Of a stretch of 64,000 nucleotides of DNA, positions 1 through 64,000 are shown one piece after another. How positions within the stretch are numbered: position 1 is the stretch's first letter; every line of letters starts with the position of its first letter. The stretch is from IMG/VR virus record IMGVR_UViG_2907202186_000003, positions 64,001 through 128,000 of that record. One strand, 5' to 3'. The notes under the pieces are model-generated. The model was given only the letters and a program-made list of their open reading frames with translations, was not told where the DNA came from and did no database searches. The DNA comes from a virus (Duplodnaviria > Caudoviricetes). Made by a program: the position numbers and the translations under genes.

Positions 1-259
1 TCTCTTTTGCTCTTTCTAAATTTGCTTTACTTGTGAGCTGCTTATTGATTTTTTTGAAATCTGCCCAGTTATTAACTGGCAAGAAATTAACTCCAGCGAT
101 TGCTTTGATACCTTTTTCAAAACCTAAGTAGAATGGTTTTTTCATCCGTGTTGCTTGTTTTGTTTTTCCTAAGTTATTACTTCCGTAAATAGTAATTGTC
201 TTTCCTTCAAGTCCATAAGAAACAACCGAAACCTGCGGATTAAAAATGTCAAATATCAT
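1..259 (-). CDS. yorG: AAA ATPase (YorG/Sak4-like), runs off the window edge
   Basis: Manual translation MIFDIFNPQVSVVSYGLEGKTITIYGSNNLGKTKQATRMKKP with Walker A GSNNLGKT; RBS GGGAGAG; closely resembles SPbeta YorG. Confidence 0.85.
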   Translation of the reverse strand, partial: MIFDIFNPQVSVVSYGLEGKTITIYGSNNLGKTKQATRMKKPFYLGFEKGIKAIAGVNFLPVNNWADFKKINKQLTSKANLERAKE

Positions 260-341
260 ATGTAAATATATCTCTCCCTATAATTGTTTTAGTTATGGTG
301 GCAGATATCATCTACCACCCTTTTTCACTTTAATTTTCTAA

Positions 342-1283
342 TTAATTTGCAAATGGGTCGAACGGGTCACCGCTATCTGTAAACGGATCTCCTCCACCGA
401 AACCGCCATTGCTAGATTGTTGTTGATTTTCTTTGGATTTCTTTTCCGCTTTTTTCTTCTCAATGGCCTCTTCACGCTTCTTAAGAGCCTGTTTAATTAG
501 AGTCGTATCGAAAGCATTTTTATCATCTTCATCCATTGGTGGAGTGCCACCTGTTACAATATATTCGCGTACAGATTTTCGATCAATTTGCTCCTGTGGT
601 TCACCGAATCCAACTTCAATTGTTTTTTTAGAAATAATGGTTTGATTGACAATGTCACCAAAGACCTTTACTGTTTGGCCTTTTTCGTATGTATTTTCAA
701 CATATTGAATGGAGTGTGGTTCTGCTACAATTACCTCAAATGGGAATATCTTCTTAGTGTCATCTTTTCCTTCTTGATAACCTGGAACATATCCTCTTAG
801 AATCAACCTTCCGGTTTCTTCTCCTCCGCGCTTTTCTTCGGATGTACCAGCAACAACCATTTCAAGAGTGAATTTAGCTTTAGGTTCAAATACATCATTT
901 TCTTTTACTCGGTTAATAAATGTTGTTGATAGCTGAGGGTACGACTTAAATTCTCCGTCTTGTCCAACATATTCGTTTTTGCCATTCTTACCATGATCAA
1001 TACGAACCTTATCGGCAGCTTCAATGCCGTCTCTGTCAATTGTTTTATATTCATCCCGAACGGTGCAGTAGCTTTTATAAAGTCCACTAATTTCACCCTT
1101 TTGGTTCATCTTATATGAAAACACATTTACCGTATAAACAAACTCTGGAGCTACTTGGATGTCGATTTCTCCACTGATTGCATCTTTTCCATTGATTTCT
1201 TTCTCTTCAATTCGAACATCTTTAACAGTTCCTTCAATAAATGCAACATTGATACCTTCACGAAGTGTTTTTTCAATAGTCAT
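342..1283 (-). CDS. yorF: YorF-like tandem OB-fold ssDNA-binding protein
   Basis: 313 aa; acidic/Gly C-terminal tail ending DPFDPFAN (SSB-like); upstream of yorG as in SPbeta. Confidence 0.75.
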   Translation of the reverse strand: MTIEKTLREGINVAFIEGTVKDVRIEEKEINGKDAISGEIDIQVAPEFVYTVNVFSYKMNQKGEISGLYKSYCTVRDEYKTIDRDGIEAADKVRIDHGKNGKNEYVGQDGEFKSYPQLSTTFINRVKENDVFEPKAKFTLEMVVAGTSEEKRGGEETGRLILRGYVPGYQEGKDDTKKIFPFEVIVAEPHSIQYVENTYEKGQTVKVFGDIVNQTIISKKTIEVGFGEPQEQIDRKSVREYIVTGGTPPMDEDDKNAFDTTLIKQALKKREEAIEKKKAEKKSKENQQQSSNGGFGGGDPFTDSGDPFDPFAN

Positions 1284-1398
1284 TAAATTTATTATCTCCC
1301 TTATTATATGTATTTTTTGTTTTAAACTAGACTTTAATTTAATTATAGTTTACAAGGTGGACTTCGCATTAAATAAGTACCTATGCTCTCACATCCTT

Positions 1399-2301
1399 TC
1401 AAAATCCATAATCTGTTACGGCCTGTACGTCATCCTCAAATGGTGAGCCATTGACAATTTGAGAAACCAAATCTTCTGGTTTGTATCTACCATTTTTAAT
1501 AGTTTTGTTTATGCCACCTGTTACCTCTAGTTCCTTAATCGCTGAACTAGTAACAACCTTTAATCCATTGACTATTGTTATTGGCACATAATTTCTAATG
1601 TTCCCATAAAGCCTAATAGTAGATCCTTTTTTCAGTTTCCTTAAATTTGATATCACATCTATATTATTAGTTCTGAAACTATAATCAATAATTTCTGGCC
1701 CATTATTGCTTCCCACTATAATTTTAGTGTTTATTATTGAATCCTCGACTCCAATGAATACAACTTCCTGATTGAAAAAGGCTTGAGGATCATTAATTTC
1801 GAACAGCTTGTCAGCTACCGAATAAATCTCTTTGATTATAAATCTCTCTTGAACGACTTGATTGTAATAGTTAAACTGCAGCAACCCTTTAATCAGAACT
1901 GTTTCTCCATCTGTTAGATGCTCTTTAAAATTATATATTGCGTCATACGATGTTAGTCTAACATCTTCTTCTCCGTCATCTTTTTTAACATTTGTTTTAA
2001 CACAATTTGGAAGTCTCAAACTACTATATTTTTGCTTATATATGTCATCCCATTTTACTAGTTCATATCTATCTATATCTTCTAGCCCATCAAATGAGTT
2101 ATTTTTGTACATCTTAATTGTGCCTGCCTTATTGCCCATTAACTCCACATAGACAAATGAATTCTCACTGGTCTTTACACCAAATTGCATTCGATTCCAC
2201 TCAAAATCATTCTTATTGCCTTCATCGAATGCCTTACTGTTTGTTAGCCCAGTAACCTTACCAATCAATTCAAAATATCCGTATGTAGGCTGCAAATTCA
2301 T
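1399..2301 (-). CDS. Second YorF-like OB-fold protein
   Basis: 300 aa; shares KGxTxxxxGxIxN and VTGG motifs and an acidic tail with 342..1283. Confidence 0.55.
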   Translation of the reverse strand: MNLQPTYGYFELIGKVTGLTNSKAFDEGNKNDFEWNRMQFGVKTSENSFVYVELMGNKAGTIKMYKNNSFDGLEDIDRYELVKWDDIYKQKYSSLRLPNCVKTNVKKDDGEEDVRLTSYDAIYNFKEHLTDGETVLIKGLLQFNYYNQVVQERFIIKEIYSVADKLFEINDPQAFFNQEVVFIGVEDSIINTKIIVGSNNGPEIIDYSFRTNNIDVISNLRKLKKGSTIRLYGNIRNYVPITIVNGLKVVTSSAIKELEVTGGINKTIKNGRYKPEDLVSQIVNGSPFEDDVQAVTDYGF

Positions 2302-2366
2302 TTAGTATTCCTGCCTCTATGTATTATTCCTGCTTCATACATATCATTTGGTGAAGCTCTAACCAT
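2298..2366 (-). CDS. 22-aa small ORF MVRASPNDMYEAGIIHRGRNTK
   Basis: RBS GAGGGAG; stop overlaps the next start (ATGA). Confidence 0.45.
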   Translation of the reverse strand: MVRASPNDMYEAGIIHRGRNTK

Positions 2367-2430
2367 TATTCAATCTCCCTCTTTCTTGATGAAATTATTA
2401 TTTTAAAGTGTCTACTAGGTGTCTGAAATC

Positions 2431-2459
2431 AATATAATCCCAATCATTTATTATGTCAA
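2431..2459 (-). promoter_or_regulatory. sigmaA-type promoter
   Basis: TTGACA-17-TATATT with AT-rich UP element. Confidence 0.65.
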
Positions 2460-2520
2460 TGATATTTTTATTTTTATTTTATTATTAATATAGGAGCCGA
2501 ACTCTCGCCCGGCATATGAT

Positions 2521-2946
2521 TTATGCGTACAAAGCTAATTCATTAAATCTAATAAATTGCCCCCGCTTCTTATGTATATTATAAATGTGCTGCGGATCTT
2601 CGCATCTTAGGTTTTTCAGATTAAAATCGCTTATAGGCTCTTGCAGAAGCCTTTCCAGGGCTACCATTTTGTTTAAATGAAACGCTGTCTCAAATTCCCT
2701 TGCTGATTGATATCCTTCTTCTAAAATCTTTTTCTTTCTAAGTTTAATTAAGTACCGATTTATATATTGAACATCCCTTTCTCTGCAATCATTTATAAAC
2801 TCATCTTGCTCTTGGAGTGTTACGCACAGAAAAGATATAGTTTTCAACAGATTAATTGCCTCGCCGCCGATACCTAAAGTTATCATGATTTCTTCTAGCA
2901 TAGAGCATTCTCCTTTTGAAGTTATGTTTCTGGTGATAGACCTCAC
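2521..2946 (-). CDS. Hypothetical protein
   Basis: ORF track; likely starts at MLEEIM after AAGGAG. Confidence 0.6.
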   Translation of the reverse strand: MRSITRNITSKGECSMLEEIMITLGIGGEAINLLKTISFLCVTLQEQDEFINDCRERDVQYINRYLIKLRKKKILEEGYQSAREFETAFHLNKMVALERLLQEPISDFNLKNLRCEDPQHIYNIHKKRGQFIRFNELALYA

Positions 2947-3100
2947 CTTCTTGTTTGAGATAATAAATCTTAATATAATTATAAATCACAGCTAGAATTA
3001 GGCAATCAAATTACATAACTGATGAATAATTGTTGACATCATAGGTAAGCTGGTAATCTCAGTCATTTTTTGTCGCCAAATGTCGAATCACAACTTATTA

Positions 3101-3114
3101 GGAACATTTGTTCT
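3101..3114 (-). promoter_or_regulatory. LexA (Cheo) SOS box near +1 of a TTGATT-17-TATAAT promoter
   Basis: AGAACAAATGTTCC fits the GAACRNRYGTTC core. Confidence 0.7.
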
Positions 3115-3204
3115 GTTATGATTATACTATTGCCAAAAGGTATAATCAATTACTTTTATTTATTATTTATATCTCTATATTTATTTTAATTGGGTGAAGT
3201 GATA

Positions 3205-3591
3205 CTACTTTTGTCGTAACAAAAGAATACACTTCTTCACTTGCTCCAGTCTTGATGCAGCTATTGTAATAAAACGGCTTTTCATCTCATCTATATAGAG
3301 ATACATATTTTTCTCATCTATAGCTTTAACCTTATTCAAATTCGCCATTGCACCTCTATCGGTTCTAACAAACCCGTCTATCTTTTCAAACAGTTTAAGA
3401 GTATGTTCGACTCCATTTGCATCTATGTATTCACCATCTAAGGTCTGAAAAACAAAAATAGATTTTCCTGGTTTACCTTCAGAGTAACCTCCAACAATAT
3501 CGTTGACACTGAGCCAAATTGCTTCTTCTGAAACCTTTTTTCCTTCTCTTTTCACTACTCTGATTTCCTTGCTCACTTTTGTTGCCCCCAA
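3205..3591 (-). CDS. Stand-alone LytTR DNA-binding regulator (no receiver domain)
   Basis: FVRTDRGAMANLNKVKAID matches the LytTR FxRxHRSxxVNxxxI motif; last gene of the agr-like operon. Confidence 0.75.
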   Translation of the reverse strand: MGATKVSKEIRVVKREGKKVSEEAIWLSVNDIVGGYSEGKPGKSIFVFQTLDGEYIDANGVEHTLKLFEKIDGFVRTDRGAMANLNKVKAIDEKNMYLYIDEMKSRFITIAASRLEQVKKCILLLRQK

Positions 3592-3600
3592 TTTAACATT

Positions 3601-3639
3601 TACTTGCGTCTATTTTCTTTTGGTTAAAAGACGCAAGTA
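3601..3639. repeat. 11-bp inverted repeat between agrD and the LytTR gene
   Basis: TACTTGCGTCT-17-AGACGCAAGTA. Confidence 0.75.
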
Positions 3640-3653
3640 CATATTATTTTGTT

Positions 3654-3779
3654 TTATTTAAGTTCTTCTGGCACTTCTTCGGTGCCCAGAATTGTCCAAC
3701 TTGCGGTACTTGTAACAGTTACCGCAATAGCGGAAAGAATTGTTCCAAACATCAGTGCCAGTTTATTCATCTTTTGCAT
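3654..3779 (-). CDS. agrD: AgrD-like cyclic lactone autoinducer propeptide (41 aa, missing from the ORF track)
   Basis: MQKMNKLALMFGTILSAIAVTVTSTASWTILGTEEVPEELK; RBS AAGGAGGTGA; hydrophobic leader, AS-x4 core and EEVPEEL tail; overlaps the end of agrB. Confidence 0.88.
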   Translation of the reverse strand: MQKMNKLALMFGTILSAIAVTVTSTASWTILGTEEVPEELK

Positions 3780-4317
3780 TTCTCATCACCTCCTTTTCAG
3801 AATATACAATTCTAATTAGGGAAAGCGACTGAAGAAAAAAGGCCAGTGTTAAGATGTTGCTGTGTACAATGAAATTTCCTGCAATAATCATTAATGAAAC
3901 TATCTTTAGATATATAAAATTCTCTTCTTTTATTCTAGTTTGCTTCTTAATATTTGAAGGAGCAAATATCACTACAAGAACAAGACTTGCAATATCTATA
4001 ATTGTTTTGATGTTTTGTATTAACGGGCTCACCATTACGATTGTATACACTAGAACAACTGAAACAACTATGCAGACTTCAGCTGATTTAATATGATATC
4101 CGCCAGAAAACATTCTAAGTATGCTAAACCCTAATAATGCAATCATTACTTCTGGAAATATTCGCAATAACATTGAACTAACAATTAAAACTAATATCGG
4201 TGTAATATTAGATATTAGAAACTTAATTGAATATCTAACTATAGACACTGATGGCAATTCATTTGGATATCTCTTTTTTAGATAAACACTCAGTTTGTCG
4301 CTTATATCATTAATCAA
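3763..4317 (-). CDS. agrB: AgrB accessory gene regulator (AIP-processing peptidase/cyclase)
   Basis: LRMFSGGYH...C catalytic motif, FAPS motif, multiple TM segments. Confidence 0.92.
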   Translation of the reverse strand: MINDISDKLSVYLKKRYPNELPSVSIVRYSIKFLISNITPILVLIVSSMLLRIFPEVMIALLGFSILRMFSGGYHIKSAEVCIVVSVVLVYTIVMVSPLIQNIKTIIDIASLVLVVIFAPSNIKKQTRIKEENFIYLKIVSLMIIAGNFIVHSNILTLAFFLQSLSLIRIVYSEKEVMRNAKDE

Positions 4318-4960
4318 TTTCGCCCCTCATTTCTTTTTTGACTTCCATAAACAATAGATTAATTAAACAAATTAACCAAAACAACAATCCAGTGTAAATG
4401 TTATCTATCGATGAAGCTTTACTAATTACGAAAATTCCCAGTATCGTTGCAATAAATATCAGCATATTGGGTCGACTTGGCTTAAATTTAAATGAATAGG
4501 AATAGGGTAGATTAGTCATCCAGATTCTTTTCTTTCTCAGAAATAAACTTAATGCAATCGTCCCAATATCACCAATCACTTGTACAGGATATTTTATGTA
4601 ATCATTACTTTTGAGTTCATTAAGATTAATATTTAACGCTAGACATGAAACTGAAATAACTAAACCCAATATTAATGTTTGTGCTAAAAATCCTAATCCA
4701 GCAATTCTAAAGGAAGAAAACAGCGAAATCCTAAAAAAGAACAGTAAGGCCGCCATAAATATTATTAGGTTTAATAGAGGTGAGAGATTGGATAATATAA
4801 TGTTTTCTGAATAAAAGTATGTTCCAATTGATATTACTATATTCGTTATTATAATTTCTTTCCAATAATCAACTATCTTTATTCTAAAGAAGCCAAAAGC
4901 AAAGAAGAAAATTGCCATTCCATCGATCATCGAAAAGAGTATGTATACTAGCGCATTCAT
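4310..4960 (-). CDS. About 6-TM membrane protein resembling an AgrC sensor domain, with no kinase domain
   Basis: 216 aa, entirely hydrophobic helices; overlaps agrB; no HisKA or HATPase region. Confidence 0.65.
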   Translation of the reverse strand: MNALVYILFSMIDGMAIFFFAFGFFRIKIVDYWKEIIITNIVISIGTYFYSENIILSNLSPLLNLIIFMAALLFFFRISLFSSFRIAGLGFLAQTLILGLVISVSCLALNINLNELKSNDYIKYPVQVIGDIGTIALSLFLRKKRIWMTNLPYSYSFKFKPSRPNMLIFIATILGIFVISKASSIDNIYTGLLFWLICLINLLFMEVKKEMRGEID

Positions 4961-5003
4961 TGTTTACCCACCTTTAAAGTAAATATATTAATAACTTGTT
5001 TAT

Positions 5004-5032
5004 AATATATCATGGGCTATTTTTACTGTCAA
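5004..5032 (-). promoter_or_regulatory. sigmaA promoter of the agr-like operon
   Basis: TTGACA-17-TATATT with extended TG. Confidence 0.7.
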
Positions 5033-5068
5033 TATATAAAACAAAAAAAGATAGAATAAGTTATGCAC

Positions 5069-6076
5069 TTATTCTATCTCGTAAACTTTTTTTATTGTTT
5101 CTTCATTGAGAAAATCCTTCGTGTACCTACTATATGCATAAAACTCATCCGCATGTGTTTGTTTTCCAATATTATAGTACTCACAAATGGTTATTATCTC
5201 ATCTCTTCCGAGTGAGCCTTTGGATTCATATAATTCTTTTGCCATATATAACATTCCAGAATTTCTAATATTGATTGCGCTGAGATGTTTTAGCCCTTTC
5301 CATACACCAATATTCTTTAATCTTCTCAATACCAGATGCTTATCTGCTTTCTCGTTTGCTGTAGCCCTACGCTTAACGGATCTAATAATATATGGGCTAT
5401 CAGCTAACTCCACTACAGGACTTTTAGCGGTACTATGTCCATTGTCTTGACTATAGTCTTTTTGCTCTGCAGCTCTTATTAATAATGCCATCAGATGTTC
5501 AGATATTTTAATAGTTCTTTTCTCTATTTCACCATTTTTCAATTCATTCTTAAGCGTAGCTGTACTCTCGTCAATATTCAAATCATTAATTGTTAAGTTT
5601 AATAATTCGCTATACTCTCTTCCGAATATTCCCTCAAATAAAGCTAAAGGGATAACTGAATCTTGCCAATTCTCTAAATCACCAATTATATCTTTTAGTT
5701 CTTCATTAGTAATCAATAATTTATTAGTCTTATCTACAAATTTCAAATAAAAACCCGAACTTCCCATGATATCTAGAGGATTTAAATTATCATCTCTGAG
5801 ATCCTGGCTTATAGCCCATCTAATGTAGTTTTGAATAATTGATCCACTGCCATTGGCAGATTGCAATGTTTTAGGAGCAAGATAACTCAATAGATCTTCT
5901 ATTTCAAACAAACTAAAGTTATACAAATCCTTACCTAGTCTTTCTTCAAGCTTGCTGGCTCTTTTGAGTACACGTAGGTATGTTGTATACGTGTTTTCAT
6001 TAAGTCCTTTTAAGAACCTTGTTTTTTGTTCTTCGTTATAGAGATAATCATTGTAAACTACATTAGACAAATCCAC
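5069..6076 (-). CDS. yopR: MrpR/YopR(SroF)-like master repressor, degenerate tyrosine-recombinase fold
   Basis: YNEEQKTRFL, KDLYNFS, LFEG..G..YSEL, IRNSG; HxxR degenerate; follows the yopQ-like gene. Confidence 0.8.
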   Translation of the reverse strand: MDLSNVVYNDYLYNEEQKTRFLKGLNENTYTTYLRVLKRASKLEERLGKDLYNFSLFEIEDLLSYLAPKTLQSANGSGSIIQNYIRWAISQDLRDDNLNPLDIMGSSGFYLKFVDKTNKLLITNEELKDIIGDLENWQDSVIPLALFEGIFGREYSELLNLTINDLNIDESTATLKNELKNGEIEKRTIKISEHLMALLIRAAEQKDYSQDNGHSTAKSPVVELADSPYIIRSVKRRATANEKADKHLVLRRLKNIGVWKGLKHLSAINIRNSGMLYMAKELYESKGSLGRDEIITICEYYNIGKQTHADEFYAYSRYTKDFLNEETIKKVYEIE

Positions 6077-6105
6077 TCACCCCATCTAGTTAAATCTAAT
6101 AAAAA

Positions 6106-7422
6106 CTAATTTCTAAAGTAATTAATTACTTGATTTCTAACTCGATTTGAATTAATTCCACTTTTGTTATTTAAAAGCTCAATCAATTTGCTATCGTTAA
6201 AATCAACTAGCTTCTTTAGATTTTTTATCTCTGACGTATCTGTGCTAGTGTCTTTAAAGTTCTTCGCTATTTGAATATAACCTAAAAACATTAAAGGATG
6301 GTTAATATAAGATTTTCGATGCGGTTTTGGATTATTAATAAACTCATCATTGAAGTTACCAGTTAAATAATTAAAGAATTCAGTTAAATAATTAGCTACT
6401 TCTTTATATTCTAAAAAATTATTTGGTGAGAAAACTTTTTCAATTCCATACGCCATTATATCAAAAGTAGTCAATTGTCCAGCAATTTCACTAATATTAG
6501 CAGCTGAAGCAATTTTGTTACCTTTCAATTCTGATTTTTGTTGTAAATCTCTTACTACAGCATCTGACCAATTTTCTGATTTAAGTTCACGCAATCTCTG
6601 CTTTTTAACAACATTAATTGTATTTATCTGTCCAAAGTACTTCTTTGCGATATCAGTATCATATGACCTTATAGATAGAAGCAGTTCAAGATCTAAGTCA
6701 GGGTTAATTGCAAGTGCTTTTACAGCGCCCTGGAGACGATGAAATCCATCAAGAATAGAAACTGTTGCTCCATCATTTATCGTTAGCAATTTATTCTTTT
6801 CGTCATAGCTGAGCGGTTCAACTTCATTAGAGTAGACATTTATTGTAATCATATCAGGTAAATAAGATTGTTCTAGCATGTTCTTTGCTATATCATCAAC
6901 GCTTTTCTTGTTTACGTCAGGAACTGGTACAACGCCATTCTTCCCCATCTTATATTTAGCACTACGTTGAGTTTCATAATCATATACGATAAGCTTAGCA
7001 TGAAACATCTCTACAAGTAATTTTATACTTACTTTAGTTAAAAATGTTTGATGATCTATACTCACTACTTCCTCTAAATCTAGTGGTAAATTAAGTGACT
7101 TTCGCACAGAATTATCTCTTACTTTTTCTTTAGATTTTTCTAGTTCCGTTTCAGAAACATATTCTTGTGTAATTATTCTTTTGTCCTCAGTTACTTTATA
7201 GACTGCATCAGAAAGCACGATAAGTAAGTTTAAATCAATGTCAGATAATGAATTATTTCCTCTCGCAACATCATTAAAAAAACCAAGATTAATTCCTTGC
7301 TGATCGAGAGAATTATTTATCTTCGCGGCGAATTTCGTACTATGTTTATTCTCATCAATAACATCTCTGAGTTGAGCTTCAAGTTCCTCTCTGTCTCGTT
7401 TCAAATGCTCACACCTCTCCAC
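6106..7422 (-). CDS. yopQ: YopQ(SroE)-like DGQHR/DndB (ParB-like) protein
   Basis: ILDGFHRL motif, YDYETQR; synteny with yopR. Confidence 0.75.
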   Translation of the reverse strand: MERCEHLKRDREELEAQLRDVIDENKHSTKFAAKINNSLDQQGINLGFFNDVARGNNSLSDIDLNLLIVLSDAVYKVTEDKRIITQEYVSETELEKSKEKVRDNSVRKSLNLPLDLEEVVSIDHQTFLTKVSIKLLVEMFHAKLIVYDYETQRSAKYKMGKNGVVPVPDVNKKSVDDIAKNMLEQSYLPDMITINVYSNEVEPLSYDEKNKLLTINDGATVSILDGFHRLQGAVKALAINPDLDLELLLSIRSYDTDIAKKYFGQINTINVVKKQRLRELKSENWSDAVVRDLQQKSELKGNKIASAANISEIAGQLTTFDIMAYGIEKVFSPNNFLEYKEVANYLTEFFNYLTGNFNDEFINNPKPHRKSYINHPLMFLGYIQIAKNFKDTSTDTSEIKNLKKLVDFNDSKLIELLNNKSGINSNRVRNQVINYFRN

Positions 7423-7504
7423 TATGTACTACTAATAAGTATAACATATTTATAATTCTTAATACACATAGGACCAAAAAAATCCAGCTTGAAGTGTGTT
7501 GATC

Positions 7505-8011
7505 TTATTTTAAGTTATTATTATTCAATATTTTACGATCAATAAAATACTTATTAGTTAAATAAAGCGCCTCTCCTTTGTCTGTAGGCACCTTTCCTTT
7601 ATTTTTATCTAAAAATACTATTTCATTACATTTAGAACAGTACCATTTTGTCACATAGTGTTGAGAGGTAGTTGTGTATGTAGTTCCACATTTACAATCT
7701 ACTTTTATTGCGATTTCGTTCGATTTATATGCTTCGGACAATGTCTCAAGGTGCTCCAACTTCTTGCTCGTCTCTTTTTGATTTTGCTGCCCACTTTTTT
7801 CGTTATGTACTTTAAAATCTGCAACTAAACTTGGATTCAATCCAAAAAATTCATTTCCAATCGAAGTGACAAACCTTATGTTAATTTTAAAACATTCTAT
7901 CCAGCGAGATATTTGATTATTAGACAGAGGAACTGTTCCTTTGATTCCGCTATTTAATGTATAAGTCATAATAAATAATTTATCATCCTCGATGCGATTA
8001 GTAGTCTCCAC
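7505..8011 (-). CDS. Hypothetical protein with C-terminal Zn ribbon
   Basis: CKCG...CSKC. Confidence 0.65.
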   Translation of the reverse strand: METTNRIEDDKLFIMTYTLNSGIKGTVPLSNNQISRWIECFKINIRFVTSIGNEFFGLNPSLVADFKVHNEKSGQQNQKETSKKLEHLETLSEAYKSNEIAIKVDCKCGTTYTTTSQHYVTKWYCSKCNEIVFLDKNKGKVPTDKGEALYLTNKYFIDRKILNNNNLK

Positions 8012-8132
8012 ATTTCATCTCCTTTAAATAAATTTACAATAAAAAATAGACCTTTGTATATCCTACAAAGATCATACCTCATGTTTCGTATTTAAACAGG
8101 ATCAACTTTGATGAAATGCCAATTTCAACTAA

Positions 8133-8315
8133 TCAAACTTCTCTGCGTTTAATCTCTCGATTTGTGACAGTATCAAATATTCGATGACCAATTGATAAAA
8201 AATTCATCAATGGACCTAATTGGTTACTTGATACAGAGGTGTTTATCCATACTTCGAGTTTAGTTTTCTCGTCTTTTTCAATTAATTTTTGCAATAAGTA
8301 TCTTTTATTATTCAT
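8133..8315 (-). CDS. Hypothetical protein
   Basis: 60-aa ORF with RBS GAGG. Confidence 0.6.
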   Translation of the reverse strand: MNNKRYLLQKLIEKDEKTKLEVWINTSVSSNQLGPLMNFLSIGHRIFDTVTNREIKRREV

Positions 8316-8426
8316 TGTGACTTTACCTCGCTGTATAAATATTTCAATTTATAATATTATCTGTTAGAATAAACTGGAATAAGCTCCCGCCTTTAATTTA
8401 GGGGAGCTATTTTGTCATGTTTACTT

Positions 8427-8481
8427 TTTGTTACGTTTTTCGTAACAAATTCAATATAAACTTATTTATTTACATTGTCAA
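8427..8481 (-). promoter_or_regulatory. sigmaA promoter with palindromic operator, divergent from the HTH gene
   Basis: TTGACA-17-TATATT (8481-8453); TTTGTTACG-5-CGTAACAAA at 8427-8449. Confidence 0.65.
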
Positions 8482-8511
8482 CCGTTTTTAGTATTCATAT
8501 GGGGGAAATAC

Positions 8512-8718
8512 ATGTCATACTTATTTATCAATCTTCAATACATATTAGATAAGAAGAATATTAGTGCCAGAGAGCTGGCTAAAAGAACTGGTATTCGTCA
8601 TCCTACAATTTCTGAAATGTGCAACAATAGTTCAAAGCATCTGCCACTAAAAAATATAGCGTTAATTTGTGATGAGTTAGAAATCGATGTCTCCGACTTA
8701 CTCATTCTAAAGAAGTAA
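8512..8718 (+). CDS. Cro/C1-type (XRE) HTH regulator
   Basis: ISARELAKRTGIRHPTISEMCNN HTH. Confidence 0.88.
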   Translation: MSYLFINLQYILDKKNISARELAKRTGIRHPTISEMCNNSSKHLPLKNIALICDELEIDVSDLLILKK

Positions 8719-8815
8719 ATAATAAAAGCTCCAGATCTAATTAGACTGGAGCTTACAATAAATAAATCTTCATAAACATACCTCCGATTTATTTATATTC
8801 ACCTCTACTTGTCGT

Positions 8816-9232
8816 CTATCTACTAAACATCCGAGTTGTACTAATTTCCAAAGCTCTCAACAATTGATTTTCGTACTTATGTGGCATTTCAAATAGTTTA
8901 TACATCAATTTGCTTTTTTTATCGATCGTAAAGTGCTGTTCAAACAAAATAACGCTGTCCTTCTTAAATCCTGCATCTGAGGCATTAACGGTAACATGAG
9001 TAGGTATCCTTGCTTTTGTGGAACTGCTTGTTATAGGAGAAACCATTACCAATGGAGAATATCTATTGTTTTTATCATTTGAAATAATAAGTACTGGCCG
9101 CACACCTCCTTGTACAGATGATTTCTCAGGAATCTCTCCCAAATCAGCCAACCAGATTTCAAATTGCTTTACTTCTTCATTATGTACTGTGTTATTCATT
9201 GCTACTGCCATTTTATTAACACTCCTATTCAA
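8816..9232 (-). CDS. mazF: MazF/PemK-family endoribonuclease (orphan)
   Basis: EIWLADLG...QGGVRPVLIISND..N..SP....PITS...IPTHV, NdoA-like; catalytic Arg and Thr present. Confidence 0.9.
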   Translation of the reverse strand: MNRSVNKMAVAMNNTVHNEEVKQFEIWLADLGEIPEKSSVQGGVRPVLIISNDKNNRYSPLVMVSPITSSSTKARIPTHVTVNASDAGFKKDSVILFEQHFTIDKKSKLMYKLFEMPHKYENQLLRALEISTTRMFSR

Positions 9233-9347
9233 TTTTATGTGACACTAAGTAATTGATTCTCCATCTAATATCATTCTATGTTCATTTCTTTATTATTATT
9301 ATCTTTATGTTTATAATTATACCTAAAAAGCCCTCGCCTTACAATAA

Positions 9348-9361
9348 GGAACATTTGTTCT
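9348..9361 (-). promoter_or_regulatory. LexA SOS box upstream of mazF
   Basis: AGAACAAATGTTCC, identical to 3101-3114, next to TTGTAA-17-TATAAT. Confidence 0.7.
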
Positions 9362-9443
9362 TGTCAAGCACTTTTCACAAGCTACGAATATTTAATGCAT
9401 AAGGTATTGACAATTTGGATAAACATGTTAATAGCACAATTTA

Positions 9444-9965
9444 TTGGAGGTTATTAATATGACAAGACAAGACGGATGGACAATAGAGGACGATATCTGT
9501 CTAACTACTACGGTATTAAACTGTATTTCAAATGGTAATACGCAACTACAAGCCTTTGAGATGGTTGCGGAGAAAACTAATAGAACTGCAGCTGCTTGTG
9601 GGTTTAGGTGGAATTCTAACTTGAGAAATCAGTTTGAAAATGAAATTAAAGAAGCCAAATTGAAAAAGAGATCTCATACCCAAAAGCCTTCACATATGCA
9701 CGGCAAGGTGTCTGGAACGCTTTCTACATATGACCAGCCTGATACTCCTTTTGACAACATAATTAGGTCTCTACAGGCATTTAAAGAGCAGTTTGATGAG
9801 ATGCGAATGACAATATTGAATTTACAAAATCGCAATAGTGAACTTGAACAACAGCTAGCATCTAAACCTTCAGTTGAAGTTAATGAAGATATGAAAAATC
9901 TTCTAGAGATAATTAAACGAGCAGAAAAACTTGGTCTCACAAACAAAGAAAAACCTGCCATTTAG
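9444..9965 (+). CDS. rsfA: RsfA-family (sporulation) transcription regulator
   Basis: RQDGWT.EDD..L...VL..I..G.TQL.AFE...RTAAACGFRWNS signature, then coiled coil. Confidence 0.85.
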   Translation: MEVINMTRQDGWTIEDDICLTTTVLNCISNGNTQLQAFEMVAEKTNRTAAACGFRWNSNLRNQFENEIKEAKLKKRSHTQKPSHMHGKVSGTLSTYDQPDTPFDNIIRSLQAFKEQFDEMRMTILNLQNRNSELEQQLASKPSVEVNEDMKNLLEIIKRAEKLGLTNKEKPAI

Positions 9966-10072
9966 GCAGGTTCTTTTAATTTTATATTAGATATGGGTCT
10001 ACACTCATATAAGATATGATTAACTTGTTCCAATACATCTTCCAGGTGCTTTCCGCACTTTTTACAATTCAA
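9962..10072 (-). CDS. 36-aa Zn-finger-like small protein
   Basis: TTG start after AAGGAG; MNCKKCGKHLEDVLEQVNHILYECRP. Confidence 0.45.
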   Translation of the reverse strand: MNCKKCGKHLEDVLEQVNHILYECRPISNIKLKEPA

Positions 10073-10113
10073 ATAAACATTTCTCCTTTGTTTAAGTAAA
10101 ATCTACATTTTAT

Positions 10114-10272
10114 TCAGTCTTCGTCAGTTTCTTCAAATAATACTTTATACCCCTGCTCTGCGAACAAAGATAAAAGTTCTAAAGCCTTATTCTTGTCATC
10201 TATACTCAATTTTACATTAAGAACTTCGAGTTGTGGATCGTCAGTAACTACAATTGTAAGTTTATAGAACAT
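10114..10272 (-). CDS. 52-aa hypothetical protein
   Basis: Manual translation MFYKLTIVVTDDPQLEVLNVK...; RBS GAAGGGG. Confidence 0.55.
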   Translation of the reverse strand: MFYKLTIVVTDDPQLEVLNVKLSIDDKNKALELLSLFAEQGYKVLFEETDED

Positions 10273-10340
10273 GGGAATGCCCCTTCCATTTCATAGTAGT
10301 AATTATATAATAACACCAATCTTCTCAAAAGTAAGTCATT

Positions 10341-10700
10341 CTAACCTGAATACTTATTCGCAGTAATTGGGTAATAAAATATTTCTATTTCCTCACTAAT
10401 AAACCCTCTGCGTTGTGCAGCTAAAAGCGTTTCATACATGTTCTTACGTCCAACTGGATTATCTGTATGCAAATATATCTTATCGACTTGTAATCCGTAT
10501 TCGCAAAAATATTTAACTAAATCATATCCATTTTGAAGCTCATGTCCGTTCTCATCCTCACCCAAGTCATGATCTAAGGTCAGTATATGTACCCTTTGTG
10601 ACTCAAGGATACTTATTGCCTCATGATAGGTTCGCGCTACTACAAAACCCTCTGGGCAATCACGTAGATCGTCTACATATAGGTTTATTTTCTGATCCAT
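10341..10700 (-). CDS. Cyclic-phosphate-processing receiver-like domain protein
   Basis: LYVDDLR..P, LDHDLG, GYD, HTDNPVG motifs; start MDQK after AAGGAAG. Confidence 0.75.
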   Translation of the reverse strand: MDQKINLYVDDLRDCPEGFVVARTYHEAISILESQRVHILTLDHDLGEDENGHELQNGYDLVKYFCEYGLQVDKIYLHTDNPVGRKNMYETLLAAQRRGFISEEIEIFYYPITANKYSG

Positions 10701-10735
10701 TTGTTCTTCCTTTCCCATAAAACTTGCATTTCATC

Positions 10736-11056
10736 TTAAATGTCATTGATGGCCTGTTTTAAAAATGCAATCTTCAATATGCCTTTTTCCAAAGATGCAG
10801 CATAGTATCCTTTATTTTCGCTGGAGTACTGATAATGGATAATTTCGTCTGCCATCTCCTCGGTCATTTCACCTCTATAATATGGGATATCAACTAGCGA
10901 ACCAATTGGAATATCGGAGCTTTTTTTGTTAATGTCAACTCGCTCCAAAATTGTTTTAACCGAGTCATCTAATTTAGACCAGTCAGTGTCTACAATTCTC
11001 ATTTCTAACCCCCTCTCTAATGATGAAACATGCCTTTTATGTCTTTTACTGCTCAT
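10736..11056 (-). CDS. Hypothetical protein
   Basis: ORF track. Confidence 0.6.
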   Translation of the reverse strand: MSSKRHKRHVSSLERGLEMRIVDTDWSKLDDSVKTILERVDINKKSSDIPIGSLVDIPYYRGEMTEEMADEIIHYQYSSENKGYYAASLEKGILKIAFLKQAINDI

Positions 11057-11480
11057 TGAAATACCACATTACATCAGATTGCTCTAATACTTGATACAAT
11101 GCATTTAAATTAGACGACGTTTCTCTAACGTAAATCTCCAATCTGCTGATTTCGTCTCCTGTATATTTTATGATCCGTTTCACTTTCTCATCAATTTCAT
11201 TCCCTAGAAAAGTGTATACATCTAACACATTATCAATGGAGTAAATTAATACCGTATATTGAACATCATTTAAAGGACGAAATGTAAACAAATTATCAGT
11301 AGGTTGTATTCTTTTGCAGTATTCACATACAACTTTATGCTTTTCGCCTTTGTCGTCAATAATTATTCCACCATTTTTGTCTGAGGTAGATAGCTCAACG
11401 ATTGTTCCTTCTATTTGTTGTCCAACATAATCATATTTCACTCTATCACCAAGATATAACCCATACCAACCTCTAGTCAC
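11046..11480 (-). CDS. Hypothetical protein (SH3/KOW-like N-terminus)
   Basis: ORF track; RBS AAGGAG. Confidence 0.65.
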   Translation of the reverse strand: MTRGWYGLYLGDRVKYDYVGQQIEGTIVELSTSDKNGGIIIDDKGEKHKVVCEYCKRIQPTDNLFTFRPLNDVQYTVLIYSIDNVLDVYTFLGNEIDEKVKRIIKYTGDEISRLEIYVRETSSNLNALYQVLEQSDVMWYFNEQ

Positions 11481-11526
11481 TCTATACCACTCCTTATTTT
11501 AGGATTCAAGTGAAATAGCCATTTGA

Positions 11527-12045
11527 TTAAGACTCCGCAGCAAGCAATCCAGCAACACGAGCCAGTTCCTCTTGACTGTGAACAGTGCCACCACTATTCA
11601 TCTGTAAGTACCATTCAAGTACCTCTTTACGAGTCTGAAGGTTGTTAACATGAAAACTCAAACGAATCATCATTGGGATCTTGTCTTGAAATTCATTGTA
11701 GAAATGTCCAAATGCTTTAATTTGGTTTCTAATGAATTTCAAGCATGCTGTAAGGCGTTGCAGTCCATCGACACACACGAACCACCCATCACCATTTCCC
11801 ACAGTGTTCTGCCATTTAGTGTGATTGAAGTATATATCTAATCCTGAGACACCTTCACGCAACAAATGCTCGATATAAAGCTCTTGTTGTTGCTCAGTCC
11901 AGACCTGCCCTCTCTGAAAATCCGGTTCTAACTCTAATCCCATCTCTTCAATATAATCACCTATAGTGCTTTCAAGATACCTTAGAGCTACATCAACAGA
12001 ATAGTTATTGCACTGTATGTATGGTTTAATGCCCTGGAACTTCAT
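11527..12045 (-). CDS. Stand-alone DUF262 (ParB/GmrS-like) protein
   Basis: PDFQRGQVW and VDGLQRLT motifs. Confidence 0.8.
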   Translation of the reverse strand: MKFQGIKPYIQCNNYSVDVALRYLESTIGDYIEEMGLELEPDFQRGQVWTEQQQELYIEHLLREGVSGLDIYFNHTKWQNTVGNGDGWFVCVDGLQRLTACLKFIRNQIKAFGHFYNEFQDKIPMMIRLSFHVNNLQTRKEVLEWYLQMNSGGTVHSQEELARVAGLLAAES

Positions 12046-12065
12046 GTTTTAACCCCCTAAAACGA

Positions 12066-12266
12066 CTATCCATCTTGTTTATCGATGATAAAGTAATCTA
12101 AATCCTCAAGAAACTCTTTAATTAAACGGATCTCAGCTTCTAAAATCAACATCGTAATGCTTTCATTAACTGATAAATCTTCTGTTCCCTTCTTTTTATT
12201 GTGGTAGGGTTTCAAAAGATTTTCTTTTCGTTCAAGTGATCTTTTATACTGTTCAATTAACTCCAT
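12066..12266 (-). CDS. Hypothetical protein
   Basis: ORF track; RBS AAGGAGG. Confidence 0.65.
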   Translation of the reverse strand: MELIEQYKRSLERKENLLKPYHNKKKGTEDLSVNESITMLILEAEIRLIKEFLEDLDYFIIDKQDG

Positions 12267-12308
12267 ATAATAATAGCCTCCTTAAATATAGGTAAAACAG
12301 TCATTTGA

Positions 12309-12668
12309 TCAAGAATCGATCCTATGTTTCTTGAAGTATCCATGAATCACTTCTTCGCTTGGATTATCAATACGTTCATCAGTACTCCATCTAGACCAAC
12401 CATCAGCGCAATAATATGCGATATCTAAAAGGCTTTCAGGTTCTTTACCATAGTGTTGTTTGAAATCCTCTTTCAGTTCACTCATTCCTTCTTCTGGATC
12501 TGAGCCAAAATATTCAGTAAAGCGAATAACTTTTCTTGATAGCAGCTTTTCTCCTTCTTTGAAGGTGTCTAAGAGTATTACTTCAGCGTTCTCCTGATAT
12601 TTTGAGTAATCCTCATTTATCATTTTTACATATCCTACTGTCTCTCGATCCCTATACTCTTTCCACAT
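12309..12668 (-). CDS. Hypothetical acidic protein
   Basis: ORF track; RBS AGGAG. Confidence 0.65.
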   Translation of the reverse strand: MWKEYRDRETVGYVKMINEDYSKYQENAEVILLDTFKEGEKLLSRKVIRFTEYFGSDPEEGMSELKEDFKQHYGKEPESLLDIAYYCADGWSRWSTDERIDNPSEEVIHGYFKKHRIDS

Positions 12669-12687
12669 GATTTCATCTCCTATTTAC

Positions 12688-12918
12688 TCATAATTCTTCT
12701 AGTACAACTTTATATTTTTTCCCAGTAACATTGTTTGTGAAATGTGACAGTTCACTATAAATAAAGTTATTTCTTATATAGTCCTTATCTTTCTCTACTT
12801 CGGTTGCAAGAACCTGCATTAACTCATCTGTATTTTCAACAACATAAATACCCCAAACGTCGATGTGTTTTTCATGATAAGCATAAAATAATTTCATATT
12901 TAGTATGCTCTCCTTCAC
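12688..12918 (-). CDS. Hypothetical protein (likely starts MKLFYAY)
   Basis: ORF track; GAAGGAGAG RBS. Confidence 0.6.
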   Translation of the reverse strand: MKESILNMKLFYAYHEKHIDVWGIYVVENTDELMQVLATEVEKDKDYIRNNFIYSELSHFTNNVTGKKYKVVLEEL

Positions 12919-12949
12919 ATAAAATAGTTATTTGACCATGAATTATTTA

Positions 12950-13249
12950 TTAGAAATCTTTTCCTGCTTGTTTAAAATAATTATCTAACTGCCGTTGTGC
13001 CTCTAGATGAGAAATAGGCGCCTTATTGATTCTTTCTAATTCAGTCTCAAGTTTCTTAACTTCATCGTCCGTGTTGTCTGGCTGTACTCCATTTTCACGC
13101 TGTGCTTTATTTAAAATTATCTGTTCTCTCAACCAAACCAATCTATTCAAGCAAAATCCATACCTATTTAGTTTTTCCTCAGTATCTCTTTTTTCAATCC
13201 ATTCGTTACCGTTCCACTTATAGCCCTTTACGATCTTATCTTTCTTCAT
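12950..13249 (-). CDS. Hypothetical protein
   Basis: ORF track; RBS GAGGTG. Confidence 0.6.
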   Translation of the reverse strand: MKKDKIVKGYKWNGNEWIEKRDTEEKLNRYGFCLNRLVWLREQIILNKAQRENGVQPDNTDDEVKKLETELERINKAPISHLEAQRQLDNYFKQAGKDF

Positions 13250-13271
13250 GACCTTAACACCTCGTAGTTTT

Positions 13272-14264
13272 TTAAATAGCTTTTAGAACAATGTTTCCTG
13301 CATGATCAATAAATCCAGTGTCATCTTTTTTACTTGAAAATCTAACCAAGGCTAAACCTTCTTTGAATGAATCAATGTCTTCATACTGTGGCTCAACAAT
13401 CCAATTACCAGACTTGTCAAGAACACCAAACGATTCTAAATACCTCTTCTTACCGTTTTTAACTGTGGCAAGCCCTTCACTAAACCAAAAATTCTCGCTT
13501 GCAATATCTTTTACTATAGAATGCTCATACTTATCCATCAACCCAATAACTCTTCTATCTTGTGATCTCGTATTATTCAAAGGGCAATAAGAATACAAAC
13601 CTTCTCCGGCATATCCCAAACTACTATAATCCTCTTTGAAAACTCTTTCTCCATTGCTATTGATTGCATAATATTTTGATTGATCGAAATCATACACCAC
13701 TGCTATACCATTATTAAAACCACTCGACACAGGATGATACTGATTTTTAATAACAACGGAACTGTTTATATTTATGAATCCAACCTTATAGTCTTGTTCA
13801 AATCTAATCAATCCGTCTTGAGGATGGCTTAAAGAATTAAAACTCGGCAACACAACCCATTCACCTTTTTTGTTTATCATTCCATATCTATCATTTTTCT
13901 TCACAATCGAATATCCATTTCTAAAAGGACTGGCGGCTTCATATTTAGGCTCAATTATAAATTCACCACAATCATCTATAAAACCCGCTTTTCCGTCAAT
14001 AACTACATTAACTAACCCTTCGGAGAATCCCCATGAAGCATATATCCCTTTATCAAATTTGCAGTCAATAATAATATCCCCATCTACGTTAATAAACCCC
14101 CATTTTTTAGAGGTATTTTGGAATGGGGCGTATCCCTCAGAGAAGTCTTCAGCGTAAGCAAACTTTGACTCAATTGCGACTTCTCCATATTTATTAATGT
14201 ATCCGTATTTTTTTTCATCTTGAATCAATGCCAAACCATTTGAAAAACCAGATTTATACTTCAC
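13272..14264 (-). CDS. WG-repeat (KWG) protein
   Basis: Repeated FSEGLA.V...K(W/Y)G(F/Y)I...G units. Confidence 0.88.
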   Translation of the reverse strand: MKYKSGFSNGLALIQDEKKYGYINKYGEVAIESKFAYAEDFSEGYAPFQNTSKKWGFINVDGDIIIDCKFDKGIYASWGFSEGLVNVVIDGKAGFIDDCGEFIIEPKYEAASPFRNGYSIVKKNDRYGMINKKGEWVVLPSFNSLSHPQDGLIRFEQDYKVGFININSSVVIKNQYHPVSSGFNNGIAVVYDFDQSKYYAINSNGERVFKEDYSSLGYAGEGLYSYCPLNNTRSQDRRVIGLMDKYEHSIVKDIASENFWFSEGLATVKNGKKRYLESFGVLDKSGNWIVEPQYEDIDSFKEGLALVRFSSKKDDTGFIDHAGNIVLKAI

Positions 14265-14337
14265 ATTAATTCCTCCATATCAAGATTGCTATGTATTTAG
14301 ATTTCGCTAACCCCATGAAATAAACCTTTCACACACT

Positions 14338-14667
14338 CTAGTCCCTTGGATAGTTAACTTCCATTATGTCCATAAATGGCACCTTAGTGATAACACCATC
14401 TTTCTTGATATGCACCTTTCCCGTCCGAGAGTCCATTTGATCGATTTGCCCCCTAACAGACTCTTCCCAACCCCACACGGTTAATACAATTTCTGATTCC
14501 TCTTGGTAGGCTTCGGTGAGTTGATTTCCTAACTCCTCAAGTACAAACTCATCTCTTGTTGGTCTCTTTGCTACCTTAGATTTTGCCATCATTAATGCCC
14601 TCCTAGCTGTCGAATTCAGTACGCAAGAGTTGAAATGGCGACCTAAACGTTTCTGTTTGATCGCCAA
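14338..14667 (-). CDS. yolD: YolD-like family protein (likely starts MMAKSK)
   Basis: RP..DE..LEE....L.EA...G.I..D......I pattern; RBS AGGAGG before MMAK. Confidence 0.65.
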   Translation of the reverse strand: MAIKQKRLGRHFNSCVLNSTARRALMMAKSKVAKRPTRDEFVLEELGNQLTEAYQEESEIVLTVWGWEESVRGQIDQMDSRTGKVHIKKDGVITKVPFMDIMEVNYPRD

Positions 14668-14673
14668 GAAAAT

Positions 14674-15033
14674 TTAATTATTATTCAATCTTTCTGTGAT
14701 TTCTTTTATCTTTGAACGAGCAACATTGAGCTGTTCGCCATCTTTAAAAATAACCATTCCGTTAGCCTCATCAACATATTTCACTTGTTCAAGATTAATC
14801 ATAAGATCTCTATCGGCCTGTAGAAACCCTTTTTCAGCGGAATAATACTCTGCCAAATCTTGAAACGTAGCAACCTGACTATATCTGGCTCCGTTTGTGG
14901 TTGTATATACGGGTACTTTTTGACCCTTAATTATTTTTATTGAAACATGACTCACATCTTCAAGTTTGAAATCTTCAATCGATCCTGTATCATGATTATA
15001 TCCGACCAATTCATTTGTTGTCATCGATGTCAC
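14674..15033 (-). CDS. Second stand-alone LytTR protein
   Basis: FLQADRDLMINLEQVKYVD...VARSK. Confidence 0.7.
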   Translation of the reverse strand: MTSMTTNELVGYNHDTGSIEDFKLEDVSHVSIKIIKGQKVPVYTTTNGARYSQVATFQDLAEYYSAEKGFLQADRDLMINLEQVKYVDEANGMVIFKDGEQLNVARSKIKEITERLNNN

Positions 15034-15225
15034 CTCAAAGGTTATTATTGTATAATTTTACAATACAAAGTTACTTCAGAACAGTACATTGTTTATCTAT
15101 CAGTTATATAAGCATTGTATCACATAAATTTATATTTGTATATTTATTTTATTAATAATTTCAATTCAATCCAGTTGTGTCCCGATGTGCGAACAAACAA
15201 TTTGCCTTTCTCAACTTTACCCCCT

Positions 15226-15420
15226 CTATACATATCTATATACGCTCCCAGTTCTACGGCTGTAAACCTCTACATAAGCTTTAAACTCGCTAGTGAGCTT
15301 GTACACTCTATCCATGATAATAAAGCTCATAGTCTCCTTGCAGCGTCCCAGTTGTGCAATGCTTTCTACCACTTGATTATTTACCACAATATCATATGTA
15401 TCCATTATAAATACCTCCAA
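15226..15420 (-). CDS. Hypothetical protein
   Basis: ORF track; likely starts MDTYDIV. Confidence 0.6.
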   Translation of the reverse strand: MEVFIMDTYDIVVNNQVVESIAQLGRCKETMSFIIMDRVYKLTSEFKAYVEVYSRRTGSVYRYV

Positions 15421-15457
15421 TTAATATTTTTATTTTATTTTATTTGAAAGACTTATT

Positions 15458-15646
15458 TTATGCAGATTCATGTTTCGTCATTTGGACACCATGGTAACTA
15501 ACTTCTACAATATCAATTATCTCAGTTTCTTTATCATTAAACCAGAAATCATCTATCAGTTTTTTCGCATGTATTTCGTTGTTAGCTGTAACGATATGAT
15601 ACTTGGTATCCCCTAAAGCTTTAGTTTCAGCATAATAAATTCTCAT
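15458..15646 (-). CDS. Hypothetical protein
   Basis: ORF track; RBS GAGGAG. Confidence 0.6.
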   Translation of the reverse strand: MRIYYAETKALGDTKYHIVTANNEIHAKKLIDDFWFNDKETEIIDIVEVSYHGVQMTKHESA

Positions 15647-15677
15647 TTTTTCAACTCCTCATGAAATACTTATTGTG

Positions 15678-15821
15678 TTACCAGAATCTAACCTTATCAT
15701 CCTCAATCGAGTAACCTTCAAGAATGAAGTTTATTCCTTCATTGGTATATGTAGCATCTTTATTTTCATGACCATGAGAAATTAATTCTTCAAGTATCTC
15801 CTTTAACTCTATTAATTTCAT
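15678..15821 (-). CDS. 47-aa hypothetical protein
   Basis: Manual translation MKLIELKEILEELISHGHENKD...RFW; RBS AAGGAG. Confidence 0.6.
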   Translation of the reverse strand: MKLIELKEILEELISHGHENKDATYTNEGINFILEGYSIEDDKVRFW

Positions 15822-15952
15822 TGTCTTTTCAACTCCTTATAAATTACTTCTTTCATCCTATAACCCTGCCTAAAGTCCCAATAAAATCTTCCAATATAAC
15901 CAATTATGCTATATAGTTTATTTATCAAAATTAATAAGACTGGGGTAGACAT

Positions 15953-16453
15953 TTGATGAAAGCCATATTAATTATTGTTGTATTATTCATAGTTTGTGCA
16001 CTGATACTCATTAAAATGAGGTCAAAAGGTCAAGAAAAAATCAACGATTATTCTAATAATCAATCAAAAGACCAAACCAGGAGTTTCTCCGGAGCTCTAA
16101 ATGATGTAAGAAACGGAACATCTGAATTTGCTCCAGAAGCTATTAGGGGAATTGAGAAAATTAAGACTGTGCTTATGACTGATGAAGAAATTATTCACTC
16201 AGGTTATGGAAAAGATGGCTTTAAAAACGTAGTTTATGCTGTGACAAACAAACGATTTATAGCCTGTTATGTTGGAGTTACTTCCGAACAACTCACTTCC
16301 ATTAATTATAATAAGATTACAAATGTAGATATTAAAAACAAACTTAATTTATCATATGTTGTAATTCAAACAAGCGAGAAAGCAGTAGAGATTCTTGTCC
16401 AGAACAAACCAAGATCAGTTGAGTTTTTCAATTCAATAAATAGTTATACTTAA
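15953..16453 (+). CDS. Membrane-anchored bacterial PH-domain protein (moron-like)
   Basis: N-terminal TM; L..DEEI...G...VTNKRF...SI.Y.KI motif; opposite orientation with its own terminator at about 16463-16490. Confidence 0.7.
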   Translation: MMKAILIIVVLFIVCALILIKMRSKGQEKINDYSNNQSKDQTRSFSGALNDVRNGTSEFAPEAIRGIEKIKTVLMTDEEIIHSGYGKDGFKNVVYAVTNKRFIACYVGVTSEQLTSINYNKITNVDIKNKLNLSYVVIQTSEKAVEILVQNKPRSVEFFNSINSYT

Positions 16454-16507
16454 TAATATTTTGGGTGAGGTCTTATTGATCTCACCTTTCTTTATAAAAG
16501 AATCCTT

Positions 16508-16792
16508 TTATACAGACTTTCTCAATTGTCTTTGGCAAAACTGCATCGCCTCGAACAATGTTTCTGTGTCTGCTGTAACATTCTGATAACCAAAGACTTT
16601 TTCATTCACATTGTTACTTGGTAAATCACTGTATACAAATAAAAAACCCCTTACAATCTTCCCCTTTCCTTCACCACAATTGTCATCAGAAACAACCATG
16701 ATATTATATTTACCAACAGGAATGATTAAACTTGCTTCAGCACCATCAGCATTACTTGCAATGATTCGGCCACCCAGTTTGATATTTTCCAT
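16508..16792 (-). CDS. Hypothetical protein
   Basis: ORF track; RBS GAGGAG. Confidence 0.65.
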   Translation of the reverse strand: MENIKLGGRIIASNADGAEASLIIPVGKYNIMVVSDDNCGEGKGKIVRGFLFVYSDLPSNNVNEKVFGYQNVTADTETLFEAMQFCQRQLRKSV

Positions 16793-16865
16793 TGAACTAA
16801 TCTCCTCATAAAATATTCATATTTAAACTTCAATTATCATAGCATCTTCGTTCTGCGACACTTTA

Positions 16866-17165
16866 CTATTTAAGCGAACATCTCTTATGCTCCATGCTAT
16901 AAATAACAATTTGATCGCCTGTCATTGACCTTGATCTATATCGAATGCCTAAACATTTAACTTTTCTTCCATCCTGAGTTTGACTCAATTTGTTGTTTTG
17001 ATACTCTTGTTTTGTAAGGTTTTCATTGCATTTAGGGCAAAGCAATTCAAACGCTTCTTCAACATGCTCTGCCATGTAGTCATCTTCTAATTGTTCCTCA
17101 TGGGTTCTTAGACTAAATTCTGTAAAGTTTGCTTTCGCATACAGAATGTCATTCAAAATCACCAC
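16866..17165 (-). CDS. Hypothetical protein (possibly truncated)
   Basis: ORF track; RBS AGGAGG; CPKC. Confidence 0.5.
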   Translation of the reverse strand: MVILNDILYAKANFTEFSLRTHEEQLEDDYMAEHVEEAFELLCPKCNENLTKQEYQNNKLSQTQDGRKVKCLGIRYRSRSMTGDQIVIYSMEHKRCSLK

Positions 17166-17223
17166 CTCCTGTTTTGCGGTATTTTGTCTACTGTACTTAA
17201 TAAATCCTCATAAAATAATCTTT

Positions 17224-17436
17224 TTATTCAAACTTACTATCTCTAATTAAGACATAAATAAAATCCCTTACTTCTGTATCATCCCATCCCCACTCATCTG
17301 CCAGATCTTTTATCCTATCTGGAATCAAGTTAATAATGGCAGTTATTTGTGCTTCATCGGGAGCAATATTGTTAATATCAATATAGCTGCTTCGAATTTG
17401 ATCTTTTAATTCCCAAGTTCCATCCATATTATTCAA
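17224..17436 (-). CDS. Hypothetical acidic protein
   Basis: ORF track. Confidence 0.6.
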   Translation of the reverse strand: MNNMDGTWELKDQIRSSYIDINNIAPDEAQITAIINLIPDRIKDLADEWGWDDTEVRDFIYVLIRDSKFE

Positions 17437-17467
17437 TCCTCATTTCTACGTAAAATATTCATTTTAA

Positions 17468-17542
17468 TGCCAACTACAGGAATTGAACCTGTCATCGCAC
17501 CAATTTATGCTTTTGTAGTCATCACCAAAGACTCTAGCTGGC
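17468..17542 (-). tRNA. Degenerate tRNA-like element (possible CAT anticodon)
   Basis: 7-bp acceptor GCCAGCT/AGTTGGC, D-stem AGTC/GACT, T-arm ACAGG-TTCAATT-CCTGT; anticodon stem only 3 of 5 paired; no CCA. Confidence 0.55.
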
Positions 17543-17561
17543 TATCTAATTATTACTTTAA

Positions 17562-17786
17562 TTAGTTCTTACTCTGTTCACGGAAGAATAATTGCTCATA
17601 TGCATCCGTTACTGCATCAACTGGATTATCGTATTGTTTTGATATCGCGCGTTCACGACTCTCAATCTGTTCCAGCATACACTTATACAAACCAACAGTA
17701 TGCAAATAGAGAATGTAATCATCTCCCTGAATATTTACAATGGAGACTTGAACCTTATTGTTGTTGATTTCACTCATCGATAGCAT
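17562..17786 (-). CDS. Hypothetical protein
   Basis: ORF track; RBS GAGGAGGTGA. Confidence 0.65.
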   Translation of the reverse strand: MLSMSEINNNKVQVSIVNIQGDDYILYLHTVGLYKCMLEQIESRERAISKQYDNPVDAVTDAYEQLFFREQSKN

Positions 17787-17822
17787 ATCCTCACCTCCTC
17801 TCAGTGGTTATGGATGAAAGGA

Positions 17823-18056
17823 TTATTTAATTACAAATTCTATTTCCTTATATTCAAACTTATCACCATGTCTTGAATCATAGAACTTTTCCCAAGCTAG
17901 CAGATCCTCTTCTTTTTCTGTTTCACTAAATACCATTGATTCAATTAAGTTGTCAGTATATTCACCGACTTTTCCAATCCATACATTTCCTTCTACACTC
18001 TGGATGCTGCACCACTTAATAAATTTATCTCCAACTTTGATTACATATCTGCTCAC
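17823..18056 (-). CDS. Hypothetical protein
   Basis: ORF track; RBS GGGAGTGA. Confidence 0.65.
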   Translation of the reverse strand: MSRYVIKVGDKFIKWCSIQSVEGNVWIGKVGEYTDNLIESMVFSETEKEEDLLAWEKFYDSRHGDKFEYKEIEFVIK

Positions 18057-18088
18057 TATGTATCACTCCCCATGAAAGGATCATTTCA

Positions 18089-18457
18089 TCAATACTTCAA
18101 TGCTTTTCCCTTGCCTATGGTCAATTTCCATGCAAGTAAACATCCTTCTTCAAGTTCTTGTTTGTCAGTAAAACACATATCACACTGCCCGTTTCTAAAA
18201 ATCTCGCACTGTCTCTCAACAATGTTATGAAGAGTTTTTCTTTTGATAATTCTAGCAGCAGTTCCCTTAATATATCGTTCCTCGGTGTAAACTGTTATGT
18301 ATTCTGGATCATTTTGCAGCTCTAAAGTACTTCTTTGTGGTTTAACTGTTTTTTCAAACCGTGCGGCGAACATGTAAACACGATTATTAAAGTCATCATT
18401 TACGTACACAGCCCTCATTGGAGCAGTTACATTTGTATCTTCCTCAATCTGATACAC
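18089..18457 (-). CDS. Hypothetical protein
   Basis: ORF track. Confidence 0.55.
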   Translation of the reverse strand: MYQIEEDTNVTAPMRAVYVNDDFNNRVYMFAARFEKTVKPQRSTLELQNDPEYITVYTEERYIKGTAARIIKRKTLHNIVERQCEIFRNGQCDMCFTDKQELEEGCLLAWKLTIGKGKALKY

Positions 18458-18516
18458 TTTATTAAGTGTCAGATTGTCTGTGGCTGCTGTGCATTTTCCC
18501 CACCATTTATCTCCTT

Positions 18517-18756
18517 TTAATTGTTCTCTCTCCCATCTTTGTCAATTTTCGCTCCAGCTCTAATATAAACTTCCAAGTTTCTCGGAATCTTAAACTGATT
18601 ACGATCAAATATTGGCATTTGTTCTTCCGGAATAGAGCCACCAGACACATGAAATACTTCTCCATTCCATTGTCTAACGAAACCCCAGAATCCATAATAA
18701 GGTGATTCTTTATCAATAATTTCAATCAGTTTACCTATTGAATTTTCAGGCTTCAT
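18517..18756 (-). CDS. Hypothetical SH3-like protein
   Basis: ORF track; RBS GAGGAG. Confidence 0.6.
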   Translation of the reverse strand: MKPENSIGKLIEIIDKESPYYGFWGFVRQWNGEVFHVSGGSIPEEQMPIFDRNQFKIPRNLEVYIRAGAKIDKDGRENN

Positions 18757-18857
18757 TTAAAAACAACTCCTCATGAAAAGATCCTATGATTTAGTCTTGA
18801 TCCAGCGGATCAATACGGTTTTCATAGCAGTAAGATTCTCAATTCCTTAGTAAAAGA

Positions 18858-19103
18858 TCATTTTAAAGGAAACTTTGTGTATAGTTCCTCTCTAAACTCG
18901 TCATTTTCGATTAGGTAAAATTCGTCAATGATACTTCCTTGATCGTCCCAGATTTTCATTTTCCAATCGTGCAGTATTTCAACAGAAGTTCCATAGTATT
19001 TAGTCAACGAATCAAATTTAAACTTTACTTCATTATATTGTGTACTTTCTTCGGTAACATCAATCCAATCAGACTCTAAAACATGAATACCGAACAATAT
19101 CAT
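18858..19103 (-). CDS. Hypothetical acidic protein
   Basis: ORF track; RBS GAGGAGTGA. Confidence 0.65.
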   Translation of the reverse strand: MILFGIHVLESDWIDVTEESTQYNEVKFKFDSLTKYYGTSVEILHDWKMKIWDDQGSIIDEFYLIENDEFREELYTKFPLK

Positions 19104-19140
19104 AAAAAATCACTCCTCATTAAAATATAGTTTCATCAAC

Positions 19141-19308
19141 TTAAATTGCTACAAGTTGGATGTTGGCTTTTTCTCCAGGAATAATAACCAAATCACCGTC
19201 TTCCTCACACATCTGTTTAAACAATATCATTTGTTCGTATTTCGGAAAAGTATATGTATTCATTACTAGTTTACCTAGTACCTTTTCAACAACAGCGATT
19301 TTATACAT
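19141..19308 (-). CDS. 55-aa hypothetical protein
   Basis: Manual translation MYKIAVVEKVLGKLVMNTYTFP...; RBS GAGGTGA; promoter TAGACA-18-TATAAT upstream. Confidence 0.6.
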   Translation of the reverse strand: MYKIAVVEKVLGKLVMNTYTFPKYEQMILFKQMCEEDGDLVIIPGEKANIQLVAI

Positions 19309-19401
19309 TTCAATATCACCTCTTTGTTTTGTTAGTTAAATTATACCATATGATTTTATATTATGTCTATATTTATTTTGTTAAATATAAAGGAATAAAC
19401 A

Positions 19402-20037
19402 TCATCCTTTATATTCTGTATCGCTATTCAAAATAGGATCGAAATATTTTTCCTCGGCTCGTTTACGAGCTTTTATAGCATCTTCCTTTTCGGAAAAATA
19501 CCCTAGAGATATTTGTTTCCCCTTAAATCCAATGTGTGCCGTCCATTTTTGACGGGATTCATTCCATCGTACACCCTTGTGTCCACTTTTATTGCCTTTA
19601 TGGAGCTTTGCCTTCAAAGCGGTTTTCCTCGTCCCATCCACACGGTCAGTTTTTTCATGCTCTCTTGCACCTATATCACGTTTTTCCTCTCTATTACACC
19701 CACAACTCTTATAATACCCAGCCCGCAGGCTGGCCCCGAGAACATATATAACTTCCCCACACTTGCAACGACATTCCCAAAGCCTTGTTCCGTTTGCCCC
19801 TCTTTTGTCGCTTAGTCGGATAACCTTCAAATCACCAAAATCCATGTCAGACAAGTCTTTCATTCTTGATGTGGTCCTATGGCTGCCATATTCCAATTCA
19901 GCGTCTTTTCGCGCTTGTACGGCGTCCTCGACATCAGTGAAATAGCCTAAATATTTTCGTTTTTTATTTACAAATATATAAGCACGATACTTGCCTTTGC
20001 GGCTGTCATAACTAACGTCTTTGTGATCATCTATCAT
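19402..20037 (-). CDS. AP2-domain DNA-binding protein (two AP2 domains, CxC..C motif)
   Basis: GV.W....KW.A.I...GK...LG.F....A..AR..AE motif twice; no clear HNH. Confidence 0.8.
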   Translation of the reverse strand: MIDDHKDVSYDSRKGKYRAYIFVNKKRKYLGYFTDVEDAVQARKDAELEYGSHRTTSRMKDLSDMDFGDLKVIRLSDKRGANGTRLWECRCKCGEVIYVLGASLRAGYYKSCGCNREEKRDIGAREHEKTDRVDGTRKTALKAKLHKGNKSGHKGVRWNESRQKWTAHIGFKGKQISLGYFSEKEDAIKARKRAEEKYFDPILNSDTEYKG

Positions 20038-20246
20038 TTTCCTACCTCAAATCGGCTTGCGAACCAAAGCGGAGTTAAATTACCTGTCCGCCCCTTGATT
20101 ACAGCATCTGGCCGTGAAAACCGCTTTTCCTTACCGCGGTAAGATGGATTCAACATCGCCTTAGCTGTCTTACTTACATTTTGCTGAGTGGTACCGATAT
20201 GTTCAGCAACCCACTCAGCTCCAACGTATTCAAGGGGCGGTGTTAC
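20034..20246 (-). pseudogene. HTH (AlpA/Aca-like) reading frame lacking a canonical start
   Basis: YVGAEWVAEHIGTTQQNVSKTAK...FSRPDA...PLW; no ATG/GTG/TTG upstream of the HTH in frame; overlaps the upstream stop at GTAA. Confidence 0.6.
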
Positions 20247-20497
20247 TTTACCAGTGTCACGCCTATTGGATTATACCAGTCACACATTTCTGACTCATCA
20301 GTGATTTCTTCGTACTCATCATAAACATCCCACACCAGAATATATTCGTTATTTTCTGCATCAACAGCGGTTGCTTTGTAGTGGGGGCGTTCGCCGGAAA
20401 CTCCATCAATATATGGGTCCTGTGTGGTCTTCAAGGTTTTCCCTTCAAAATCAATCACCGTCGAGTTAAACTCGTTCAGATCGCTAAAAGTTTTCAC
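20243..20497 (-). CDS. Small acidic protein (Acr-like candidate)
   Basis: GTG start after AAGGAGG; 84 aa, D/E rich. Confidence 0.65.
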   Translation of the reverse strand: MKTFSDLNEFNSTVIDFEGKTLKTTQDPYIDGVSGERPHYKATAVDAENNEYILVWDVYDEYEEITDESEMCDWYNPIGVTLVK

Positions 20498-20511
20498 TAA
20501 ATTTTTCCTCC

Positions 20512-20540
20512 TTGACATCATATTTAATATGATTTAATTT
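20512..20540 (+). promoter_or_regulatory. Promoter with embedded palindromic operator
   Basis: TTGACA at 20512; ATCATATT-T-AATATGAT at 20517-20533; AT-rich -10 candidates. Confidence 0.55.
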
Positions 20541-20552
20541 AAAAATGTAAGT

Positions 20553-20584
20553 GTCGCACCCCGTGCGAGTGCGTGGATTGAAAT
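20553..20584 (+). CRISPR. Solitary type I-C CRISPR repeat unit (not an array)
   Basis: GTCGCACCCCGTGCGAGTGCGTGGATTGAAAT, 32 nt, with I-C hallmark ends GTCGC and GCGTGGATTGAAAT. Confidence 0.85.
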
Positions 20585-20606
20585 ATTCTTATAGTATTTC
20601 AGCAGG

Positions 20607-20627
20607 AGGCCCTTTACGGGGCCTTTT
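20607..20627 (+). terminator. Intrinsic terminator
   Basis: AGGCCC-TTTACG-GGGCCT followed by TTT. Confidence 0.7.
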
Positions 20628-20657
20628 GTGTTACCATCCCGATGATGCCCTCTTAAT

Positions 20658-21059
20658 TTAAAATAGTTGCGCAATCACGAGAGCGTCCTTTATTACAATC
20701 TCTCCGTGATCAGGATCGTCATGGCGTCCCAGGCGCTTACTGGCGATTATGTAACAATGATCGGTACCAAAAATTTGGTCGCGCGCCTTTTCAGCTGCGA
20801 AGGAAGAATATTCGTAAGTCTGGCTGATTGACATGTCCCAGGCGGATGTACCGTTAAGAAGTTCCATCTCCTCGTATTCCTCTGTCCCGTATTTAGGGAA
20901 CTCCCTTTCATCTTCGCGATCAGCGTTATGGCGGCTGTATTCGCATTCCTCACCGATCGCGCGTTCCTTGTTTTCAAAACGAAGTCCGATAAAATAGAAT
21001 TCATTCTCATTGGCGACGTAGATTTCTTTAGCCTCCGCGTACATTTCTGCGACTGTCAT
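20658..21059 (-). CDS. Acidic 133-aa protein (Acr-like candidate)
   Basis: Start MTVAEM after GGAGG; own promoter. Confidence 0.7.
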   Translation of the reverse strand: MTVAEMYAEAKEIYVANENEFYFIGLRFENKERAIGEECEYSRHNADREDEREFPKYGTEEYEEMELLNGTSAWDMSISQTYEYSSFAAEKARDQIFGTDHCYIIASKRLGRHDDPDHGEIVIKDALVIAQLF

Positions 21060-21108
21060 CTTAATTCCTCCTTCATATATTTTTCCGTGATTCCTTGTTG
21101 TTGGTTTT

Positions 21109-21141
21109 ATTATATCACACAAGGTTGTGCTACACAACCTT
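21109..21141 (-). promoter_or_regulatory. Promoter with inverted-repeat operator over the -35
   Basis: TTGTGT-17-TATAAT with extended TG; AAGGTTGTG-3-CACAACCTT at 21121-21141. Confidence 0.7.
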
Positions 21142-21272
21142 TTCTTGAAAATATTATAATTTCCATACACAAATAACTCCAAGCAACAAAACTAACTCGC
21201 TTGGAGTTTGATAAAATTAATCTTTCATTAAGAAAGACAACCCCGAAAATAAGATTGTCTTTGCAATATAAA

Positions 21273-21458
21273 TTATTCAGTTTCAGTCCAGTACATGATT
21301 TTCACATGATTTGGAGTGGTTTTTTCTAACCTCACAATCTGTTCTTTTACATAATCATGTACTTCTCTCTCTTCTCCATTTGGAACATCGTAAATGCTTG
21401 CTCTTTTGTTGTGCTGTACTCTGTCAACAAATAGAATGTAATCAACTTCGAGTGTCAT
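21273..21458 (-). CDS. Hypothetical protein
   Basis: ORF track; RBS GAGGGG. Confidence 0.6.
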   Translation of the reverse strand: MTLEVDYILFVDRVQHNKRASIYDVPNGEEREVHDYVKEQIVRLEKTTPNHVKIMYWTETE

Positions 21459-21558
21459 GATTGCCAGCCCCTCTATATGTAATTATTTTCCTGTTATATC
21501 TTTACGCTTGTCGGAGTCAAAGTTTACTAGCCGAGAGATTGTTATCAAAAAAATAAAG

Positions 21559-22053
21559 TTAGGAGTTACTTTTTAGTTTTACCTTATATTTTTCAGCTAG
21601 TTCTTTTACTTTATCCTGATATTCTCGCATCATCTTCCTTGCCTCTGAAAGCTTCTCATTCGCTTCAGTAATAGTCTTTATATCCTGTTCTTCTAGAGCA
21701 TAAGCGATTGTTGTTAAAGCTGAATTCTGACGATTTAATCCGTCTATATAAATATTATGTACTTCTCGTAACTCTTTTGATTCAATTTTAACACTTTCAA
21801 CTTTTCCAGTGAACTCGTTATAACCAGGTATTACTTTGTCCACCAAAACGTTGTAGGTTGTTTCGTCATCCGTAAAATTTGCTCCTGTTACACTTTCATA
21901 GGTATTAACTAACTCCTGTTCTTCAGTAAACAGAGGAACCATTTGTTCGTTAATATAAGACAGTAATTCTTCTGTTACCGGGTCAGTTTTGCTACACCCC
22001 ATTAGAACATTAAAGAGCAACATAGTGCTGATAAGAATTATTAACTTTTTCAA
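21559..22053 (-). CDS. Lipoprotein (helical bundle)
   Basis: Signal peptide with lipobox LMGC. Confidence 0.8.
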   Translation of the reverse strand: MKKLIILISTMLLFNVLMGCSKTDPVTEELLSYINEQMVPLFTEEQELVNTYESVTGANFTDDETTYNVLVDKVIPGYNEFTGKVESVKIESKELREVHNIYIDGLNRQNSALTTIAYALEEQDIKTITEANEKLSEARKMMREYQDKVKELAEKYKVKLKSNS

Positions 22054-22189
22054 AAGAAAACCTCCTAGTCTTAAATACCTTTTATCTTGTAGATTATAAT
22101 GGAAAATAGTTCAAAAGCAATAGGGTATTTGGAACTAATTACATCTAATTCATTTCACAACTCTTCTTATTTTTCATGAAATAACTGTT

Positions 22190-22435
22190 TTATCCAACTT
22201 TATCTTCTATTACCTGACAGACTGTGTGTGTAAGTACTAAAAATGTTAATGTAAATAATAAAAACGGAAAACTATTGTGCCATCCTTCTTGAAATACACA
22301 CTGTGTATCTAATACTCCAAAAACAAAACAAGCGATACCAAATAATACAAGTCTACATTTAGATAATTTCTCCATTGTCCATATCTCCTTTTTGTAAAAT
22401 TCTGCTTTTAACAGCTTCCTAATTAATAACTCCAA
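22190..22435 (-). CDS. Small 2-TM membrane protein (likely starts MEKLSK)
   Basis: Two hydrophobic stretches; internal RBS AAGGAG. Confidence 0.55.
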   Translation of the reverse strand: MELLIRKLLKAEFYKKEIWTMEKLSKCRLVLFGIACFVFGVLDTQCVFQEGWHNSFPFLLFTLTFLVLTHTVCQVIEDKVG

Positions 22436-22738
22436 CTAATTTTGATCAAAAATCATGCAGTACTCACAATCATCAAAAATGGCCTTTTCAATTTCTTTAT
22501 TGGTTGCATCCTCCCAAACAGTTACCTTCCCGTTATATGTACCAATTGGCCTGACACTAATTGTATATTCGACTTCCTTGATTTTTCTTTGTTCGCTGTA
22601 CGCTTTCTCTGCTGCTATAAGATTCTCAATAGCTTCATCAAACTCAGCTCTAGTTCGATTATTGTTTGTTGTTCCTGCAATACATGCCTTTTGATTAACA
22701 ATGGATTGCAATTTCTCAATATCTTTTCTTGTGATCAT
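22436..22738 (-). CDS. Hypothetical protein
   Basis: ORF track; RBS GAGGTGA. Confidence 0.6.
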   Translation of the reverse strand: MITRKDIEKLQSIVNQKACIAGTTNNNRTRAEFDEAIENLIAAEKAYSEQRKIKEVEYTISVRPIGTYNGKVTVWEDATNKEIEKAIFDDCEYCMIFDQN

Positions 22739-22770
22739 TTCTCTTTCTCACCTCTTATAAAATACTGTTT

Positions 22771-23058
22771 TTATTGGAAGTACATTTCCTCGATTTTACG
22801 TTTAAATCGCGCTAAATTATTTTTTGCTTGTTGGTATGATCCATTCAAACCCTTCAACTCCAACGAATCAATTTGAGCACCAAATTGATTAAACACCGTT
22901 ACCGATAAATCAAAATCTCCAAAAAACTTATGATTTTCATTAAATATATTTTCTTTCCCTACTATTTCTGCCTGAGCTTTATAGTTGTTATTGCTTAAAT
23001 ACTCCAGCGAACAATTTTTTATATCAAGTTTCTCAGTTGCCCATTCCATCTTTACCAC
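22771..23058 (-). CDS. Hypothetical protein
   Basis: ORF track; RBS AAGGAG. Confidence 0.6.
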   Translation of the reverse strand: MVKMEWATEKLDIKNCSLEYLSNNNYKAQAEIVGKENIFNENHKFFGDFDLSVTVFNQFGAQIDSLELKGLNGSYQQAKNNLARFKRKIEEMYFQ

Positions 23059-23077
23059 TCCTTATAAAATCGTTGTT

Positions 23078-23359
23078 TCACTTAGATTCCTTAAATACCT
23101 GGTCATAATTTCCTTCAACATCTACTAAATGCAAATATGAATAAATCTGTGCAACAATATCTTTAATCTCTTTTCTTTGTCGTAGAACAAAGTTACGGTA
23201 CAATTCATCTTTTAATAGTTCTTCTCCCACCAGACCGGAGAGCATCTCAATTTTACTTGTGATATCTGCAATCTCATTTCCCATTGCCTTCACTTTATTT
23301 CTTGCATATCCTGTAAAGTGGATCTCTTTTTCAATGCTTTCCAATTGATCTCGATTCAT
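23078..23359 (-). CDS. Hypothetical protein
   Basis: ORF track; RBS AAGGAG. Confidence 0.6.
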   Translation of the reverse strand: MNRDQLESIEKEIHFTGYARNKVKAMGNEIADITSKIEMLSGLVGEELLKDELYRNFVLRQRKEIKDIVAQIYSYLHLVDVEGNYDQVFKESK

Positions 23360-23389
23360 TTAGTTAACTCCTTATATTATGTATTTTTA

Positions 23390-23485
23390 TTAAATAACCG
23401 TTTTAATAATGATAAGCCCCCATAAACCGATGCACAGTGAATACAAGATTGCATTTTCAAACGTTAGATGCTTCATAATTCTCAT
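23390..23485 (-). CDS. 31-aa hydrophobic peptide
   Basis: MRIMKHLTFENAILYSLCIGLWGLIIIKTVI; RBS GGAGG. Confidence 0.5.
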   Translation of the reverse strand: MRIMKHLTFENAILYSLCIGLWGLIIIKTVI

Positions 23486-23762
23486 GTGATTTCCTCCACC
23501 TAATCTATAAAGCGTTGCTGTTCTTTATCATGTGAAAGTAACCTTTCATACAGAGAATTCATATCGTTCACATATAAATCGAGTAAAAAATTTAAATAGA
23601 TAAACTCCTCAATGGATGCAATTTGCTGGTCTATTGCATCCATGATCTCATCAGGTAAAAGCGCAGGAAGCAATATACTGGAGGTTTCCTGCGCTTACCT
23701 GATAATTAACGTATGTACATTTTATATCGCTCTCTCTATGCATTGTTGTGGTCTCATAAACT

Positions 23763-24005
23763 CTACCAAAAACATGATCCAGTATTATTATATGTTACCT
23801 GATGAATTCCTTTTGTTTTAAGGAAAGCCTCCAATTTACTATAAAATTCATTTGAGGGATTAAGAACGAAACTGCTAACAAACGCATTATCAGTTATGCC
23901 TATATCAACTTTAAATCCGTTTCGTCTTAGCTTAATTATTGATCCCATGTTTTTAAGCGTTTGATTAAATTCATTTATATATTCTTCAGTAATTTCACTC
24001 ATCAA
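23763..24005 (-). CDS. Hypothetical protein
   Basis: ORF track; RBS AAGGAG. Confidence 0.6.
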   Translation of the reverse strand: MMSEITEEYINEFNQTLKNMGSIIKLRRNGFKVDIGITDNAFVSSFVLNPSNEFYSKLEAFLKTKGIHQVTYNNTGSCFW

Positions 24006-24090
24006 ACTTCCACTCCTTTTTAATATGAATCGATTTTCAGGATACCATCTCTTAAAGTTGTAGTAAAGACGAATAGGAGAATTATATCCC

Positions 24091-24591
24091 CTATTCTAAT
24101 CCGCACTTATCACAAAATTCATCCCATGCCTTATCATATTTCTTACTTCCCGATCTACCTCCAAACTCTTTAGACCACATGTCTGCTACAATTTGAAATT
24201 GTCTATCAGTTAGGTCTTCGATTTCTTTCATGAATAACTCTTGTGCTATGCTGTAGCAAAATCCCTTTTCCTGTATTCTTATTTCGATACCACTTGGTGG
24301 ATAATATCGCTTATTGTCTTTATCCATCAGATAATCGATAAGCCATCCGTTTTTCTCATAATAGTACTCGCGCGTTTTCTGTTCTTCTGTTTCTCTTGCC
24401 TCAATTTGTGCGTGTCTGTCTGCCTTAAACTTTATGTATTCGTCAACATTTCTTTTGTTTCCCATTTCCCAAACTTTGATGCCTGACACAATCTGCACAC
24501 ATTCGCTACCATATGGCTTACCTTGATACTCGAAAATGTTCTTGATACCTTGACCACATCTCGTACAATTAGAAATGATTCCTGTTTCCAT
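24091..24591 (-). CDS. Hypothetical protein with N-terminal Cys cluster
   Basis: CTRCG...YGSEC; RBS GGAGG. Confidence 0.7.
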   Translation of the reverse strand: METGIISNCTRCGQGIKNIFEYQGKPYGSECVQIVSGIKVWEMGNKRNVDEYIKFKADRHAQIEARETEEQKTREYYYEKNGWLIDYLMDKDNKRYYPPSGIEIRIQEKGFCYSIAQELFMKEIEDLTDRQFQIVADMWSKEFGGRSGSKKYDKAWDEFCDKCGLE

Positions 24592-24718
24592 TTTTGACCG
24601 CCTCCGTGTTTTAACTTATAACTAATTATAACACGGGTTATGCATTTACACAATAATATGTTTATATTTATTTTATTGTTTTTACTTAAAATAAGCATTT
24701 CATCGTGTTTTATAAACC

Positions 24719-24934
24719 TTATGTATCACTGTTGGAATTCTCTATTAGAATTTCACAAGCACTATCAAATACAATTTCTTTCGACAACTGATATCGCTCT
24801 TTATTCTTCTCATAATGCACTACAAACATAGGATAAAGTTGCAATTCACTACAACCTTCTTTCATGAGTCTCATCTTTAATACTTTTAGATGAGTTCTTA
24901 AATGCTCAACAGTTTTTATCTCCAAGTTAACCAC
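24719..24934 (-). CDS. Hypothetical protein
   Basis: ORF track. Confidence 0.5.
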   Translation of the reverse strand: MVNLEIKTVEHLRTHLKVLKMRLMKEGCSELQLYPMFVVHYEKNKERYQLSKEIVFDSACEILIENSNSDT

Positions 24935-24951
24935 ACCTTATTACATTTATT

Positions 24952-25173
24952 TTATTTACTGCTATAACCAGAAGAACGAATTATGCTTTCAATCGAATTT
25001 ATATTGTTTCTCTCTAAAATAATGTTTCTTACCCAATTCGGCCTATTTAATTTATTTTTATAAAAGGCTTTTTGGAATACCTTTATGTTTCCTTCGCCCG
25101 TAAATATGGCAATTTTACAAGGTGTATTTTGCATTGCTTTTATTGTTCCTTCATAAATCTTAAATAATTTCAT
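24952..25173 (-). CDS. Hypothetical basic protein
   Basis: ORF track; RBS AGGAG. Confidence 0.6.
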   Translation of the reverse strand: MKLFKIYEGTIKAMQNTPCKIAIFTGEGNIKVFQKAFYKNKLNRPNWVRNIILERNNINSIESIIRSSGYSSK

Positions 25174-25197
25174 TTTTATTTCTCCTATAATTAATAA

Positions 25198-25344
25198 CTA
25201 CCATTCTCTACCGTTTCTGACCGCTTCTAAATTTTCTTTTGCGTGGTTAATGTATTCTTCTTTTCGAGAATCATTTCCATAAGCACTAACTACCTTTTCC
25301 AATTGTTTTTCATAATACTTAATTAGCTCTTCTCTTGTTTTCAT
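25198..25344 (-). CDS. 48-aa hypothetical protein
   Basis: Manual translation MKTREELIKYYEKQLEKV...GREW; RBS GAGGGGG. Confidence 0.6.
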   Translation of the reverse strand: MKTREELIKYYEKQLEKVVSAYGNDSRKEEYINHAKENLEAVRNGREW

Positions 25345-25402
25345 TTTTTCATTCCCCCTCTAATTTGTTGGTGAAACAAGCGTTACTTAGATACTTTTTA
25401 CT

Positions 25403-25642
25403 CTAGATCCCTTCAACCTCAATTACTCTATCAATCATTTCTTCCAGGTCCAAGACAGACTTTTCATTAACTTTAATTTGATTTTTATATACTTCAATTG
25501 TGCATTTTTCTGTAAGTATTGTTGCTGTAGGTGCAATTACAAATGTTGTACTGTCTCCTGCTACTTCGTGACCATAACCATATGTATTCAATTTCTCGCT
25601 GATTGAGTTGACCAGTTTTTCAATGCTCTTCATCGGTATCAC
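25403..25642 (-). CDS. Hypothetical protein
   Basis: ORF track. Confidence 0.6.
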   Translation of the reverse strand: MIPMKSIEKLVNSISEKLNTYGYGHEVAGDSTTFVIAPTATILTEKCTIEVYKNQIKVNEKSVLDLEEMIDRVIEVEGI

Positions 25643-25669
25643 TTCCTTATAATTTGTATAATTACTTTA

Positions 25670-25807
25670 TTAAATGTTATATCTAAGTGGATAGATTTTT
25701 TCCTTCCTGTGGCAATATACATAAATAGTATTATTGTGAAATCCTATTGTTTCCATTTTTGTCCCAGCGATATGAAAAATGAAACCTTTCTCCGTTATGT
25801 TTTTCAT
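25670..25807 (-). CDS. 45-aa hypothetical protein
   Basis: Manual translation MKNITEKGFIFHIAG...; RBS GGAGGGG. Confidence 0.5.
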   Translation of the reverse strand: MKNITEKGFIFHIAGTKMETIGFHNNTIYVYCHRKEKIYPLRYNI

Positions 25808-25845
25808 CTTTTGTCCCCTCCAGTTTAGTTGAAACAAGAATTTTA

Positions 25846-26157
25846 TCAATTGTCGATCATTTGCAGATTATTTCTTGTAATAAAAGCTTTAACTTCTGAA
25901 ACACCCCAAGCTTCTTTTCCCCAATCTTTTATATTTTCACTTTCAAAATTCTCTACTCTATTAAATTCAACCGAAACTCCTTCTTCAATGAGTTTATCAA
26001 GGCACGAAGAATGTCTGTATGTCTCCATTTGATAAAATTCTTTATGCTCATCTTCGATAAGTAGACCTTTTTTTTCTATAAAGCAGAGTTTGATTTTTTT
26101 CTGCTCTAATTCTGATAATACATCTTTAAAATCCACAATAATCTTTTTATTTTTCAT
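25846..26157 (-). CDS. Hypothetical protein
   Basis: ORF track; RBS GGAGG. Confidence 0.65.
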   Translation of the reverse strand: MKNKKIIVDFKDVLSELEQKKIKLCFIEKKGLLIEDEHKEFYQMETYRHSSCLDKLIEEGVSVEFNRVENFESENIKDWGKEAWGVSEVKAFITRNNLQMIDN

Positions 26158-26218
26158 TTCTTATTCCTCCGTGTTCTATGAAATCACTCTTTCACTTACT
26201 GTTTTAGAAGGACACATA

Positions 26219-26698
26219 CTATTTTATATGTGTCCACAACTTACCCGAGTTCTTACTTTGACATTTCTTGCAAACATGTGCACCATCAGGTGGTAAATCT
26301 AATGGATCACCTTGAAGCAAATTAGGTCTATCAAGATTGTAACTTTGACAAGATGGATATCTATTATTCTCGATTTCAAATCCAATTTTATGCCACGTTC
26401 CTGTTTTTGATTGCATCCACTTTTTAAGTCCAGCAGATTCCTCAATTGCTTTACTTGTATTTTTATTTTCTTTTTTTGCTTCTATATTTTGACGTTTGAG
26501 TAAATCTTGTTTCGCTCTGTTCAGATCACGCTGCAGTATGCCAATTTCAACTGCTGCTTTTCTTTCTTCAGAACCTGCAGGAAATGTTGCCCAGCACTCT
26601 AAAGGGTCAGCTCCTAAATTTTTTAGAGTTTCAACTTGTACTAAGATTTTCGATTCATATCTTTCAACCTTTTTAACGGCTGCCTCAAGTTTGTTCAC
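26219..26698 (-). CDS. Hypothetical protein with C-terminal H..C..CxxC Zn motif
   Basis: ORF track; RBS GGAGG. Confidence 0.65.
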   Translation of the reverse strand: MNKLEAAVKKVERYESKILVQVETLKNLGADPLECWATFPAGSEERKAAVEIGILQRDLNRAKQDLLKRQNIEAKKENKNTSKAIEESAGLKKWMQSKTGTWHKIGFEIENNRYPSCQSYNLDRPNLLQGDPLDLPPDGAHVCKKCQSKNSGKLWTHIK

Positions 26699-26760
26699 TT
26701 TGTCAACCCTCCATAATCGGATAAAATGAGTATTTCTTTTAACGATTTAGTTATATTATT

Positions 26761-26789
26761 ATTATATTTACTTTATAATAAAATGTCAA
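26761..26789 (-). promoter_or_regulatory. Consensus sigmaA promoter facing the accessory array
   Basis: TTGACA-17-TATAAT. Confidence 0.8.
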
Positions 26790-26818
26790 GCCTTTGTTTT
26801 CTTTTTTTAAAGCGAAAT

Positions 26819-27286
26819 TCAAGTAAAATATTGATAATCAAATTCAATATTTAGCTCAATTTGCTCTATTGTCGGCTCCCAATATATTAAATTACCTTGA
26901 TCTTTATAATAAGCTACGTTGTTTTTTATAAAGAATGTCTTATTCGAATAAAATCCACAATTTCTCATATCCTCCAATAAATATTTTAAATCGTTACAGT
27001 CATCATTGAACAATAAACCATTTATATAGTTATAGTATTTAGCAAGATTATAAATTAATATCTCGTCTAAGCAGAATTCTAGATTTGGATGAAGTAAAAC
27101 CTTATTCAAATTTATAAAAATTGTATCCTCTTCAAAAATCACATAACTATATCTATATTTCATTTTATTAGGAATGAATATTTTTCCTTTATATTCAAGA
27201 CTACATATCTTCTTTGCGAGAAATTTAGTCTTTCTTTCTAACATTGGAATGGAATTATCATCTTTCGAGAGTAATGTTTGAATCAA
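26819..27286 (-). CDS. Hypothetical protein, possibly a degenerate SprT-like fold
   Basis: EILIYNLAKYY where HExxH would be expected. Confidence 0.5.
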   Translation of the reverse strand: MIQTLLSKDDNSIPMLERKTKFLAKKICSLEYKGKIFIPNKMKYRYSYVIFEEDTIFINLNKVLLHPNLEFCLDEILIYNLAKYYNYINGLLFNDDCNDLKYLLEDMRNCGFYSNKTFFIKNNVAYYKDQGNLIYWEPTIEQIELNIEFDYQYFT

Positions 27287-27451
27287 AATATTCTCTCCTT
27301 TTATTAAAGATTTTACTTAGTGTTCAAATATACAATGTTACTAATTGTACCATTGTATATTTGTCTTGCCACCTAACCGCTCAATGTCAGCGGTTAACGC
27401 TCTAGGCTTAAGGCTCAATCCCGATATGTCGGGAACCGCCTAGACGGTTTA

Positions 27452-27724
27452 TTATACATTCTGTTTTAGTAACAGATAGTTATAACTTGCTAATTCATTA
27501 AGGTCAATTCCCTTTGATTCAATTAAATTTTTGATCTGTTCTTTAAAGGTATTCAGTCCAGTGATTCGGTCTTCTTTATTTGCAATTTCTTCGGTGTTTT
27601 GGATTTCTTGTATCGCAAAGCTAATATCGATCATAAATCTATATAATTCTACTGGAGTACCTTTTAATTTAACCTCTAATTCAATATTAGTTTCAAAATC
27701 ATTTTTCATTGTAATTACCTCCAT
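27452..27724 (-). CDS. Hypothetical protein
   Basis: ORF track; likely starts MKNDF after GGAGG. Confidence 0.6.
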   Translation of the reverse strand: MEVITMKNDFETNIELEVKLKGTPVELYRFMIDISFAIQEIQNTEEIANKEDRITGLNTFKEQIKNLIESKGIDLNELASYNYLLLKQNV

Positions 27725-27802
27725 TTTTTAGTCATATCATACCACTAATATGCAACATCAGTAATAATGAAATGAGGATTTCAATCTGATTTAATTCAAG
27801 TA

Positions 27803-28104
27803 TTAAACCTTAGCTGCTAACGTTAACATTTCATTAAACACTATTAGATTGCTATATGCCTCAATTGGATCGATGTCTCTCCATTGTGATATTCCTTTTG
27901 TCATCTCTTTAATAAGTTCCAAGCCTCTATTATTTACGTTTATGTAATTTCCTTCAGGATAGCGTTTAGAAATTAGCTTTCGGACTTCTTCCTCTCTTTC
28001 CTGATTGAATAACTTCTGTACTTCGTTATCCTTTAAAACTGCCTTTTGTGTTTTACTTCTTCATTGTAAGATTTTAAAGCCTTCCTTTTTCCCGTTCTAT
28101 TCAT
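27803..28104 (-). pseudogene. Frameshifted gene of about 100 aa
   Basis: MNRTGKRKALKSYNEEVKHKRQF then stop; continues in the -1 frame as LKDNEVQKLF...LAAKV; strong RBS and promoter. Confidence 0.5.
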
Positions 28105-28138
28105 ACAATCGCCTCCTATGTATTGACTTTATATTTTT

Positions 28139-28167
28139 ATTATATTTATTTTATTGTTTAAAGTCAA
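28139..28167 (-). promoter_or_regulatory. sigmaA promoter
   Basis: TTGACT-17-TATAAT. Confidence 0.7.
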
Positions 28168-28235
28168 GCGTTTGTTTTACTTTTATTTTAACCCGCTTTG
28201 ATTTGTTTCATTGGTTTCACCTCCATTAGTTTAAT

Positions 28236-28760
28236 TTAAATCTTTTCCATCCACCAGACTGAGTCAGTGAAATCAAGCAGCCCGCCTTCGGTCAGGATCG
28301 ATTGTAAAGCCTTTTTGCCTCCTGCTGGTGTATAAGGTTTACCATCCCCTTTGAAGCCAAAGTAACCGAATGTAGGGTGATACAGTGTATAACCTTTTGG
28401 AATGATATAGCCACCTGGAACTATAAATTTTTGATTGGACAATTTCACAATTTTCAATGCTGCATTTATAGCTTTCGTTTCGTCTGTGCGTTCGTGATTA
28501 GTGTCATTGAGCGCTACGTACTCAAGAAGGAATGAAGTCATTGGAGATGCAGTAAACTCATTCTCGACTGCTTGAATAAGAAAGTCTGTTACTTGGATGT
28601 TTTCATCTTTCAGTGATTCATGAAAGCCCTGTTTAACTGTCAGTTGCTGACCAGGTAATAATTCGTTGTATGGGTGAGTACCAAAGTTAAAGATTTCGTT
28701 GGCCAGAAGATCGGAAAGATAATCCAGTTGTTCCATTTGGGAAAGTTGATTGAAGTTCAT
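28236..28760 (-). CDS. Hypothetical protein
   Basis: ORF track; RBS AAGGAG. Confidence 0.7.
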   Translation of the reverse strand: MNFNQLSQMEQLDYLSDLLANEIFNFGTHPYNELLPGQQLTVKQGFHESLKDENIQVTDFLIQAVENEFTASPMTSFLLEYVALNDTNHERTDETKAINAALKIVKLSNQKFIVPGGYIIPKGYTLYHPTFGYFGFKGDGKPYTPAGGKKALQSILTEGGLLDFTDSVWWMEKI

Positions 28761-28808
28761 TATAATACATCTCCTTATAGTACAATTTATATAGTTATAT
28801 TTATTTTA

Positions 28809-28904
28809 TTAGCGAAGGATTAAGGACCCATATACAGTTTGACCTTTTAATGCTTGCTTACGTTGCCACTGACTTTTTAAAACTGCTAATTTAGATTGAC
28901 TCAC
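28809..28904 (-). CDS. 31-aa basic peptide
   Basis: MSQSKLAVLKSQWQRKQALKGQTVYGSLILR; RBS GAGGAG; promoter upstream. Confidence 0.5.
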   Translation of the reverse strand: MSQSKLAVLKSQWQRKQALKGQTVYGSLILR

Positions 28905-29031
28905 TTGATAACAACTCCTCTTTAAATGATTAACCTTATATTTATAATTATAATGATTTTATTAATAAAGTCAAGTCATTTCTTTACTTTTCGAATTGAA
29001 TGTCAAAAATAAAACCGCTACATATGAGCGG

Positions 29032-29463
29032 TTAGACTATATAGTATTTGCTTTCCTTCTCTGTGATACGTCTAAACTTAAATAACACCTCTACAGGTTC
29101 ATTCACAACATTTGAAACCCTAATCATTGTTTGAGCATCCAAATTGCCATCAGAAAGAATCTGATTAGCTCTTTGCTTAGTAACTCCTAAAGCTGCTCCT
29201 AACTCTTCCTGAGTAATTCCCTTGCTTTTAACTACTTCCTTCGCTGCATTCTCGAAACCTTCGTTTCTAAATATGGCTAGTTGCTTATCAATGTATTTAC
29301 TTGCTTTTGGACTGAGGTAAATTTCTTTGCATTGATTACACTGGATAGCTGGAATATGTTCGATAACAAACGTCTTACCATATTCCTGGTGTTCCATTGT
29401 ATGAAGAATATCAGTTAAATCTTTTGAGCCACACTCTACACATTTTGACATTAAAGTACCCAT
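29032..29463 (-). CDS. YgiT/MqsA-type Zn-finger plus HTH antitoxin
   Basis: CVECG...IPAIQCNQCKE.Y and ITQEELGAALGVTKQR. Confidence 0.8.
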   Translation of the reverse strand: MGTLMSKCVECGSKDLTDILHTMEHQEYGKTFVIEHIPAIQCNQCKEIYLSPKASKYIDKQLAIFRNEGFENAAKEVVKSKGITQEELGAALGVTKQRANQILSDGNLDAQTMIRVSNVVNEPVEVLFKFRRITEKESKYYIV

Positions 29464-29500
29464 GTAACATTCTCCTTTTAGATGGACTTGCGGTGATTTC

Positions 29501-29782
29501 TCACCGCTTATCCATTACCGTTATGATTATGATTGCATTTTCTTCATCAAACTTGATTGCCAGTCTATGGCTATGTATTCCACCCTCAACCTTGTATGAT
29601 GTGATGCCGTCAGGATTGTCTGTGTCTACTCTTAGGATGCGGTTGACATTGATTAGTATGTCCTCGATGTCAGCAGTCGTAATATTGCGGTCTGTCATTC
29701 GTTGCCTTGCATGAAGTCTGAGGAAGTACTTACCTTGTTTAGCTAGTGACTTGATTAGAGATATGATTTCTTGGTCACTCAT
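29501..29782 (-). CDS. DUF4258 (RelE-like) toxin
   Basis: HARQRM..R.I...DI...IITV; upstream of the antitoxin. Confidence 0.75.
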   Translation of the reverse strand: MSDQEIISLIKSLAKQGKYFLRLHARQRMTDRNITTADIEDILINVNRILRVDTDNPDGITSYKVEGGIHSHRLAIKFDEENAIIIITVMDKR

Positions 29783-30138
29783 TATGATATCACCTCACTT
29801 ATCTATAAGTCAATTATACGCTTAACTTTGAGATTAGTCAATATATTTATACTGTATTTGTATGTTTATTTTGTTATAAATACAAATAAACCGCCAATTA
29901 TTTTTGACGGTTAAAGGTGATCTGATATCGACAGCCGTAAGGCTGTACGGAGCAAAACAGACGCTTCAGCGGATTTTTGTGACGTGCCTTTAATGTGCGA
30001 AGCACTAAGATTAATACTCAATCGATAATTAAGAAAAAATCCTTGTGAATACTTATATTTTCAATAAAAAGTTGGACAAAACAACCTTATTAATATACTT
30101 ATATAATAAGCCTGTTATAGCCAACTTTTTAATCATGT

Positions 30139-31260
30139 TTAAGTATTTTCTCCTTTATTTAAATGGATTTTTTCAATATCAGACCTTATGTTTGTGGCAT
30201 TTTGATCAATTAATGTGTTAACTAACTTCTTATTGTTTTTTATGTATGTGAGCACAGATCTATAATAATTCTCTTTGCTTTTTATAGCTCTATTGTGCCT
30301 TGTTTTCCCATTTTCCAGCAGCTTTGATTTAATATTATTGTTTACATTTAAAAATCTGCTCATTTTCTCTTCGTCAGTAAGTGTGAAATTATCAATGTCC
30401 TGAATGTCTTGTAATGCGTTTAAAGCATGTTCTTCATTAAAAATAATCTTATAAGAATTATAGTAAAAATAAATATTGTGATTGTCAAAAGTAATAGCTT
30501 GTACTCTACTTTTAAATGTGTCCCACAATCCCTTTTTTACAACCTCTTGTTTATCATGACATTCTAATTCGTCCATTACATCGCGTTCAGCTGCTAGTAT
30601 TATTTGAACCTCATTCTTAGTTGCTTCCCTATGGGTCATTCTCACACTAGAACTTATTCCAAAGCTATATACCCTATTACCATACTTATCTTTCTTATAT
30701 GAATCTTTAACTGCCTTGATCTTTCCTGAATCATTTATAGCAACATTAGCATCAATTATACACACAGTCATAGCATAAGACCACATTACTAAAGACTTCT
30801 CTTTAAGCCTGTTTAGTGCATTCTCTAAGCTCCTGGTTAATGAATCCCTAGATAGATCATAGAACTCATATATTTCTTTCTCGCTTATGTCGGTGAACAA
30901 GCTTAACTTTGGAACATGTTTACGTCCAAAATTATAATTATCATGAACCATATTTAATAATAAAAATAATGAACTCTTAGGAAGAAAGGCTTGCCCATTC
31001 CTTTCCTGTATAATTAGATCAAGCAATAACTCCTCTATGTCACTTATGTATCCATATCTACTAAGTTTGTGTCTTGGTTTCTTATAAACCTTTTCAATAT
31101 TATATTTATTGCCAAGCCTAGTATATTCAAAATACATTGTCCAGTCTTCGAGCTGCTTCCTTTTTGATGTTCCATTCTTAATGGGTTCATTCAAGAATAA
31201 GCATAACTCCTTGTAGTTCTTAAATAGTCGACCTTTTTTTAATTTAGATGTATCGATAAT
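30139..31260 (-). CDS. Putative replication/DNA-binding protein; possible ATT start
   Basis: Track ORF 30139..31194 extends in frame to ATT at 31260 after RBS GGGGGGA, adding FKNYKELC. Confidence 0.6.
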   Translation of the reverse strand: MIDTSKLKKGRLFKNYKELCLFLNEPIKNGTSKRKQLEDWTMYFEYTRLGNKYNIEKVYKKPRHKLSRYGYISDIEELLLDLIIQERNGQAFLPKSSLFLLLNMVHDNYNFGRKHVPKLSLFTDISEKEIYEFYDLSRDSLTRSLENALNRLKEKSLVMWSYAMTVCIIDANVAINDSGKIKAVKDSYKKDKYGNRVYSFGISSSVRMTHREATKNEVQIILAAERDVMDELECHDKQEVVKKGLWDTFKSRVQAITFDNHNIYFYYNSYKIIFNEEHALNALQDIQDIDNFTLTDEEKMSRFLNVNNNIKSKLLENGKTRHNRAIKSKENYYRSVLTYIKNNKKLVNTLIDQNATNIRSDIEKIHLNKGENT

Positions 31261-32705
31261 TCATTCCCCCCCAAAATGATGAATGTTATTGGTGTATGAG
31301 AACCGTTAAATAGGACACATAAGAGATGATCGTGTAAAGAATGATAGATATAACAAGATAGAGTGTACTAGTTAGATAGTACACTCATAGATAAGACAAA
31401 ATTTGCCCATTTTATGTTAAGGCTCGATAAAACTGCACCCCCAGGCATGAGGCTTCTAATTTAAAATTGAGTTTGGCCACATTTTTCGAAAATTTTCATC
31501 TCATTTTCAAATCACCTCATGCAATGATTGTCCTATCTCTAGATGGTACACAATATATCTTATATACCATCTAGGAAGGGTATGGGGGGATAGTTAAAAG
31601 CCCAAAAACTGGCAGATATGCAAAAAAATTCGGCAGCACATCCATTTCCACACCCATTCATAATTTTCCCTTCTCACTGTTTTACGTCATTTTCATCAAA
31701 TTTGACATCGTATTCGTAATCGTATTACCCCCATTTTCCCCTTTGTTTATATACACTTTTTCACCTTACTTTTTTACGTCTTATCCTCTCTTTGCCCATT
31801 TTAAACATCAAAATCACCATTTCCCCCTTATTCTATATAGGGTTTTACGATGTCGAGTTAACGATATAGCCCTTTTCGACCTGTTCTTCATCTTATTCCC
31901 TTATAAAATCTACACTTTTCTCTCCTCACGATAAAATGGTCAATCGTCACATTTTCAATTTGCGATAACATTTCGGGTAATTGTTAGAGTAGGGATACTT
32001 GATTTATTGAAAGATGGGTGTTTCAAGAGTTATTAGTTCCTTTTCCTGCAGATATAATGATTTCTTATCCAGTATCTAAGTCTGTCGGCAATGTTAGGAA
32101 TATAAATCCAGAACTAATTGAGGAAATACCTTTAAACTCGAAGTAGCAACAAACCCGATAAAATGTATGAGCGTAGGATACACCCCAACTTCAATTCTAC
32201 GCTCTAATCTCTTATTAATTAATCATGAATTCAGCATATAACTACCTCCACCAATACAAACACCTTGCCTGTGTAATTAATTTCAATTTCATTGATTTAA
32301 TTAATAGCGAATAAGCAAGATGAGGCACTAGCAAGATCCTCCAACAATAATCAAAGAATCTCCCTCCACCATACTTCAAGTTTAAATTCTATATAGTCAA
32401 ACCTCTAACATCGATTTTAAGCTCAAATTCTAAAGAGTAATCAATAGAATCAGAACATACCTCCCCAAACAAGTACAAACACCTCACCTGAACATTTATA
32501 TTTCAAATTCATGATTAATTTATTAGCTAATTCAAGAACTATAATAATCACTCAACCTTTAACAATTTAAATATAATCAAATTCAAATATAATACCCAAG
32601 CGCAAGCGATCATTGCCAAACAGGGGGAAAATGTTTTTCGCCCCCCTTTAAATACTGGTTCTAATTGTCTATATTTCTATAGTCTATATATACTCTTTAT
32701 ATAGG

Positions 32706-32800
32706 TGCAAAATATGCAGCATAAATTGCACTTCAAACTAGTAATTTCTGCACTTCAAACTAGTAAATTTTGCACCTCTAGTGGTAATTTTTGCACTTAG
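32706..32800. repeat. Iteron-like 21-22-bp direct repeats (probable origin)
   Basis: TGCACTTCAAACTAGTAA at 32727 and 32749; TGCAC cores at 32771 and 32792. Confidence 0.75.
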
Positions 32801-32847
32801 CAAAAAATGGCGTCATATCAAGGGGTAATATTCACAGAAAAAAGAGA

Positions 32848-33465
32848 CTAAAGAAGATTCTCTAGTCTCACATCATAATGGTTATTGTATCTGTTCCAAT
32901 TCATCATTCCATCTTCATCATATTCAGATCTAACCTTGTGCTCTGTAATATTCAACAACTTTGCATTCTTTAATCGCTTATTGTATTCAATAATTGATCT
33001 AACCGACACTCCAGTATCACGTTGAATTGTCTCTTGAGATGCATAGCAAAACTGATTTATTGTGTTAGCTCTAATAATAAAGCTTTCGTAATAGTATAGC
33101 AGCCTAAACCCAACGCAACCTATGTTGTTTATCCTGGTGAACAGTTTGGTTGGGAGCTGTGTAAATGGTTTTGTGAATAATATTTTATTCAATCGTACAA
33201 CGCTCATCTGCTTTCTATGTATAACTACTTCGTCCATTATGTATTCCTGCTCATATAGATTTGTTAGTGATTTCTTTAAGGTTCTATTGTCATGTATTCC
33301 TATTACCCGTTTTACCTCATTGAAGTCTACCTCGAACAAATCCTTTTTACTACCAGAAAAGAAATGAGCATACTTTAAACTGGCTAGAACGCAGAAGTCC
33401 AGTGGGTTAATATTCGGATCTCTTACAATATAGTTTGGGACTTGAATGAAAGCTGTATTACTCAT
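32848..33465 (-). CDS. Winged-HTH replication initiator-like protein
   Basis: Two FxQxP..wHTH repeats; CYASQETI...GVS.RSI; adjacent iterons. Confidence 0.7.
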   Translation of the reverse strand: MSNTAFIQVPNYIVRDPNINPLDFCVLASLKYAHFFSGSKKDLFEVDFNEVKRVIGIHDNRTLKKSLTNLYEQEYIMDEVVIHRKQMSVVRLNKILFTKPFTQLPTKLFTRINNIGCVGFRLLYYYESFIIRANTINQFCYASQETIQRDTGVSVRSIIEYNKRLKNAKLLNITEHKVRSEYDEDGMMNWNRYNNHYDVRLENLL

Positions 33466-35716
33466 TGAAACTATCCAGTCTTAGTAATTCACAAAGATGC
33501 GTATTTCTGCGTTTACTCTCCACTTTGCGGATTGCAAAATTAATTGTCTCAGCTTGAGTAATTAGTATCCCCTTTTTCTTGGCTCTTGTAAGCATTGTAT
33601 AAAGCATGTTTGCTGATACCTGGAACTTATGAGATCGATCAACAATACTTAATACTGCAGGTGCACTATCGCCCTGCGCTTTATGTCCAGTTCTACACCA
33701 GGCAGCTAACAATTGAAATACATCTTTATAGTCAATTCTAAATGCTCCAGTATCAAACTCAATGATTATCCCCTTCTTATCACGTTCCAGCAATTCATCT
33801 GAATCTGTTTTAGCGTCTTCAAACTTTAGGTCAATTACTTTTCCTGAATCACCATTTACAATATCCACTATAGTTTCTTCTAGGTTTTTAACTCTGTACA
33901 TGTTTGTTGTATTAAGGATATAATCTCCTACTCGGATCACATTTTCATTATCCTTACCGTATTCATATTCAAGTTTATCTTCTGACTTAGCATTTACAAT
34001 AGATTGAATATATTTATTTATTTGAACTGTACCAAGTTTATTCTTCTTAGTTGGAGTCAACACCATTATTTCTTCGGGCTCATACTCATTAAGAAGGTAA
34101 TTGTAATAATGCTTATAACCATTCTCCATATCAGCTTGATATAGACAATGAATCAGCAAATCCTTCCCAAACAATTTCTTACCTTCAAAATCGTCTTTAA
34201 GGAAGTACTCTCCCTTTCGGATCTTTGTAGCAACATCCAGAAGTCCACCCTCTTCTTGTCTAAAAACAATATCTAACTTAGTCATAGGTATAACTCCACT
34301 TTCAATTGAATCATGCAAAACGTTTCCAGCTTGGATTGACAAGAACTGAAAGTCATCGCCTACAAAGAGAATTCTCGCTTTAGGGTTCTTAATCTTTGCT
34401 AAAAGTGAGGAAAGGATGTAAATGTCAGTCATACCCGATTCATCGATTATTACAAAATCCTCATTAATCTCATACATCATTTCTTCATCCTTGCCAGCAC
34501 CATAGCCAATCTTCCGATGTATTGTTTGAGCGTCAAATCCTGTGTATTGCTTTGTTACTTTGGCAGCCTGTGCAGAAGGGGATAAAAGTGTATAAGTTAA
34601 TTTCAACTGGCTTAATAATTCAATAAGGAATTTTTGTAATTGGCTTTTTCCCGTTCCAGCATATCCTGCAAGCAATCCCGCCTTTGAATGTCTAATCATC
34701 CTAAAAAAGTCTTTCTGTTGATGCGTTAGACCATTAACTAAAATATCCTTATATTTATTTTCAATTTGTTTAATAAACTCATCAGGATTAAAGTTTAACT
34801 CCTCACCATTGCTCTCGCTTAACATCATCTTCAATCGTTTTGCTATGTATTTTTCTGCATTATACGCTTTAATGAGTGATACTTTATCATCAATAAACTT
34901 CAATTCCCCTGTTTTTTCAAGAATCTGTTCAACCAAGCATTCTTCAACCTCTAACTTTTCCGATGAAGATCTTAACAACTCATCACGATACATAAAGGTA
35001 TGACCCTGCTGTTCGTTATCTTCGAGTGTATATCTGATTCCATACTCAATTCTATTTTCATCATTAAACTGCACACCCATTGCTCGTGCTATCTTATCTG
35101 CGCGTTTAAATCCAAAACCGTTTAGCTTGGTAAGTATGTATGGACACTCATCGAGTTTCTGCGTTGCTAATTGGATAGACCCAAGCAATGTTTTCAACTT
35201 TGTGATAATCTCATATGTAATTCCGAACCTAGCATATTTACTAAGAATATCTTTGAACTCAATGTTTTCTTCAATACGATTTTTAATCTTTATCAATGTT
35301 TTTTCTCCAAAGTGTTTTACTTTTTTATAATCGAACTTATCCTTCATTATCAGCTCTATAATATCCTCGTCAGGATAAGTTCGGTATACTTCAGCCAACT
35401 GTATTTCCGTCATCATTGTAGCCAGGAATTCTTTTTGTCCATCTAACGTTTCCGGTACATCTTGATATATGGATATGATGTTATAACTTGCTCCAAATTT
35501 CGGATCAATTTTATCAAGAACAATTTGTGCTGTATACTCAGTATCTAACTCCAAACGTTGCATAACGCCTTTTATTGAAACATTTCCGTACTCATTCTTC
35601 TCAACCTCGCTGCTATTCGTAATACATGCGTATATCCGAAAGTCGTTCTTATTGTCTGCTTCCTTTTTTGGAAACATCATTCGTACAGGCGTTAATTTTA
35701 GTTCAATAAAGCTCAA
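33458..35716 (-). CDS. recD2: RecD2-like SF1B helicase
   Basis: GFGFKRAD, GYAGTGKS, IIDE, VGD..Q, FRQ, NGD.G, HKAQG, YT.LTRAK. Confidence 0.88.
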   Translation of the reverse strand: MSFIELKLTPVRMMFPKKEADNKNDFRIYACITNSSEVEKNEYGNVSIKGVMQRLELDTEYTAQIVLDKIDPKFGASYNIISIYQDVPETLDGQKEFLATMMTEIQLAEVYRTYPDEDIIELIMKDKFDYKKVKHFGEKTLIKIKNRIEENIEFKDILSKYARFGITYEIITKLKTLLGSIQLATQKLDECPYILTKLNGFGFKRADKIARAMGVQFNDENRIEYGIRYTLEDNEQQGHTFMYRDELLRSSSEKLEVEECLVEQILEKTGELKFIDDKVSLIKAYNAEKYIAKRLKMMLSESNGEELNFNPDEFIKQIENKYKDILVNGLTHQQKDFFRMIRHSKAGLLAGYAGTGKSQLQKFLIELLSQLKLTYTLLSPSAQAAKVTKQYTGFDAQTIHRKIGYGAGKDEEMMYEINEDFVIIDESGMTDIYILSSLLAKIKNPKARILFVGDDFQFLSIQAGNVLHDSIESGVIPMTKLDIVFRQEEGGLLDVATKIRKGEYFLKDDFEGKKLFGKDLLIHCLYQADMENGYKHYYNYLLNEYEPEEIMVLTPTKKNKLGTVQINKYIQSIVNAKSEDKLEYEYGKDNENVIRVGDYILNTTNMYRVKNLEETIVDIVNGDSGKVIDLKFEDAKTDSDELLERDKKGIIIEFDTGAFRIDYKDVFQLLAAWCRTGHKAQGDSAPAVLSIVDRSHKFQVSANMLYTMLTRAKKKGILITQAETINFAIRKVESKRRNTHLCELLRLDSFNE

Positions 35717-36753
35717 CCAATCATCTCCTTTTGACTAATCATTTCTAACGCTTCTTTCTTCATTTGAATAATGGTTCCTACAGATTGCTGCTTGATGAGT
35801 TGGATCAGTTCTTCTTTACTGAGCAATTCAAACACATCATCATCAAGCCTATCGTCCATTCTTAGACTAATGCTCTGTGAGTAATCCTTCAACTTATGTC
35901 TGTAGTATTTATTTGTAGTGTTGATGTCGCTATGATTCAAATGTTCCTTCACTTCTTCAAGAGACCCATAGCTTGCAGCAACGTTTCGGAAACTGTGAAA
36001 TACAATGTTTCTTTCTTCCGATATGCCCATTTCATTCTTAAGTGAATCCATCATACTTTGTATCGTTGTCTTGCTTAAGTGGAATATCTTATTATCGCTG
36101 TATTTCTCATAATACTTTTGTTCTTTTATTAACAGTAATTCAGAATACAATTCAGAGGATATGGGAACAGTATGTTTCTTACCTCCTTTACCTATAGTAG
36201 TTACTAAATAATGATCTGCTTCTGGATTCTTCTTGATATCTGTCCACCCAAGTTTCAAGAGTGAAGACTTACGAAAACTTGTGGTGTAAGCAAGCCTAAT
36301 GAGAGATGATTTTTCCTGACCCTTGGTTTGTTTCTTAACCAGGTTAGCCATAAGCTCTGCTTCATTAAAAAATAGACTGCCCGCAGATTCAGAATCGTCT
36401 GGGAGAACATCGACTTTCAAGTACTTAGAATTAACTTCATACTCATTTATTTCAAGGAACTCATACAAACTTTGGATAGCAGCCATCATATTATTAATAG
36501 TCGTGTTTGTATAATCTGCTTCATGATTTCTTAAGTAGACCTGGTATTTTACTACATCTGCATTTCGAACATGCAAATCATCTTTCTGAAGCATCTCAAT
36601 TGATTTCTGAGCAAACCACATGAAGAAAGATCTAATGCTTCTTTCATAGTTGCTCTGAGTGTTCTTACTTTCAAATTTGGAAACAAAAGTTCTTATGTCT
36701 TCATATACTGTTCCTGTATGTAATCCTACTATATTGTTTTTAGCTGCATTCAT
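35713..36753 (-). CDS. yopP: Tyrosine recombinase, YopP(SroD)-like
   Basis: Full R-K-HxxR-H-Y set (SFRKS, GKGGK, HSFR, NH, KYY); NT...YER.IR.FF and DYSQ as in YopP. Confidence 0.75.
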   Translation of the reverse strand: MNAAKNNIVGLHTGTVYEDIRTFVSKFESKNTQSNYERSIRSFFMWFAQKSIEMLQKDDLHVRNADVVKYQVYLRNHEADYTNTTINNMMAAIQSLYEFLEINEYEVNSKYLKVDVLPDDSESAGSLFFNEAELMANLVKKQTKGQEKSSLIRLAYTTSFRKSSLLKLGWTDIKKNPEADHYLVTTIGKGGKKHTVPISSELYSELLLIKEQKYYEKYSDNKIFHLSKTTIQSMMDSLKNEMGISEERNIVFHSFRNVAASYGSLEEVKEHLNHSDINTTNKYYRHKLKDYSQSISLRMDDRLDDDVFELLSKEELIQLIKQQSVGTIIQMKKEALEMISQKEMIG

Positions 36754-36833
36754 CTTTGCAACCTCCCTTCGATTAATTACATTTTATCATTATAATGAAA
36801 ACAAAGTCAATAAAATAAAAATATTAATATCGA

Positions 36834-36862
36834 TTGACACACAGTTTATTTGTTGATATATT
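36834..36862 (+). promoter_or_regulatory. sigmaA promoter for the RNAP operon at the strand switch
   Basis: TTGACA-17-TATATT; a divergent TTGACT promoter lies just to the left. Confidence 0.7.
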
Positions 36863-36961
36863 TGATTCACAGAGATAAACATTCTCTGGAATACAGATGG
36901 CAATGTACCTTTTGAATGTTACTCTCTGAATTCAAAATTAGAGAGGATTTATAAATAATTA

Positions 36962-37192
36962 ATGACAAAACACTTTAAAGAAATGCAGGACATGTACTAC
37001 GATGGAGACAAAGACTACTATGATGATAGAGATGTTTCACCAGAAATGAAGCAAGGAACCAAAGATTGTATCAAATACATAGAAGAAGTAATTGATAATG
37101 AAGCTACATGGTTAAAACAAGAAGCACAAAAGAAATATTACCGTGAACCTTATAAATCAGATCCGGAATTTGTGTCTGCTCTTATTAAGTAA
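36962..37192 (+). CDS. Hypothetical protein
   Basis: ORF track; upstream of yonO. Confidence 0.6.
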   Translation: MTKHFKEMQDMYYDGDKDYYDDRDVSPEMKQGTKDCIKYIEEVIDNEATWLKQEAQKKYYREPYKSDPEFVSALIK

Positions 37193-37228
37193 TTATAATA
37201 ATATTAAACAATTAAGGAGGACTTATTA

Positions 37229-39799
37229 TTGACTGAACTTCACAAGCCCGTATACATACCCTCCATTGAAGGTAGTGACATATACAACCATATGTTCAGG
37301 GGTAGAGATTTAGATTTAAAATACATAGGAATGGTTCCATCTAGTCTAGAGTTAAATAAAGTAATTAGCTTAGGATTGAAGACTACAGCAAAAAAAACTA
37401 ATGGAAAGCTATTATCAACTGATATTATTAACGTGAAGTTTAAGCAAAAAGTTGACTCAGGTAAGCAGACAATCAAAAAAATTGAGTCTAAAATAGAAAA
37501 CCTGAAAGATAAGCCCGAGTACCGAGAAAAATTAAACGATTTTGTTCAATCAATATTATTAGAGCTAGATCAACCAAAATGGATCGGTGTTTCTCAGTCA
37601 GACCTCAGAAAGAAGCTTTATAGTGATGGTTTCGTCTTAAACGGAGTAAAATATGTTGTTTATAAACGTTCTAGTGCTAAATCAAGAATTGGTCAGTGTC
37701 TATTTATCAAAGAAAAGCTTTATGAACCGATGATCAAATGGAGTAGAATGGGCATAGATTTCCGGGATGATAATATTGATATCGACTTCCCCTCCTTACT
37801 CGCCTATGAAAGTCTGGTTGGTTCATCTCTAGAGGATACTATACATGTAGATCCAAACAACATTCTGATTATTAGCGACGTTAAAAGTACTTTCAACAGA
37901 ATTTCTAATGTAGTTAGAACAGGTTCAGATGGATATCTTGATAGCTTTCTTGAAGAATCGCTAATATCAAACAGTTTATTTGATGGCGAATCTCTGTTGG
38001 AGTCATCTTACTTTCCAGAAGGAAAGTCAATGATGCTGTTACGTAATCACATGTTTAAGAGTGCTGCCTTTAGCTGTAATATACAACGCTTCTTAAGGAA
38101 TCATTGTCCACTTGGAACCAATTATGACGATTGGGAACTAGAAAGTATGCATTCAGAGAAGATTTTTGCTAAAGATGTTCATTTTATTACTACTCCGAGC
38201 AGCCTTAAAGCGCTAAAATTCAGCCGCCTCAAGGGATCTGAAAAGAACATGTGGGAGTACTGGAAAAAGATCGTAATTAAAGATAAATGTTTGTTCGGCG
38301 TTTGTAAGAGTGAAAAGAAATCTAAGCGCGGATATGACGATATGGGAAGAGTATTACAGCAGACTAGTTACCAAATGATTAATTCACTACCAATGACAAG
38401 AGAAGACATTAAGAATTTTACGTTTCTCGAAAAAGAATACATAAATAGACTTAAAAACGAAGATGGATTTTTCATTTCATACCTAGAACAAACCAAAAAT
38501 GACATGAATACCAATAAGATGTTTGTGGATTTATATAGCACCAATCAAGATATTGTTAAAACAAAACTGTTCAAGAACTTTAGAAAGAAGACCATCTCAT
38601 CTTATGTCACCCATATTAAAAACGGCAAAGTAAGGCTTAATGGCGACTACTGTGTCATGTTGGGCAATCCCATCGAGTTTTTGTATCACGCTATTGGAAA
38701 GTTAGATACGAGTGAACCGCAATGCGTAGATTTAAACGAAAACGAAGTTCACACAACGCTTTTTGAAGAAACTGAACTAAGCGGATTTAGAAATCCGCAT
38801 ACTAGTCCGAATAATGTTTTGTTGGTCAAGAATGTTAAAAGTAAATTTATAGACGAATATTTGAATCTTACAGACAATATTGTCTGTGTGAATGCAATTA
38901 AGTTCCCCTTACAAGACATTCTATCAGGCAGTGACTACGATAGTGATACTGTACTTCTCATTAAGGACGATTGCTTGCTTAAGTTAACAAAGCATGTATT
39001 TGGGAAATACAATGTATGCATCAACAAGGTGTCGAGTAGCAAAAAAAAGTATAAGGTTAACAATGGAGATATGGCTATTATCGATAATGAGTTATCAAAT
39101 AGTCAAAGATACATTGGGCGTACGGTTAATGTTGGACAGCTCTGCATGTCTCGTTATTGGGATATGTTGAATAAAGGGAAGTCTGAAGAGGAAATCATGG
39201 AACTCTTAAAAAAGATTGACGTTGTTACTGTCCTATCAGGTATATGTATCGATCTTGCTAAAAAAATGTTTGATATTGATATCAATAAAGAGATTGATCG
39301 AATATCTAAGACAAAAGAACTGCTCAATAAGAAGCCTCTATTTTGGAAATACGTCAGTCAATCAAATGACATTCAGACGACAATGTATAATTGTCCAATG
39401 GATTTCCTATTCGAAGAAATGGCTCAGTTAAATTATGCAAGTCCTATTGAAGAAGTTCAGTTAATAGATTTACTATTACCCGGGGAGATTAAAAAAAGCA
39501 ACAGACGACAAGAAAATAAGATATTAAGCTACGTAGAAACAATGGTAACTAAAATAAATAATACATATTCAAGCAATTTATCTGAAGAAGAACGCGACAG
39601 GAAGATTGACGATGTAATAAAGTACTATAGATTCTATATTGATAAGATTCAAATTAATGAGTCAACAATGCATTCTCTACTCGTTAAAATTTCAAAAAAC
39701 AAAAAAGACAAGATCGCTTCGAGACTGCTAAATGTCTTGTATTCTTCTCAAAAAGACCTATTTTTAGGTCGTTTTTGCCCAAAAGTTGCACACTTTTAA
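37229..39799 (+). CDS. yonO: YonO-like single-subunit RNA polymerase
   Basis: YKRSSAKSRIG, RNHMFK, FRNPH, catalytic GSDYDSD; 856 aa. Confidence 0.92.
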   Translation: MTELHKPVYIPSIEGSDIYNHMFRGRDLDLKYIGMVPSSLELNKVISLGLKTTAKKTNGKLLSTDIINVKFKQKVDSGKQTIKKIESKIENLKDKPEYREKLNDFVQSILLELDQPKWIGVSQSDLRKKLYSDGFVLNGVKYVVYKRSSAKSRIGQCLFIKEKLYEPMIKWSRMGIDFRDDNIDIDFPSLLAYESLVGSSLEDTIHVDPNNILIISDVKSTFNRISNVVRTGSDGYLDSFLEESLISNSLFDGESLLESSYFPEGKSMMLLRNHMFKSAAFSCNIQRFLRNHCPLGTNYDDWELESMHSEKIFAKDVHFITTPSSLKALKFSRLKGSEKNMWEYWKKIVIKDKCLFGVCKSEKKSKRGYDDMGRVLQQTSYQMINSLPMTREDIKNFTFLEKEYINRLKNEDGFFISYLEQTKNDMNTNKMFVDLYSTNQDIVKTKLFKNFRKKTISSYVTHIKNGKVRLNGDYCVMLGNPIEFLYHAIGKLDTSEPQCVDLNENEVHTTLFEETELSGFRNPHTSPNNVLLVKNVKSKFIDEYLNLTDNIVCVNAIKFPLQDILSGSDYDSDTVLLIKDDCLLKLTKHVFGKYNVCINKVSSSKKKYKVNNGDMAIIDNELSNSQRYIGRTVNVGQLCMSRYWDMLNKGKSEEEIMELLKKIDVVTVLSGICIDLAKKMFDIDINKEIDRISKTKELLNKKPLFWKYVSQSNDIQTTMYNCPMDFLFEEMAQLNYASPIEEVQLIDLLLPGEIKKSNRRQENKILSYVETMVTKINNTYSSNLSEEERDRKIDDVIKYYRFYIDKIQINESTMHSLLVKISKNKKDKIASRLLNVLYSSQKDLFLGRFCPKVAHF

Positions 39800-39927
39800 A
39801 ATGAATATACGTAAAATACCTATATTTAATAAGGATTTTTTGAAGATCTAAAAGGTCTCCATATGATAGGGGTAAAAATCCTCTATTAAAAAACATATAA
39901 ATATAAATTCTAAGGGAGAAATATTAC

Positions 39928-40251
39928 ATGAATAAGCAAGATTTGATTAATAATGTTGCAGACAATACCGATTACGCAAAGAAAGACGTAGAAAATGTAG
40001 TGATTGATGTATTTAATCAGATTGCAGAAGCACTCAAAAATGGCGAGGATGTTAATATTGCTGGATTCGGTAAGTTTGAATCACGTGAAACGAAAGCTCG
40101 AAATGGAATGAATCCAAAACTATTCAAAGAACTTAAAGAACAAGGCGTAGATGAAGTTACCGCTAAACAGCAAGCCGCTGTTGCAATTGCCGCATCTAGA
40201 AAGCCTACCTTCAAGCCAGCAAAAGCACTCAAAGACTCAGTAAAACTATAA
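39928..40251 (+). CDS. hup: HU-family DNA-binding protein (YonN-like)
   Basis: MNKQDLI, GFGKF, R.G.NP, P.FKPAK.LKD. Confidence 0.92.
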   Translation: MNKQDLINNVADNTDYAKKDVENVVIDVFNQIAEALKNGEDVNIAGFGKFESRETKARNGMNPKLFKELKEQGVDEVTAKQQAAVAIAASRKPTFKPAKALKDSVKL

Positions 40252-40361
40252 TTTCATTAAGATATACATAGAAAAATCAATTCCTTTTAAGTGGTGTAGT
40301 CGATTTAGACTATACCTCTTCCCCATTAATAAACATCGAATACTGAAAGGGAGAATCTAAT

Positions 40362-40544
40362 ATGGCTAAAAGTAAAACAACGGAATCATATAAAGGTGTT
40401 TTCGAATACGAAACTATGGAGCTGACTGAAGAAACAAAAGAAGGCGTATTTATTTATGATATTAAGGAAGCATTAAAACGTTTTGACGGTAAGAATTTGT
40501 CATTTCAGCTGGTTGAAGAGAATCCAGTGCAACCAAAGGAGTGA
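40362..40544 (+). CDS. yonK: YonK-family protein
   Basis: S.KG......E.TKE....YD....L..F.GK; synteny. Confidence 0.7.
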   Translation: MAKSKTTESYKGVFEYETMELTEETKEGVFIYDIKEALKRFDGKNLSFQLVEENPVQPKE

Positions 40545-40548
40545 TTAA

Positions 40549-41757
40549 ATGAACAATACTCCGCAAACAAAAAAGAATACTGATGAGAGTATTGAATCAT
40601 ATTTGTATCGTCTTGGTTCAAACAAGGATACATATGGCGTAACCTGGGATGAAATAACTATTCTCATGAACGAAGAATCTGGAGAATCTTTTTCTGAATC
40701 GAAGTGGAGAAAAGACTTCTCATCATTTAAAAGGGGTTATGATTATGCCTCCTCCACTCTATTCGAAGATGAAGTATATAAGAAATTGACAGATAAAGAG
40801 ATAGAAATTCAAAAGAAAACTGTTCAATTTCGTGACCAGCGTAGAGAATACAATAAATTAATTAATGAACAAGGTAAGATCGATGGAATTAGGGGTATTG
40901 TCGTAGAGGCTGCCCACAGACTATCTGAGAATTATCCTCTGTTAGTAACTAATAAACCCAAGAATACATACGATTCAAATAAAGAAGCAGCACTCCTTCT
41001 ATCTGACTGGCATAAAGGATTATTTGCAAACAGTTACTGGAATAAGTTTGATAACAATGAGTTTTACAAAAGAGTTAATAAAGTTGTAAATAGGACAATT
41101 GAAGATGCTAAACGTCATAACGTAAAAACTATTCACGTGTTTTCATTGGGAGACCTAATTAACGGTTGGATTCACACCACAACTCGGATTAATAGCGTTG
41201 AAGATGTAATAACTCAGACAATGGAAGTGTCTGAATCCATGGCGCAAGTATTACATACTCTTTCCAATGAATTTGAATCGGTCAAGTTTTATAACTGTCG
41301 TGGGAATCATGATCGTGTAACTCCAAACAAAAACGATGAAATTGCAAAAGAGAGTTTCGCTGACATTGTACCTTGGTTCCTAAAAGCAAGGCTATCGCAC
41401 TTATCTAATATCGAATTTATTCAAAATACATACGATGACGAAATAATTACAACCGAAATTTGTGGTAAAACTATATTTGCTGTGCATGGTCATAGGGATA
41501 GAGTCGGAAATGTTGTTGAGAATCTTACCTTGATGACAAAACGCATTCCAGATTTTTGCTTTATGGGTCATATTCATCATCATGAAGAGAATGAAGTGCA
41601 TGGCATTGAAATTGTTGTAAACTCAAGTTTGTCTGGTGTGGATGCCTATGCAAAAGAAATAAGAAAAACAAGTAAACCAGCTCAAAAACTAATTATCTTC
41701 GATAACGAAGAAGGCCGATTAGCTACATACAATATCCGCTTAGATGTAAATGTATAG
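40549..41757 (+). CDS. yonJ: Metallophosphoesterase (YonJ-like)
   Basis: SDWH, LGDL, GNHDR, HGH, GHIH. Confidence 0.8.
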   Translation: MNNTPQTKKNTDESIESYLYRLGSNKDTYGVTWDEITILMNEESGESFSESKWRKDFSSFKRGYDYASSTLFEDEVYKKLTDKEIEIQKKTVQFRDQRREYNKLINEQGKIDGIRGIVVEAAHRLSENYPLLVTNKPKNTYDSNKEAALLLSDWHKGLFANSYWNKFDNNEFYKRVNKVVNRTIEDAKRHNVKTIHVFSLGDLINGWIHTTTRINSVEDVITQTMEVSESMAQVLHTLSNEFESVKFYNCRGNHDRVTPNKNDEIAKESFADIVPWFLKARLSHLSNIEFIQNTYDDEIITTEICGKTIFAVHGHRDRVGNVVENLTLMTKRIPDFCFMGHIHHHEENEVHGIEIVVNSSLSGVDAYAKEIRKTSKPAQKLIIFDNEEGRLATYNIRLDVNV

Positions 41758-41769
41758 GAGGCATTAATA

Positions 41770-42120
41770 TTGACAGAGGCAGAGTATCTTCAGGGCGAGC
41801 CAGAAAATGAACCCGATAACGACCTCCCTTCTGCGTTTTTATCTGACGAAGATTTACCTTCAAATACAAACGTAGTTATCATTCCAAGTTATAAACCAAA
41901 TATTGAACTTATTTTAGACAACTATGTTGATCAGGTTATCAAAGTTAAAAATAAAGTTCAGCTCAAAGAAGCTCTCTCGTCAATTTGGAATCACGCCGCG
42001 TATCACGGCGCAATTTCCGAACGCTTGGACAAACTCCAGGATGACGTTGAAATGCTGCAAATCGATCTACTGTCAATGGCTGGTTATGAAATAGAGTTCA
42101 TTGATGGAGATGAAGGTTAA
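41770..42120 (+). CDS. Hypothetical acidic protein
   Basis: ORF track; RBS AGGAGG. Confidence 0.65.
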   Translation: MTEAEYLQGEPENEPDNDLPSAFLSDEDLPSNTNVVIIPSYKPNIELILDNYVDQVIKVKNKVQLKEALSSIWNHAAYHGAISERLDKLQDDVEMLQIDLLSMAGYEIEFIDGDEG

Positions 42121-42276
42121 AAGTAAAATACAAAGAATTCGTCAGACGATTTTAATGATCGTCTTTTTTGTTGTTTGTATTTTTGAAAGGGATTTATCTT
42201 TGCAGATATCTAAAACGGGCCACTCCCTCCTGCCCTTTCACTTTTTTTATTCGGGAGTTTATAGGAAGGTGAAATC

Positions 42277-43176
42277 ATGAAACTTAAACAGCCTGAAAGG
42301 GTCGTTTGCCTTAAGTGTGACAAGGCTAAAGCATTGAATAATTATTATGTTAATACCAATCCCCTCTTCTCATCAGATAAGCTAGCGGTATGCAAAAACT
42401 GTATTGTAGATTATATAGGATTAAAAGATTCACCTGGTTATTTAGACAGAATTAAGCTAGTTCTTGCACTTATGAATAAACCTTTTATTGAAGAAACATT
42501 TGAACGAAGCGAAAGAGATTGGGGTAAGTATATACCTCAGTTGTCGTCTTTACCTAATTACAAAGGTAAAACATTCTCAGATAGTGAACAATACGTTAAC
42601 CAAGTACCTGAGTGCATTGTCTCTACACCCCCAAATTTCACAACCAATGAGGAAACACTGAAAGAATTGATTGATAAATGGGGAGATTATCCCACAGAGG
42701 AAGTTGTCTTATTTGAGAAAAAGTACAAACAACTTAAAGTCAATTATCCTGAAAGAACAGCTATGCATACAGAAGCTTTGCAGATCTATGTACGCTATCG
42801 AGTAAAAGAGGAGTTAGCTACAACGAAGGGTCTCTATAAGGAAGCCGAGGCCTGGGGAAAGCTGGCAAAGGAAGCTGCTACGGCTGCTAAAATAAATCCC
42901 TCACAACTTTCCAAAGCTGATCTTTCAGATGGCTTAGATAGCTTCTCGCAACTAACGCGAAATGTTGAACAGGCCATCGATGTCATTGAGATACTTCCCT
43001 ATTTCAAGGAAAGACCTCAGGATTCCGTAGATTTCACTATTTGGTGCTATGTAAATTACGTTCGTGATCTCAAGGGTCTTCCAGTTGCAGACTATAAAGA
43101 AATTTATTCATTCTACGAACAGAGAAAAAAGGAATATGATAGATTGACTGAAGGTGAAGATGATGACATCTTATAA
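42277..43176 (+). CDS. Zn-finger protein, probable terminase small subunit (YonG-like)
   Basis: CLKC...CKNC; overlaps terL. Confidence 0.6.
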   Translation: MKLKQPERVVCLKCDKAKALNNYYVNTNPLFSSDKLAVCKNCIVDYIGLKDSPGYLDRIKLVLALMNKPFIEETFERSERDWGKYIPQLSSLPNYKGKTFSDSEQYVNQVPECIVSTPPNFTTNEETLKELIDKWGDYPTEEVVLFEKKYKQLKVNYPERTAMHTEALQIYVRYRVKEELATTKGLYKEAEAWGKLAKEAATAAKINPSQLSKADLSDGLDSFSQLTRNVEQAIDVIEILPYFKERPQDSVDFTIWCYVNYVRDLKGLPVADYKEIYSFYEQRKKEYDRLTEGEDDDIL

Positions 43177-44917
43177 TAACTTTCAATCTAATAGCGCTAA
43201 ACATACAAAAAATCGATTAGATGTAAGGAATCCCGATTTTAATAACACAGTTGAAATGAAAACTGAAAATCAGATTGATAATTTCACAAGAAACTTGAGT
43301 AAATATAAAGATTTTGTTAGTTGGTGTAGATGGAATCCAGATCTATGGTATGACTTAATTACTCCAGAAACTGGAGGAATAAGACTTGATTTAGATCAGA
43401 GAGTGTTCTTACGATCAATAGCAAGATTTCTTTCTACTTATGGAGTTTTTCCACGAGGATATGGAAAAACGCTTATTGAAGTAATGGGCATGGTTCATGC
43501 TGCTATTTTTTATCCAGACATTGAGATCTCTATGACTGCTCAAACTCTACAAAATGCAAGCAGTATTTTCGAAGATAAGTGGCGAGAGTTAATAAGGTTT
43601 TACCCATTATTAAAGAATGAAGTTGCGGGCAATCCTTCTTTCTCAAAAGATAGTGCAGAAGTCAATTTTATTTCTGGAGGAAGAATTGATGTTCTTGCTA
43701 ATGCACAAAGCAGCAAGGGGCAGCGACGGAAGAGACTGCAAATCGAAGAATCAGCACTTCTCAATAATGCACTATTTGAAGACTGTCTTGAACCAATACC
43801 CAATGTACCCAGAAGAACCATCGGGAGAGAAGCAGTAATCAATCCTGAGGAATTGAATGGTCAAATCAATTTTTTCACAACTTCGGGTTTTAGAGGTTCA
43901 GATGAATTCGAAAGAAATTTAAGAATGCTCGATGAAATGGCAGAATTGAAGGGTAAAATGGTGATTGGTTCAGATTGGCAGCTCGCAGTTAATTATGGTA
44001 GAGGTGAACCTAAATCAGCACTACTAGATAAAAAAAGCAAGCTCTCTCCTACCTTCTTTGCTATGAATTACGAGAGTAAATGGGTTGGTGCCTCTGATGG
44101 AGCAATAGTAAATATTAATAAGGTCATCGACTTAAGAACATTGTCCTCTCCTGAATTCAAAAGTGATGGAAAATCAGAATATGTAATTTCTGTTGACGTG
44201 GCGAGATCATCTTCTCAAAACAATAACCAAACTTCAATTTCGATATTAAAAATCAAAAGAAGTAAAGATGGAAAAATTCTGAAAATTTATTTGGTAAACT
44301 TAATAAACCTACCAAATGGTCTTAATTTTAGCGCCCAGGCTATTGAAGTAAAAAGATTGAAATTATTATACGATGCGAAAATAGTAGTGGTAGATACCAA
44401 TGGTGTTGGCGTTGGATTAAAGGATGAACTCCTGAAAGATACAGTAGATCCAATTACGGGTGATAATTTGGGATGTTGGAATACAATTAACACCGATGAT
44501 GATCCTGAGTCAAGCGAATCAGAAAAAATATTATATGCTCTTACCTCCCAAGGAATTAACCACGACATAATTGTTAACTTCATAGATATGGTGGAGAGTG
44601 GGAAACTGCAGCTATTAGTTAAAAATACTAATAATAACTACGATATAAATGACAAGGAACATGTTCGAAAAATATATCCTCACACCCAGACAGATCTTTT
44701 ACTTGAGGAAGTAGCAAACTTAAAAATCAAGCAACTTCCCGGTGGTAAGTTCACTGTAGAACAATTAACTAAAAGGGTTGATAAGGATAGATATAGTTCT
44801 TTAAGTATGGGATTATGGTACATAAAAGCCTTTATGGATAAAACAAGAGAAAAAGTGAATCTTAACCCTCATGACTTTTTCTTAATGCGTAAGCCTAACA
44901 TCTATTCAAAGCATTAA
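43154..44917 (+). CDS. terL: Terminase large subunit (YonF-like)
   Basis: PRGYGKT Walker A, IEES Walker B, SVDVA nuclease Asp, KDRYS. Confidence 0.9.
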   Translation: MKMMTSYNNFQSNSAKHTKNRLDVRNPDFNNTVEMKTENQIDNFTRNLSKYKDFVSWCRWNPDLWYDLITPETGGIRLDLDQRVFLRSIARFLSTYGVFPRGYGKTLIEVMGMVHAAIFYPDIEISMTAQTLQNASSIFEDKWRELIRFYPLLKNEVAGNPSFSKDSAEVNFISGGRIDVLANAQSSKGQRRKRLQIEESALLNNALFEDCLEPIPNVPRRTIGREAVINPEELNGQINFFTTSGFRGSDEFERNLRMLDEMAELKGKMVIGSDWQLAVNYGRGEPKSALLDKKSKLSPTFFAMNYESKWVGASDGAIVNINKVIDLRTLSSPEFKSDGKSEYVISVDVARSSSQNNNQTSISILKIKRSKDGKILKIYLVNLINLPNGLNFSAQAIEVKRLKLLYDAKIVVVDTNGVGVGLKDELLKDTVDPITGDNLGCWNTINTDDDPESSESEKILYALTSQGINHDIIVNFIDMVESGKLQLLVKNTNNNYDINDKEHVRKIYPHTQTDLLLEEVANLKIKQLPGGKFTVEQLTKRVDKDRYSSLSMGLWYIKAFMDKTREKVNLNPHDFFLMRKPNIYSKH

Positions 44918-44929
44918 GGAGGTGATAAA

Positions 44930-46405
44930 TTGTCCCAAGAGATTACTGAAAGACAACAAATGTTAGCAACATTCAAGGAAATCGCACTTATTAATCTAAA
45001 TACAGAAAACGCCTCAAGTCGAGTAGTGGGTACATTCAGCAAAGAGGATATAAAAAAATACTTAAAAGATAAATCGAATAGTGAAAATCAAAAAAAACTC
45101 AGAGAAATCAGCAAGCAGCTCTATTATACCTCATCACAATATCGAAGATTAATCAACTACTACGCAACTCTCTATAATCTTGATTACGTCATTGAGGGGT
45201 TTGGATCTAATCCAGAAAAGATAGACCCAGCAAAGTATAAAAATTTATATATCAAGAATGTTGATTACGTAGAACGTATGAACATCAAAAATGAATTTAC
45301 CAAAGCTAGGTTGATTACTTATCGAGACGGAGTATTTTTTGGCTATGCAAGAGTATCTAAAGATGGTTTTTATATACAAGAATTGAATCCTGATTATTGC
45401 CGCTTGTCATTTATAGATGCTACCACAGGCTTGTTGGGATATTCGTTTGATTTCTCAACAATTAACTCAACCAATAAGATAGAATCTTATCCAGATGAGT
45501 TCCAGCGTATTTATAATGATTTACAAAACAAAAAAGGTAATAAGGATAAAATAGTGAGAATAGAATCTCCATTTGCGATTTGTTTAAAAGCTAATTCTGA
45601 CATCTATTCTATCCCTCCCTTTGTTTCATTGTTTGAAGGCCTTCTTGATATAGCAGATTTCAAGGCATTAAATAAAAATAATGAGGAAATCGGCAACTAT
45701 AAACTCCTATTTCAGAAGATACCTATGAGAACGGACAAGGATGCTCAAATAAACTCATTCTTAATTGATAAAGACTTTGCACAAGTCTTTCATGACAATA
45801 TCGAAGAGAACCTTCCTCCGCAAGTTGGTTTGATGACCTCCCCGATGGACATACAGGCGATAAATTTTGATCGCGATTCTATTGATAAAAACAAAGTTGG
45901 ACAAGCAACGAGTCAATATTGGAATGAGGCTGGAGTTTCCGAGTTGCTTTTCAGTTCAAATTCAAACTCAAGCGCAGCATTAAAATCCTCAATCATAGCA
46001 GATGAGTCCGATTCCTCCATTTTAATCAAGGATATTGAGAGATGGATAAATGAACATCTAAAGGCAACTCAAACAGGTGCATATAAGTTTAGGGTTAGAA
46101 TTCTTGAAACAACCAGACATAATAAGGATGCATATTTGGATAGTAGACTAAAGGCGGCTCAGTTTGGTATGCCTGTCAAAAATGAGATTATTGCCGTTAT
46201 GGGGTCTCAACCAAGTTCAATGTATTTGAATACATATCTTGAGAATGAAGTATTAGAATTACCTTTAAAACTCGTACCGTTGCAATCAAGCCATACGACC
46301 TCGGGAGATCCAAATAAGAAAAATGGTGCTCCAACAAAGAATGAGACCGATCTTACAGATAAAGGGTTGCAAACAAAAGATTTAGAAAGCAACTCTGCAG
46401 GGTAA
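44930..46405 (+). CDS. Portal protein (YonE-like)
   Basis: Position after terL; 491 aa; L.PLQSSHT.SG tail. Confidence 0.75.
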   Translation: MSQEITERQQMLATFKEIALINLNTENASSRVVGTFSKEDIKKYLKDKSNSENQKKLREISKQLYYTSSQYRRLINYYATLYNLDYVIEGFGSNPEKIDPAKYKNLYIKNVDYVERMNIKNEFTKARLITYRDGVFFGYARVSKDGFYIQELNPDYCRLSFIDATTGLLGYSFDFSTINSTNKIESYPDEFQRIYNDLQNKKGNKDKIVRIESPFAICLKANSDIYSIPPFVSLFEGLLDIADFKALNKNNEEIGNYKLLFQKIPMRTDKDAQINSFLIDKDFAQVFHDNIEENLPPQVGLMTSPMDIQAINFDRDSIDKNKVGQATSQYWNEAGVSELLFSSNSNSSAALKSSIIADESDSSILIKDIERWINEHLKATQTGAYKFRVRILETTRHNKDAYLDSRLKAAQFGMPVKNEIIAVMGSQPSSMYLNTYLENEVLELPLKLVPLQSSHTTSGDPNKKNGAPTKNETDLTDKGLQTKDLESNSAG

Positions 46406-46419
46406 GGAGGTGAAATTAT

Positions 46420-48030
46420 ATGTATGAAAAAATGTTGCGTTTTGATGTTCATATCTCTGATGTAGAAAAAATCAATCCTCTCTTTTCTAAATGTAAGATC
46501 CGCGTATTGTATGCAGGTCTCAACAGAAATAATTCATACTTATCTCGCAAATCAATTGAAGAGGCATTGCCATCTATGTTTAATATCCCTATTGTTGGCG
46601 AGTTTGAGCAAGAAACAGAAAACTTTGGTGGGCATGGTGGTGCAATCGATGTGTCAGGAGATAAGCCCAAATGGATCAATACTACCGTTCCTTATGGATT
46701 AGTTCCTGAAAGTGCAAACATATATTGGGAAGAAGTCGAAGAAAAAGATGGTTCCATTAATGAATATCTGGTTGTAGATAATGCGTTTTTATGGACTGGT
46801 CGCTACCCAGAAGCACAAATGTTGATCGGGCAGCAGTTCAATCAATCAATGGAGATTGAAATCCAAAAAGGAAATTATTCAAATATTAATGGACAAAAGA
46901 CGTATGAAGTAGAAAAATTCCTCTTCTCCGCTTTGTGTATTTTAGGCATCGACAAGGAATCCGATCCCAGTGGGCACGTTGAGCCATGTTTTGAATCAGC
47001 TTCGATTGTTGCATATCAACTAGATAAAGATAAGTTTAAAGATGATTTTCAAAGAATGTTAAAAGAGCTCAAATTTTCGTTAAATGAATCATCCTCTTCT
47101 GAGGTTAAAATAAATGATTCGCAAGGAGGAAATAAAGTGGAAGAAATTCTAAAAATGCTGGAGCCTTACAGTTTGACATTGGAGGACTTGCAAGCGAAAG
47201 GAATTAACCACGAAGACTTCTCTCTTGAGGAACTTGAAGACAAGGTAAAGACTGAATTTACAGTTGCAGATGAAGGATCTCCATCTGAAAATAAAACGCC
47301 TAATACTTTTACACTTACTGGTTCTCAATTGTTTGAAGAAGTTAGTCGTGAAATTTCTAATTTCGGCAGCATTGTCGATGAATATTGGGGATTCGAGTAT
47401 CCTAAGTATGCTCTTGTAGATATTGATACCGAAAAATCCCATGTAATTGCTTATGATTATGAAAAATGGTATACCGTTGGTTTCTCCTACTCCGTAACAG
47501 GTGATAAGGTATCTATTGATCAAGCATCCATGCAGCGATTCAAAGTTAATTATGTTCCAATGGATCTATCTACTGAATCCCCTACCCTATTCAGTGAGTC
47601 TATTAAGAATTTTGCTAATCAAATTAAGTCTCACTCTGAAGAAAGAACAAAGAATAGGTTCGAATCGCAATTATCTGATAAAGACCAAGAGATTGAATCT
47701 TTGAACCAGACCTATAAGCAATTGCAAGAAGAATTCTCTAAAGTCTCTTCGGAGTATTCCACAAAACTCCAAAAGGAACGCGAGGATGTTGAAAATGCCC
47801 TTTTCTCTTCTTTCGCAAATGAATTGTCCGAAGAAGAGATGAAGCCTGTTAAAGAATCAAAGGAACAGTTCACACTTGAACAAATTGAAGAAAAACTCTT
47901 CACACTAGTTGGTAAGAAAAAAGCAAAACTTAATTTTAGCATCGAGACTAAACCAGTTATCGACATTGAAATAAAGAATGAAAAAGTCAAAAAGTCTGGG
48001 AAGTCTTATGATGTTCTGTTTGAAGACTAA
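46420..48030 (+). CDS. Prohead protease/scaffold (YonD-like)
   Basis: G.NRN.S, LWTGRY, QSMEI, VEPCFE; coiled-coil C-terminus. Confidence 0.7.
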   Translation: MYEKMLRFDVHISDVEKINPLFSKCKIRVLYAGLNRNNSYLSRKSIEEALPSMFNIPIVGEFEQETENFGGHGGAIDVSGDKPKWINTTVPYGLVPESANIYWEEVEEKDGSINEYLVVDNAFLWTGRYPEAQMLIGQQFNQSMEIEIQKGNYSNINGQKTYEVEKFLFSALCILGIDKESDPSGHVEPCFESASIVAYQLDKDKFKDDFQRMLKELKFSLNESSSSEVKINDSQGGNKVEEILKMLEPYSLTLEDLQAKGINHEDFSLEELEDKVKTEFTVADEGSPSENKTPNTFTLTGSQLFEEVSREISNFGSIVDEYWGFEYPKYALVDIDTEKSHVIAYDYEKWYTVGFSYSVTGDKVSIDQASMQRFKVNYVPMDLSTESPTLFSESIKNFANQIKSHSEERTKNRFESQLSDKDQEIESLNQTYKQLQEEFSKVSSEYSTKLQKEREDVENALFSSFANELSEEEMKPVKESKEQFTLEQIEEKLFTLVGKKKAKLNFSIETKPVIDIEIKNEKVKKSGKSYDVLFED

Positions 48031-48115
48031 ATCTTAAAACGTTACTCAATTATTAAATACACCAAAATGGTGTGTTTTTTATTTTCTTTTAAAAACAAGG
48101 AGGATTTTATAAATT

Positions 48116-48586
48116 ATGGCGATTCGCAAAGATAAAATGCAGTCTGTTGTAGCAGGTAATATTGAAAGTGTAGTTCTTGCTGCGGATACTCAAAATGGTC
48201 AAGTTGTTACTCTGGGTTCTCCAGTAGTAGGAGAGCGTGAACTGGTAAATGGTGTAGCTCCCACTGATGTAGTTACTCAGGAAATTGTAATCATCTCCTC
48301 TCCTGAAATTGTTTACGAGGCAGGAAAAGGGATTCTTGATTTCGTTAATAAGGCAGGTAAACCAGCTCGTGCAGATCATTTCACTGTTGGTGATAATGTA
48401 ACAGTAACTGATGATGTGATTGATGGCACTAGTGTAGTTGATAAATTCCTTATTCCTGTGAATGGTAAAACTAAACTTGCCCATGCAAATGATCTTACTG
48501 GTGGAACTCGCTTCGCTGCGGTAGTTATCGGTAAAGGTAAAGTCTACGGTCAACCAGCAACCACATTCCGTGTTGTACAAGCCTAA
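48116..48586 (+). CDS. Head decoration protein (YonC-like)
   Basis: Position before the capsid gene; beta-rich. Confidence 0.6.
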   Translation: MAIRKDKMQSVVAGNIESVVLAADTQNGQVVTLGSPVVGERELVNGVAPTDVVTQEIVIISSPEIVYEAGKGILDFVNKAGKPARADHFTVGDNVTVTDDVIDGTSVVDKFLIPVNGKTKLAHANDLTGGTRFAAVVIGKGKVYGQPATTFRVVQA

Positions 48587-48622
48587 TAACATAAACATAC
48601 ATATAGGAGGAATAATATTATA

Positions 48623-49606
48623 ATGGAAAACCAAAATGCAATTATTGATTTGGCAATTGACCTTGCAAAAGGTTCTGTAGCTACTTACTCGAAGGAAGAA
48701 GCAAACGAAAAACTTCGTGAAGCTTTGAATAAACTTACTGGTTCCGCAGATGGAAAGTTTGACGCTAAGAAGTTCCGTAGAAATAAAAACGAAATCTTTG
48801 AGATTATCGAAGAAGTTGTTGACGCTCGTGTAGAGGAAGGTATCAAAGATCAATTCGATCAATTCGTTGATTATCGTTCGACTGCTTTTGGCGATAAATT
48901 GTCCTTTACACCTGAATCTGATGAACTGTTTGAAGTTGCTAAAATTGCAGGTGGTACTAATAACCTTCGCCGCCAACGTATTGCTGAAGGACAACCTTAC
49001 CAAATTGATACCGATTGGTATGGAGTAGCAATCTACGAGGAGCTAGAACGATTCCTTGCTGGTCGTGTTGATTGGGTTAAGCTTGTGAACAGAGTTGAAA
49101 CTTCGTTCAAGGCAAAAATTACTGAACAAATCTTCAATGCCGTCAAAGCGGCTTACAACGGTTTGACGGCCCCATACAAACACACCGGCTCCTGGGATGT
49201 AGATGAATTTAATACACTCGTAGAGCATGTTCGTGCCCAAACAGGGATGAACCCAATGGTAATTGGTACTCGTCTTGCAGTACAAAAAGCAGTCCCTGCA
49301 TACGTTTCTGAAGATATGAAAAATTCTCGTAACGCTGATGGATACTTTAAAGAGGTTGACGGTATTACATTCGGTATTATGCCACAAGCTCATAAAGTTG
49401 GCACTGATGAATTCGCAATTGATAATAACTTCCTACTTGTTCTTCCAAATGGCAATGAGAAAATCGTGAAATTTGTTATGGAAGGCGTAGCATTGATTGA
49501 TGAGGCAATCGGTAATAAAGATGATTCCAAGGAATATGAACTGCGTAAGAAATATGGCGTAGGCGTAGAGACGGCTGCAAAATACGGAGTATATATCCTC
49601 GCTTAA
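48623..49606 (+). CDS. Major capsid protein (YonB-like)
   Basis: 327 aa; IFEIIEE, RFLAGR.DW; followed by a terminator. Confidence 0.8.
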   Translation: MENQNAIIDLAIDLAKGSVATYSKEEANEKLREALNKLTGSADGKFDAKKFRRNKNEIFEIIEEVVDARVEEGIKDQFDQFVDYRSTAFGDKLSFTPESDELFEVAKIAGGTNNLRRQRIAEGQPYQIDTDWYGVAIYEELERFLAGRVDWVKLVNRVETSFKAKITEQIFNAVKAAYNGLTAPYKHTGSWDVDEFNTLVEHVRAQTGMNPMVIGTRLAVQKAVPAYVSEDMKNSRNADGYFKEVDGITFGIMPQAHKVGTDEFAIDNNFLLVLPNGNEKIVKFVMEGVALIDEAIGNKDDSKEYELRKKYGVGVETAAKYGVYILA

Positions 49607-49613
49607 TTTTCAA

Positions 49614-49640
49614 TTTTAGGAGGGCTCTCCCCTCCTAAAA
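49614..49640 (+). terminator. Hairpin terminator after the capsid gene
   Basis: TTTTAGGAGGG-CTCTC-CCCTCCTAAAA. Confidence 0.6.
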
Positions 49641-49650
49641 TAATTAACCT

Positions 49651-50187
49651 TTGAAGGGAGTAAATATATTGGCAAAGCAATCTATGAGTATAAATAAATC
49701 AGAAAATAAAGAACAATCTCAAGAACAGAAAAAAACACGTCAAAAGTTAGACGAGAATGTTTTGGTACCTGTTTCCAGTAATGTTAAAGGTGGTTTGATT
49801 TATAAATCTCCTCGTTCCGGTCAAGTATGGAAATTTACCGACTTTGGCGATGAGGACGTTATGGAATTAAGTGAACTCAGAACTATGCTTTCTTCTCAAC
49901 GAGCTTTTCTTGAAAAGGGTTGGCTTAAAGTTATGGATCAGGAAGCAATTGACTACTTGAATCTTGCTAGATTTCAGAAAAATGTAGTTGATCTAGATGA
50001 TATTGATCATATTCTTGAACAATCACCAGAACAAATCAAGCAAGTAATTAAAGAAGCCAACACAAACACTAAGTCATTAATTTTCGGTTTCGCTAGGGAC
50101 AAATATGTACTCGGAGAACTGAGAGATGTACATATTATTAAAGCGATTGAAGAAGGTTTAGGTCAAAAACTAGACCCTAATAACTAA
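49651..50187 (+). CDS. YonA-like virion-associated protein
   Basis: Synteny. Confidence 0.55.
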   Translation: MKGVNILAKQSMSINKSENKEQSQEQKKTRQKLDENVLVPVSSNVKGGLIYKSPRSGQVWKFTDFGDEDVMELSELRTMLSSQRAFLEKGWLKVMDQEAIDYLNLARFQKNVVDLDDIDHILEQSPEQIKQVIKEANTNTKSLIFGFARDKYVLGELRDVHIIKAIEEGLGQKLDPNN

Positions 50188-50192
50188 TTGGG

Positions 50193-50618
50193 GTGTTGCT
50201 AGTGGGAACTCAATTTGAAGATATTTACGATGTATTTCTAAGTCAGATTTCAGACTCGATTTTTTTGGAGAAAGATTCTGATGATAATTTAAAATATCGT
50301 TATTTGCTAAACAGCATCCCCCGTTTCAAAAAGTGTAGACAAGATTTATCTAAGCGTGACTCAGAGTCATTTGATGAAGCATTGAACGATGAAGATATTT
50401 TAATTTTAGGGACTTTAATGGTTGTTGAATACTTAAATCCTCTAATCATTTCAATTGAGAATCTTAAACAATTCATGTCATCTAAGGATTTCTCTATGAC
50501 TTCTCAAGCAGCGCATCTTAAGCAATTATCAGACATTAGAGAGATAAAGCGTAAAGAAGCAGATAAATTGATCTTGGATTATACATACAACAACGGCAAC
50601 CTTGGTAACTTGAAATGA
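50193..50618 (+). CDS. Head-tail adaptor (putative)
   Basis: T.F..IYD.FL..I.D, KDF...SQA; synteny. Confidence 0.55.
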   Translation: MLLVGTQFEDIYDVFLSQISDSIFLEKDSDDNLKYRYLLNSIPRFKKCRQDLSKRDSESFDEALNDEDILILGTLMVVEYLNPLIISIENLKQFMSSKDFSMTSQAAHLKQLSDIREIKRKEADKLILDYTYNNGNLGNLK

Positions 50619-51805
50619 GTTACAAAGATAAGTATAAAGTCCGCGATAAAATGTATGGAGTGAATGTTAGAGACATTAGGGTTCATAGTAGCAATCTAAA
50701 TCTATCTTCAATTTTTAAGGATTCGCCAGTCTATTATCAAGTAGCTGATATTATTTCGAATGAGAAATACGATCTTCAAATTACTGATAATAGTAACGCA
50801 ACAGATACGAAAAAATTCATCACTCCTTTCAGCTCACTAATCGAACTAGGTATAACGATCGATTGGAAAAACGATAAGTGGATTGTTATTCATTTTGATG
50901 AAAATAGTGAAATCTACAAGAGTGGGATATTGCGAAAATGCTTATCTACTATAAAATGGCAAGAATCAAATGGCGAAGTTAATGAAACCTTCTTTACTTA
51001 CACAACAACTGCATTAGGTAACTTCGGAGTCGACAATGGTAAGATAGTTACACTCGACAACGAGAGAAGACAATTGACCATACAAAATAACGAAAATACC
51101 TATGAGTTCAAGAAAGGTAAAAGATTTATATTTGATGACCGTGCATGGAGAATTAGTTCAATAGACAAGCTCGATGATAACCTAATTTATCTGGTTCTTG
51201 ATGCTGATAATATCGATCCTTCTAAAGATAATGTAGAGCTCAGAATTGCTGACTATGTCAAACCAAACTATGTCATCAATCTTAATCAAACAAGCATTTC
51301 ATTAAAACCAGATGACTCTTTTCAATTGTCGGTGTCAGTCACAAACAACAATAAACTTATGTCTTCCCCTCTACTCTCCTTTACCTCATCTGATTTTAAC
51401 ATTTGCACTATTGATGATTACGGCCTTATTTCCGCTATATCCGAAGGTAATGCGACTATTAATGTTTCCTATAAAGACATAAGTACAACTTTAGATGTTG
51501 TGGTTGTTCCACTTCAAACACACAATTATTCTGTTGTCATTAATGGCGATGTTTCAATTACAAAGTCCAAGACTAAGGCTTACAGTTGTGAATTCTATGA
51601 TAACGAACTAGCTGTGCAGATGGATGGAGTTTTCAGTTTAACTGATGTAAATAACAAACCAACTTCTCTGGCTACTATCACAACTCAATCAAACAACTCG
51701 TGTATTATTCGTGGTGATTCCATCGGTTATATTTTGTTACATGTATCCAATGCTGATGGATCTGTAACTATGACAAAACAAATCCAAATAAAATCTGCTA
51801 TCTAA
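50615..51805 (+). CDS. Head closure-like protein with Ig-like (Big_2) domain
   Basis: F.SSD..I.T.D..G.I.A...G.ATI. Confidence 0.6.
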   Translation: MSYKDKYKVRDKMYGVNVRDIRVHSSNLNLSSIFKDSPVYYQVADIISNEKYDLQITDNSNATDTKKFITPFSSLIELGITIDWKNDKWIVIHFDENSEIYKSGILRKCLSTIKWQESNGEVNETFFTYTTTALGNFGVDNGKIVTLDNERRQLTIQNNENTYEFKKGKRFIFDDRAWRISSIDKLDDNLIYLVLDADNIDPSKDNVELRIADYVKPNYVINLNQTSISLKPDDSFQLSVSVTNNNKLMSSPLLSFTSSDFNICTIDDYGLISAISEGNATINVSYKDISTTLDVVVVPLQTHNYSVVINGDVSITKSKTKAYSCEFYDNELAVQMDGVFSLTDVNNKPTSLATITTQSNNSCIIRGDSIGYILLHVSNADGSVTMTKQIQIKSAI

Positions 51806-51809
51806 GGAG

Positions 51810-52286
51810 GTGAGTGTGATGAGCAGACTTGAAAATCTAAGTAAAGACAAAGAAACCATTATGTTGAGACTTATCGACTCACCCGACTTATGTAAGGCAC
51901 TTTACTATCGCAATAGCGATTTTTTGGATCAATCCGACATTGAGGATACTAGTGAGTTACTGTACAAGAACATCTATCCGTTTAGTACCGTTCCTGAATT
52001 AAGCAAGGACAGAATGTCCTATGTGACTATGGCCCTTAGAAATTATGGATACATTAACAATGTCTTTAGGCGAGGATACGTTTATTTCTACGTAATTATC
52101 CATAAGGATTTGCTAAGAACCGAATATGGATTTCTAAGAAATGATTTCATTTTAAACGAAATAGATAGGTTGATGAACGAAAAGCGCGGAATCGGGATTG
52201 GTAAGACGAGGTTTTATAAGATGGATGAGATGTATGTAAATGATAGCTATACTGGTTATTACACCTCTTATAAATTGGTCGATTAA
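51810..52286 (+). CDS. Tail completion/terminator (putative)
   Basis: Synteny. Confidence 0.5.
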   Translation: MSVMSRLENLSKDKETIMLRLIDSPDLCKALYYRNSDFLDQSDIEDTSELLYKNIYPFSTVPELSKDRMSYVTMALRNYGYINNVFRRGYVYFYVIIHKDLLRTEYGFLRNDFILNEIDRLMNEKRGIGIGKTRFYKMDEMYVNDSYTGYYTSYKLVD

Positions 52287-52289
52287 GAA

Positions 52290-53003
52290 ATGAATCATGA
52301 AGATCTGAAACTTAAATTACTATCCAATTCCCCTATCTATTTATCAGGCGCAGGTATCATAAATATCCCCTCCGTAAGAACAATCATTGATATCGGACTA
52401 AATGAGTATAATATTCGACTCTCCCATTTATTGATCGACAAGAGCTACCTAAAAGAGAGTATCGACAATATTTCCAACTTCGATATCTTCTTCGCTAACT
52501 GCTATCACAACACATCTTTTAGATCTAATAGTTTCGACTTACTGCGTTTATATTTTGCAACAGAGTGTTCTTTAGAACAAGACGATTACAGTATCTCTAT
52601 AACTATTGGTGACAAAGGTCATTTAGATCATTCGAATTTCGATGAATTTCAAGAAATGATAAGTACCGCCCACAACATACGACCATCTAATGAAGCTGAG
52701 TTTAAACCCGGCAATTCAAAGGCCCAAGAAATGGTAGATATGATTCTCAAGAATAGAAAGAAGCAGCCTAAACCAAAAGAAAAGATGGACTTACATAGCA
52801 TAATTTCTGGACTTGCATGGAAAAGCAATGGACTTAATATTCTAAATGTTTTTGATTTGTCTATTTATCAAATCTACAATGGCCTACAAGTTACCGATAA
52901 CATCGATAATTACCATCATACTCTAAATGGAATATATGCAGGAACAATTGAAACTAAAAATATTAAAATATCTGATTTGCATTGGGCAAATAAATCTAAT
53001 TAA
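52290..53003 (+). CDS. Tail-module protein (YomV-like)
   Basis: Synteny. Confidence 0.5.
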   Translation: MNHEDLKLKLLSNSPIYLSGAGIINIPSVRTIIDIGLNEYNIRLSHLLIDKSYLKESIDNISNFDIFFANCYHNTSFRSNSFDLLRLYFATECSLEQDDYSISITIGDKGHLDHSNFDEFQEMISTAHNIRPSNEAEFKPGNSKAQEMVDMILKNRKKQPKPKEKMDLHSIISGLAWKSNGLNILNVFDLSIYQIYNGLQVTDNIDNYHHTLNGIYAGTIETKNIKISDLHWANKSN

Positions 53004-53023
53004 CTAATAGGAGTGATACATTA

Positions 53024-53827
53024 ATGGGTGCACCAAATGTATGGGCAATTAAAGAAGTAGCACTTGCAACATTTTATGATCTAAAGACAGAAAAAGCTAA
53101 GGTTCAACTTCGAAACTTGAAAACAGCGGGAATTGAAAATTCTGGGGAAACGAAATATGCCCAAGGTGGTCGTGGAAACACTAAGGTTGTAGGGTTTTCA
53201 GGAAACCGAGGAGGAAAAGTAACTCTTCAAGACTGTGTATTTACTAATGAAGTTATCGCGATGATGACAGGGAACGATATTAAAACAGGTGCAACTAATG
53301 TAATTCAGCGTCAAGAATTGAAAGTGGTAGCTAACAAAGCAACACTTGATTATACTCCTGTGAATGTTACAAATGGATTGATTAGTGTATACAAACTCAA
53401 CGAAGACGGTACACATGGCGATGAGATTACTTTTACAAAAGGAACTGTAGCAACAACTAACTATACGCTAGCAGCAAAGGTACTGTCATTCTTCGCAAGT
53501 GATCTCGAAGACGGATCTGATATCGTTGCATACTATAATGTAGCCACTGATAGTACGGCAAAAACAATCACCGTTTCTACAGATAAGTTTGCTGGCTCTT
53601 ATAAAGTTGTTCTCGATTGCTTGGTTCGTAACACTGTAAATGAGGAAGATTATGCAGCCCAGATTGTAATCAACAAAGCAAAAATGGAGGACAATTGGAA
53701 GATCGATACTAGCGCCGATGGTGACCCTTCCGTATTTGATATTCCACTTGAAATGCTAAAACCAGCCAAAGGTAATGAGATGTATACAATGACAATTTAT
53801 GACGAGGCTCTAATCCCAAACCCATAA
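53024..53827 (+). CDS. Major tail tube protein (YomU-like)
   Basis: GG.GN, GDPSVF motifs; position. Confidence 0.75.
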   Translation: MGAPNVWAIKEVALATFYDLKTEKAKVQLRNLKTAGIENSGETKYAQGGRGNTKVVGFSGNRGGKVTLQDCVFTNEVIAMMTGNDIKTGATNVIQRQELKVVANKATLDYTPVNVTNGLISVYKLNEDGTHGDEITFTKGTVATTNYTLAAKVLSFFASDLEDGSDIVAYYNVATDSTAKTITVSTDKFAGSYKVVLDCLVRNTVNEEDYAAQIVINKAKMEDNWKIDTSADGDPSVFDIPLEMLKPAKGNEMYTMTIYDEALIPNP

Positions 53828-54324
53828 GTCCTCGCACTCTTGGTACATTGAAGGCGGGGACTGATCTTGTTCTGAACACTGGATTTGGAGCCAGTTTGGA
53901 TACAACGCAAGCAGGAACAACGGGTGGATCATGTGTTAAATTTGAATATGGCGACAAGGGAAACGGTAAAGCTACAATCAGCGGTGGAGTGATTGAGGGG
54001 ATATTGGGCAACAAAGCAGGTCAATATACTGTTAGAGCGAGAGTCAAAGTAACTTCTACAACTTCTACAACTCCTATCTTTGTTTTAAGTATGCAAAATC
54101 TAAATACAATGACAATATTTGAGAGATATAAAGGCGCTGGTGAGCCAAGTAATGAACAGGTAATGTTTTCTCCAAGTCAGATGAAAACTGAATGGAATTG
54201 GGTAGAACTTCCTTTCTATTGGGATGGTATACAACCAATTGAATTATGGACAGGCCGAAGAGGTGGCTATGAACCTGATTTAGTATTTTGGGAAGACAAA
54301 GTTGAATTCGTTTCAATGGATTAA
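53815..54324 (+). CDS. -1 frameshift extension of the tail tube (carbohydrate-binding-like domain)
   Basis: Slippery C CCA AAC at 53815-53821; the -1 frame is open into ORF 53848..54324. Confidence 0.7.
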   Translation, partial: PKPISPRTLGTLKAGTDLVLNTGFGASLDTTQAGTTGGSCVKFEYGDKGNGKATISGGVIEGILGNKAGQYTVRARVKVTSTTSTTPIFVLSMQNLNTMTIFERYKGAGEPSNEQVMFSPSQMKTEWNWVELPFYWDGIQPIELWTGRRGGYEPDLVFWEDKVEFVSMD

Positions 54325-54349
54325 GAGAGGGTATCCCCCTCTCTTTTTT
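54323..54349 (+). terminator. Intrinsic terminator
   Basis: AGAGAGGG-TATCC-CCCTCTCT followed by a T run. Confidence 0.7.
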
Positions 54350-54459
54350 GTGTTTTGATATATTATTTTGATTTATAAGGCATTTTTAGACTCTACTCAT
54401 TTGTAAAAATGAGATTTTTCAAAAAAAGTGTCTTATGACACAACTATTTAAAAACGGGA

Positions 54460-54945
54460 GTGAGTTTTACAATGGCAAAAACAAAAAAGCTTACAATTGC
54501 TGAACTCGACAAGATGGAAAACGAACTAAATCAGAAAGAGACAATTAAGATTCTGGATGGCAAATACGAAGTCAACATCCACAAAGTATTTAAGGATAGT
54601 GATATTGAGGATATGCTTCTCAATTACATGACTATTTTACAGGAACTCAATAAATCACCAGAAGCTAATTTGAAGAATAGTGCCTCCCTCTATATAACAC
54701 TGATTCTACGTCATTTTACCGACTTGCCAATTCCTGAATCTAATGAAATCGATGAGCTTATCAGAATTACCAAAGTGTTGAAAAATAAAGGCATCACAAC
54801 AGAAGTAACTGAATCTCTTCCCAAAGATCAGTTAGAATATTTAGGCACCAGAGCACAGGAAGCATCCGTAGCCCTTGAAAAACTTATCAAAGGAGCTGAG
54901 ACTAATGGCGGCTCAGAATATGAAACAACTGGAGTCATTAATTAA
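54460..54945 (+). CDS. Tail assembly chaperone (putative)
   Basis: Position between tail tube and tape measure. Confidence 0.5.
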   Translation: MSFTMAKTKKLTIAELDKMENELNQKETIKILDGKYEVNIHKVFKDSDIEDMLLNYMTILQELNKSPEANLKNSASLYITLILRHFTDLPIPESNEIDELIRITKVLKNKGITTEVTESLPKDQLEYLGTRAQEASVALEKLIKGAETNGGSEYETTGVIN

Positions 54946-55336
54946 GAAAAAGGTATCTAATGCGCTCATGACTGATGTTGCACCCAGGGCAAAGAATACC
55001 ATGAAAGAAAAGATCGATGACTGCGTATATTCCGTCTACTCACCCACCATGTACGAACGTGAGAAAGAGAATGGTGGTCTTACAGATGATGCGAATATTC
55101 TTATCTCATTAATAGGCGATACCACACTATCTGTTGAAAGTCATCGTATGGACGGAGATCGAAATGTTAGTGAGATTGTTGAATCTGGAGTTGGCTACCA
55201 ATATGATTTCGAGTATAACGGAAGACCAAGACGTTTTACTGAAGCAACCAGAGAAGAGTTAAGAGATACCGGCAGCCACATAGCGGCGTTATATAGCGGA
55301 TTAAAGAAGCAGGGCCTTGATGTTAAAGTTAGATAA
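54875..55336 (+). CDS. HK97-gp10-like tail protein (likely starts MAAQNM)
   Basis: VY..Y.P..YER, PR.F motifs. Confidence 0.55.
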   Translation: MKNLSKELRLMAAQNMKQLESLIKKKVSNALMTDVAPRAKNTMKEKIDDCVYSVYSPTMYEREKENGGLTDDANILISLIGDTTLSVESHRMDGDRNVSEIVESGVGYQYDFEYNGRPRRFTEATREELRDTGSHIAALYSGLKKQGLDVKVR

Positions 55337-55369
55337 AAGAGTTATTTCATAAAGATAAAAATACACAAG

Positions 55370-56386
55370 TTGGTGATTCAATTGAGTAAGAAAGATGTTA
55401 AGAAAAACACATTGCGTGAACCCGCAAAGAAACTTGCAGATGTCACTGAAGAGATGTGGTTAAAAGTAAACGATGATTATAGAACTCTTGTCGAAGAATT
55501 CCTAACTGTCCAGGACTTGAGTAAGGCTTCTAAATCTCAGTACAAAAGTGTTTTGCGTCAATTTGGTTGGTATATGTATGATTCGATGAACAACAAATTC
55601 TTCTATAAAATATCTAAGCGTGACTTCATGAGATATCTTAGTTATATTCGCGACAACAGAAAGATGTCTTCGTCTGCAATCGGCATTCGTAAGTCGGTGG
55701 TTTCAAGTTTATGTAACTATATTGAAAATGTAGTTGCTGAGGACGATGGAAATTACAAGATGTTTAGAAACTTTACTCGTGGCCTCCCTCCTATTCCGAA
55801 GAACCGAGTATACGAAAAAGTAAAAGTAACTCGCGATGAATATGACATGATGATGAAACTCCTTGAAGAAGACGGCAACTTGTTAGGAATGGCTTGGTTA
55901 GCTACAGCATTTCTAGTTGGAGCAAGGCGCTCAGAAATTATTCAATTTAAGACTGAGATCCTTGAGTATAGCGTTCCAGAAGGTCAAAGCTATGTTCTTT
56001 CTCATATTGTTCGTGGAAAGGGACCATCAACAGATGGAAAAAAATTGGAATATATGATACCACTTGAAGTGTTGCCTTATTGGAAAAAATGGATTGAATC
56101 CAGAGGATATGAAAGCGAATTTGTATTCTCTACTCGATACGACAATGATATTAAGGCAATGTCTTCTGCCTGGGCAAATGATTTTTGTACAAATACCCTT
56201 TCAGATATGTTAGAACGTCGAATCAATGTACATATTTTTAAGAATTCTTGTATAACTTACCTCCTAGAGTCTGGAGTTCCGATGCATTTGGTCTCTAAAT
56301 ATGTAGCTCATCACAATGATATCTCAACAACGCAAATATACGATCTTCGAGATTTTGAAGAAGAGAAGAATCAAATATTCGGATAA
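55370..56386 (+). CDS. yomM: Tyrosine recombinase (YomM-like) inside the tail module
   Basis: GARRSE, RGKG, HIFK (HxxK), HH, QIY; C-terminus YDLRDFEEEKNQIF. Confidence 0.8.
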   Translation: MVIQLSKKDVKKNTLREPAKKLADVTEEMWLKVNDDYRTLVEEFLTVQDLSKASKSQYKSVLRQFGWYMYDSMNNKFFYKISKRDFMRYLSYIRDNRKMSSSAIGIRKSVVSSLCNYIENVVAEDDGNYKMFRNFTRGLPPIPKNRVYEKVKVTRDEYDMMMKLLEEDGNLLGMAWLATAFLVGARRSEIIQFKTEILEYSVPEGQSYVLSHIVRGKGPSTDGKKLEYMIPLEVLPYWKKWIESRGYESEFVFSTRYDNDIKAMSSAWANDFCTNTLSDMLERRINVHIFKNSCITYLLESGVPMHLVSKYVAHHNDISTTQIYDLRDFEEEKNQIFG

Positions 56387-56464
56387 CTTCTGTGAAATCC
56401 ATCTTTCATCAAAAAAATTTAGACAACATAAAAAAGGAAGGGTATCCCCTTCCCTTTCTCTACT

Positions 56465-57178
56465 CTAGTCTTGAATCGTAGTCAATATTCCGTTATCGAA
56501 ATATAGATATCTGTTACTGCCGTACACCCATTGCTCATGTGTTAATGTGGCCGTTTTTGTTCGGTTGATGTTCTTAGGTTTGCCCCAGGTAGATGCGAGA
56601 ACTTGATCTTTAGTCATTCCAATTTGAGGACTGTACGGGTTTTTATCAGCTTCATTTGATGCCTTTACTCTCTCCTCGCGCTCTTTCTCTTCTTTAAGTT
56701 TCAGTTCGTCAATCTTCTTTTGTTTCTCAATTGGATCTTCATATACTTCCCCATTAGCTCTTTGCTTAAAAGATAAATACTTTGGATTCAATTTATGAAG
56801 TTCTTGTTCATACTTTGCCAACTCTTCCTTGGTAATAATACCTGGAATTGGATCAAGATATTCTAAACTATCCAATGCAGATGTATAATCTTCATTTTCT
56901 TTCGAATTTAATGATGATGCATAGTTATACAAATCGATCTTTTGTTTTAAATCTTCAGGTAAATCGAGTTTATAGTTATAAACCGTTGGATCTTTTGACA
57001 TTTCGATATATTTTTCTACTTCTTTATCCAACACTTTCATCACATCTGTATATTTTTGCTTCTTTAGATATTCAAGAGCATTCTCTTTACTCTTCGCTGG
57101 AGTAACATTATTGCATCCAGATAAAATTACAACAATCAAAGTTAGATATAATACAATCGATAAATTATTGCTCTTCAA
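56465..57178 (-). CDS. Lipoprotein with C-terminal BamE/SmpA-like domain (moron-like)
   Basis: Lipobox LSGC; GMTKDQV...WG.P...EQWVY...YLYF.NG. Confidence 0.75.
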   Translation of the reverse strand: MKSNNLSIVLYLTLIVVILSGCNNVTPAKSKENALEYLKKQKYTDVMKVLDKEVEKYIEMSKDPTVYNYKLDLPEDLKQKIDLYNYASSLNSKENEDYTSALDSLEYLDPIPGIITKEELAKYEQELHKLNPKYLSFKQRANGEVYEDPIEKQKKIDELKLKEEKEREERVKASNEADKNPYSPQIGMTKDQVLASTWGKPKNINRTKTATLTHEQWVYGSNRYLYFDNGILTTIQD

Positions 57179-57394
57179 TGAGTCCCCTCCACGTAAAACA
57201 ATCTAATCATAGAGTCTTATCTACCGCACGACCACAATTAGAAAATTATGTCACAAATAATAATTTCATTCTATAGTTAGTCATTAAAACAGTCAACATC
57301 TTAACAGGTGTTGGCTGTTTTGCTTATTAACTATATGCATCGGAAGCGATTTTGTATCGCTTCTTTTTTATTTTATAAAGGGAAGTGATTACAA

Positions 57395-60300
57395 TTGAAT
57401 GAAGATTTGAGAATTCTCATATCTGTAGGACTGAAATCAACTACTGTTACGGATATTAATAAAGAACTTGAAAAATTAGCTAAAGACACCTCTCTTCAAA
57501 AACTAAACGTAAAGATAAATATTGACGAAAGCTTTACAAAGTCAATCAACAGTTTCATTGAAGTAACAAAAAAATTAGATCAAGCCTTGCAGCAACAAAA
57601 TCAGATTGTTAAAGAAAATATTACTACATACGCAAAACTTGATGGGTCAATAGAAAAGGTTCGAGAAAAACATTTAGCAAATGGAACAATAATCACTCAA
57701 ACCAATAAAAAGATTGACGAACATAATCAAAAGCTTAAACAAGAAACCCAAGCATATGATGACCAGAGAAAAACTATTCAACAATTTGAAAAAGAACTTG
57801 TTGGTTTTAACAAGCTTAAAACTCAAACCGTAAAGAATGGCGCTGGGGAAATAGCTGGATATAGAAATACATATGTAAGTCCAACAGGTCAACAGTTAAC
57901 TGTCAATGCCGATGCAGAAGGCATCGTTAAAAAGTCTACACAGACACGCGATTATCTCCTTCAGATGGGAGATATTCAAAAAATTGAAGATGCTCGGATT
58001 AAATCAGAGCTAAGAGTTCGCGATGAAGAACGTAAAGTCAATGAGGCACAACAAAAAGCAATTCAAAAAAGTGCAGACGCAGATCGTGAAGCCCATAACA
58101 AAAAGCTAAGCCAATTAAGAGAATTTCAACGTAAAGCAGAAGAAACATATGCAAAGATCGGTTCTCAGAAATTAACCATAGACAATGCTCAAAAATTAGA
58201 TGGCACTATCGCTCAGGTAAGAAGCCTTGATGTGAATGATGCTAATCTCACTTCTAAAATGAGGAATATATCTAATGGATTTAAAGATATATCCGCATCA
58301 GCAAAAGAAGGCTCTACTAGGCTTAGGGCATTTGTGGATAGCGCAGGAAAACTAGCAGCTCATGTGCCAGTTTTCATGGCGGTTCACACTGCTATTTATG
58401 GTGTGTTTAATGCCATATCTGAAGGCTTCAGGGGTATGATTGACATTGAGGCTAAAATGGCTGGCTACATCCAAACCAACGAAACATACTTTAAATCGCT
58501 GACGGGCGAAGGATTGGATCAAAAAAAGATCAATGATCAAACTCAGCAATTTATTTTGACTGCTCATGAGCTTGGTGCCGAAATTGGCGAAGTTACTGAG
58601 TCTGCCCGTCTCTGGGGGCGAATGTATAAGGACGTTGGTGTAGTTCAGGAACTAGTACGTCAATCCACAATGCTCTCAACTGTTGACCTTGTATCACTTG
58701 AGGACGCAACAAAATCAATGGAATCAGTTCTCGCACAATACGGAGTCCAGTTGAAGAACGTTGCTGCCGCCCAGTTATACGGAAACCGAATACTAGACTC
58801 CTGGTCTAAAGTGGCTCACGATACGATGGCTCCCGCCAGAGACCTTGGAGCAGCATTTGAACGTACTGGCAAAATCGCATCTGAAACTGGCGTTTCATTC
58901 GACTTCTTGAATGGTTTAGTATCTTCGGGTATGCGAAACACTGCTTTGTCAGGCGAAAATCTCGGCAACATGTGGAAGACCGTTCTGGGTACTATTCGAA
59001 CCGGTAAAGCTGTAGCTGAAATTGAAAAACTTGGTGTGGCTACGAAAGAAGTTGTTGATGGTACTGAACAATGGCGTAAAGCTGAAGATATTCTATTGGA
59101 TTTATCTATAGCAGTCACCGACAAGAACTATGACCTTACTAAGTCCTATGCCGACATCTCGCGTGGTGTATATCAATATGCGAAACTTGCAGCATCTCTG
59201 AACGCTGGGGATATCTTACGTGGTACTGCTGCATCTATAAGCTCTTCAGGTGAAACTTTAGAGTACCTAAAAGTTCAAATGGATACAATTCAGCGAAAAT
59301 CATCGCAGGTAAAAACATCGTTCCTTGAAATTTTTAACACTGCTGGAAACGATGGGTTAAGAAGTAGTCTTAAAAATATTTTAGATATCATTGATCGCTT
59401 GTTAATCGGCATTACAAAAATGCCCCCTGGACTGATTGAATTTGGAGCTTTATTTGCAGGTGTTGCTGGAGCTGCAGCTCTTGCTAAACAACCAGTTCTA
59501 AATTTAATTAAGACTATCGATTACTATAGAACTGCCAGAGTAGCAAGTGCCGCTGCAACTGCTGCAGAAACTACTGCTAACACCACCAATATTGTCTCTG
59601 CTGAAGGACAAATCTTAGCAACCGTACAAAAAACAGTGGCGACAGAAGCAGAAACCGCTGCGATAGGAATGCAAACTGCGGCAACCGCGACTGCGACCAC
59701 CGTCGCGAATGGATTTACTGCTTCGGCAGCAGCGGCTACTGCGACAATGGCTATATTAACTGGGGGTCTTATTGTACTCGCTGGTATTTTTGTTACAGTT
59801 GCATTAAACGCTGGTAAAGCAGAAAAGCAACATAGGGATAATGTGCAGACCATCAAAGATGAAATAGCTGCAAACAATCAATTAATTAGTCAATATAAAA
59901 GACAATCCGAATTTGTTCCTAAAGCTGCTAAGGCTTATAAAGCTTATAACGACATGATTAATAAAGGTTCTCTTAATGCAAAACAACAAGCAGATGCTCA
60001 AAAGCAGCTAATTGAAGTCGAAAAAGCTTTAACCGAGACATTAGCAGATCAGGACTTATCAAGACTGAAGTCTCAACTAAATAGAACTGATGTTGACTAT
60101 CAAAAAGCAATAGAAAATGAAATAGATTTACTTAATCAAAAAACTGAAGCTCAAAGAAAATCCAACAAAGAAGAGATTAACAGACTGCAATCCGAAGGAG
60201 AAAAAAGTATTGCATCGAAATACGATGAAATACTAAAGAAAGAAAAAGAGCTTACAAAATACAAAGAGCTAAACAAATATAGAGGCGAAGGAGTAGAATT

Positions 60301-63300
60301 TCGTCAACTCCAAGAACAACTTGAAAAGTTAAAAAACGAGTATGCATCTCTAAAAAAAGAACAGCAAGGTTATGACGAGCAATTACTACAATTAAATAGC
60401 GATCAAATCGATCAATTAAGCGCCAAATTAGGAACAGTAACCGAAAATGCAGACGATGCAGCTGAAGCCATAAATACACTATTTGAAAATATAGATGGTT
60501 ATGCTGATGATGTCAAAACGCTTAATCAAACTATTGATAAGCTTAACAAAGGCCAATCTTTAAATAGCGAAGAAGTTTACGATTTAGTTAAGAAATATCC
60601 CGAACTTGCTGGACATGTTAAGAAAACAACCGAAGGCTGGAAGCTTGAGCTTGATGCAATTAAGAACTTACGCAAAGATAAGATAAAGTTTGCAAATGAA
60701 GACATTGAAGCTCAAAAGAAGAATTCTTTAAACACACTTAATGAATCCTTGAAAAGAATTAAGATATACGGTCTAGAATTACAAACAATTAATAATATAC
60801 AAGATGCAAAAAAAGAAATAAACAAACTAAACGATACGACAAATCCTCTGTTAAAAGATGAATCATATCTAGGTGGCTTAGAAAACATTGGTGCCAATTC
60901 AAAACACGGCTCACCTTTTTCAGATTGGAATAGGCAACTTAATGATTCTAGAAAGCAGTCTGCTTCTGAGGCAAAATCTTTATTGCAAGGCTATGTTGAT
61001 TCTCAAGAGAAAATTGAGAAACAGATGAACGACTTGTTATTATCTATGTCGAACGATGATTTCGGGATAGGTGAAGAATCCAAAAAAAATAACAAGGAGC
61101 TAAATGATAGCTTTAGCGAAACAAATGAAATTTTAACTGCAACACAAAAAAGACTTCGCGAAATTCAAACCGAACTCGAAAAGTTAAACAACAAACGATC
61201 AAAAATTAAAAAGGGTTCAGAAGAATACCGAAAGTCTTTGCAAGAAGAGATAAAGCTTCTGAAGGAACAAAAGAACTTATACGAAGACGGTATTAATAAC
61301 CCAGAAAAATTAGTATCTACAAAAGTCACTACTTCTTCTAAATCTTCAACAGGTTCCTCCTCCTCTTCTTCGACTTCTGTTTCCAATTTGATCGCTAACG
61401 CGCAAAGTCTTCAGGGTAAGCTAACATACAAACAAATCTCTGGAGAGTTTAAAGGTACATATGATCAGTTCGTAAATAGAGCACTCTCAGATTGTTCTCA
61501 ATTTGTTCAAGAGATGTTTAAACAGTTTGCAGATGTAAAACTCCCTCGTACAGCAGCTGAACAGTTTAAAAAAGGAACCAAGGTTGAAAAGTCCGATCTG
61601 CAAGCAGGAGACTTGGTATTCTTTAATACAACAGGTAAAACCGCTTCTCATGTTGGTATTTATACGGGTAACGGCAAGTTTATTCAGATGGGTAATCATG
61701 GGCTAAGTGAACAGAGTTTAGACAGTAAAACATGGACAGAGACGTATAAGTACGATGGTGCAAGACGTGTATCGGCTGGTGGAGTTACAACAACACCGAA
61801 ATCTTCTTCGTCTTCTTCGCCTAAAACTTCTACCAAAAACGCCTCTCAAAGCGACTTGGATGCTGCTGCAGAAACTGCTAAACAAAAAACGGAAGAAGCT
61901 AACGCAAAAATATATCAACTTACTATTGATATAATTCAGGACGTTGTAACTGAATCAGAAAATCGTATTGATCGATTCAGTACACTCATAGCTCAATCCC
62001 AGGGTAGACAGTCGAGATATTCTGAGGATTCGGCTAACTGGAGAAAAGAAGAAAGTTCACAGTCATCCTATCTCCAAGAGCAACAGAAAGAAATTGAAAA
62101 TCAGAATAAGCAACTTGATAAGCTGGTCAAAGAGAACGCGATTACTTCTGGAGAATTTGATAAACAGAAAGCCGCCAATAGTGAAAAATGGTGGGATTAC
62201 GAAAAACAAATTCAAGAGAAGCGATTCAATGTTATTTCTAGTTACCTAAAAGAGTACGATGGTAAGATTGATAAGGTTAAAACACAGTTTGATGAAGCTA
62301 GTGCAAAGATGGGATTAATGACCGAAGGGACAAAAGAGTATAATGATGCCCTTCAAGATCAAATTCCTTTACTACGAAACGAGCAACAACTTCATCAACA
62401 GAAAATTGATCTTATTAATAAACAGCTAAGTAGCGATAAGCTTACCGCTGCACAAAAAGCTGAACTAATTACTCAACTACACACAGAGACGGCTGCATGG
62501 CTTGATAATGAATCAGCTATTAAGTCTAATATCGAACGTCTTGCTGATCTTAGAAAATCCGCAGCTGACAAAATCATAAGCGATTATAAAGCGATGATTG
62601 AAAAACAGAGAGACCTTGAATTGTCTGCGTTTGATCAGCAAAAAGAAGCCGAAGATAAGCGTCATGAACAGATTAAGAAAAATCTTGAAGAAGAAAATAA
62701 ACTCTACGAAGATATCATCAATCCTCAAATAAAAGCTTTAGACAGACAGAACAGTTCGGATGATCACGAATCAGAATTAAATAATAAGCTTAAAGATCGT
62801 CAGAAGTTACAAGACGAGATCAACAAGTACTCACTGGATGAGTCCATTGAAGGTAAAGCCAAAAAGAAACAACTTCAAGAACAATTGTATGCCAAAGATG
62901 AAGAAATCGCTAAGTTTAAGCTTGATCGTGAACGTGAACTTCGGAAGCAAAGTCTTCAAGACCAATTAGATGATCATAAGAATCAGTCAGACCAAATTGC
63001 TGACAATGAAGATAAATTAAACAAAGAAATCAATGATAACATTGATCAAGAAAAGAAGGCTGTTGAGCAGAAATATAAAGACATTCTTGAGAATGATAAG
63101 AAGTATTACGATCTTAAGCAAGGATTGCTAAGTAATGATTCGTCTGTTGTTAATTCTACTCTTGCGGAATTGCAACTAGGATATGATACATATTTTGGGC
63201 AGTTGAAAGATCATGTATTTGATACTAACCAGGAGTTTGAAAATCTCAACTATACTCTTCAACAAAGCTTGGAGATGCTGAAAAAGTATTCAGGTGGAGA

Positions 63301-63904
63301 CTACTCAGAACAGAATGACTTCCCATCCGGTTATACTCCCCCATCCTCCACTCCTTCATCTGGTAGCAACAATAATAATACAGCCAAAGAAGCATGGAAA
63401 AATTATCTGAGTAATAAGCAATCAGCAGAATCAATAACACAACAAGTTATTAATTTAAATAGAACTAACCCTAACTCACCAGAAATTGCTAAGTTAAAAT
63501 CTCAGTTAGACACATTAAAACAGCAAAACGATTCTATGCGGACTCAATATGGGTTTCCAGATGGTAGTTATAATGAATTGAAGAATAAGAATATTTTCTC
63601 GGCTGAAACAGGTGGTATGACTCCAGCATTTACAGGTGGAAAGTTTCTTTTAGCACATGAGAAGGAACTAGTGCTAAACAAAAATGATACTGCTAATCTA
63701 ATTACCGCTGTAGACATTACACGGAATATGGTTAGCGGTCTGAAAAATTTAACATCTCTGCTTTTGCCAAAATCACCATCCCCTGCTCTCGCAGGTGGAG
63801 TAGAAATTAAACAAATTATTATCAACGCGAATGACAAAGAATCAGGAGAAAGCATTTATAAGAAATTCGCAAAAGAGGTATCGAGGAATATGAAAAGAAA
63901 CTAA
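57395..63904 (+). CDS. Tape measure protein with NlpC/P60 cell-wall hydrolase domain (CwlP/YomI-like)
   Basis: 2169-aa coiled coil; DCSQFV, LPRTA.EQ, GDLVFF, HVGIY. Confidence 0.88.
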   Translation: MNEDLRILISVGLKSTTVTDINKELEKLAKDTSLQKLNVKINIDESFTKSINSFIEVTKKLDQALQQQNQIVKENITTYAKLDGSIEKVREKHLANGTIITQTNKKIDEHNQKLKQETQAYDDQRKTIQQFEKELVGFNKLKTQTVKNGAGEIAGYRNTYVSPTGQQLTVNADAEGIVKKSTQTRDYLLQMGDIQKIEDARIKSELRVRDEERKVNEAQQKAIQKSADADREAHNKKLSQLREFQRKAEETYAKIGSQKLTIDNAQKLDGTIAQVRSLDVNDANLTSKMRNISNGFKDISASAKEGSTRLRAFVDSAGKLAAHVPVFMAVHTAIYGVFNAISEGFRGMIDIEAKMAGYIQTNETYFKSLTGEGLDQKKINDQTQQFILTAHELGAEIGEVTESARLWGRMYKDVGVVQELVRQSTMLSTVDLVSLEDATKSMESVLAQYGVQLKNVAAAQLYGNRILDSWSKVAHDTMAPARDLGAAFERTGKIASETGVSFDFLNGLVSSGMRNTALSGENLGNMWKTVLGTIRTGKAVAEIEKLGVATKEVVDGTEQWRKAEDILLDLSIAVTDKNYDLTKSYADISRGVYQYAKLAASLNAGDILRGTAASISSSGETLEYLKVQMDTIQRKSSQVKTSFLEIFNTAGNDGLRSSLKNILDIIDRLLIGITKMPPGLIEFGALFAGVAGAAALAKQPVLNLIKTIDYYRTARVASAAATAAETTANTTNIVSAEGQILATVQKTVATEAETAAIGMQTAATATATTVANGFTASAAAATATMAILTGGLIVLAGIFVTVALNAGKAEKQHRDNVQTIKDEIAANNQLISQYKRQSEFVPKAAKAYKAYNDMINKGSLNAKQQADAQKQLIEVEKALTETLADQDLSRLKSQLNRTDVDYQKAIENEIDLLNQKTEAQRKSNKEEINRLQSEGEKSIASKYDEILKKEKELTKYKELNKYRGEGVEFRQLQEQLEKLKNEYASLKKEQQGYDEQLLQLNSDQIDQLSAKLGTVTENADDAAEAINTLFENIDGYADDVKTLNQTIDKLNKGQSLNSEEVYDLVKKYPELAGHVKKTTEGWKLELDAIKNLRKDKIKFANEDIEAQKKNSLNTLNESLKRIKIYGLELQTINNIQDAKKEINKLNDTTNPLLKDESYLGGLENIGANSKHGSPFSDWNRQLNDSRKQSASEAKSLLQGYVDSQEKIEKQMNDLLLSMSNDDFGIGEESKKNNKELNDSFSETNEILTATQKRLREIQTELEKLNNKRSKIKKGSEEYRKSLQEEIKLLKEQKNLYEDGINNPEKLVSTKVTTSSKSSTGSSSSSSTSVSNLIANAQSLQGKLTYKQISGEFKGTYDQFVNRALSDCSQFVQEMFKQFADVKLPRTAAEQFKKGTKVEKSDLQAGDLVFFNTTGKTASHVGIYTGNGKFIQMGNHGLSEQSLDSKTWTETYKYDGARRVSAGGVTTTPKSSSSSSPKTSTKNASQSDLDAAAETAKQKTEEANAKIYQLTIDIIQDVVTESENRIDRFSTLIAQSQGRQSRYSEDSANWRKEESSQSSYLQEQQKEIENQNKQLDKLVKENAITSGEFDKQKAANSEKWWDYEKQIQEKRFNVISSYLKEYDGKIDKVKTQFDEASAKMGLMTEGTKEYNDALQDQIPLLRNEQQLHQQKIDLINKQLSSDKLTAAQKAELITQLHTETAAWLDNESAIKSNIERLADLRKSAADKIISDYKAMIEKQRDLELSAFDQQKEAEDKRHEQIKKNLEEENKLYEDIINPQIKALDRQNSSDDHESELNNKLKDRQKLQDEINKYSLDESIEGKAKKKQLQEQLYAKDEEIAKFKLDRERELRKQSLQDQLDDHKNQSDQIADNEDKLNKEINDNIDQEKKAVEQKYKDILENDKKYYDLKQGLLSNDSSVVNSTLAELQLGYDTYFGQLKDHVFDTNQEFENLNYTLQQSLEMLKKYSGGDYSEQNDFPSGYTPPSSTPSSGSNNNNTAKEAWKNYLSNKQSAESITQQVINLNRTNPNSPEIAKLKSQLDTLKQQNDSMRTQYGFPDGSYNELKNKNIFSAETGGMTPAFTGGKFLLAHEKELVLNKNDTANLITAVDITRNMVSGLKNLTSLLLPKSPSPALAGGVEIKQIIINANDKESGESIYKKFAKEVSRNMKRN

Positions 63905-63910
63905 AGTATT

Positions 63911-63938
63911 GCGGCGGGATTATGTCTCGCCGCTTTTT
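63911..63938 (+). terminator. Intrinsic terminator
   Basis: GCGGCGGGA-TTATG-TCTCGCCGC-TTTTT. Confidence 0.75.
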
Positions 63939-63954
63939 ACTGTGAGGTGAAAAT

Positions 63955-64000
63955 ATGACAATAGCTGAAAGTCTATATTTTGTTTATGACGGAGTTCGAA
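63955..64000 (+). CDS. Distal tail protein (partial)
   Basis: RBS GAGGTGA; MTIAESLYFVYDGVR; follows the tape measure. Confidence 0.55.
   Translation, partial: MTIAESLYFVYDGVR

Follow-up and report, generated by a model that had tools for sequence, protein, structure and literature searches.

The agr system is the textbook example of peptide sensing through a two-component phosphorelay. In Staphylococcus aureus, agrBDCA comprises an AgrB carrying a His/Cys dyad, an AgrD whose five-residue ring is followed by an acidic xPxEL tail, the sensor kinase AgrC and the LytTR regulator AgrA. Such genes are also borne by phages: agr3 of the C. difficile phage phiCDHM1 encodes AgrB, AgrD and a full AgrC kinase, with no regulator, and was interpreted as acting on the host agr (PMC3901668). 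In the same study, Hargreaves et al. (2014) noted AgrB, AgrD and membrane proteins lacking the HATPase domain in the phages Abouo, Davies and Emery; the LytTR gene was not recognised and no function was tested (PMC3901668). The LytTR regulatory systems of S. mutans (HdrRM, BrsRM) associate a stand-alone LytTR regulator with a membrane protein in one operon, with no phosphorelay and no known ligand or peptide genes. Their regulator gene is upstream of the membrane inhibitor gene (e.g. DUF2154), and they display positive autoregulation, with direct repeats of 9 bp that are separated by 11-13 bp and precede the -35 by about 10 bp (Zou et al. 2018, PMC6193735). Finally, the arbitrium system (AimR-AimP-AimX) of SPbeta and phi3T uses a linear, imported peptide, its genes stand beside the yopQ/mrpR repression module, upstream of yopM, and the aimR promoter of SPbeta carries the SPBRE site of MrpR (PMC10516654).

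The locus analyzed here belongs to a large SPbeta-like Paenibacillus prophage and was studied within a window of 64,000 nucleotides (positions 64,001 to 128,000 of the IMG/VR record IMGVR_UViG_2907202186_000003). The SPbeta-type lysogeny module is present, with YopQ (DndB-like) followed by MrpR/YopR (an inactive tyrosine-recombinase fold), as identified by PF14072, PF22822 and PF22823 and in the same order as yopQ-yopR of SPbeta (Table 1). Right after this master-repressor gene, on the minus strand, a terminator, a strong promoter and a four-gene cassette follow each other, all intact; the cassette encodes, in this order, a membrane protein, AgrB, AgrD and a LytTR-only protein. It is an accessory module placed at the lysogeny-control hub of the prophage, and both phosphorelay domains are missing from it: neither a kinase nor a receiver domain was found in the cassette or the window with Pfam, NCBIfam and the PF14501 profile, the nearest HATPase_c_5 (PF14501) match being located about 366 kb off on the same contig. 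The sequence-only reading had proposed this arrangement of promoter and genes after yopQ/mrpR, the lack of kinase and receiver and the lack of arbitrium. Each of these proposals held, with PF04647, TIGR04223 and PF04397 all matching their respective genes, and with AimR absent from the whole 99.99%-complete genome (no match at E<=1 for the SPbeta AimR query or for Pfam PF22871, a profile which matches B. subtilis as a control).

Table 1. Location of the genes and DNA signals of the cassette and of its surroundings (coordinates of the window)
Feature	Position	Strand	Support
yopQ-like gene, DndB domain, first of the repressor pair	6106..7422	(-)	PF14072 E=2e-9; phrog_5732 E=3.9e-107
mrpR/yopR-like master repressor gene, tyrosine-recombinase fold	5069..6076	(-)	PF22822 E=1.6e-28 (MrpR_N_CB); PF22823 E=8.9e-17 (MrpR_C_cat)
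mrpR intrinsic terminator, 14-pair stem then T-run	5048..5080	(-)	counterparts in 9 related loci
Operon promoter TTGACA-17-TATATT, extended -10 TG (TGnTATATT)	5004..5032	(-)	11/12 matches
A/T-rich motif just past the operon -10, candidate operator	4976..4994	(-)	conserved in 9 loci
Membrane protein, 216 aa, ~7 helices, candidate peptide sensor, no kinase domain	4310..4960	(-)	phrog_15604 E=1.2e-12
AgrB, predicted AgrD-processing peptidase/cyclase; start overlaps membrane-gene stop	3763..4317	(-)	PF04647 E=1.3e-21
AgrD precursor, 41 aa; start overlaps agrB end	3654..3779	(-)	TIGR04223 E=6.9e-5
Strong hairpin in the agrD-LytTR intergenic region	3602..3638	(-)	containing intergenic fold dG -20.5, z -6.1
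LytTR-only protein, 123 aa from probable GTG start	3205..3576	(-)	PF04397 E=2e-5, above cut-off
Next transcription unit (context), including a 141-aa gene of unknown family	2521..3149	(-)	
First promoter of the next transcription unit	3149-3121	(-)	
LexA-type box GAAC-N4-GTTC, next transcription unit	3113-3102	(-)	
Direct repeat TCGACA-N5-CGACA, next transcription unit	3086-3071	(-)	
Second promoter of the next transcription unit	3005-2978	(-)	

AgrB and AgrD both carry the features expected of an agr system. AgrB retains the R..SGG.H-x6-C motif, and with it the catalytic His/Cys dyad known from S. aureus; the H-x6-C spacing is kept in 12 of 13 cassette AgrBs, that of Harrison having one residue fewer between His and Cys. 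The AgrD precursor exceeds the cut-off of TIGR04223 (22.9 bits for a threshold of 19) and fits the expected pattern, with an amphipathic leader, a Cys/Ser followed by four ring residues, and an acidic P-x-E-L tail. It reads ...TASWTIL-GTEE-VPEELK, where a Ser-type ring S-W-T-I-L followed by GTEEVPEELK is predicted; the ring nucleophile would be a Ser, forming a lactone, whereas it is a Cys in canonical agr. These motifs suggest that a peptide is produced from agrBD. Among related phages the ring varies (SWTIL, SWTLI, SWALF, SWTIV, SWTVI and SWTLV), as specificity groups would. The peptides published for P. polymyxa were considered as possible products of the same type of cassette and discarded, their core being ICFGLF with a Cys; the loci described in that species are canonical agrABCD types and not the kinase-less cassette. 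That the peptide is instead a small bioactive product, acting for instance as an antimicrobial or in exclusion, the membrane protein conferring immunity and the LytTR protein serving as local regulator, seems highly improbable. Small bacteriocin loci do have a similar layout, with a precursor, a maturase, a membrane protein and a regulator, and the strong operon promoter looks constitutive, but the precursor passes the cut-off of a model built for AgrD cyclic-lactone autoinducers and shows the canonical ring-to-tail spacing, and, to our knowledge, AgrB/AgrD products have so far been characterised only as signals.

The membrane protein has no match in Pfam (E<=0.1), in NCBIfam or in a PDB sequence-profile search. 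Initially counted as a 6-TM protein, it shows about seven helices, all long, in an AF2 model (pLDDT 78), and its size and helix count match those of the AgrC sensor domain. Its ESM Atlas model resembles the N-terminal membrane domains of HATPase_c_5 (AgrC-type) kinases (TM-score 0.65-0.71 by query, over 193-204 of the 216 residues), a likeness to AgrC sensors found with ESM models only: our own AF2 model did not recover it in the Atlas (best TM-score 0.41 in a search by shape), in the PDB (nothing at E<=0.001 with Foldseek; best VIA-align Z of 7.2, with Pex3, within the noise range for helical proteins) or in BFVD (nothing significant). No link to the AgrC sensor was detected at the sequence level, either by hmmsearch (E=3.6) or by hhalign, in which the family was compared with the sensor domains of 30 AgrCs from Paenibacillaceae and obtained a probability of 0.3%, which did not surpass that of the AgrB control. 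The family comprises 290 representatives, and the 150 that were listed are all stand-alone proteins of 73-247 aa, mostly 205-247; longer relatives fused to a kinase were searched for and none was found, which is weak evidence. Sequence conservation is lowest in the putative outside loops (1.5-1.8 bits vs 2.0-3.7 for the inside loops).

The way in which these genes are kept together bears on the role of the membrane protein. AgrB is encoded directly downstream of it in 30 of the 30 loci examined and the LytTR-only gene is present in 24 of them, so that the firmest tie of the cassette is to AgrB and AgrD (30/30) rather than to LytTR (24/30). In one genus, represented by five loci, the membrane protein, AgrB and AgrD are kept but no LytTR gene adjoins them, and no cassette-type LytTR match was found anywhere in two of these five genomes. 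Such an association could be expected from an accessory for the making, export or tolerance of the peptide (e.g. removal of the leader or transport with AgrB), the peptide being sensed elsewhere and the LytTR protein being an ordinary unregulated transcription factor. The overlap of the membrane gene with agrB, the constancy of their adjacency, also retained in three MrpR lineages where AgrB comes first, and the persistence of the trio without adjacent LytTR all agree with this role, as does the requirement of canonical agr for a second membrane protease acting on the AgrD leader (SpsB or MroQ in S. aureus). We nevertheless consider it unlikely: searches with Pfam, NCBIfam and PDB profiles linked the membrane protein to no family of proteases or transporters, its 30 most conserved positions include no His or Cys, and the sensor domains of kinases, whose size and helix count it shares in the case of AgrC, are the only structural likeness found.

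The LytTR open reading frame spans 3591-3205, with a TTG at 3591 and a probable GTG start at 3576, and the source annotation likewise calls a 123-aa LytTR product; a protein of this length is too short to leave room for a receiver domain. The best solved relative of its family profile is the LytTR DNA-binding domain of AgrA (E=0.002). In the records of Abouo and Harrison, as in phrog_15081, the gene bears the label “peptidase”, which is corrected to LytTR here for these two records examined and for this PHROG family. The hairpin separating it from agrD has counterparts after agrD in 8 phage loci, their stems being unrelated in sequence, and is probably an internal attenuator or a stabiliser of the RNA 3'-end.

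Compared with S. aureus agrBDCA, the cassette also possesses a multi-helix membrane protein of AgrC-sensor size and a LytTR protein whose nearest solved relative is AgrA, but the former is devoid of histidine-kinase domain and of detected AgrC-sensor sequence similarity, the latter of receiver domain, and the order is membrane protein, B, D, regulator. It differs from phiCDHM1 agr3 by combining a kinase-less membrane protein with its own LytTR regulator. By analogy, the only known precedent for signalling by such a pair would be the streptococcal LytTR regulatory systems, after which the sequence-only reading had coupled the two proteins. This pairing stands insofar as the two genes share one operon, as in HdrRM and BrsRM; the streptococcal gene order, inhibitor family and promoter repeats, however, are absent. 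The membrane gene is here the first and the regulator gene the last (third and fourth in the permuted form), the membrane protein falls outside any known inhibitor family of these systems, and the cassette encodes AgrB and AgrD. The hallmark direct repeats of the promoter were also missing: a search of the lysogeny regions at nine loci revealed no LytTR-type 9-12-9 direct repeats, nor any common repeat with a period of 19-23 bp. Moreover, the operon -35 is immediately preceded by the mrpR terminator with its T-run, which leaves no space upstream for an activator site.

This promoter is kept at the same position in related loci, and a counterpart of the mrpR terminator (hairpin and T-run) is visible by eye in 9 of 9 of them. 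The A/T-rich motif just past the -10 reads CAAATACATAT... in relatives and resembles the first half of the SPBRE of SPbeta, whose copies were read from the SPbeta sequence for this comparison; five copies occur in the window with 3 mismatches or fewer, vs 0.34 expected. MrpR may find a binding site in this SPBRE-like motif. In this respect the cassette recalls arbitrium, in which genes for communication by peptide likewise lie next to the yopQ/mrpR repression module, with SPBRE at the aimR promoter of SPbeta and an SPBRE-like motif after the -10 of the cassette operon. The proteins of the two systems are unrelated, however, the cassette having no AimR; its peptide would be cyclic, exported and sensed at the membrane, and it stands downstream of mrpR and not upstream of yopM.

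The same succession of four genes was found after mrpR in prophages that share only 38-78% identity in the membrane protein, and the cassette also follows mrpR in viral contigs of 127-152 kb. Because it recurs after mrpR despite this degree of divergence, the arrangement is not due to chance. The position is occupied in 8 of 30 sampled MrpR loci and free of the cassette in the 22 others, which makes it an optional, accessory module. Two gene orders are observed there, three of the eight loci having the permuted succession AgrB, membrane protein, AgrD-like peptide and LytTR, though not all of these elements were detected in every one of them. Far from being special to one phage, the cassette is widespread: its membrane-protein family is present in 131 of 401 Paenibacillaceae genomes, and it is found both at chromosomal sites without phage genes nearby and in temperate phages of small size, where a study of 2014 had already recognised part of it (PMC3901668). 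The isolated phages Abouo and Harrison carry it in their lysogeny region, with the same four-gene architecture and protein families, their membrane proteins being linked to the present one by PHROG and HMM searches only; Davies, Emery and Paisley were matched by AgrB only. A DNA search of phage records with positions 3000-7500 of the window gave no match, and tblastn of the membrane protein against phage records found none. Abouo, Davies and Emery, as well as Harrison and Paisley of P. larvae, are phages of 44-59 kb with an integrase and a CI/Cro-type control, whereas the prophage analyzed here is SPbeta-like with YopQ/MrpR.

A canonical agr locus is present in the same host about 770 kb away (contig C11, about 999.5-1002.3 kb), in which agrB is accompanied by an AgrD whose ring reads CWWIA, a kinase of the AgrC type (420 aa) and a divergent regulator joining receiver and LytTR domains. 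Its coexistence with the cassette raises another explanation, a host-manipulation module whose peptide and receiver-less AgrA-like protein would disturb or tap the host agr, the prophage gaining through the behaviour of its host and not through a lysis-lysogeny decision shared between phages. Besides the host locus itself, the relatedness of the phage regulator to the DNA-binding domain of AgrA is consistent with this explanation; the occurrence of the cassette on chromosomes away from phage genes argues that it is not intrinsically a device for phage decisions, and a comparable interpretation was already given for the phiCDHM1 agr genes (PMC3901668). It remains distinctly unlikely in our opinion. 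No host-type AgrC was seen in 39 of 49 cassette-bearing genomes (a hand tally obtained with one query on overlapping samples), hence a canonical AgrC is not a general requirement of the module. In addition, the phage and host AgrBs share only 22% identity, their ring nucleophiles differ (Ser vs Cys), the module has sensor-like and regulator genes of its own, and its place after mrpR is kept across deep divergence.

We favour, tentatively and at slightly less than an even chance, the interpretation of the cassette as a self-contained agr variant in which the membrane protein senses the peptide and gates the AgrA-like DNA-binding protein without phosphorylation. The operon would be driven by its own strong promoter, which the phage repressor may hold via the SPBRE-like motif. 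AgrB would cleave and cyclise AgrD into a small lactone peptide, released with a predicted Ser-Trp-Thr-Ile-Leu ring, with or without a short tail. The membrane protein, of AgrC-sensor size and predicted shape without the kinase, would bind this peptide on the outside and then alter the availability or activity of the LytTR protein. The simplest route would be its retention at the membrane followed by its release, as in the streptococcal LytTR regulatory systems, and the LytTR protein, freed or silenced, would alter transcription from phage or host promoters. Peptide sensing, contact between the two proteins, the promoters targeted and a possible part in the lysis-lysogeny decision are all inferred in this way. 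Such a sense-and-hold/release mechanism fits the ESM likeness to AgrC-type sensors, the AgrA-like nature of the regulator and the placement after mrpR in two gene orders. If the module works, it would illustrate cyclic-peptide sensing without phosphorylation, by a module that is conserved, with a diversified peptide, and widespread (its membrane-protein family is found in one in three of the Paenibacillaceae genomes sampled and also in several phage lineages). It would then also supply the orphan LytTR/membrane-protein systems with a first ligand and be a candidate replacement of arbitrium in large SPbeta-type phages.

A more specific scenario, which we regard as doubtful, is that SPbeta-like Paenibacillus phages devoid of arbitrium communicate through a secreted lactone pentapeptide, perceived by a kinase-less seven-helix receptor and relayed by a bare LytTR protein, under direct control of this receptor, to the MrpR-controlled lysis-lysogeny switch, the ring variants being phage-specific. 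If true, it would constitute a second phage “language”, mechanistically unrelated to the first, and its LytTR/membrane-protein pair would be the first whose ligand is known.

Downstream of the cassette, the next transcription unit has two promoters, a LexA-type box and a direct repeat (Table 1). Its 141-aa gene directly follows mrpR in the MrpR prophages without the cassette.

The window occupies C11:228723-292722, on a contig of a 99.99%-complete, 6.6 Mb host genome. It belongs to a large prophage of SPbeta-like type, and its proteins have their closest named relatives in Paenibacillus. A DndB-domain yopQ homologue is followed by a MrpR/YopR homologue, in the order of yopQ-yopR in SPbeta, and directly downstream lie the genes of a membrane protein, AgrB, AgrD and a LytTR-only protein (see table). 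This cassette is genuine, intact and conserved, and constitutes a new, kinase-less and receiver-less variant of putative agr-type signalling that had been partly noticed earlier. Hargreaves et al., who remarked on AgrB, AgrD and kinase-less membrane proteins in three phages, left the LytTR gene unrecognised and reported no functional test (PMC3901668). Phage-genome papers mention AgrB in tables only and enter the LytTR gene as a peptidase, and work on Paenibacillus AIPs concerned canonical, Cys-type agr loci. A literature search found no account of the four genes as a unit, of their position next to MrpR or of how widely they are spread on chromosomes. The cassette is of interest chiefly as a directly testable candidate for two things: peptide sensing that needs no phosphorylation, and phage communication other than arbitrium.

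Coordinates of the cassette, its flanking signals and the A/T-rich motif in the window
Feature	Position	Strand	Remarks
mrpR	end at 5069	minus	followed by 14-pair terminator
mrpR terminator	5080-5048	minus	14-pair stem and T-run
Operon promoter	5032-5004	minus	TTGACA-17-TATATT, extended -10 TG, near-consensus; 10-15 bases past mrpR terminator
Membrane protein	4960-4310	minus	216 aa; first gene
AgrB	4317-3763	minus	PF04647 E=1.3e-21; start overlaps stop of membrane gene
AgrD	3779-3654	minus	41 aa; TIGR04223 match above cut-off; overlaps end of agrB
Hairpin between agrD and LytTR gene	3638-3602	minus	strong; intergenic fold dG -20.5, z -6.1
LytTR-only protein	ORF from 3591, probable GTG start 3576	minus	last gene; 123 aa as called by source
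A/T-rich 19-mer copies	4976-4994, 26756-26774, 28134-28152, 29285-29303, 36812-36830		first copy lies after operon -10

The sequence-only reading had described an Agr-like operon lacking a kinase, a receiver domain and arbitrium, and this observation is confirmed, since a HATPase_c_5 search gave no match in the window, the LytTR-only regulator is too short to contain a receiver, and AimR was not found genome-wide with either the SPbeta AimR query or Pfam PF22871, a model that did match B. subtilis as control. The six transmembrane segments given for the first protein are replaced by about seven: its AlphaFold2 model (14-sequence alignment, pLDDT 78) has seven long helices, and the positive-inside rule suggests an outside N-terminus and an inside C-terminus. 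AgrB retains the catalytic His-x6-Cys within its R..SGG.H......C motif. In AgrD the spacing from ring to tail equals that of S. aureus AgrD, so that a Ser-Trp-Thr-Ile-Leu ring, then GTEE-VPEELK, is predicted. At least six forms of this ring occur among about ten related prophages, and AgrD-like precursors are present in nearly all cassettes, with Ser in most and Cys in two.

The module is retained at the mrpR spot across deep divergence. Near relatives of the membrane protein (38-78% identity), some of them on IMG/VR viral contigs of 127-152 kb, share in all cases looked up the order DndB, MrpR, membrane protein, AgrB, AgrD, LytTR, unknown gene and replication genes. The mrpR terminator and the operon promoter are conserved in the eight phage loci tested, all of which also keep a hairpin between agrD and the LytTR gene, built from unrelated stem sequences. 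Among 401 sampled Paenibacillaceae genomes, 39 had a MrpR match, and the module immediately follows mrpR in 8 of the 30 loci examined. Five of these have the order of the window; the other three, from distant lineages (MrpR identity 33-37%), have AgrB, membrane protein, AgrD-like peptide and LytTR, the peptide being detected in one and LytTR in two. Of the remaining 22 loci, several have, directly behind mrpR, a homologue of the 141-aa gene that lies after the cassette in the window; the module is therefore an optional insertion at a fixed spot of the lysogeny hub.

The cassette is also found far beyond this prophage group. A profile search of 1.8 billion representatives returned 290 members of the membrane family; the 150 members listed are all stand-alone (73-247 aa, mostly 205-247), and a search for longer fused forms, which is weak evidence, found none. 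The family occurs in 131 of the 401 Paenibacillaceae genomes, frequently in two or three copies, some plainly chromosomal, for example adjoining glyQS or spore-germination genes. The membrane protein, AgrB and the LytTR protein each have a PHROG family. All four genes lie near the integrase in Brevibacillus phage Abouo (gp44-47) and P. larvae phage Harrison (gp38-41), the first belonging to the same membrane family (E ~1e-30) and the fourth, Abouo gp47 (L015) and Harrison gp41 (L016), being LytTR-only (PF04397, ~1e-6); phages Davies, Emery and Paisley match by AgrB. The “peptidase” or “dipeptidyl aminopeptidase” label carried by gp47, gp41 and PHROG 15081, and found in phage records and one phage-genome paper, is corrected by the Pfam LytTR match. 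Of two cassette variants (L031, at G247:C24, and L017, a Marinicrinis-type contig), one has a 240-aa tandem two-LytTR-domain protein replacing the single one, and the other a second membrane-protein paralogue just upstream (E=6.5e-24).

The simplest reading, which we favour tentatively at somewhat under even confidence, is that an agr system has lost the two halves of its phosphorelay, leaving a sensor-like membrane protein and a contact-gated, AgrA-like output. AgrB and AgrD would produce and release a small lactone, the membrane protein would detect it, and the bare AgrA-like protein would act as output, gated through direct contact as is the regulator of streptococcal LytTR regulatory systems (PMC6193735). 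The best solved relatives of the LytTR family profile are the LytTR domains of S. aureus AgrA (E=0.002, residues 19-107). For the membrane protein, Pfam and NCBIfam searches gave no match, and comparison by hhalign with AgrC sensor domains of this bacterial family reached a probability of 0.3%, no better than the AgrB control. When the ESM Atlas was searched with the model that it contains for this protein, the protein's own family came first and then HATPase_c_5 sensor kinases, to whose N-terminal membrane part 193-204 of the 216 residues align (TM-score 0.65-0.71 by query). The AlphaFold2 model did not reproduce this kinase likeness in the Atlas shape search, and PDB and BFVD structure searches gave nothing comparable; the modelled resemblance to an AgrC-type sensor membrane domain is treated as a lead. 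Conservation over 43 family members is lowest in the putative outside loops and highest at R26, Y32, R77, W147, P152, K209 and E210, which are positions of helix 1 and of the side predicted to face inward.

Several observations nevertheless count against a contact-gated sensor. The tightest partner of the membrane gene is agrB rather than the LytTR gene: all of the 30 best loci have agrB directly downstream and 24 have a LytTR-only gene further on, one encodes a protein with two LytTR domains in tandem, and five loci of one genus and one other have no adjacent LytTR gene, the trio of membrane protein, AgrB and AgrD being kept in that genus. Help from the membrane protein in making or exporting the peptide is an unlikely alternative explanation. 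A further point against the main reading is that the streptococcal systems place the regulator gene at the head of the operon, with direct repeats preceding the -35; the cassette has neither, and a search around the lysogeny genes of nine loci gave no LytTR-type repeats. Manipulation of the host's own agr system, which is canonical with a CWWIA-ring AgrD and a 420-aa AgrC, appears less probable still: by a hand tally of overlapping genome samples, 39 of 49 cassette-bearing genomes gave no host-type AgrC with the query used, a sign that a canonical AgrC is not a general requirement of the module. That the peptide is a bioactive product instead of a signal seems very improbable.

A role in lysis-lysogeny, which we consider doubtful, is suggested by position alone, the cassette being placed between mrpR and an early gene under SOS control, in phages of a group that lacks AimR. 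The unit containing this gene has its own promoter in its leading part (2947-3149, minus strand), with a GAAC-N4-GTTC LexA-type box just past the -10. Next come the direct repeat TCGACA-N5-CGACA, which is conserved (the window has one copy, with 0.03 expected), then TGTCAA motifs and another promoter, all ahead of the gene. Compared across related loci (L003, L004, L006, L009-L011, L014 and L020), the product, of no known family, has 122-155 aa (141 in the window), and judging from these elements looks like an early protein under the control of SOS and some other regulator. An A/T-rich motif 3' of the operon -10 begins CAAATACATAT... in most relatives and resembles the first half of the SPbeta MrpR site, read from SPbeta as CAAATACAAAWAATATGTAT; MrpR binds this SPBRE, including at PaimR (PMC10516654). 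The window version, a 19-mer, has five copies at up to 3 mismatches against 0.34 expected, and of the four beyond the operon's, three are near promoter-like sequences, two of them overlapping a -10. It may be the MrpR site of this phage group.

Upstream of yopQ, a gene for a toxin of the PemK/MazF family (8816-9232, minus), identified by eye and through PemK_toxin matches of the same-position gene in related loci, has no obvious antitoxin gene upstream and points towards a small Xre-type HTH gene in convergent orientation (8512-8718, plus), an arrangement kept in related prophages. Also kept in all of these is a 125-aa protein (10341-10718, minus; starting ...KINLYVDDLRDCPEGF), whose L005 counterpart matches cREC_REC (PF20274). 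A second stand-alone LytTR gene (14674-15033, minus; 119 aa, PF04397 E=1.6e-9), overlapped by a 109-aa gene at 14338-14667, sits among the prophage's early accessory genes; a related phage contig has, judged by eye, a LytTR-like ORF in its early region (L014:154-489), and a third LytTR-only frame is on the host chromosome at C11:691690. The host's canonical agr locus (G000 C11:998043-1002500; L002, L052) encodes AgrB, AgrD, a divergent receiver-LytTR regulator and the 420-aa kinase, and adjoins two genes that, judged by eye, look like a NusG/LoaP-like gene and a polyketide-type acyltransferase gene, neighbours which suggest agr control of a secondary-metabolite cluster.

Follow-up and report, generated by a model that had tools for sequence, protein, structure and literature searches.

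The window, by which we mean the whole 64-kb stretch of DNA analyzed here, is carried by a giant SPbeta-like prophage of ~140 kb. Its co-oriented, mostly promoterless genes are separated by copies of an 18-bp palindrome, and it encodes three proteins with a tyrosine-recombinase fold and one further possible DNA binder (Table 1). The site at 14315..14332 has at its edge the start of a YolD-like gene that shares 86% identity with a copy on the chromosome.

Table 1. Sites of the 18-bp motif and candidate binding proteins in the window; addresses are spacer sequences, and G041 to G045 are related phage genomes
Feature	Position	Strand	Observation
One-mismatch copy	8111..8128	.	Downstream end of first-described interval
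Junction site	10096..10113	.	Address common to G044, G045
Junction site	10717..10734	.	Address common to G043, G044, G045
Junction site, strict	11023..11040	.	Absent from earlier list; address common to G043, G044
Junction site	11510..11527	.	Address common to G043-G045; G045 homology begins exactly here
Junction site	12292..12309	.	Address common to G041, G044, G045
Junction site	12919..12936	.	Address common to G041-G045
Junction site	14315..14332	.	Entire 18-mer identical in G043-G045
Junction site	15444..15461	.	Address common to G041-G043, G045
Junction site	15839..15856	.	Address common to G041, G043-G045
Junction site	16494..16511	.	Address common to G041, G043-G045
Junction site	17210..17227	.	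Address common to G043-G045
Junction site	17450..17467	.	Address common to G043-G045
Junction site	17814..17831	.	16/18 identical to 18072 neighbour; flanks unrelated
Junction site	18072..18089	.	Address common to G043-G045
Junction site	19119..19136	.	Same-rank address in relatives differs by one base
Junction site	21211..21228	.	Address common to G043-G045
Junction site	22176..22193	.	Address common to G042-G045
Junction site	22394..22411	.	Same address in G044 at different rank; sole non-collinear case
Junction site	22757..22774	.	Address common to G042, G044, G045
Junction site	23064..23081	.	Address common to G043-G045
Strict copy, uncertain status	23532..23549	.	Inside called ORF; no shared address found
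Junction site	24686..24703	.	Address common to G043
Junction site	25829..25846	.	Address common to G043
Junction site	26178..26195	.	Address common to G041, G043
Junction site, one mismatch	26721..26738	.	Address common to G041-G043
One-mismatch copy	27767..27784	.	Upstream end of first-described interval
Site	55333..55350	.	20 nt upstream of YomM-like gene
Site	56392..56409	.	6 nt past YomM-like stop codon
YomM-like protein, 338 aa	55370..56386	+	Tyrosine-recombinase fold; candidate site binder, 60.7% identical to SPbeta YomM
YopP-like protein, 346 aa	35713..36753	-	Tyrosine-recombinase fold; second candidate
MrpR-like protein	5069..6076	-	Pfam MrpR_N_CB + MrpR_C_cat
YopQ-like protein	6106..7422	-	DndB/ParB-like fold; further possible DNA binder (PMC8612738)

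An array of 18-bp sites between genes

Each site consists of two arms, ATRAAA and its mirror, around a 6-bp spacer, and weaker TCT/AGA flanks extend this to an 11-6-11 layout of ~28 bp. The prophage contains 40 exact copies of ATRAAA-N6-TTTYAT against 0.7 expected from Markov controls (90 against 13 at up to one mismatch). These 40 lie in 142 kb, compared with 7 in the remaining 6.49 Mb of the genome, and the excess is seen only with a 6-bp spacer: lengths of 0-5 and 7-15 bp give 0-2 exact copies each. The looser pattern RTRAAA-N6-TTTHAY matches 35 times on the two strands of the 64-kb window, with 2.13 matches expected and a maximum of 6 among 100 shuffles, which bears out the enrichment proposed in a first-pass annotation of this DNA. 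We found no mention of the 18-bp motif in the literature searched.

All 13 coordinates that this annotation had called strict fit the pattern; its list was incomplete, omitting the strict copy at 11023 and counting 19119, which is strict on the minus strand, among the one-mismatch copies. Thirteen of its 14 one-mismatch copies have exactly one mismatch to its own pattern, the exception being 23389, with two on the plus pattern and one on its mirror, and the copies it described as decayed carry two to three mismatches except for 26721, which has one. The array had been confined to 8111-27784, with a single copy in the late region. It instead spans ~95 kb of minus-strand genes (~164-257 kb of genome contig C11), crowded in the early and accessory half of the prophage and thin among late genes, and the late region of the window holds three strict copies, at 40240, 55333 and 56392. 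The analysis confirms the observation of an 18-bp site array and extends it beyond its first description.

The stereotyped placement that had been reported is also real. About 80 copies in the prophage occupy the gap from a stop codon to the ribosome-binding site of the next gene; they lie downstream of minus-strand stop codons, with the ribosome-binding site a few bases further on and the start codon at 15-25 nt, and at about 29 of 81 sites the TRA within the arm is the gene's stop codon itself or a second one in frame. Promoter-like sites are no commoner than in shuffles (87 versus 87.4), so the earlier description of the units as mostly promoterless fits, and the expression logic of these co-oriented units resembles that of an integron. 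A tRNA-like RNA had been listed among the units; ARAGORN reports no tRNA in the 64-kb window.

Spacer conservation and gene turnover

The spacer had been described as variable in sequence. This holds between the sites of one phage, as the addresses of the 90 sites in the window prophage are all distinct with none repeated. At each position, however, the spacer is conserved across phages, and it is kept in order while the intervening genes change; this per-position conservation is new and is the central finding beyond the earlier annotation. The window prophage shares 23 spacers with G041, 22 of them collinear, and 16 with G042, all collinear, and 48 of the 49 spacers shared by G041 and G042 (27 exact copies each) are collinear; reversed spacers give 1-4 and shuffled orders 7-13. 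Across the 8111-27784 interval the rank order of addresses is identical in four phages. At orthologous sites identity drops to background immediately outside the 18-mer, and the degenerate arm positions 1, 3, 16 and 18 differ as much as they do between unrelated sites, whereas the spacers are preserved. When site pairs were defined independently, through flanking homology, 16 of the 21 had spacers that agree at 6/6 positions, compared with 36% expected (P about 2e-4). The motif is found in SPbeta itself (14 exact and 49 near copies, with ~12 near copies at other spacer lengths) and in every relative examined; SPbeta and the clade of the window prophage have the arms in common and share no addresses beyond chance (3 versus 3).

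In 65 of 95 comparisons, two phages that share a pair of addresses have unrelated DNA within that pair; among the comparisons that involve the window, this is so in 40 of 47. The earlier annotation had set as a check that gain and loss breakpoints between related phages map to the 18-mers, and the outcome is positive: 32% of 309 breakpoints in the genus Spbetavirus are at most 15 bp from a site, compared with 1.8% for random positions. The junctions are sharp, with homology beginning at site positions -7 to +2 and ending at 18-19. In the accessory segment of six Spbetaviruses a breakpoint falls at 93% of site-bearing gene boundaries versus 37% of those without a site (33-37% in a gap-length-matched comparison), these being crude ORF calls and counts over related genomes that are not independent. 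Sites of the same address join two to five different left and right contexts in reassorted combinations, and at least 61 junction events are required at 19 sites among the six phages. The excess is small in the more diverged pair G041/G042 (37% of site boundaries versus 26% of others, P = 0.04). Where Spbetavirus insertions could be resolved, a single edge carries a good site and the other has none or a half-site, and no two-ended cassette was found among them. The sites are supported as real boundaries of exchangeable gene units.

Candidate proteins and possible mechanisms of exchange

The YomM-like protein is far better conserved than its neighbours (60.7% identity versus 22-34%), and 64 of 71 related loci have a site no more than 600 bp downstream of yomM. 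In YomM the second catalytic arginine is replaced by an invariant lysine (HxxK, not HxxR), and the alignment of the YopP-like protein is ambiguous at this motif. MrpR is a paralogue; in SPbeta it is a proven non-catalytic repressor, which binds SPBRE and not the 18-bp site (PMC10516654). The likeliest catalyst would be a tyrosine-recombinase-fold protein, with the YomM-like candidate first and the YopP-like candidate second.

The sites very likely serve as junctions for in-register exchange, and we think it probable that the 18-mers act as duplex DNA and let related SPbeta-like phages trade genes in register through a predicted protein. That this exchange is performed at the sites by a dedicated site-specific recombinase, itself a prediction, we propose more tentatively. 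The arms common to all sites would bind one phage-encoded dimeric protein, and the 6-bp spacer, unique to each position, would serve as the address. In a cell entered by two phages with the same address set, or by a phage whose set matches that of a resident prophage, we infer that exchange would take place only between sites of identical spacer. A single exchange would replace all DNA to one side of the site, and a double exchange the cargo enclosed by two addresses, as happens in engineered heterospecific lox/FRT cassette exchange. Because the genes are co-oriented, with a ribosome-binding site each and few promoters, no cargo would need its own promoter for expression. If this is true, the sites are fixed docking points for gene swapping between related phages. 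Against this reading, the strongly conserved part of each arm spans just 6 bp, short for Xer/Cre-type sites, and one-ended insertions are more easily explained by break-induced or illegitimate joining than by clean exchange of cassettes at two sites; the HxxK of YomM, the ambiguous YopP-like alignment, the non-catalytic MrpR and the small excess in G041/G042 also count against it.

The main rival, which we consider unlikely, is that the palindromes bind a phage protein with another main job (transcription roadblock or silencer, insulator, DNA compaction) and that RecA or a phage annealing protein of the YorG/AAA_24 type crosses over within them by short homology. Crossovers would fall inside the sites because these are the only sequence common to otherwise unrelated neighbours, and would be in register because of the 18 bp of identity. 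Junctions that map to sites, one-ended insertions, the presence of a YorG homologue (64% identical to that of SPbeta) and the HxxK of YomM where a catalytic HxxR is expected all agree with this, and there is precedent in the modular shuffling mediated by PeSLs (PMC2839356, PMC4122927) and in MrpR, a recombinase fold turned plain DNA binder in the same phage family (PMC10516654). However, 18 bp is far under the usual RecA-type minimum, yet at least 61 junction events have to be explained; nor does crossover by short homology explain why spacers are better kept than degenerate arm positions, or why the arms are kept the same at all sites, which would invite out-of-register exchange.

An operator or "stoperator" array, in which a repressor on many intergenic sites silences the prophage and the link to mosaicism is a by-product of a shared location at gene boundaries, is improbable. 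It would suit a palindromic, dimer-type site whose arms do not covary, the density of sites in the early and accessory half, and the transcription of yopP, yopQ and yopR in lysogens (bioRxiv 10.1101/2021.11.22.469490), but the breakpoint excess persists when gap length is matched, and silencing gives no reason to conserve an uncontacted spacer by position beside unrelated genes. Of the repressor operator array suggested earlier, the version in which the site is the known SPBRE/MrpR operator is rejected: SPBRE has another sequence and lies in promoters, and the peaks of MrpR ChAP-seq were limited to 10, all at SPBRE (PMC10516654). An RNA-level signal, in which the transcribed palindrome forms a hairpin before each ribosome-binding site for processing, stability or translation, matches the stereotyped position 15-25 nt before the start codon and is very improbable. 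The arms vary independently, with pairing at ten mirrored position pairs equal to expectation, and A.C mismatches are as frequent as by chance (18 versus 14.3 expected at positions 3/16), so there is no hairpin constraint, which also makes the RNA-processing sites mentioned earlier unlikely. The stem would be just six A-U-rich pairs, SPbeta has sites between convergent and divergent genes as well, and position-specific loops conserved across phages would be needless. A true integron, with IntI-driven capture of attC-bearing cassettes at attI, is extremely improbable. Small, co-oriented, mostly promoterless genes with repeated inverted-repeat sites between them recall one, but the integron-integrase model gives 26 bits against a cut-off of 265, over 45 residues only, and no attC-like sites occur. 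The present sites are 18-28 bp with ATRAAA arms rather than 57-141 bp with GTTRRRY cores; the address order is fixed, whereas attC sites travel with cassettes. Integron membership is rejected on the defining features that could be examined, and what endures of the integron-like gene-shuffling platform first proposed is its exchangeable unit boundaries and its expression logic.

Comparison with known systems

The PeSLs of T4-type phages are likewise short repeated intergenic motifs flanking small, mostly orphan genes in hyperplastic regions, and it is at these motifs that close relatives differ by insertion, deletion or replacement; each is a composite promoter-terminator unit, promoter-early plus stem-loop, of ~50 nt or more (PMC2839356, PMC4122927). 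PeSL copies are alike at all positions and act via general recombination, whereas the 18-mers have unique, conserved central 6-mers in conserved order, in an 18-28-bp palindrome without promoter or hairpin covariation.

In heterospecific lox/FRT sites, inverted arms bind the recombinase and the 6-8-bp spacer must match, so that crossing is restricted to sites of equal spacer, and in-register replacement of a cassette flanked by two different sites becomes possible (recombinase-mediated cassette exchange). They are engineered, have arms of 13 bp and are served by a proven enzyme; here the arms measure 6 bp (11 at most if the weak flanks are counted), the enzyme is putative, and each genome has about 50-100 addresses. 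Integrons share the arrays of co-oriented promoterless genes read from upstream promoters, with recombination sites at cassette boundaries, but here there is no IntI, no attC structure and no sign of single-strand folded substrates, and the sites are fixed platform addresses rather than parts of a mobile cassette. Xer/dif has the same 11-6-11 layout of ~28 bp with A/T-rich inner arms, Xer-like proteins occur in the phage, and Xer-exploiting elements similarly leave an insert flanked by one good and one degenerate site; however, dif is a single site per replicon served by host XerCD, and the phage proteins score far below the cut-offs of the Xer family models.

SPBRE, in the same phage family, is also a repeated palindrome bound by a tyrosine-recombinase-fold protein, but it is a repressor operator of different sequence with ~10 copies in promoters (PMC10516654). 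The 18-mer occurs 50-100 times, between stop codons and ribosome-binding sites, and no MrpR ChAP-seq peak falls on it. The placement is like that of the stoperators of cluster A mycobacteriophages, dozens of short intergenic sites in long co-directional operons that often touch stop or start codons. Stoperators are asymmetric 13-mers, all alike, oriented with transcription and bound by the immunity repressor, and are not known to act as addressed junctions; the present sites are palindromic with distinct addresses. Finally, in the shufflons of IncI plasmids one tyrosine recombinase, Rci, rearranges coding segments at many short clustered sfx sites, which have a common spacer and one differing arm and give inversions within one gene, whereas here the arms are common, the spacers differ, and the outcome is whole-gene exchange between genomes.

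A palindromic site in a distant SPbeta-like prophage

The window corresponds to C11:228723-292722, on one contig of a 6.6-Mb genome with 47-53% G+C, and is enclosed by a ~140-kb island of low G+C (31-40%; C11 ~164-304 kb), the genes of which comprise about 100 kb on the minus strand and about 35 kb of late genes on the plus strand. By protein comparison, this prophage is a distant SPbeta-like element: identity to the SPbeta counterpart is 56% for the YorL DNA polymerase, 64% for YorG, 60.7% for YomM, 26-29% for YopP, YopQ and MrpR (YopR), and 22-34% for the virion proteins. No homologue of the SPbeta proteins YonO (phage RNA polymerase), AimR or full-length SprA integrase was found in the whole prophage (BLASTP, E 1e-5), and only a 164-aa ORF (see table) resembles the N-terminus of that serine recombinase. 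When the interval 8111-27784 was compared with 50,697 phage records there was no match (megablast), and 40 related host genomes contain only scattered gene-sized matches.

The first-pass annotation had described an array of 18-bp palindromes in this interval, and a copy of the motif is present at every position that it listed; its own pattern matches 35 times on both strands of the window, against 2.13 expected. The array is, however, much longer than 8111-27784, spanning the entire minus-strand half of the prophage. In the form ATRAAA-N6-TTTYAT, referred to here as the site, the prophage contains 40 exact copies and 90 with at most one mismatch (Markov controls, 0.7 and 13), and the remaining 6.49 Mb of the genome contain seven exact copies. 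Enrichment is seen at a spacer of 6 bp only, as the same arms give 0-2 exact copies at spacer lengths of 0-5 and 7-15; inverted arms around a spacer of fixed length are the geometry of tyrosine-recombinase core sites, where the spacer is 6-8 bp. Weak flanks, A.TCT.R on one side and ..AGA on the other, widen the symmetry to ~28 bp, and this 11-6-11 layout is found both in the window prophage and in the SPbeta group.

The proposed placement is borne out: in transcript orientation the upstream stop codon is followed by the site, with the TRA of the arm supplying either that stop codon itself or an additional in-frame one in about one third of sites, and a ribosome-binding site of the AGAAAGGAG type lies 2-5 nt after it. 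The units are also co-oriented and mostly promoterless as supposed, with minus-strand genes throughout and promoter-like sites at the level of shuffled sequence, four of them strong. The tRNA-like unit of the first-pass annotation is not supported: no tRNA is called by ARAGORN, and the sole Rfam match is a Pistol ribozyme. The latter is matched over its full length (38.8 bits, gathering score 34.5) and sits within the early transcript, immediately downstream of an ORF.

SPbeta itself has 14 exact copies and 49 near ones; most read ATAAAA-N6-TTTTAW, they are intergenic, and other spacer lengths give ~12 near copies. Two complete relatives (G041 and G042, 164-167 kb) carry 27 exact and ~75 near copies each. 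The palindrome is unmentioned in the SPbeta papers searched, a set that did not include the 1999 genome paper in which the SPbeta repeat SPBRE was defined.

The spacer as a position-specific address

Genes in the window clade are so different that DNA comparison shows almost nothing. Nearly every site of the interval has a counterpart with an identical spacer in the two complete relatives and in three partial ones (G043, G044 and G045), and the sites at ranks 4-7, 11-15, 19, 21, 22, 24-26, 28 and 30-35 keep their register, except in one case. G041 has 23 spacers in common with the window prophage, 22 of them collinear, and G042 has 16, all collinear; between G041 and G042, 48 of 49 shared spacers are collinear. 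By comparison, reversed-spacer controls give 1-4, and collinear runs in shuffled orders are 7-13 long. The 6-bp spacer is thus a position-specific address. Between SPbeta and the window clade the arms are common and addresses are shared at chance level only (3 versus 3).

What lies between two addresses is mostly not conserved. When DNA between the same two addresses was compared (blastn and tblastx), it was unrelated in 65 of 95 cases, with 15 others partly related and 15 homologous, and for the window against three relatives the corresponding counts were 40, 6 and 1. Because inter-address lengths differ widely, these are replacements rather than fast-diverged orthologues. Directly outside the 18-mer, per-position identity of same-address sites is at background (0.25-0.35), and arm positions 1, 3, 16 and 18 agree no better than they do in unrelated sites. 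Sites were also paired independently of their spacers, as ortholog pairs defined by flanking homology between G041 and G042 (HSP identity <90%); 16 of these 21 pairs have the same spacer at all six bases, against 36% expected (P ~2e-4), and identity is 93% for spacers, 90% for arms and 84% for the HSPs.

No spacer recurs among the 90 prophage sites, although roughly 1.5 repeats are expected by chance, so the zero shows no avoidance. Neighboring sites can have similar spacers (for example 17814/18072, 16494/17210 and 26721/27767): in this prophage, four or more of the six bases agree in 17 of 80 adjacent pairs, compared with 6.4% of all pairs, a level reached in none of 5000 shuffles. This likeness is restricted to the 18-mer, is absent in SPbeta and G042 and weak in G041, and may be a trace of site duplication upon insertion.

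Probable exchange at the sites and its candidate agents

We compared the ~45-kb early regions of SPbeta, phi3T, Goe13, SPbetaL8, SPbetaL4 and SPbetaL2, all of the genus Spbetavirus. Homology breakpoints map to the sites, a positive outcome of the test that the first-pass annotation had proposed: 32% of 309 clustered breakpoints lie within 15 bp of a site centre, compared with 1.8% of random positions. Homology starts at site positions -7 to +2 and stops at 18-19, so that the whole 18-mer belongs to the conserved side on either flank. Co-directional gene boundaries have a breakpoint in 79% of cases with a site and 23% without, and in the accessory segment alone in 93% and 37% (33% for site-free gaps of at least 18 nt); these counts come from related genomes and so are not independent, but the size of the effect is large. 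The diverged pair G041/G042 shows a modest breakpoint excess at sites over other gene boundaries.

Across the six genomes, same-spacer sites are syntenic, yet as many as 4-5 distinct contexts adjoin them on the left or right. More than one context occurs at 19 of 31 such sites, and on both sides at 13, whereas chance matches within conserved genes have one. At one address the left/right combinations A/1, A/2, B/2 and B/3 are all found, with divergence beginning at the edges of the 18-mer; as the contexts are unrelated, every new combination requires a crossover within the site. We consider it probable that in-register exchange happens at the sites. Two-ended cassettes are rare in Spbetavirus: only one of 71 replaced segments has sites at both edges in both genomes, and in seven resolved insertions one edge has a good site and the opposite edge a half-site or none. 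On this evidence new cargo, the DNA between two sites, seems to enter through joining at one end, perhaps break-induced, and to be spread afterwards by clean exchange of slots.

In heterospecific recombinase sites, common arms bind the protein and a unique centre decides which two sites exchange strands. By analogy, the arms of the present site would bind one protein and the centre would pick which two sites swap strands. Such address-matched exchange would account for in-register swapping between phages whose neighboring genes share nothing, for the kept gene order, for clade-specific address sets, and for the lack of repeated addresses within one genome. That a dedicated recombinase performs the exchange is a tentative proposal, to which we give slightly less than even weight.

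The prophage encodes three proteins with a tyrosine-recombinase fold, one of which is MrpR, whose role is accounted for. The YomM-like protein is the best candidate for the putative site recombinase. It is far better conserved than its neighbors, and a site lies directly 3' of yomM, often overlapping the stop codon, in 64 of 71 IMG/VR loci found through YomM homologues; recombinase genes often adjoin their sites. Of the R-K-HxxR-H/W-Y residues, the family retains the first R, K and H, has Y in at least 90% of members, and has an invariant K in place of the second R. The YopP-like protein is the second candidate; R, K, H and Y are present in it, and the HxxR alignment is ambiguous. In Bacillus lineages (loci L031-L035 and L055-L070, and SPbeta 39852-39902), the site next to yomM precedes an intrinsic terminator. 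The 3' half of this terminator is complementary to the left arm and spacer of that site, making alternative pairing possible, which is not so in the window.

The main rival to a dedicated recombinase holds that the sites have a different function and, being the only sequence in common, are used by recombination on short homology, either general or phage-encoded. Promoter-early stem-loop motifs (PeSLs) of T4-type phages are a precedent for shared-linker recombination (PMC2839356, PMC4122927), and the one-edged insertions of Spbetavirus also favor this reading; it leaves unexplained, however, why the centres are better kept than degenerate arm positions and why common arms are kept at all sites. 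An RNA hairpin was rejected because the arms do not covary: the bases at positions 3/16 assort freely (G,T 25; A,C 18, a mismatch with an expectation of 14.3; A,T 15; G,C 15), and over ten mirrored position pairs (3/16, six in arms and flanks, three in the spacer) pairable combinations equal expectation. Such independence of the half-sites is characteristic of duplex DNA bound by a dimeric protein. Nor is the site SPBRE, the known repeated element of SPbeta and operator of its master repressor MrpR; all ten MrpR ChAP-seq peaks are at SPBRE (PMC10516654). It is a different sequence, shared in promoters by nine of the ten SPBRE-gene upstream regions of the SPbeta record (those of yorE, aimR, yonT, yonP, yonX, yorZ, yosX, yopV and yopM), whereas the present sites lie between a stop codon and a ribosome-binding site.

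Recombinase-mediated exchange, in its full form, would make SPbeta-like phages a natural multi-slot cassette exchange system: one recombinase-fold protein would act on 50-100 sites through their common arms, the spacer would limit exchange to the same address in another genome, unrelated genes would be swapped slot by slot with order kept, and the address set would define the exchange partners. We regard this as a serious possibility that still falls a little short of an even chance.

Cargo and comparison with known systems

Many cargo genes of SPbeta-like phages are defence and counter-defence genes. The anti-defence gene Gad1 is annotated in the variable accessory segment of SPbetaL4 (L015:26931-27818) and SPbetaL2 (L016:29409-30302), a position that illustrates the kind of cargo found there, and Gad2 is likewise among the accessory cargo of SPbetaL phages. 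In the window, four cargo genes have Pfam domains; most of the remaining cargo belongs to no family and lacks homologues in the relatives examined.

Features of the window, with strand where assigned
Feature	Position	Strand	Remark
MrpR-like protein	5069-6076	-
PemK/MazF-like toxin gene	8816-9232	-	adjoins MrpR/YopQ-like lysogeny genes
cREC_REC receiver domain	10341-10718	-	Pfam, cargo
GmrSD_N nuclease domain	11527-12045	-	Pfam, cargo
WG beta-repeat protein	13272-14264	-	Pfam, cargo
Chromosome-like segments	14331-14641, 14935-15050		YolD-like gene (Pfam) within the first
AP2 domain	19402-20037	-	Pfam, cargo
Solitary CRISPR-like repeat	~20550-20590		in a slot
ORF of 164 aa	21559-22053
Pistol ribozyme	27367-27434	-	Rfam
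ORF upstream of the ribozyme	27452-27724
YopP-like protein	35713-36753	-
YomM-like protein	55370-56386	+

The chromosome-like segments match a chromosomal locus of this genome (C1:1466885-1467346) at 86% identity, and many genomes in the genus have loci with 67-80% identity to them. As the homology begins at the edge of the site at 14315-14332, a slot may here have captured host or prophage DNA. The solitary repeat matches CRISPR-repeat-like arrays of several related genomes (such as G028:C18 and G014:C137), in which units lie ~66 bp apart with 91-94% identity.

Phage genomes are mosaic, and since the modular theory of the 1970s it has been asked whether special linkers guide module exchange. 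To our knowledge convincing examples are few, the PeSLs of T4-type phages being one. Here a whole phage family, including the laboratory model SPbeta, has ordered, individually addressed linkers, with nearly complete cargo turnover between relatives, and existing phages and mutants of Bacillus subtilis allow a direct test of the idea.

The system resembles an integron in its co-oriented, mostly promoterless cassettes read from upstream promoters, but the integron-like array of the first-pass annotation does not belong to that class. There is no IntI-type integrase (with TIGR02249, for which the cut-off is 265 bits, the YomM-like protein reaches 26.1 and the YopP-like and MrpR-like proteins give nothing), and in place of attC sites (57-141 bp, R and L boxes, GTTRRRY core) there are 18-mers with ATRAAA arms, with conservation ending at their edges. 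An integron site travels with its cassette, whereas here the address order stays and the cargo is replaced. Stoperators are asymmetric, oriented with transcription and identical everywhere, in contrast to these palindromes with position-specific centres. As with PeSLs, the end points of indels and replacements between close relatives fall in the motif; a PeSL, however, combines an early promoter with a stem-loop terminator, whereas the site has neither promoter consensus nor arm covariation. If a recombinase does read the addresses, the system would be a naturally occurring equivalent of cassette exchange with heterospecific lox/FRT sites and could supply many orthogonal sites for engineering large phage genomes.

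Follow-up and report, generated by a model that had tools for sequence, protein, structure and literature searches.

Cracr RNAs are viral crRNA-like regulatory RNAs, and type I-C examples are among them (Liu et al., bioRxiv 10.1101/2024.10.29.618823). They join a repeat-like element to a short spacer-like part in a copy of the build of the host regulators CreR and CreA, and are predicted to be loaded with Cas proteins and to silence the cas promoter. The published criterion for a Cracr is that at least 9 PAM-proximal bases are common to its spacer-like part and the spacer part of a host CreR or CreA (bioRxiv 10.1101/2024.10.29.618823). CreR-type regulators themselves have been described for several type I subtypes (bioRxiv 10.1101/2023.03.10.532045). 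Host CreR/CreA genes (bioRxiv 10.1101/2023.03.10.532045), and with them the type I-C units of Paenibacillus described below, consist of a promoter, one repeat-like element with an 11-nt handle, a tail of 17-22 nt and a terminator hairpin. The host CreR units are located within the I-C cas loci, with a TTC-flanked target close by, and the 5' side of their repeats is usually more degenerate.

A further group of closely related elements are solitary CRISPR repeats. A catalogue published in 2023 contains 2103 of them on viral sequences (Camara-Wilpert et al., Nature 2023, PMC10651486). RacrIC1, one of the described elements, inhibits type I-C and is co-transcribed downstream of acrIC5 (PMC10651486). 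Units of the RacrIC1 type are solitary I-C repeats in intergenic DNA of prophages, with a promoter within 250 bp, no cas genes nearby and small acidic genes as neighbours. Very many of the solitary repeats in its supplement belong to type I-C, and about 90% of the catalogued cases have the cognate system in their host (PMC10651486); the exact repeats of the two units described below were not found in the part of the supplement that was searched.

Here we analyse a stretch of 64,000 nucleotides of viral DNA (IMG/VR record IMGVR_UViG_2907202186_000003, positions 64,001 to 128,000; hereafter the window), which carries a solitary type I-C repeat. Like Cracrs, the unit is phage-encoded, consists of a repeat-like and a short spacer-like part on the pattern of host CreR/CreA, and would be expected to load Cas proteins and silence a cas promoter. 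Unlike Cracrs, it is single instead of arrayed and its tail pairs with its own handle; in register, it has fewer than 9 PAM-proximal bases in common with a host CreR, and its sole good match (15/17) is shifted by 4 nt and flanked by TTA. The features of the RacrIC1 type named above are present, the promoter as a prediction with a weak -10, but the unit has a predicted promoter and terminator of its own, runs antisense to its neighbours, adjoins no known acr gene and resides in a host without the cognate system. It has the same parts and the same length as the host CreR units; in contrast to these, it is prophage-borne and nearly intact in its repeat, and a TTC-flanked target close by was looked for and not found. 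Viral and plasmid mini-arrays are also said to be CRISPR-derived elements on mobile DNA without cas genes. They reportedly have at least two repeats and a full-length spacer aimed at rivals, whereas the window unit combines a single repeat with a tail of 22 nt.

Our preferred reading of the unit is a crRNA-like RNA gene of the phage that would be directed against the I-C systems of other Paenibacillus hosts. That it is an RNA anti-CRISPR of one kind or the other, Cracr-like or Racr-like, is probable. Phage counter-defence by such RNAs has already been published, and the window unit is a new example, not a new principle. New are the set of host CreR genes of the genus, a syntenic pair of phage units with compensatory changes, and a near-match to a host regulatory site with the wrong PAM. 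Small RNAs that inhibit type I-C would be useful as switches, given that this CRISPR type is one of the most widespread and serves as a compact tool for genome editing.

Architecture of the repeat unit

An initial annotation, based on the letters alone, had described a promoter, a short leader, a 32-nt I-C repeat, a 22-nt tail and a terminator hairpin, all antisense to the flanking genes. Reading the sequence anew recovered each of these parts in place (Table 1). Together they fill most of a 160-nt gap between two genes, both of which are on the opposite strand.

Table 1. Features of the repeat unit and its neighbourhood (positions in the window)
Feature	Position	Strand	Remarks
Predicted -35 box	20512..20517	+	perfect consensus hexamer; abuts ribosome binding site of the minus-strand 84-aa gene (p85)
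-10-like hexamer	20535..20540	+	weak, 3/6 consensus; 12 nt 5' of repeat
Solitary 32-nt type I-C CRISPR repeat	20553..20584	+	unique in genome; 31/32 to genus arrays; folding
Tail (pseudo-spacer), 22 nt	20585..20606	+	handle/tail hairpin; likeness to CreR site
Intrinsic terminator hairpin and U-run	20602..20632	+	folding and sequence
p85, 84-aa acidic protein	20243..20497	-	divergent from unit; adjoins unit in P. azoreducens too
p78, conserved frame of 63-78 aa	20034..20270	-	overlaps end of p85; no start codon of its own
p130, 133-aa acidic protein	20658..21059	-	upstream of unit on minus strand
HNH/AP2-type homing endonuclease gene	19402..20037	-	at end of GC-richer island; syntenic in L075, L078, L080

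The promoter is a prediction. The -35 box is perfect, the gap to the -10 is 17 nt and the repeat follows after a further 12 nt, but the -10 is poor and a consensus scanner, for which it fell below threshold, made no call. From this promoter, transcription should start about 5-6 nt 5' of the repeat. The same scanner was silent on the terminator. Folding does give one: a GC-rich 12-bp stem (20602-20613 with 20618-20629; -19 kcal/mol, z = -3.8) is followed by a U-rich run, which is present on the plus strand only. The predicted 87-nt transcript has an overall folding z of -3.6.

The canonical repeat stem of 7 bp with a 5-nt loop (20555-20561 paired with 20567-20573) retains 6 of its 7 pairs. The one stem mismatch of the initial annotation is a C.A opposition at repeat position 16, which is also the sole difference from the array repeats that agree at 31/32. 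By minimum energy the free repeat folds into a 6-bp hairpin that is shifted 1 nt 5' at its start and ends 5 nt before the base of the canonical stem; natural repeats and other phage units, that of P. azoreducens included, adopt the canonical fold in the same calculations. The biochemistry of Cas5d is established. On this basis the Cas5 cut is predicted to fall between 20573 and 20574, and the 11-nt handle would be 20574-20584. Bases 20593-20601 of the tail pair with 20579-20587, that is, with the 3' half of the handle and tail nt 1-3.

As the initial annotation had also stated, the repeat is single and the window contains no cas genes. No second copy was detected in the window at up to 3 mismatches (0/100 shuffles match), nor in the whole 6.6-Mb genome even at 8 mismatches. 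About one spacer length 3' of the repeat, where a mini-array would continue, there is neither a second repeat nor repeat-like sequence, and the terminator starts 18-22 nt past the repeat. The locus is therefore a known repeat in intergenic DNA of a mobile element with no other or partial repeat and no cas gene nearby, which is the definition of a solitary repeat unit. Between 20450 and 20700 no Rfam family matched even at E values up to 1.

Prophage setting

The window belongs to an integrated prophage, as seen from terminase, portal, exonuclease V/helicase and integrase genes. The genome that carries it is assigned to Paenibacillus, in part from matches to phages of P. larvae. The lysogen genome (6.6 Mb, 99.99% completeness, about 48% GC) contains no Cas1, Cas5 or Cas8c. 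The initial annotation had proposed to look in the host for a I-C locus and for repeat identity; the lysogen has no such locus, and the closest array repeats, at 31/32, are those of three other species of the genus.

The unit lies in an island of elevated GC content (19400-21200, i.e. 19.4-21.2 kb), with 40-48% GC as compared to 30-36% in the surrounding early region. The island comprises the two acidic genes, the repeat unit, the startless frame and the HNH/AP2 endonuclease, and it looks like a module moved between Paenibacillus phages. p85 was considered as a known anti-CRISPR protein and rejected: it belongs to no Pfam or PHROG family, its relatives are all hypothetical, and its structure model (all-beta, pLDDT 80) has no fold match in the PDB. 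The model of p130 is unusable (pLDDT 37).

The p78 frame is 57-82% identical in five relatives and matches no Pfam family. It overlaps the last 9 codons of p85, and none of the start codons ATG, GTG and TTG is available to it in the window (homologous loci L075-L078 and L080). In six of six homologues the last three residues of the upstream frame are identical and its stop codon falls on the same bases, which points to a programmed -1 shift or an unusual initiation that would join both proteins. Elsewhere in the early region of the prophage, a Pistol ribozyme (Rfam RF02679) is found at 27367-27434 on the minus strand, with 38.8 bits against a gathering score of 34.5 and over the full model length.

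Type I-C systems and CreR-like genes in Paenibacillus

The genus was searched with one representative genome per species. Arrays with near-identical repeats are present in 46 of 115 other Paenibacillus species (about 40%), and Cas8c in 43 of 115. The window repeat is 31/32 identical to arrays of three species (G022, G106, G115), all adjoining Cas8c loci, and 30/32 identical to arrays of G018 and G115. By its length of 32 nt, its conserved 11-nt handle and its near-identity to cas-adjacent array repeats it is a type I-C repeat. Derivation of the unit from a CRISPR leader was rejected, since the 45 nt 5' of the repeat resemble 86 array leaders no better than shuffles do (36/200 reach the observed score). 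Other single repeats in the genus (G003, G024, G070, G107, G110) belong to degenerate arrays or mini-arrays and differ in build from the window unit.

Two sites in the lysogen's own genome (C13:29197-29222 and C1:3001564-3001589) are matched at 25/26 bases by I-C spacers of two other loci, L086 (species G084) and L042 (species G010). Both fall outside the window and are probably part of other mobile elements.

When 40 Paenibacillus I-C loci were scanned for isolated handle motifs, 20 proved to contain a solitary repeat, often degenerate on its 5' side, with a tail of 17-20 nt and a terminator behind it (L035, L037, L038, L040-L042, L047, L050, L051, L053, L055, L056, L058-L061, L065, L067, L068, L070). 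A partial target is located 20-140 nt away in 20/20, always flanked by TTC and matched at 12-15 of 15 counted positions. We regard these 20 units as putative CreR-like, cas-regulating RNA genes. At L047 of species G018, the sole locus whose genes were mapped, the unit lies between cas3 and cas5. The sequence of the terminator stem is common to many of the CreR-like genes across species.

The window unit has the build of these 20 host units, namely repeat, short tail and terminator, and carries it outside any CRISPR-Cas locus and on a mobile element, which is the architecture described for Cracrs. P. durus (G017), whose Cas5 is the nearest relative of that of G018 at 98% identity, has an entirely different pair of CreR and target. 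The turnover of such pairs is therefore fast, and a single genome from each species samples them thinly. The locus offers a natural pair of homologous phage units, and in its genus a CreR-like regulator accompanies about half of the I-C loci; the arms race in which host regulator, cas promoter and the phage mimic take part can therefore be followed in the sequences themselves.

A homologous unit in Paenibacillus azoreducens

Relatives of p85 occur in about 20 loci. Besides the window, the only one with a I-C repeat upstream is on a prophage contig of P. azoreducens (G007; L078, L100). In both prophages the distance from the unit to the end of the DNA block they share is 252 nt, and the promoter spacing is identical as well (-35, 17 nt, -10, 12 nt, repeat). 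The P. azoreducens promoter matches consensus at 5/6 in the -35 and 5/6 in the -10, and is followed by the repeat, a tail and a long terminator. The P. azoreducens p85 is 53% identical to its counterpart in the window, and most of the flanking DNA cannot be aligned. That the unit was kept in spite of this divergence indicates that it was either retained by selection or exchanged as a module.

Between the two repeats there are 7 differences, 4 of which make up two compensatory stem pairs (4-20 and 6-18). Both RNAs fold into three hairpins, consisting of the repeat, of the last six bases of the handle with the tail, and of the terminator. The tails differ in sequence and yet both pair with these six bases; moreover, this hairpin covaries, as the terminal base of the handle is U in one unit and G in the other and its partner has changed to match (U-A to G-C). 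When the pattern of the handle/tail hairpin was searched for, IMG/VR yielded a single additional case, a weak one (L114), and the genus yielded no more.

P. azoreducens carries a I-C locus of its own. The tail of its unit matches neither that locus nor any other target in the loci searched, and 0/12 of its spacers match the contig bearing the unit.

Search for a guide target

Targets were sought as TTC-flanked sites with at least 13/15 matches; the same method recovered 20/20 of the host CreR targets. For the window tail there was no such site in the 40 I-C loci of the genus or in the lysogen genome, at one genome per species, and the initial annotation's proposal of a TTC-flanked pseudo-spacer match in the host genome thus found no counterpart. 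The P. azoreducens tail has none in the 40 genus loci either. In 80 metagenomic I-C loci, neither tail exceeds 14/17 in any register. Across the 40 genus loci and the lysogen genome, the window tail has no in-register counterpart to the Cracr criterion of 9 PAM-proximal bases in common with a host CreR or CreA spacer part, which would entail a PAM-flanked target at a cas or creT promoter.

With the PAM ignored, the site targeted by the CreR of G018 is matched at 15/17 by nt 1-17 of the window tail, in guide sense and with 10 contiguous matches from nt 1. When tails were shuffled and compared with the 20 target neighbourhoods, 2 of 2000 reached this value. The tail sits 4 nt upstream of the register of the host CreR, and the PAM in this position reads TTA. 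The I-C PAMs that have been listed are TTC, then CTC, TCC, TTT or CTT (bioRxiv 10.1101/2021.10.18.464778), and TTA is absent from the list. A site so close to the tail, but beside the wrong PAM, in one species is a hint of escape, either of the promoter or of the PAM. The two tail positions that mismatch the G018 site are those that form pairs in the handle/tail hairpin, so the tail may be shaped by its self-structure and not by a target.

Three further candidates were set aside. The best match in the own genome (19/22, contig C13) has no TTC PAM. A 22/25 match with TTC in species G059 lies inside an ORF of 679 aa in a species without Cas8c and was judged to be due to chance. Five near-identical IMG/VR contigs (L183, L184, L187, L190, L193) contain TTC and, directly after it, all of tail nt 1-17 without a mismatch, within a Gam-like gene of a phage whose sole relative in the database is a Dorea phage. 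This match was also ascribed to chance, because five sequence families were matched and 5/16 would be expected to fit both free positions.

Proposed function and alternatives

The CreR-like build, the homologous prophage unit with its compensatory changes and the better fold of the plus strand support a small-RNA gene under selection. We infer that the unit would be transcribed, processed by Cas5, loaded with Cas proteins and inhibitory. It would be a phage small-RNA gene with its own promoter and one I-C repeat, in which a tail of 17-22 nt stands where an array has a 34-nt spacer and a terminator hairpin forms a cap at the 3' end. If the host has a I-C system, cleavage by Cas5 would fall 11 nt short of the end of the repeat, and the RNA so released would assemble with Cas5, a few Cas7 subunits and Cas8c to give a short Cascade unable to license Cas3. 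Such a complex would draw Cas proteins away from real crRNAs. Where the host offers a matching site with a usable PAM in the promoter of cas5-cas8c-cas7, the complex could in addition sit there and shut the cas operon, as in the Cracr mode, which includes competition.

For this last mode, in which the RNA would be guide and competitor at once in imitation of CreR, our confidence is tentative and stays short of even. The weak -10, the shifted hairpin of the free repeat, the lysogen without I-C and the pairing between tail and handle speak against it. Because no PAM-flanked target was found in the loci and genomes searched, we do not file the unit as a proven Cracr. The initial annotation had offered two readings, a decoy that sequesters Cascade subunits and a short guide that represses a host promoter. 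Both are known modes of viral solitary repeats, and the comparative data favour a selected small-RNA gene in general; the guide reading is left with an imperfect match, 15/17 with TTA for TTC.

A pure decoy in the Racr mode would bind Cas5, and perhaps Cas7 and Cas8c, through repeat and handle without any DNA target. The handle/tail hairpin and the terminator would make it a stable dead-end substrate or product that ties up the sole enzyme for pre-crRNA processing, and the likeness to a cas promoter would be vestigial or due to chance. This is the alternative that survives best, if a somewhat unlikely one. The want of a TTC-flanked target in genus loci, lysogen genome and metagenomic loci agrees with it, as does the covariation by which two differing tails keep their pairing with the handle. 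This pairing amounts to -5.7 and -7.3 kcal/mol in the two phage units against 0 to -3.3 kcal/mol in 16/16 folded host CreR tails. Moreover, most catalogued viral solitary repeats are read as Racrs, with RacrIC1 as an inhibitor of I-C (PMC10651486). However, about 12% of 1889 natural spacers fold equally well with the handle, and the hairpin energy alone is therefore unexceptional. The match to the CreR site is equalled in 0.1% of shuffles and in 0/362 non-cognate comparisons between host tails and targets, where the maximum is 13 (cognate pairs 12-16). Finally, the build is that of the host regulators and not that of RacrIC1, which rides on an acr mRNA (PMC10651486).

An inert relic would be a fragment of a host I-C locus or a collapsed viral mini-array, acquired by recombination and still undecayed, with flanks that resemble promoter and terminator by chance. 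The lysogen without any I-C system, the weak -10 and the broken stem pair would fit such an origin, as would the presence of the unit in just two of about 20 loci with p85 homologues and the finding that 0/1889 sampled genus spacers match the window prophage. We nevertheless consider it improbable. Promoter spacing, repeat, hairpins and terminator have all been retained beside a protein of 53% identity, with two compensatory changes in the stem; the terminator is strong and has plus-strand polarity only, and no degenerate second repeat follows the unit.

Action from the minus strand was also considered. Here read-through from the upstream gene or the p85 leader would carry the complement of the 32-nt repeat, pair with the repeats of host pre-crRNA and block Cas5; alternatively, the palindromes would be cis-regulatory elements of p85-p78. 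The neighbouring genes are all encoded on the minus strand, a terminator for that strand is missing from 21059 to 20497, and the unit overlaps the region expected to hold the p85 promoter or operator. Against this, the plus strand folds better in both units owing to G.U pairs (-32.9 vs -27.0 kcal/mol in the window and -42.7 vs -35.9 kcal/mol in P. azoreducens), the geometry of the promoter and the polarity of the terminator are both conserved for the plus strand, and the upstream regions of other p85 homologues are quite different and without such palindromes. This reading is very unlikely. Least credible is a sensor at the DNA level, in which host CreR-Cascade would bind phage DNA at the tail and gate the neighbouring genes: TTC does stand at tail positions 2-4, and the 14 nt that follow bear a likeness to the CreR target of G018, host-register PAM included, but agreement between the CreR tail of G018 and the phage site is limited to about 10/15 counted positions, inside the non-cognate range, and the P. 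azoreducens unit has no parallel.

Within the preferred reading as an RNA anti-CRISPR, the window and P. azoreducens units may form a 'handle-locked' subclass. Cas5 would bind the RNA while the hairpin blocks the nucleation of Cas7, which may yield a trap for the processing enzyme that is neither crRNA competitor nor guide. Such a subclass, or a minus-strand anti-repeat against host pre-crRNA, has little probability in our estimate; if true, either would be a mechanism undescribed for RNA anti-CRISPRs.

Further solitary units and upstream elements

More solitary repeats with terminators occur in IMG/VR contigs. In Paenibacillus species G016 (L079, contig G016:C1), which has no Cas8c, a solitary I-C-like repeat with one change in the handle lies on the minus strand about 960 nt beyond a p130 homologue. 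Its promoter (5/6 and 5/6, 17-nt spacer) is followed by a 30-nt leader, and the repeat by a 15-nt tail and a strong terminator.

In several p85 homologues that have no repeat unit (L090, L091, L096-L099), a short hairpin-like element is conserved about 20-40 nt ahead of the start codon, at about 1460-1490 of the respective locus. It is located in the 5' leader just before the ribosome binding site, and the boxes upstream of it are conserved as well.
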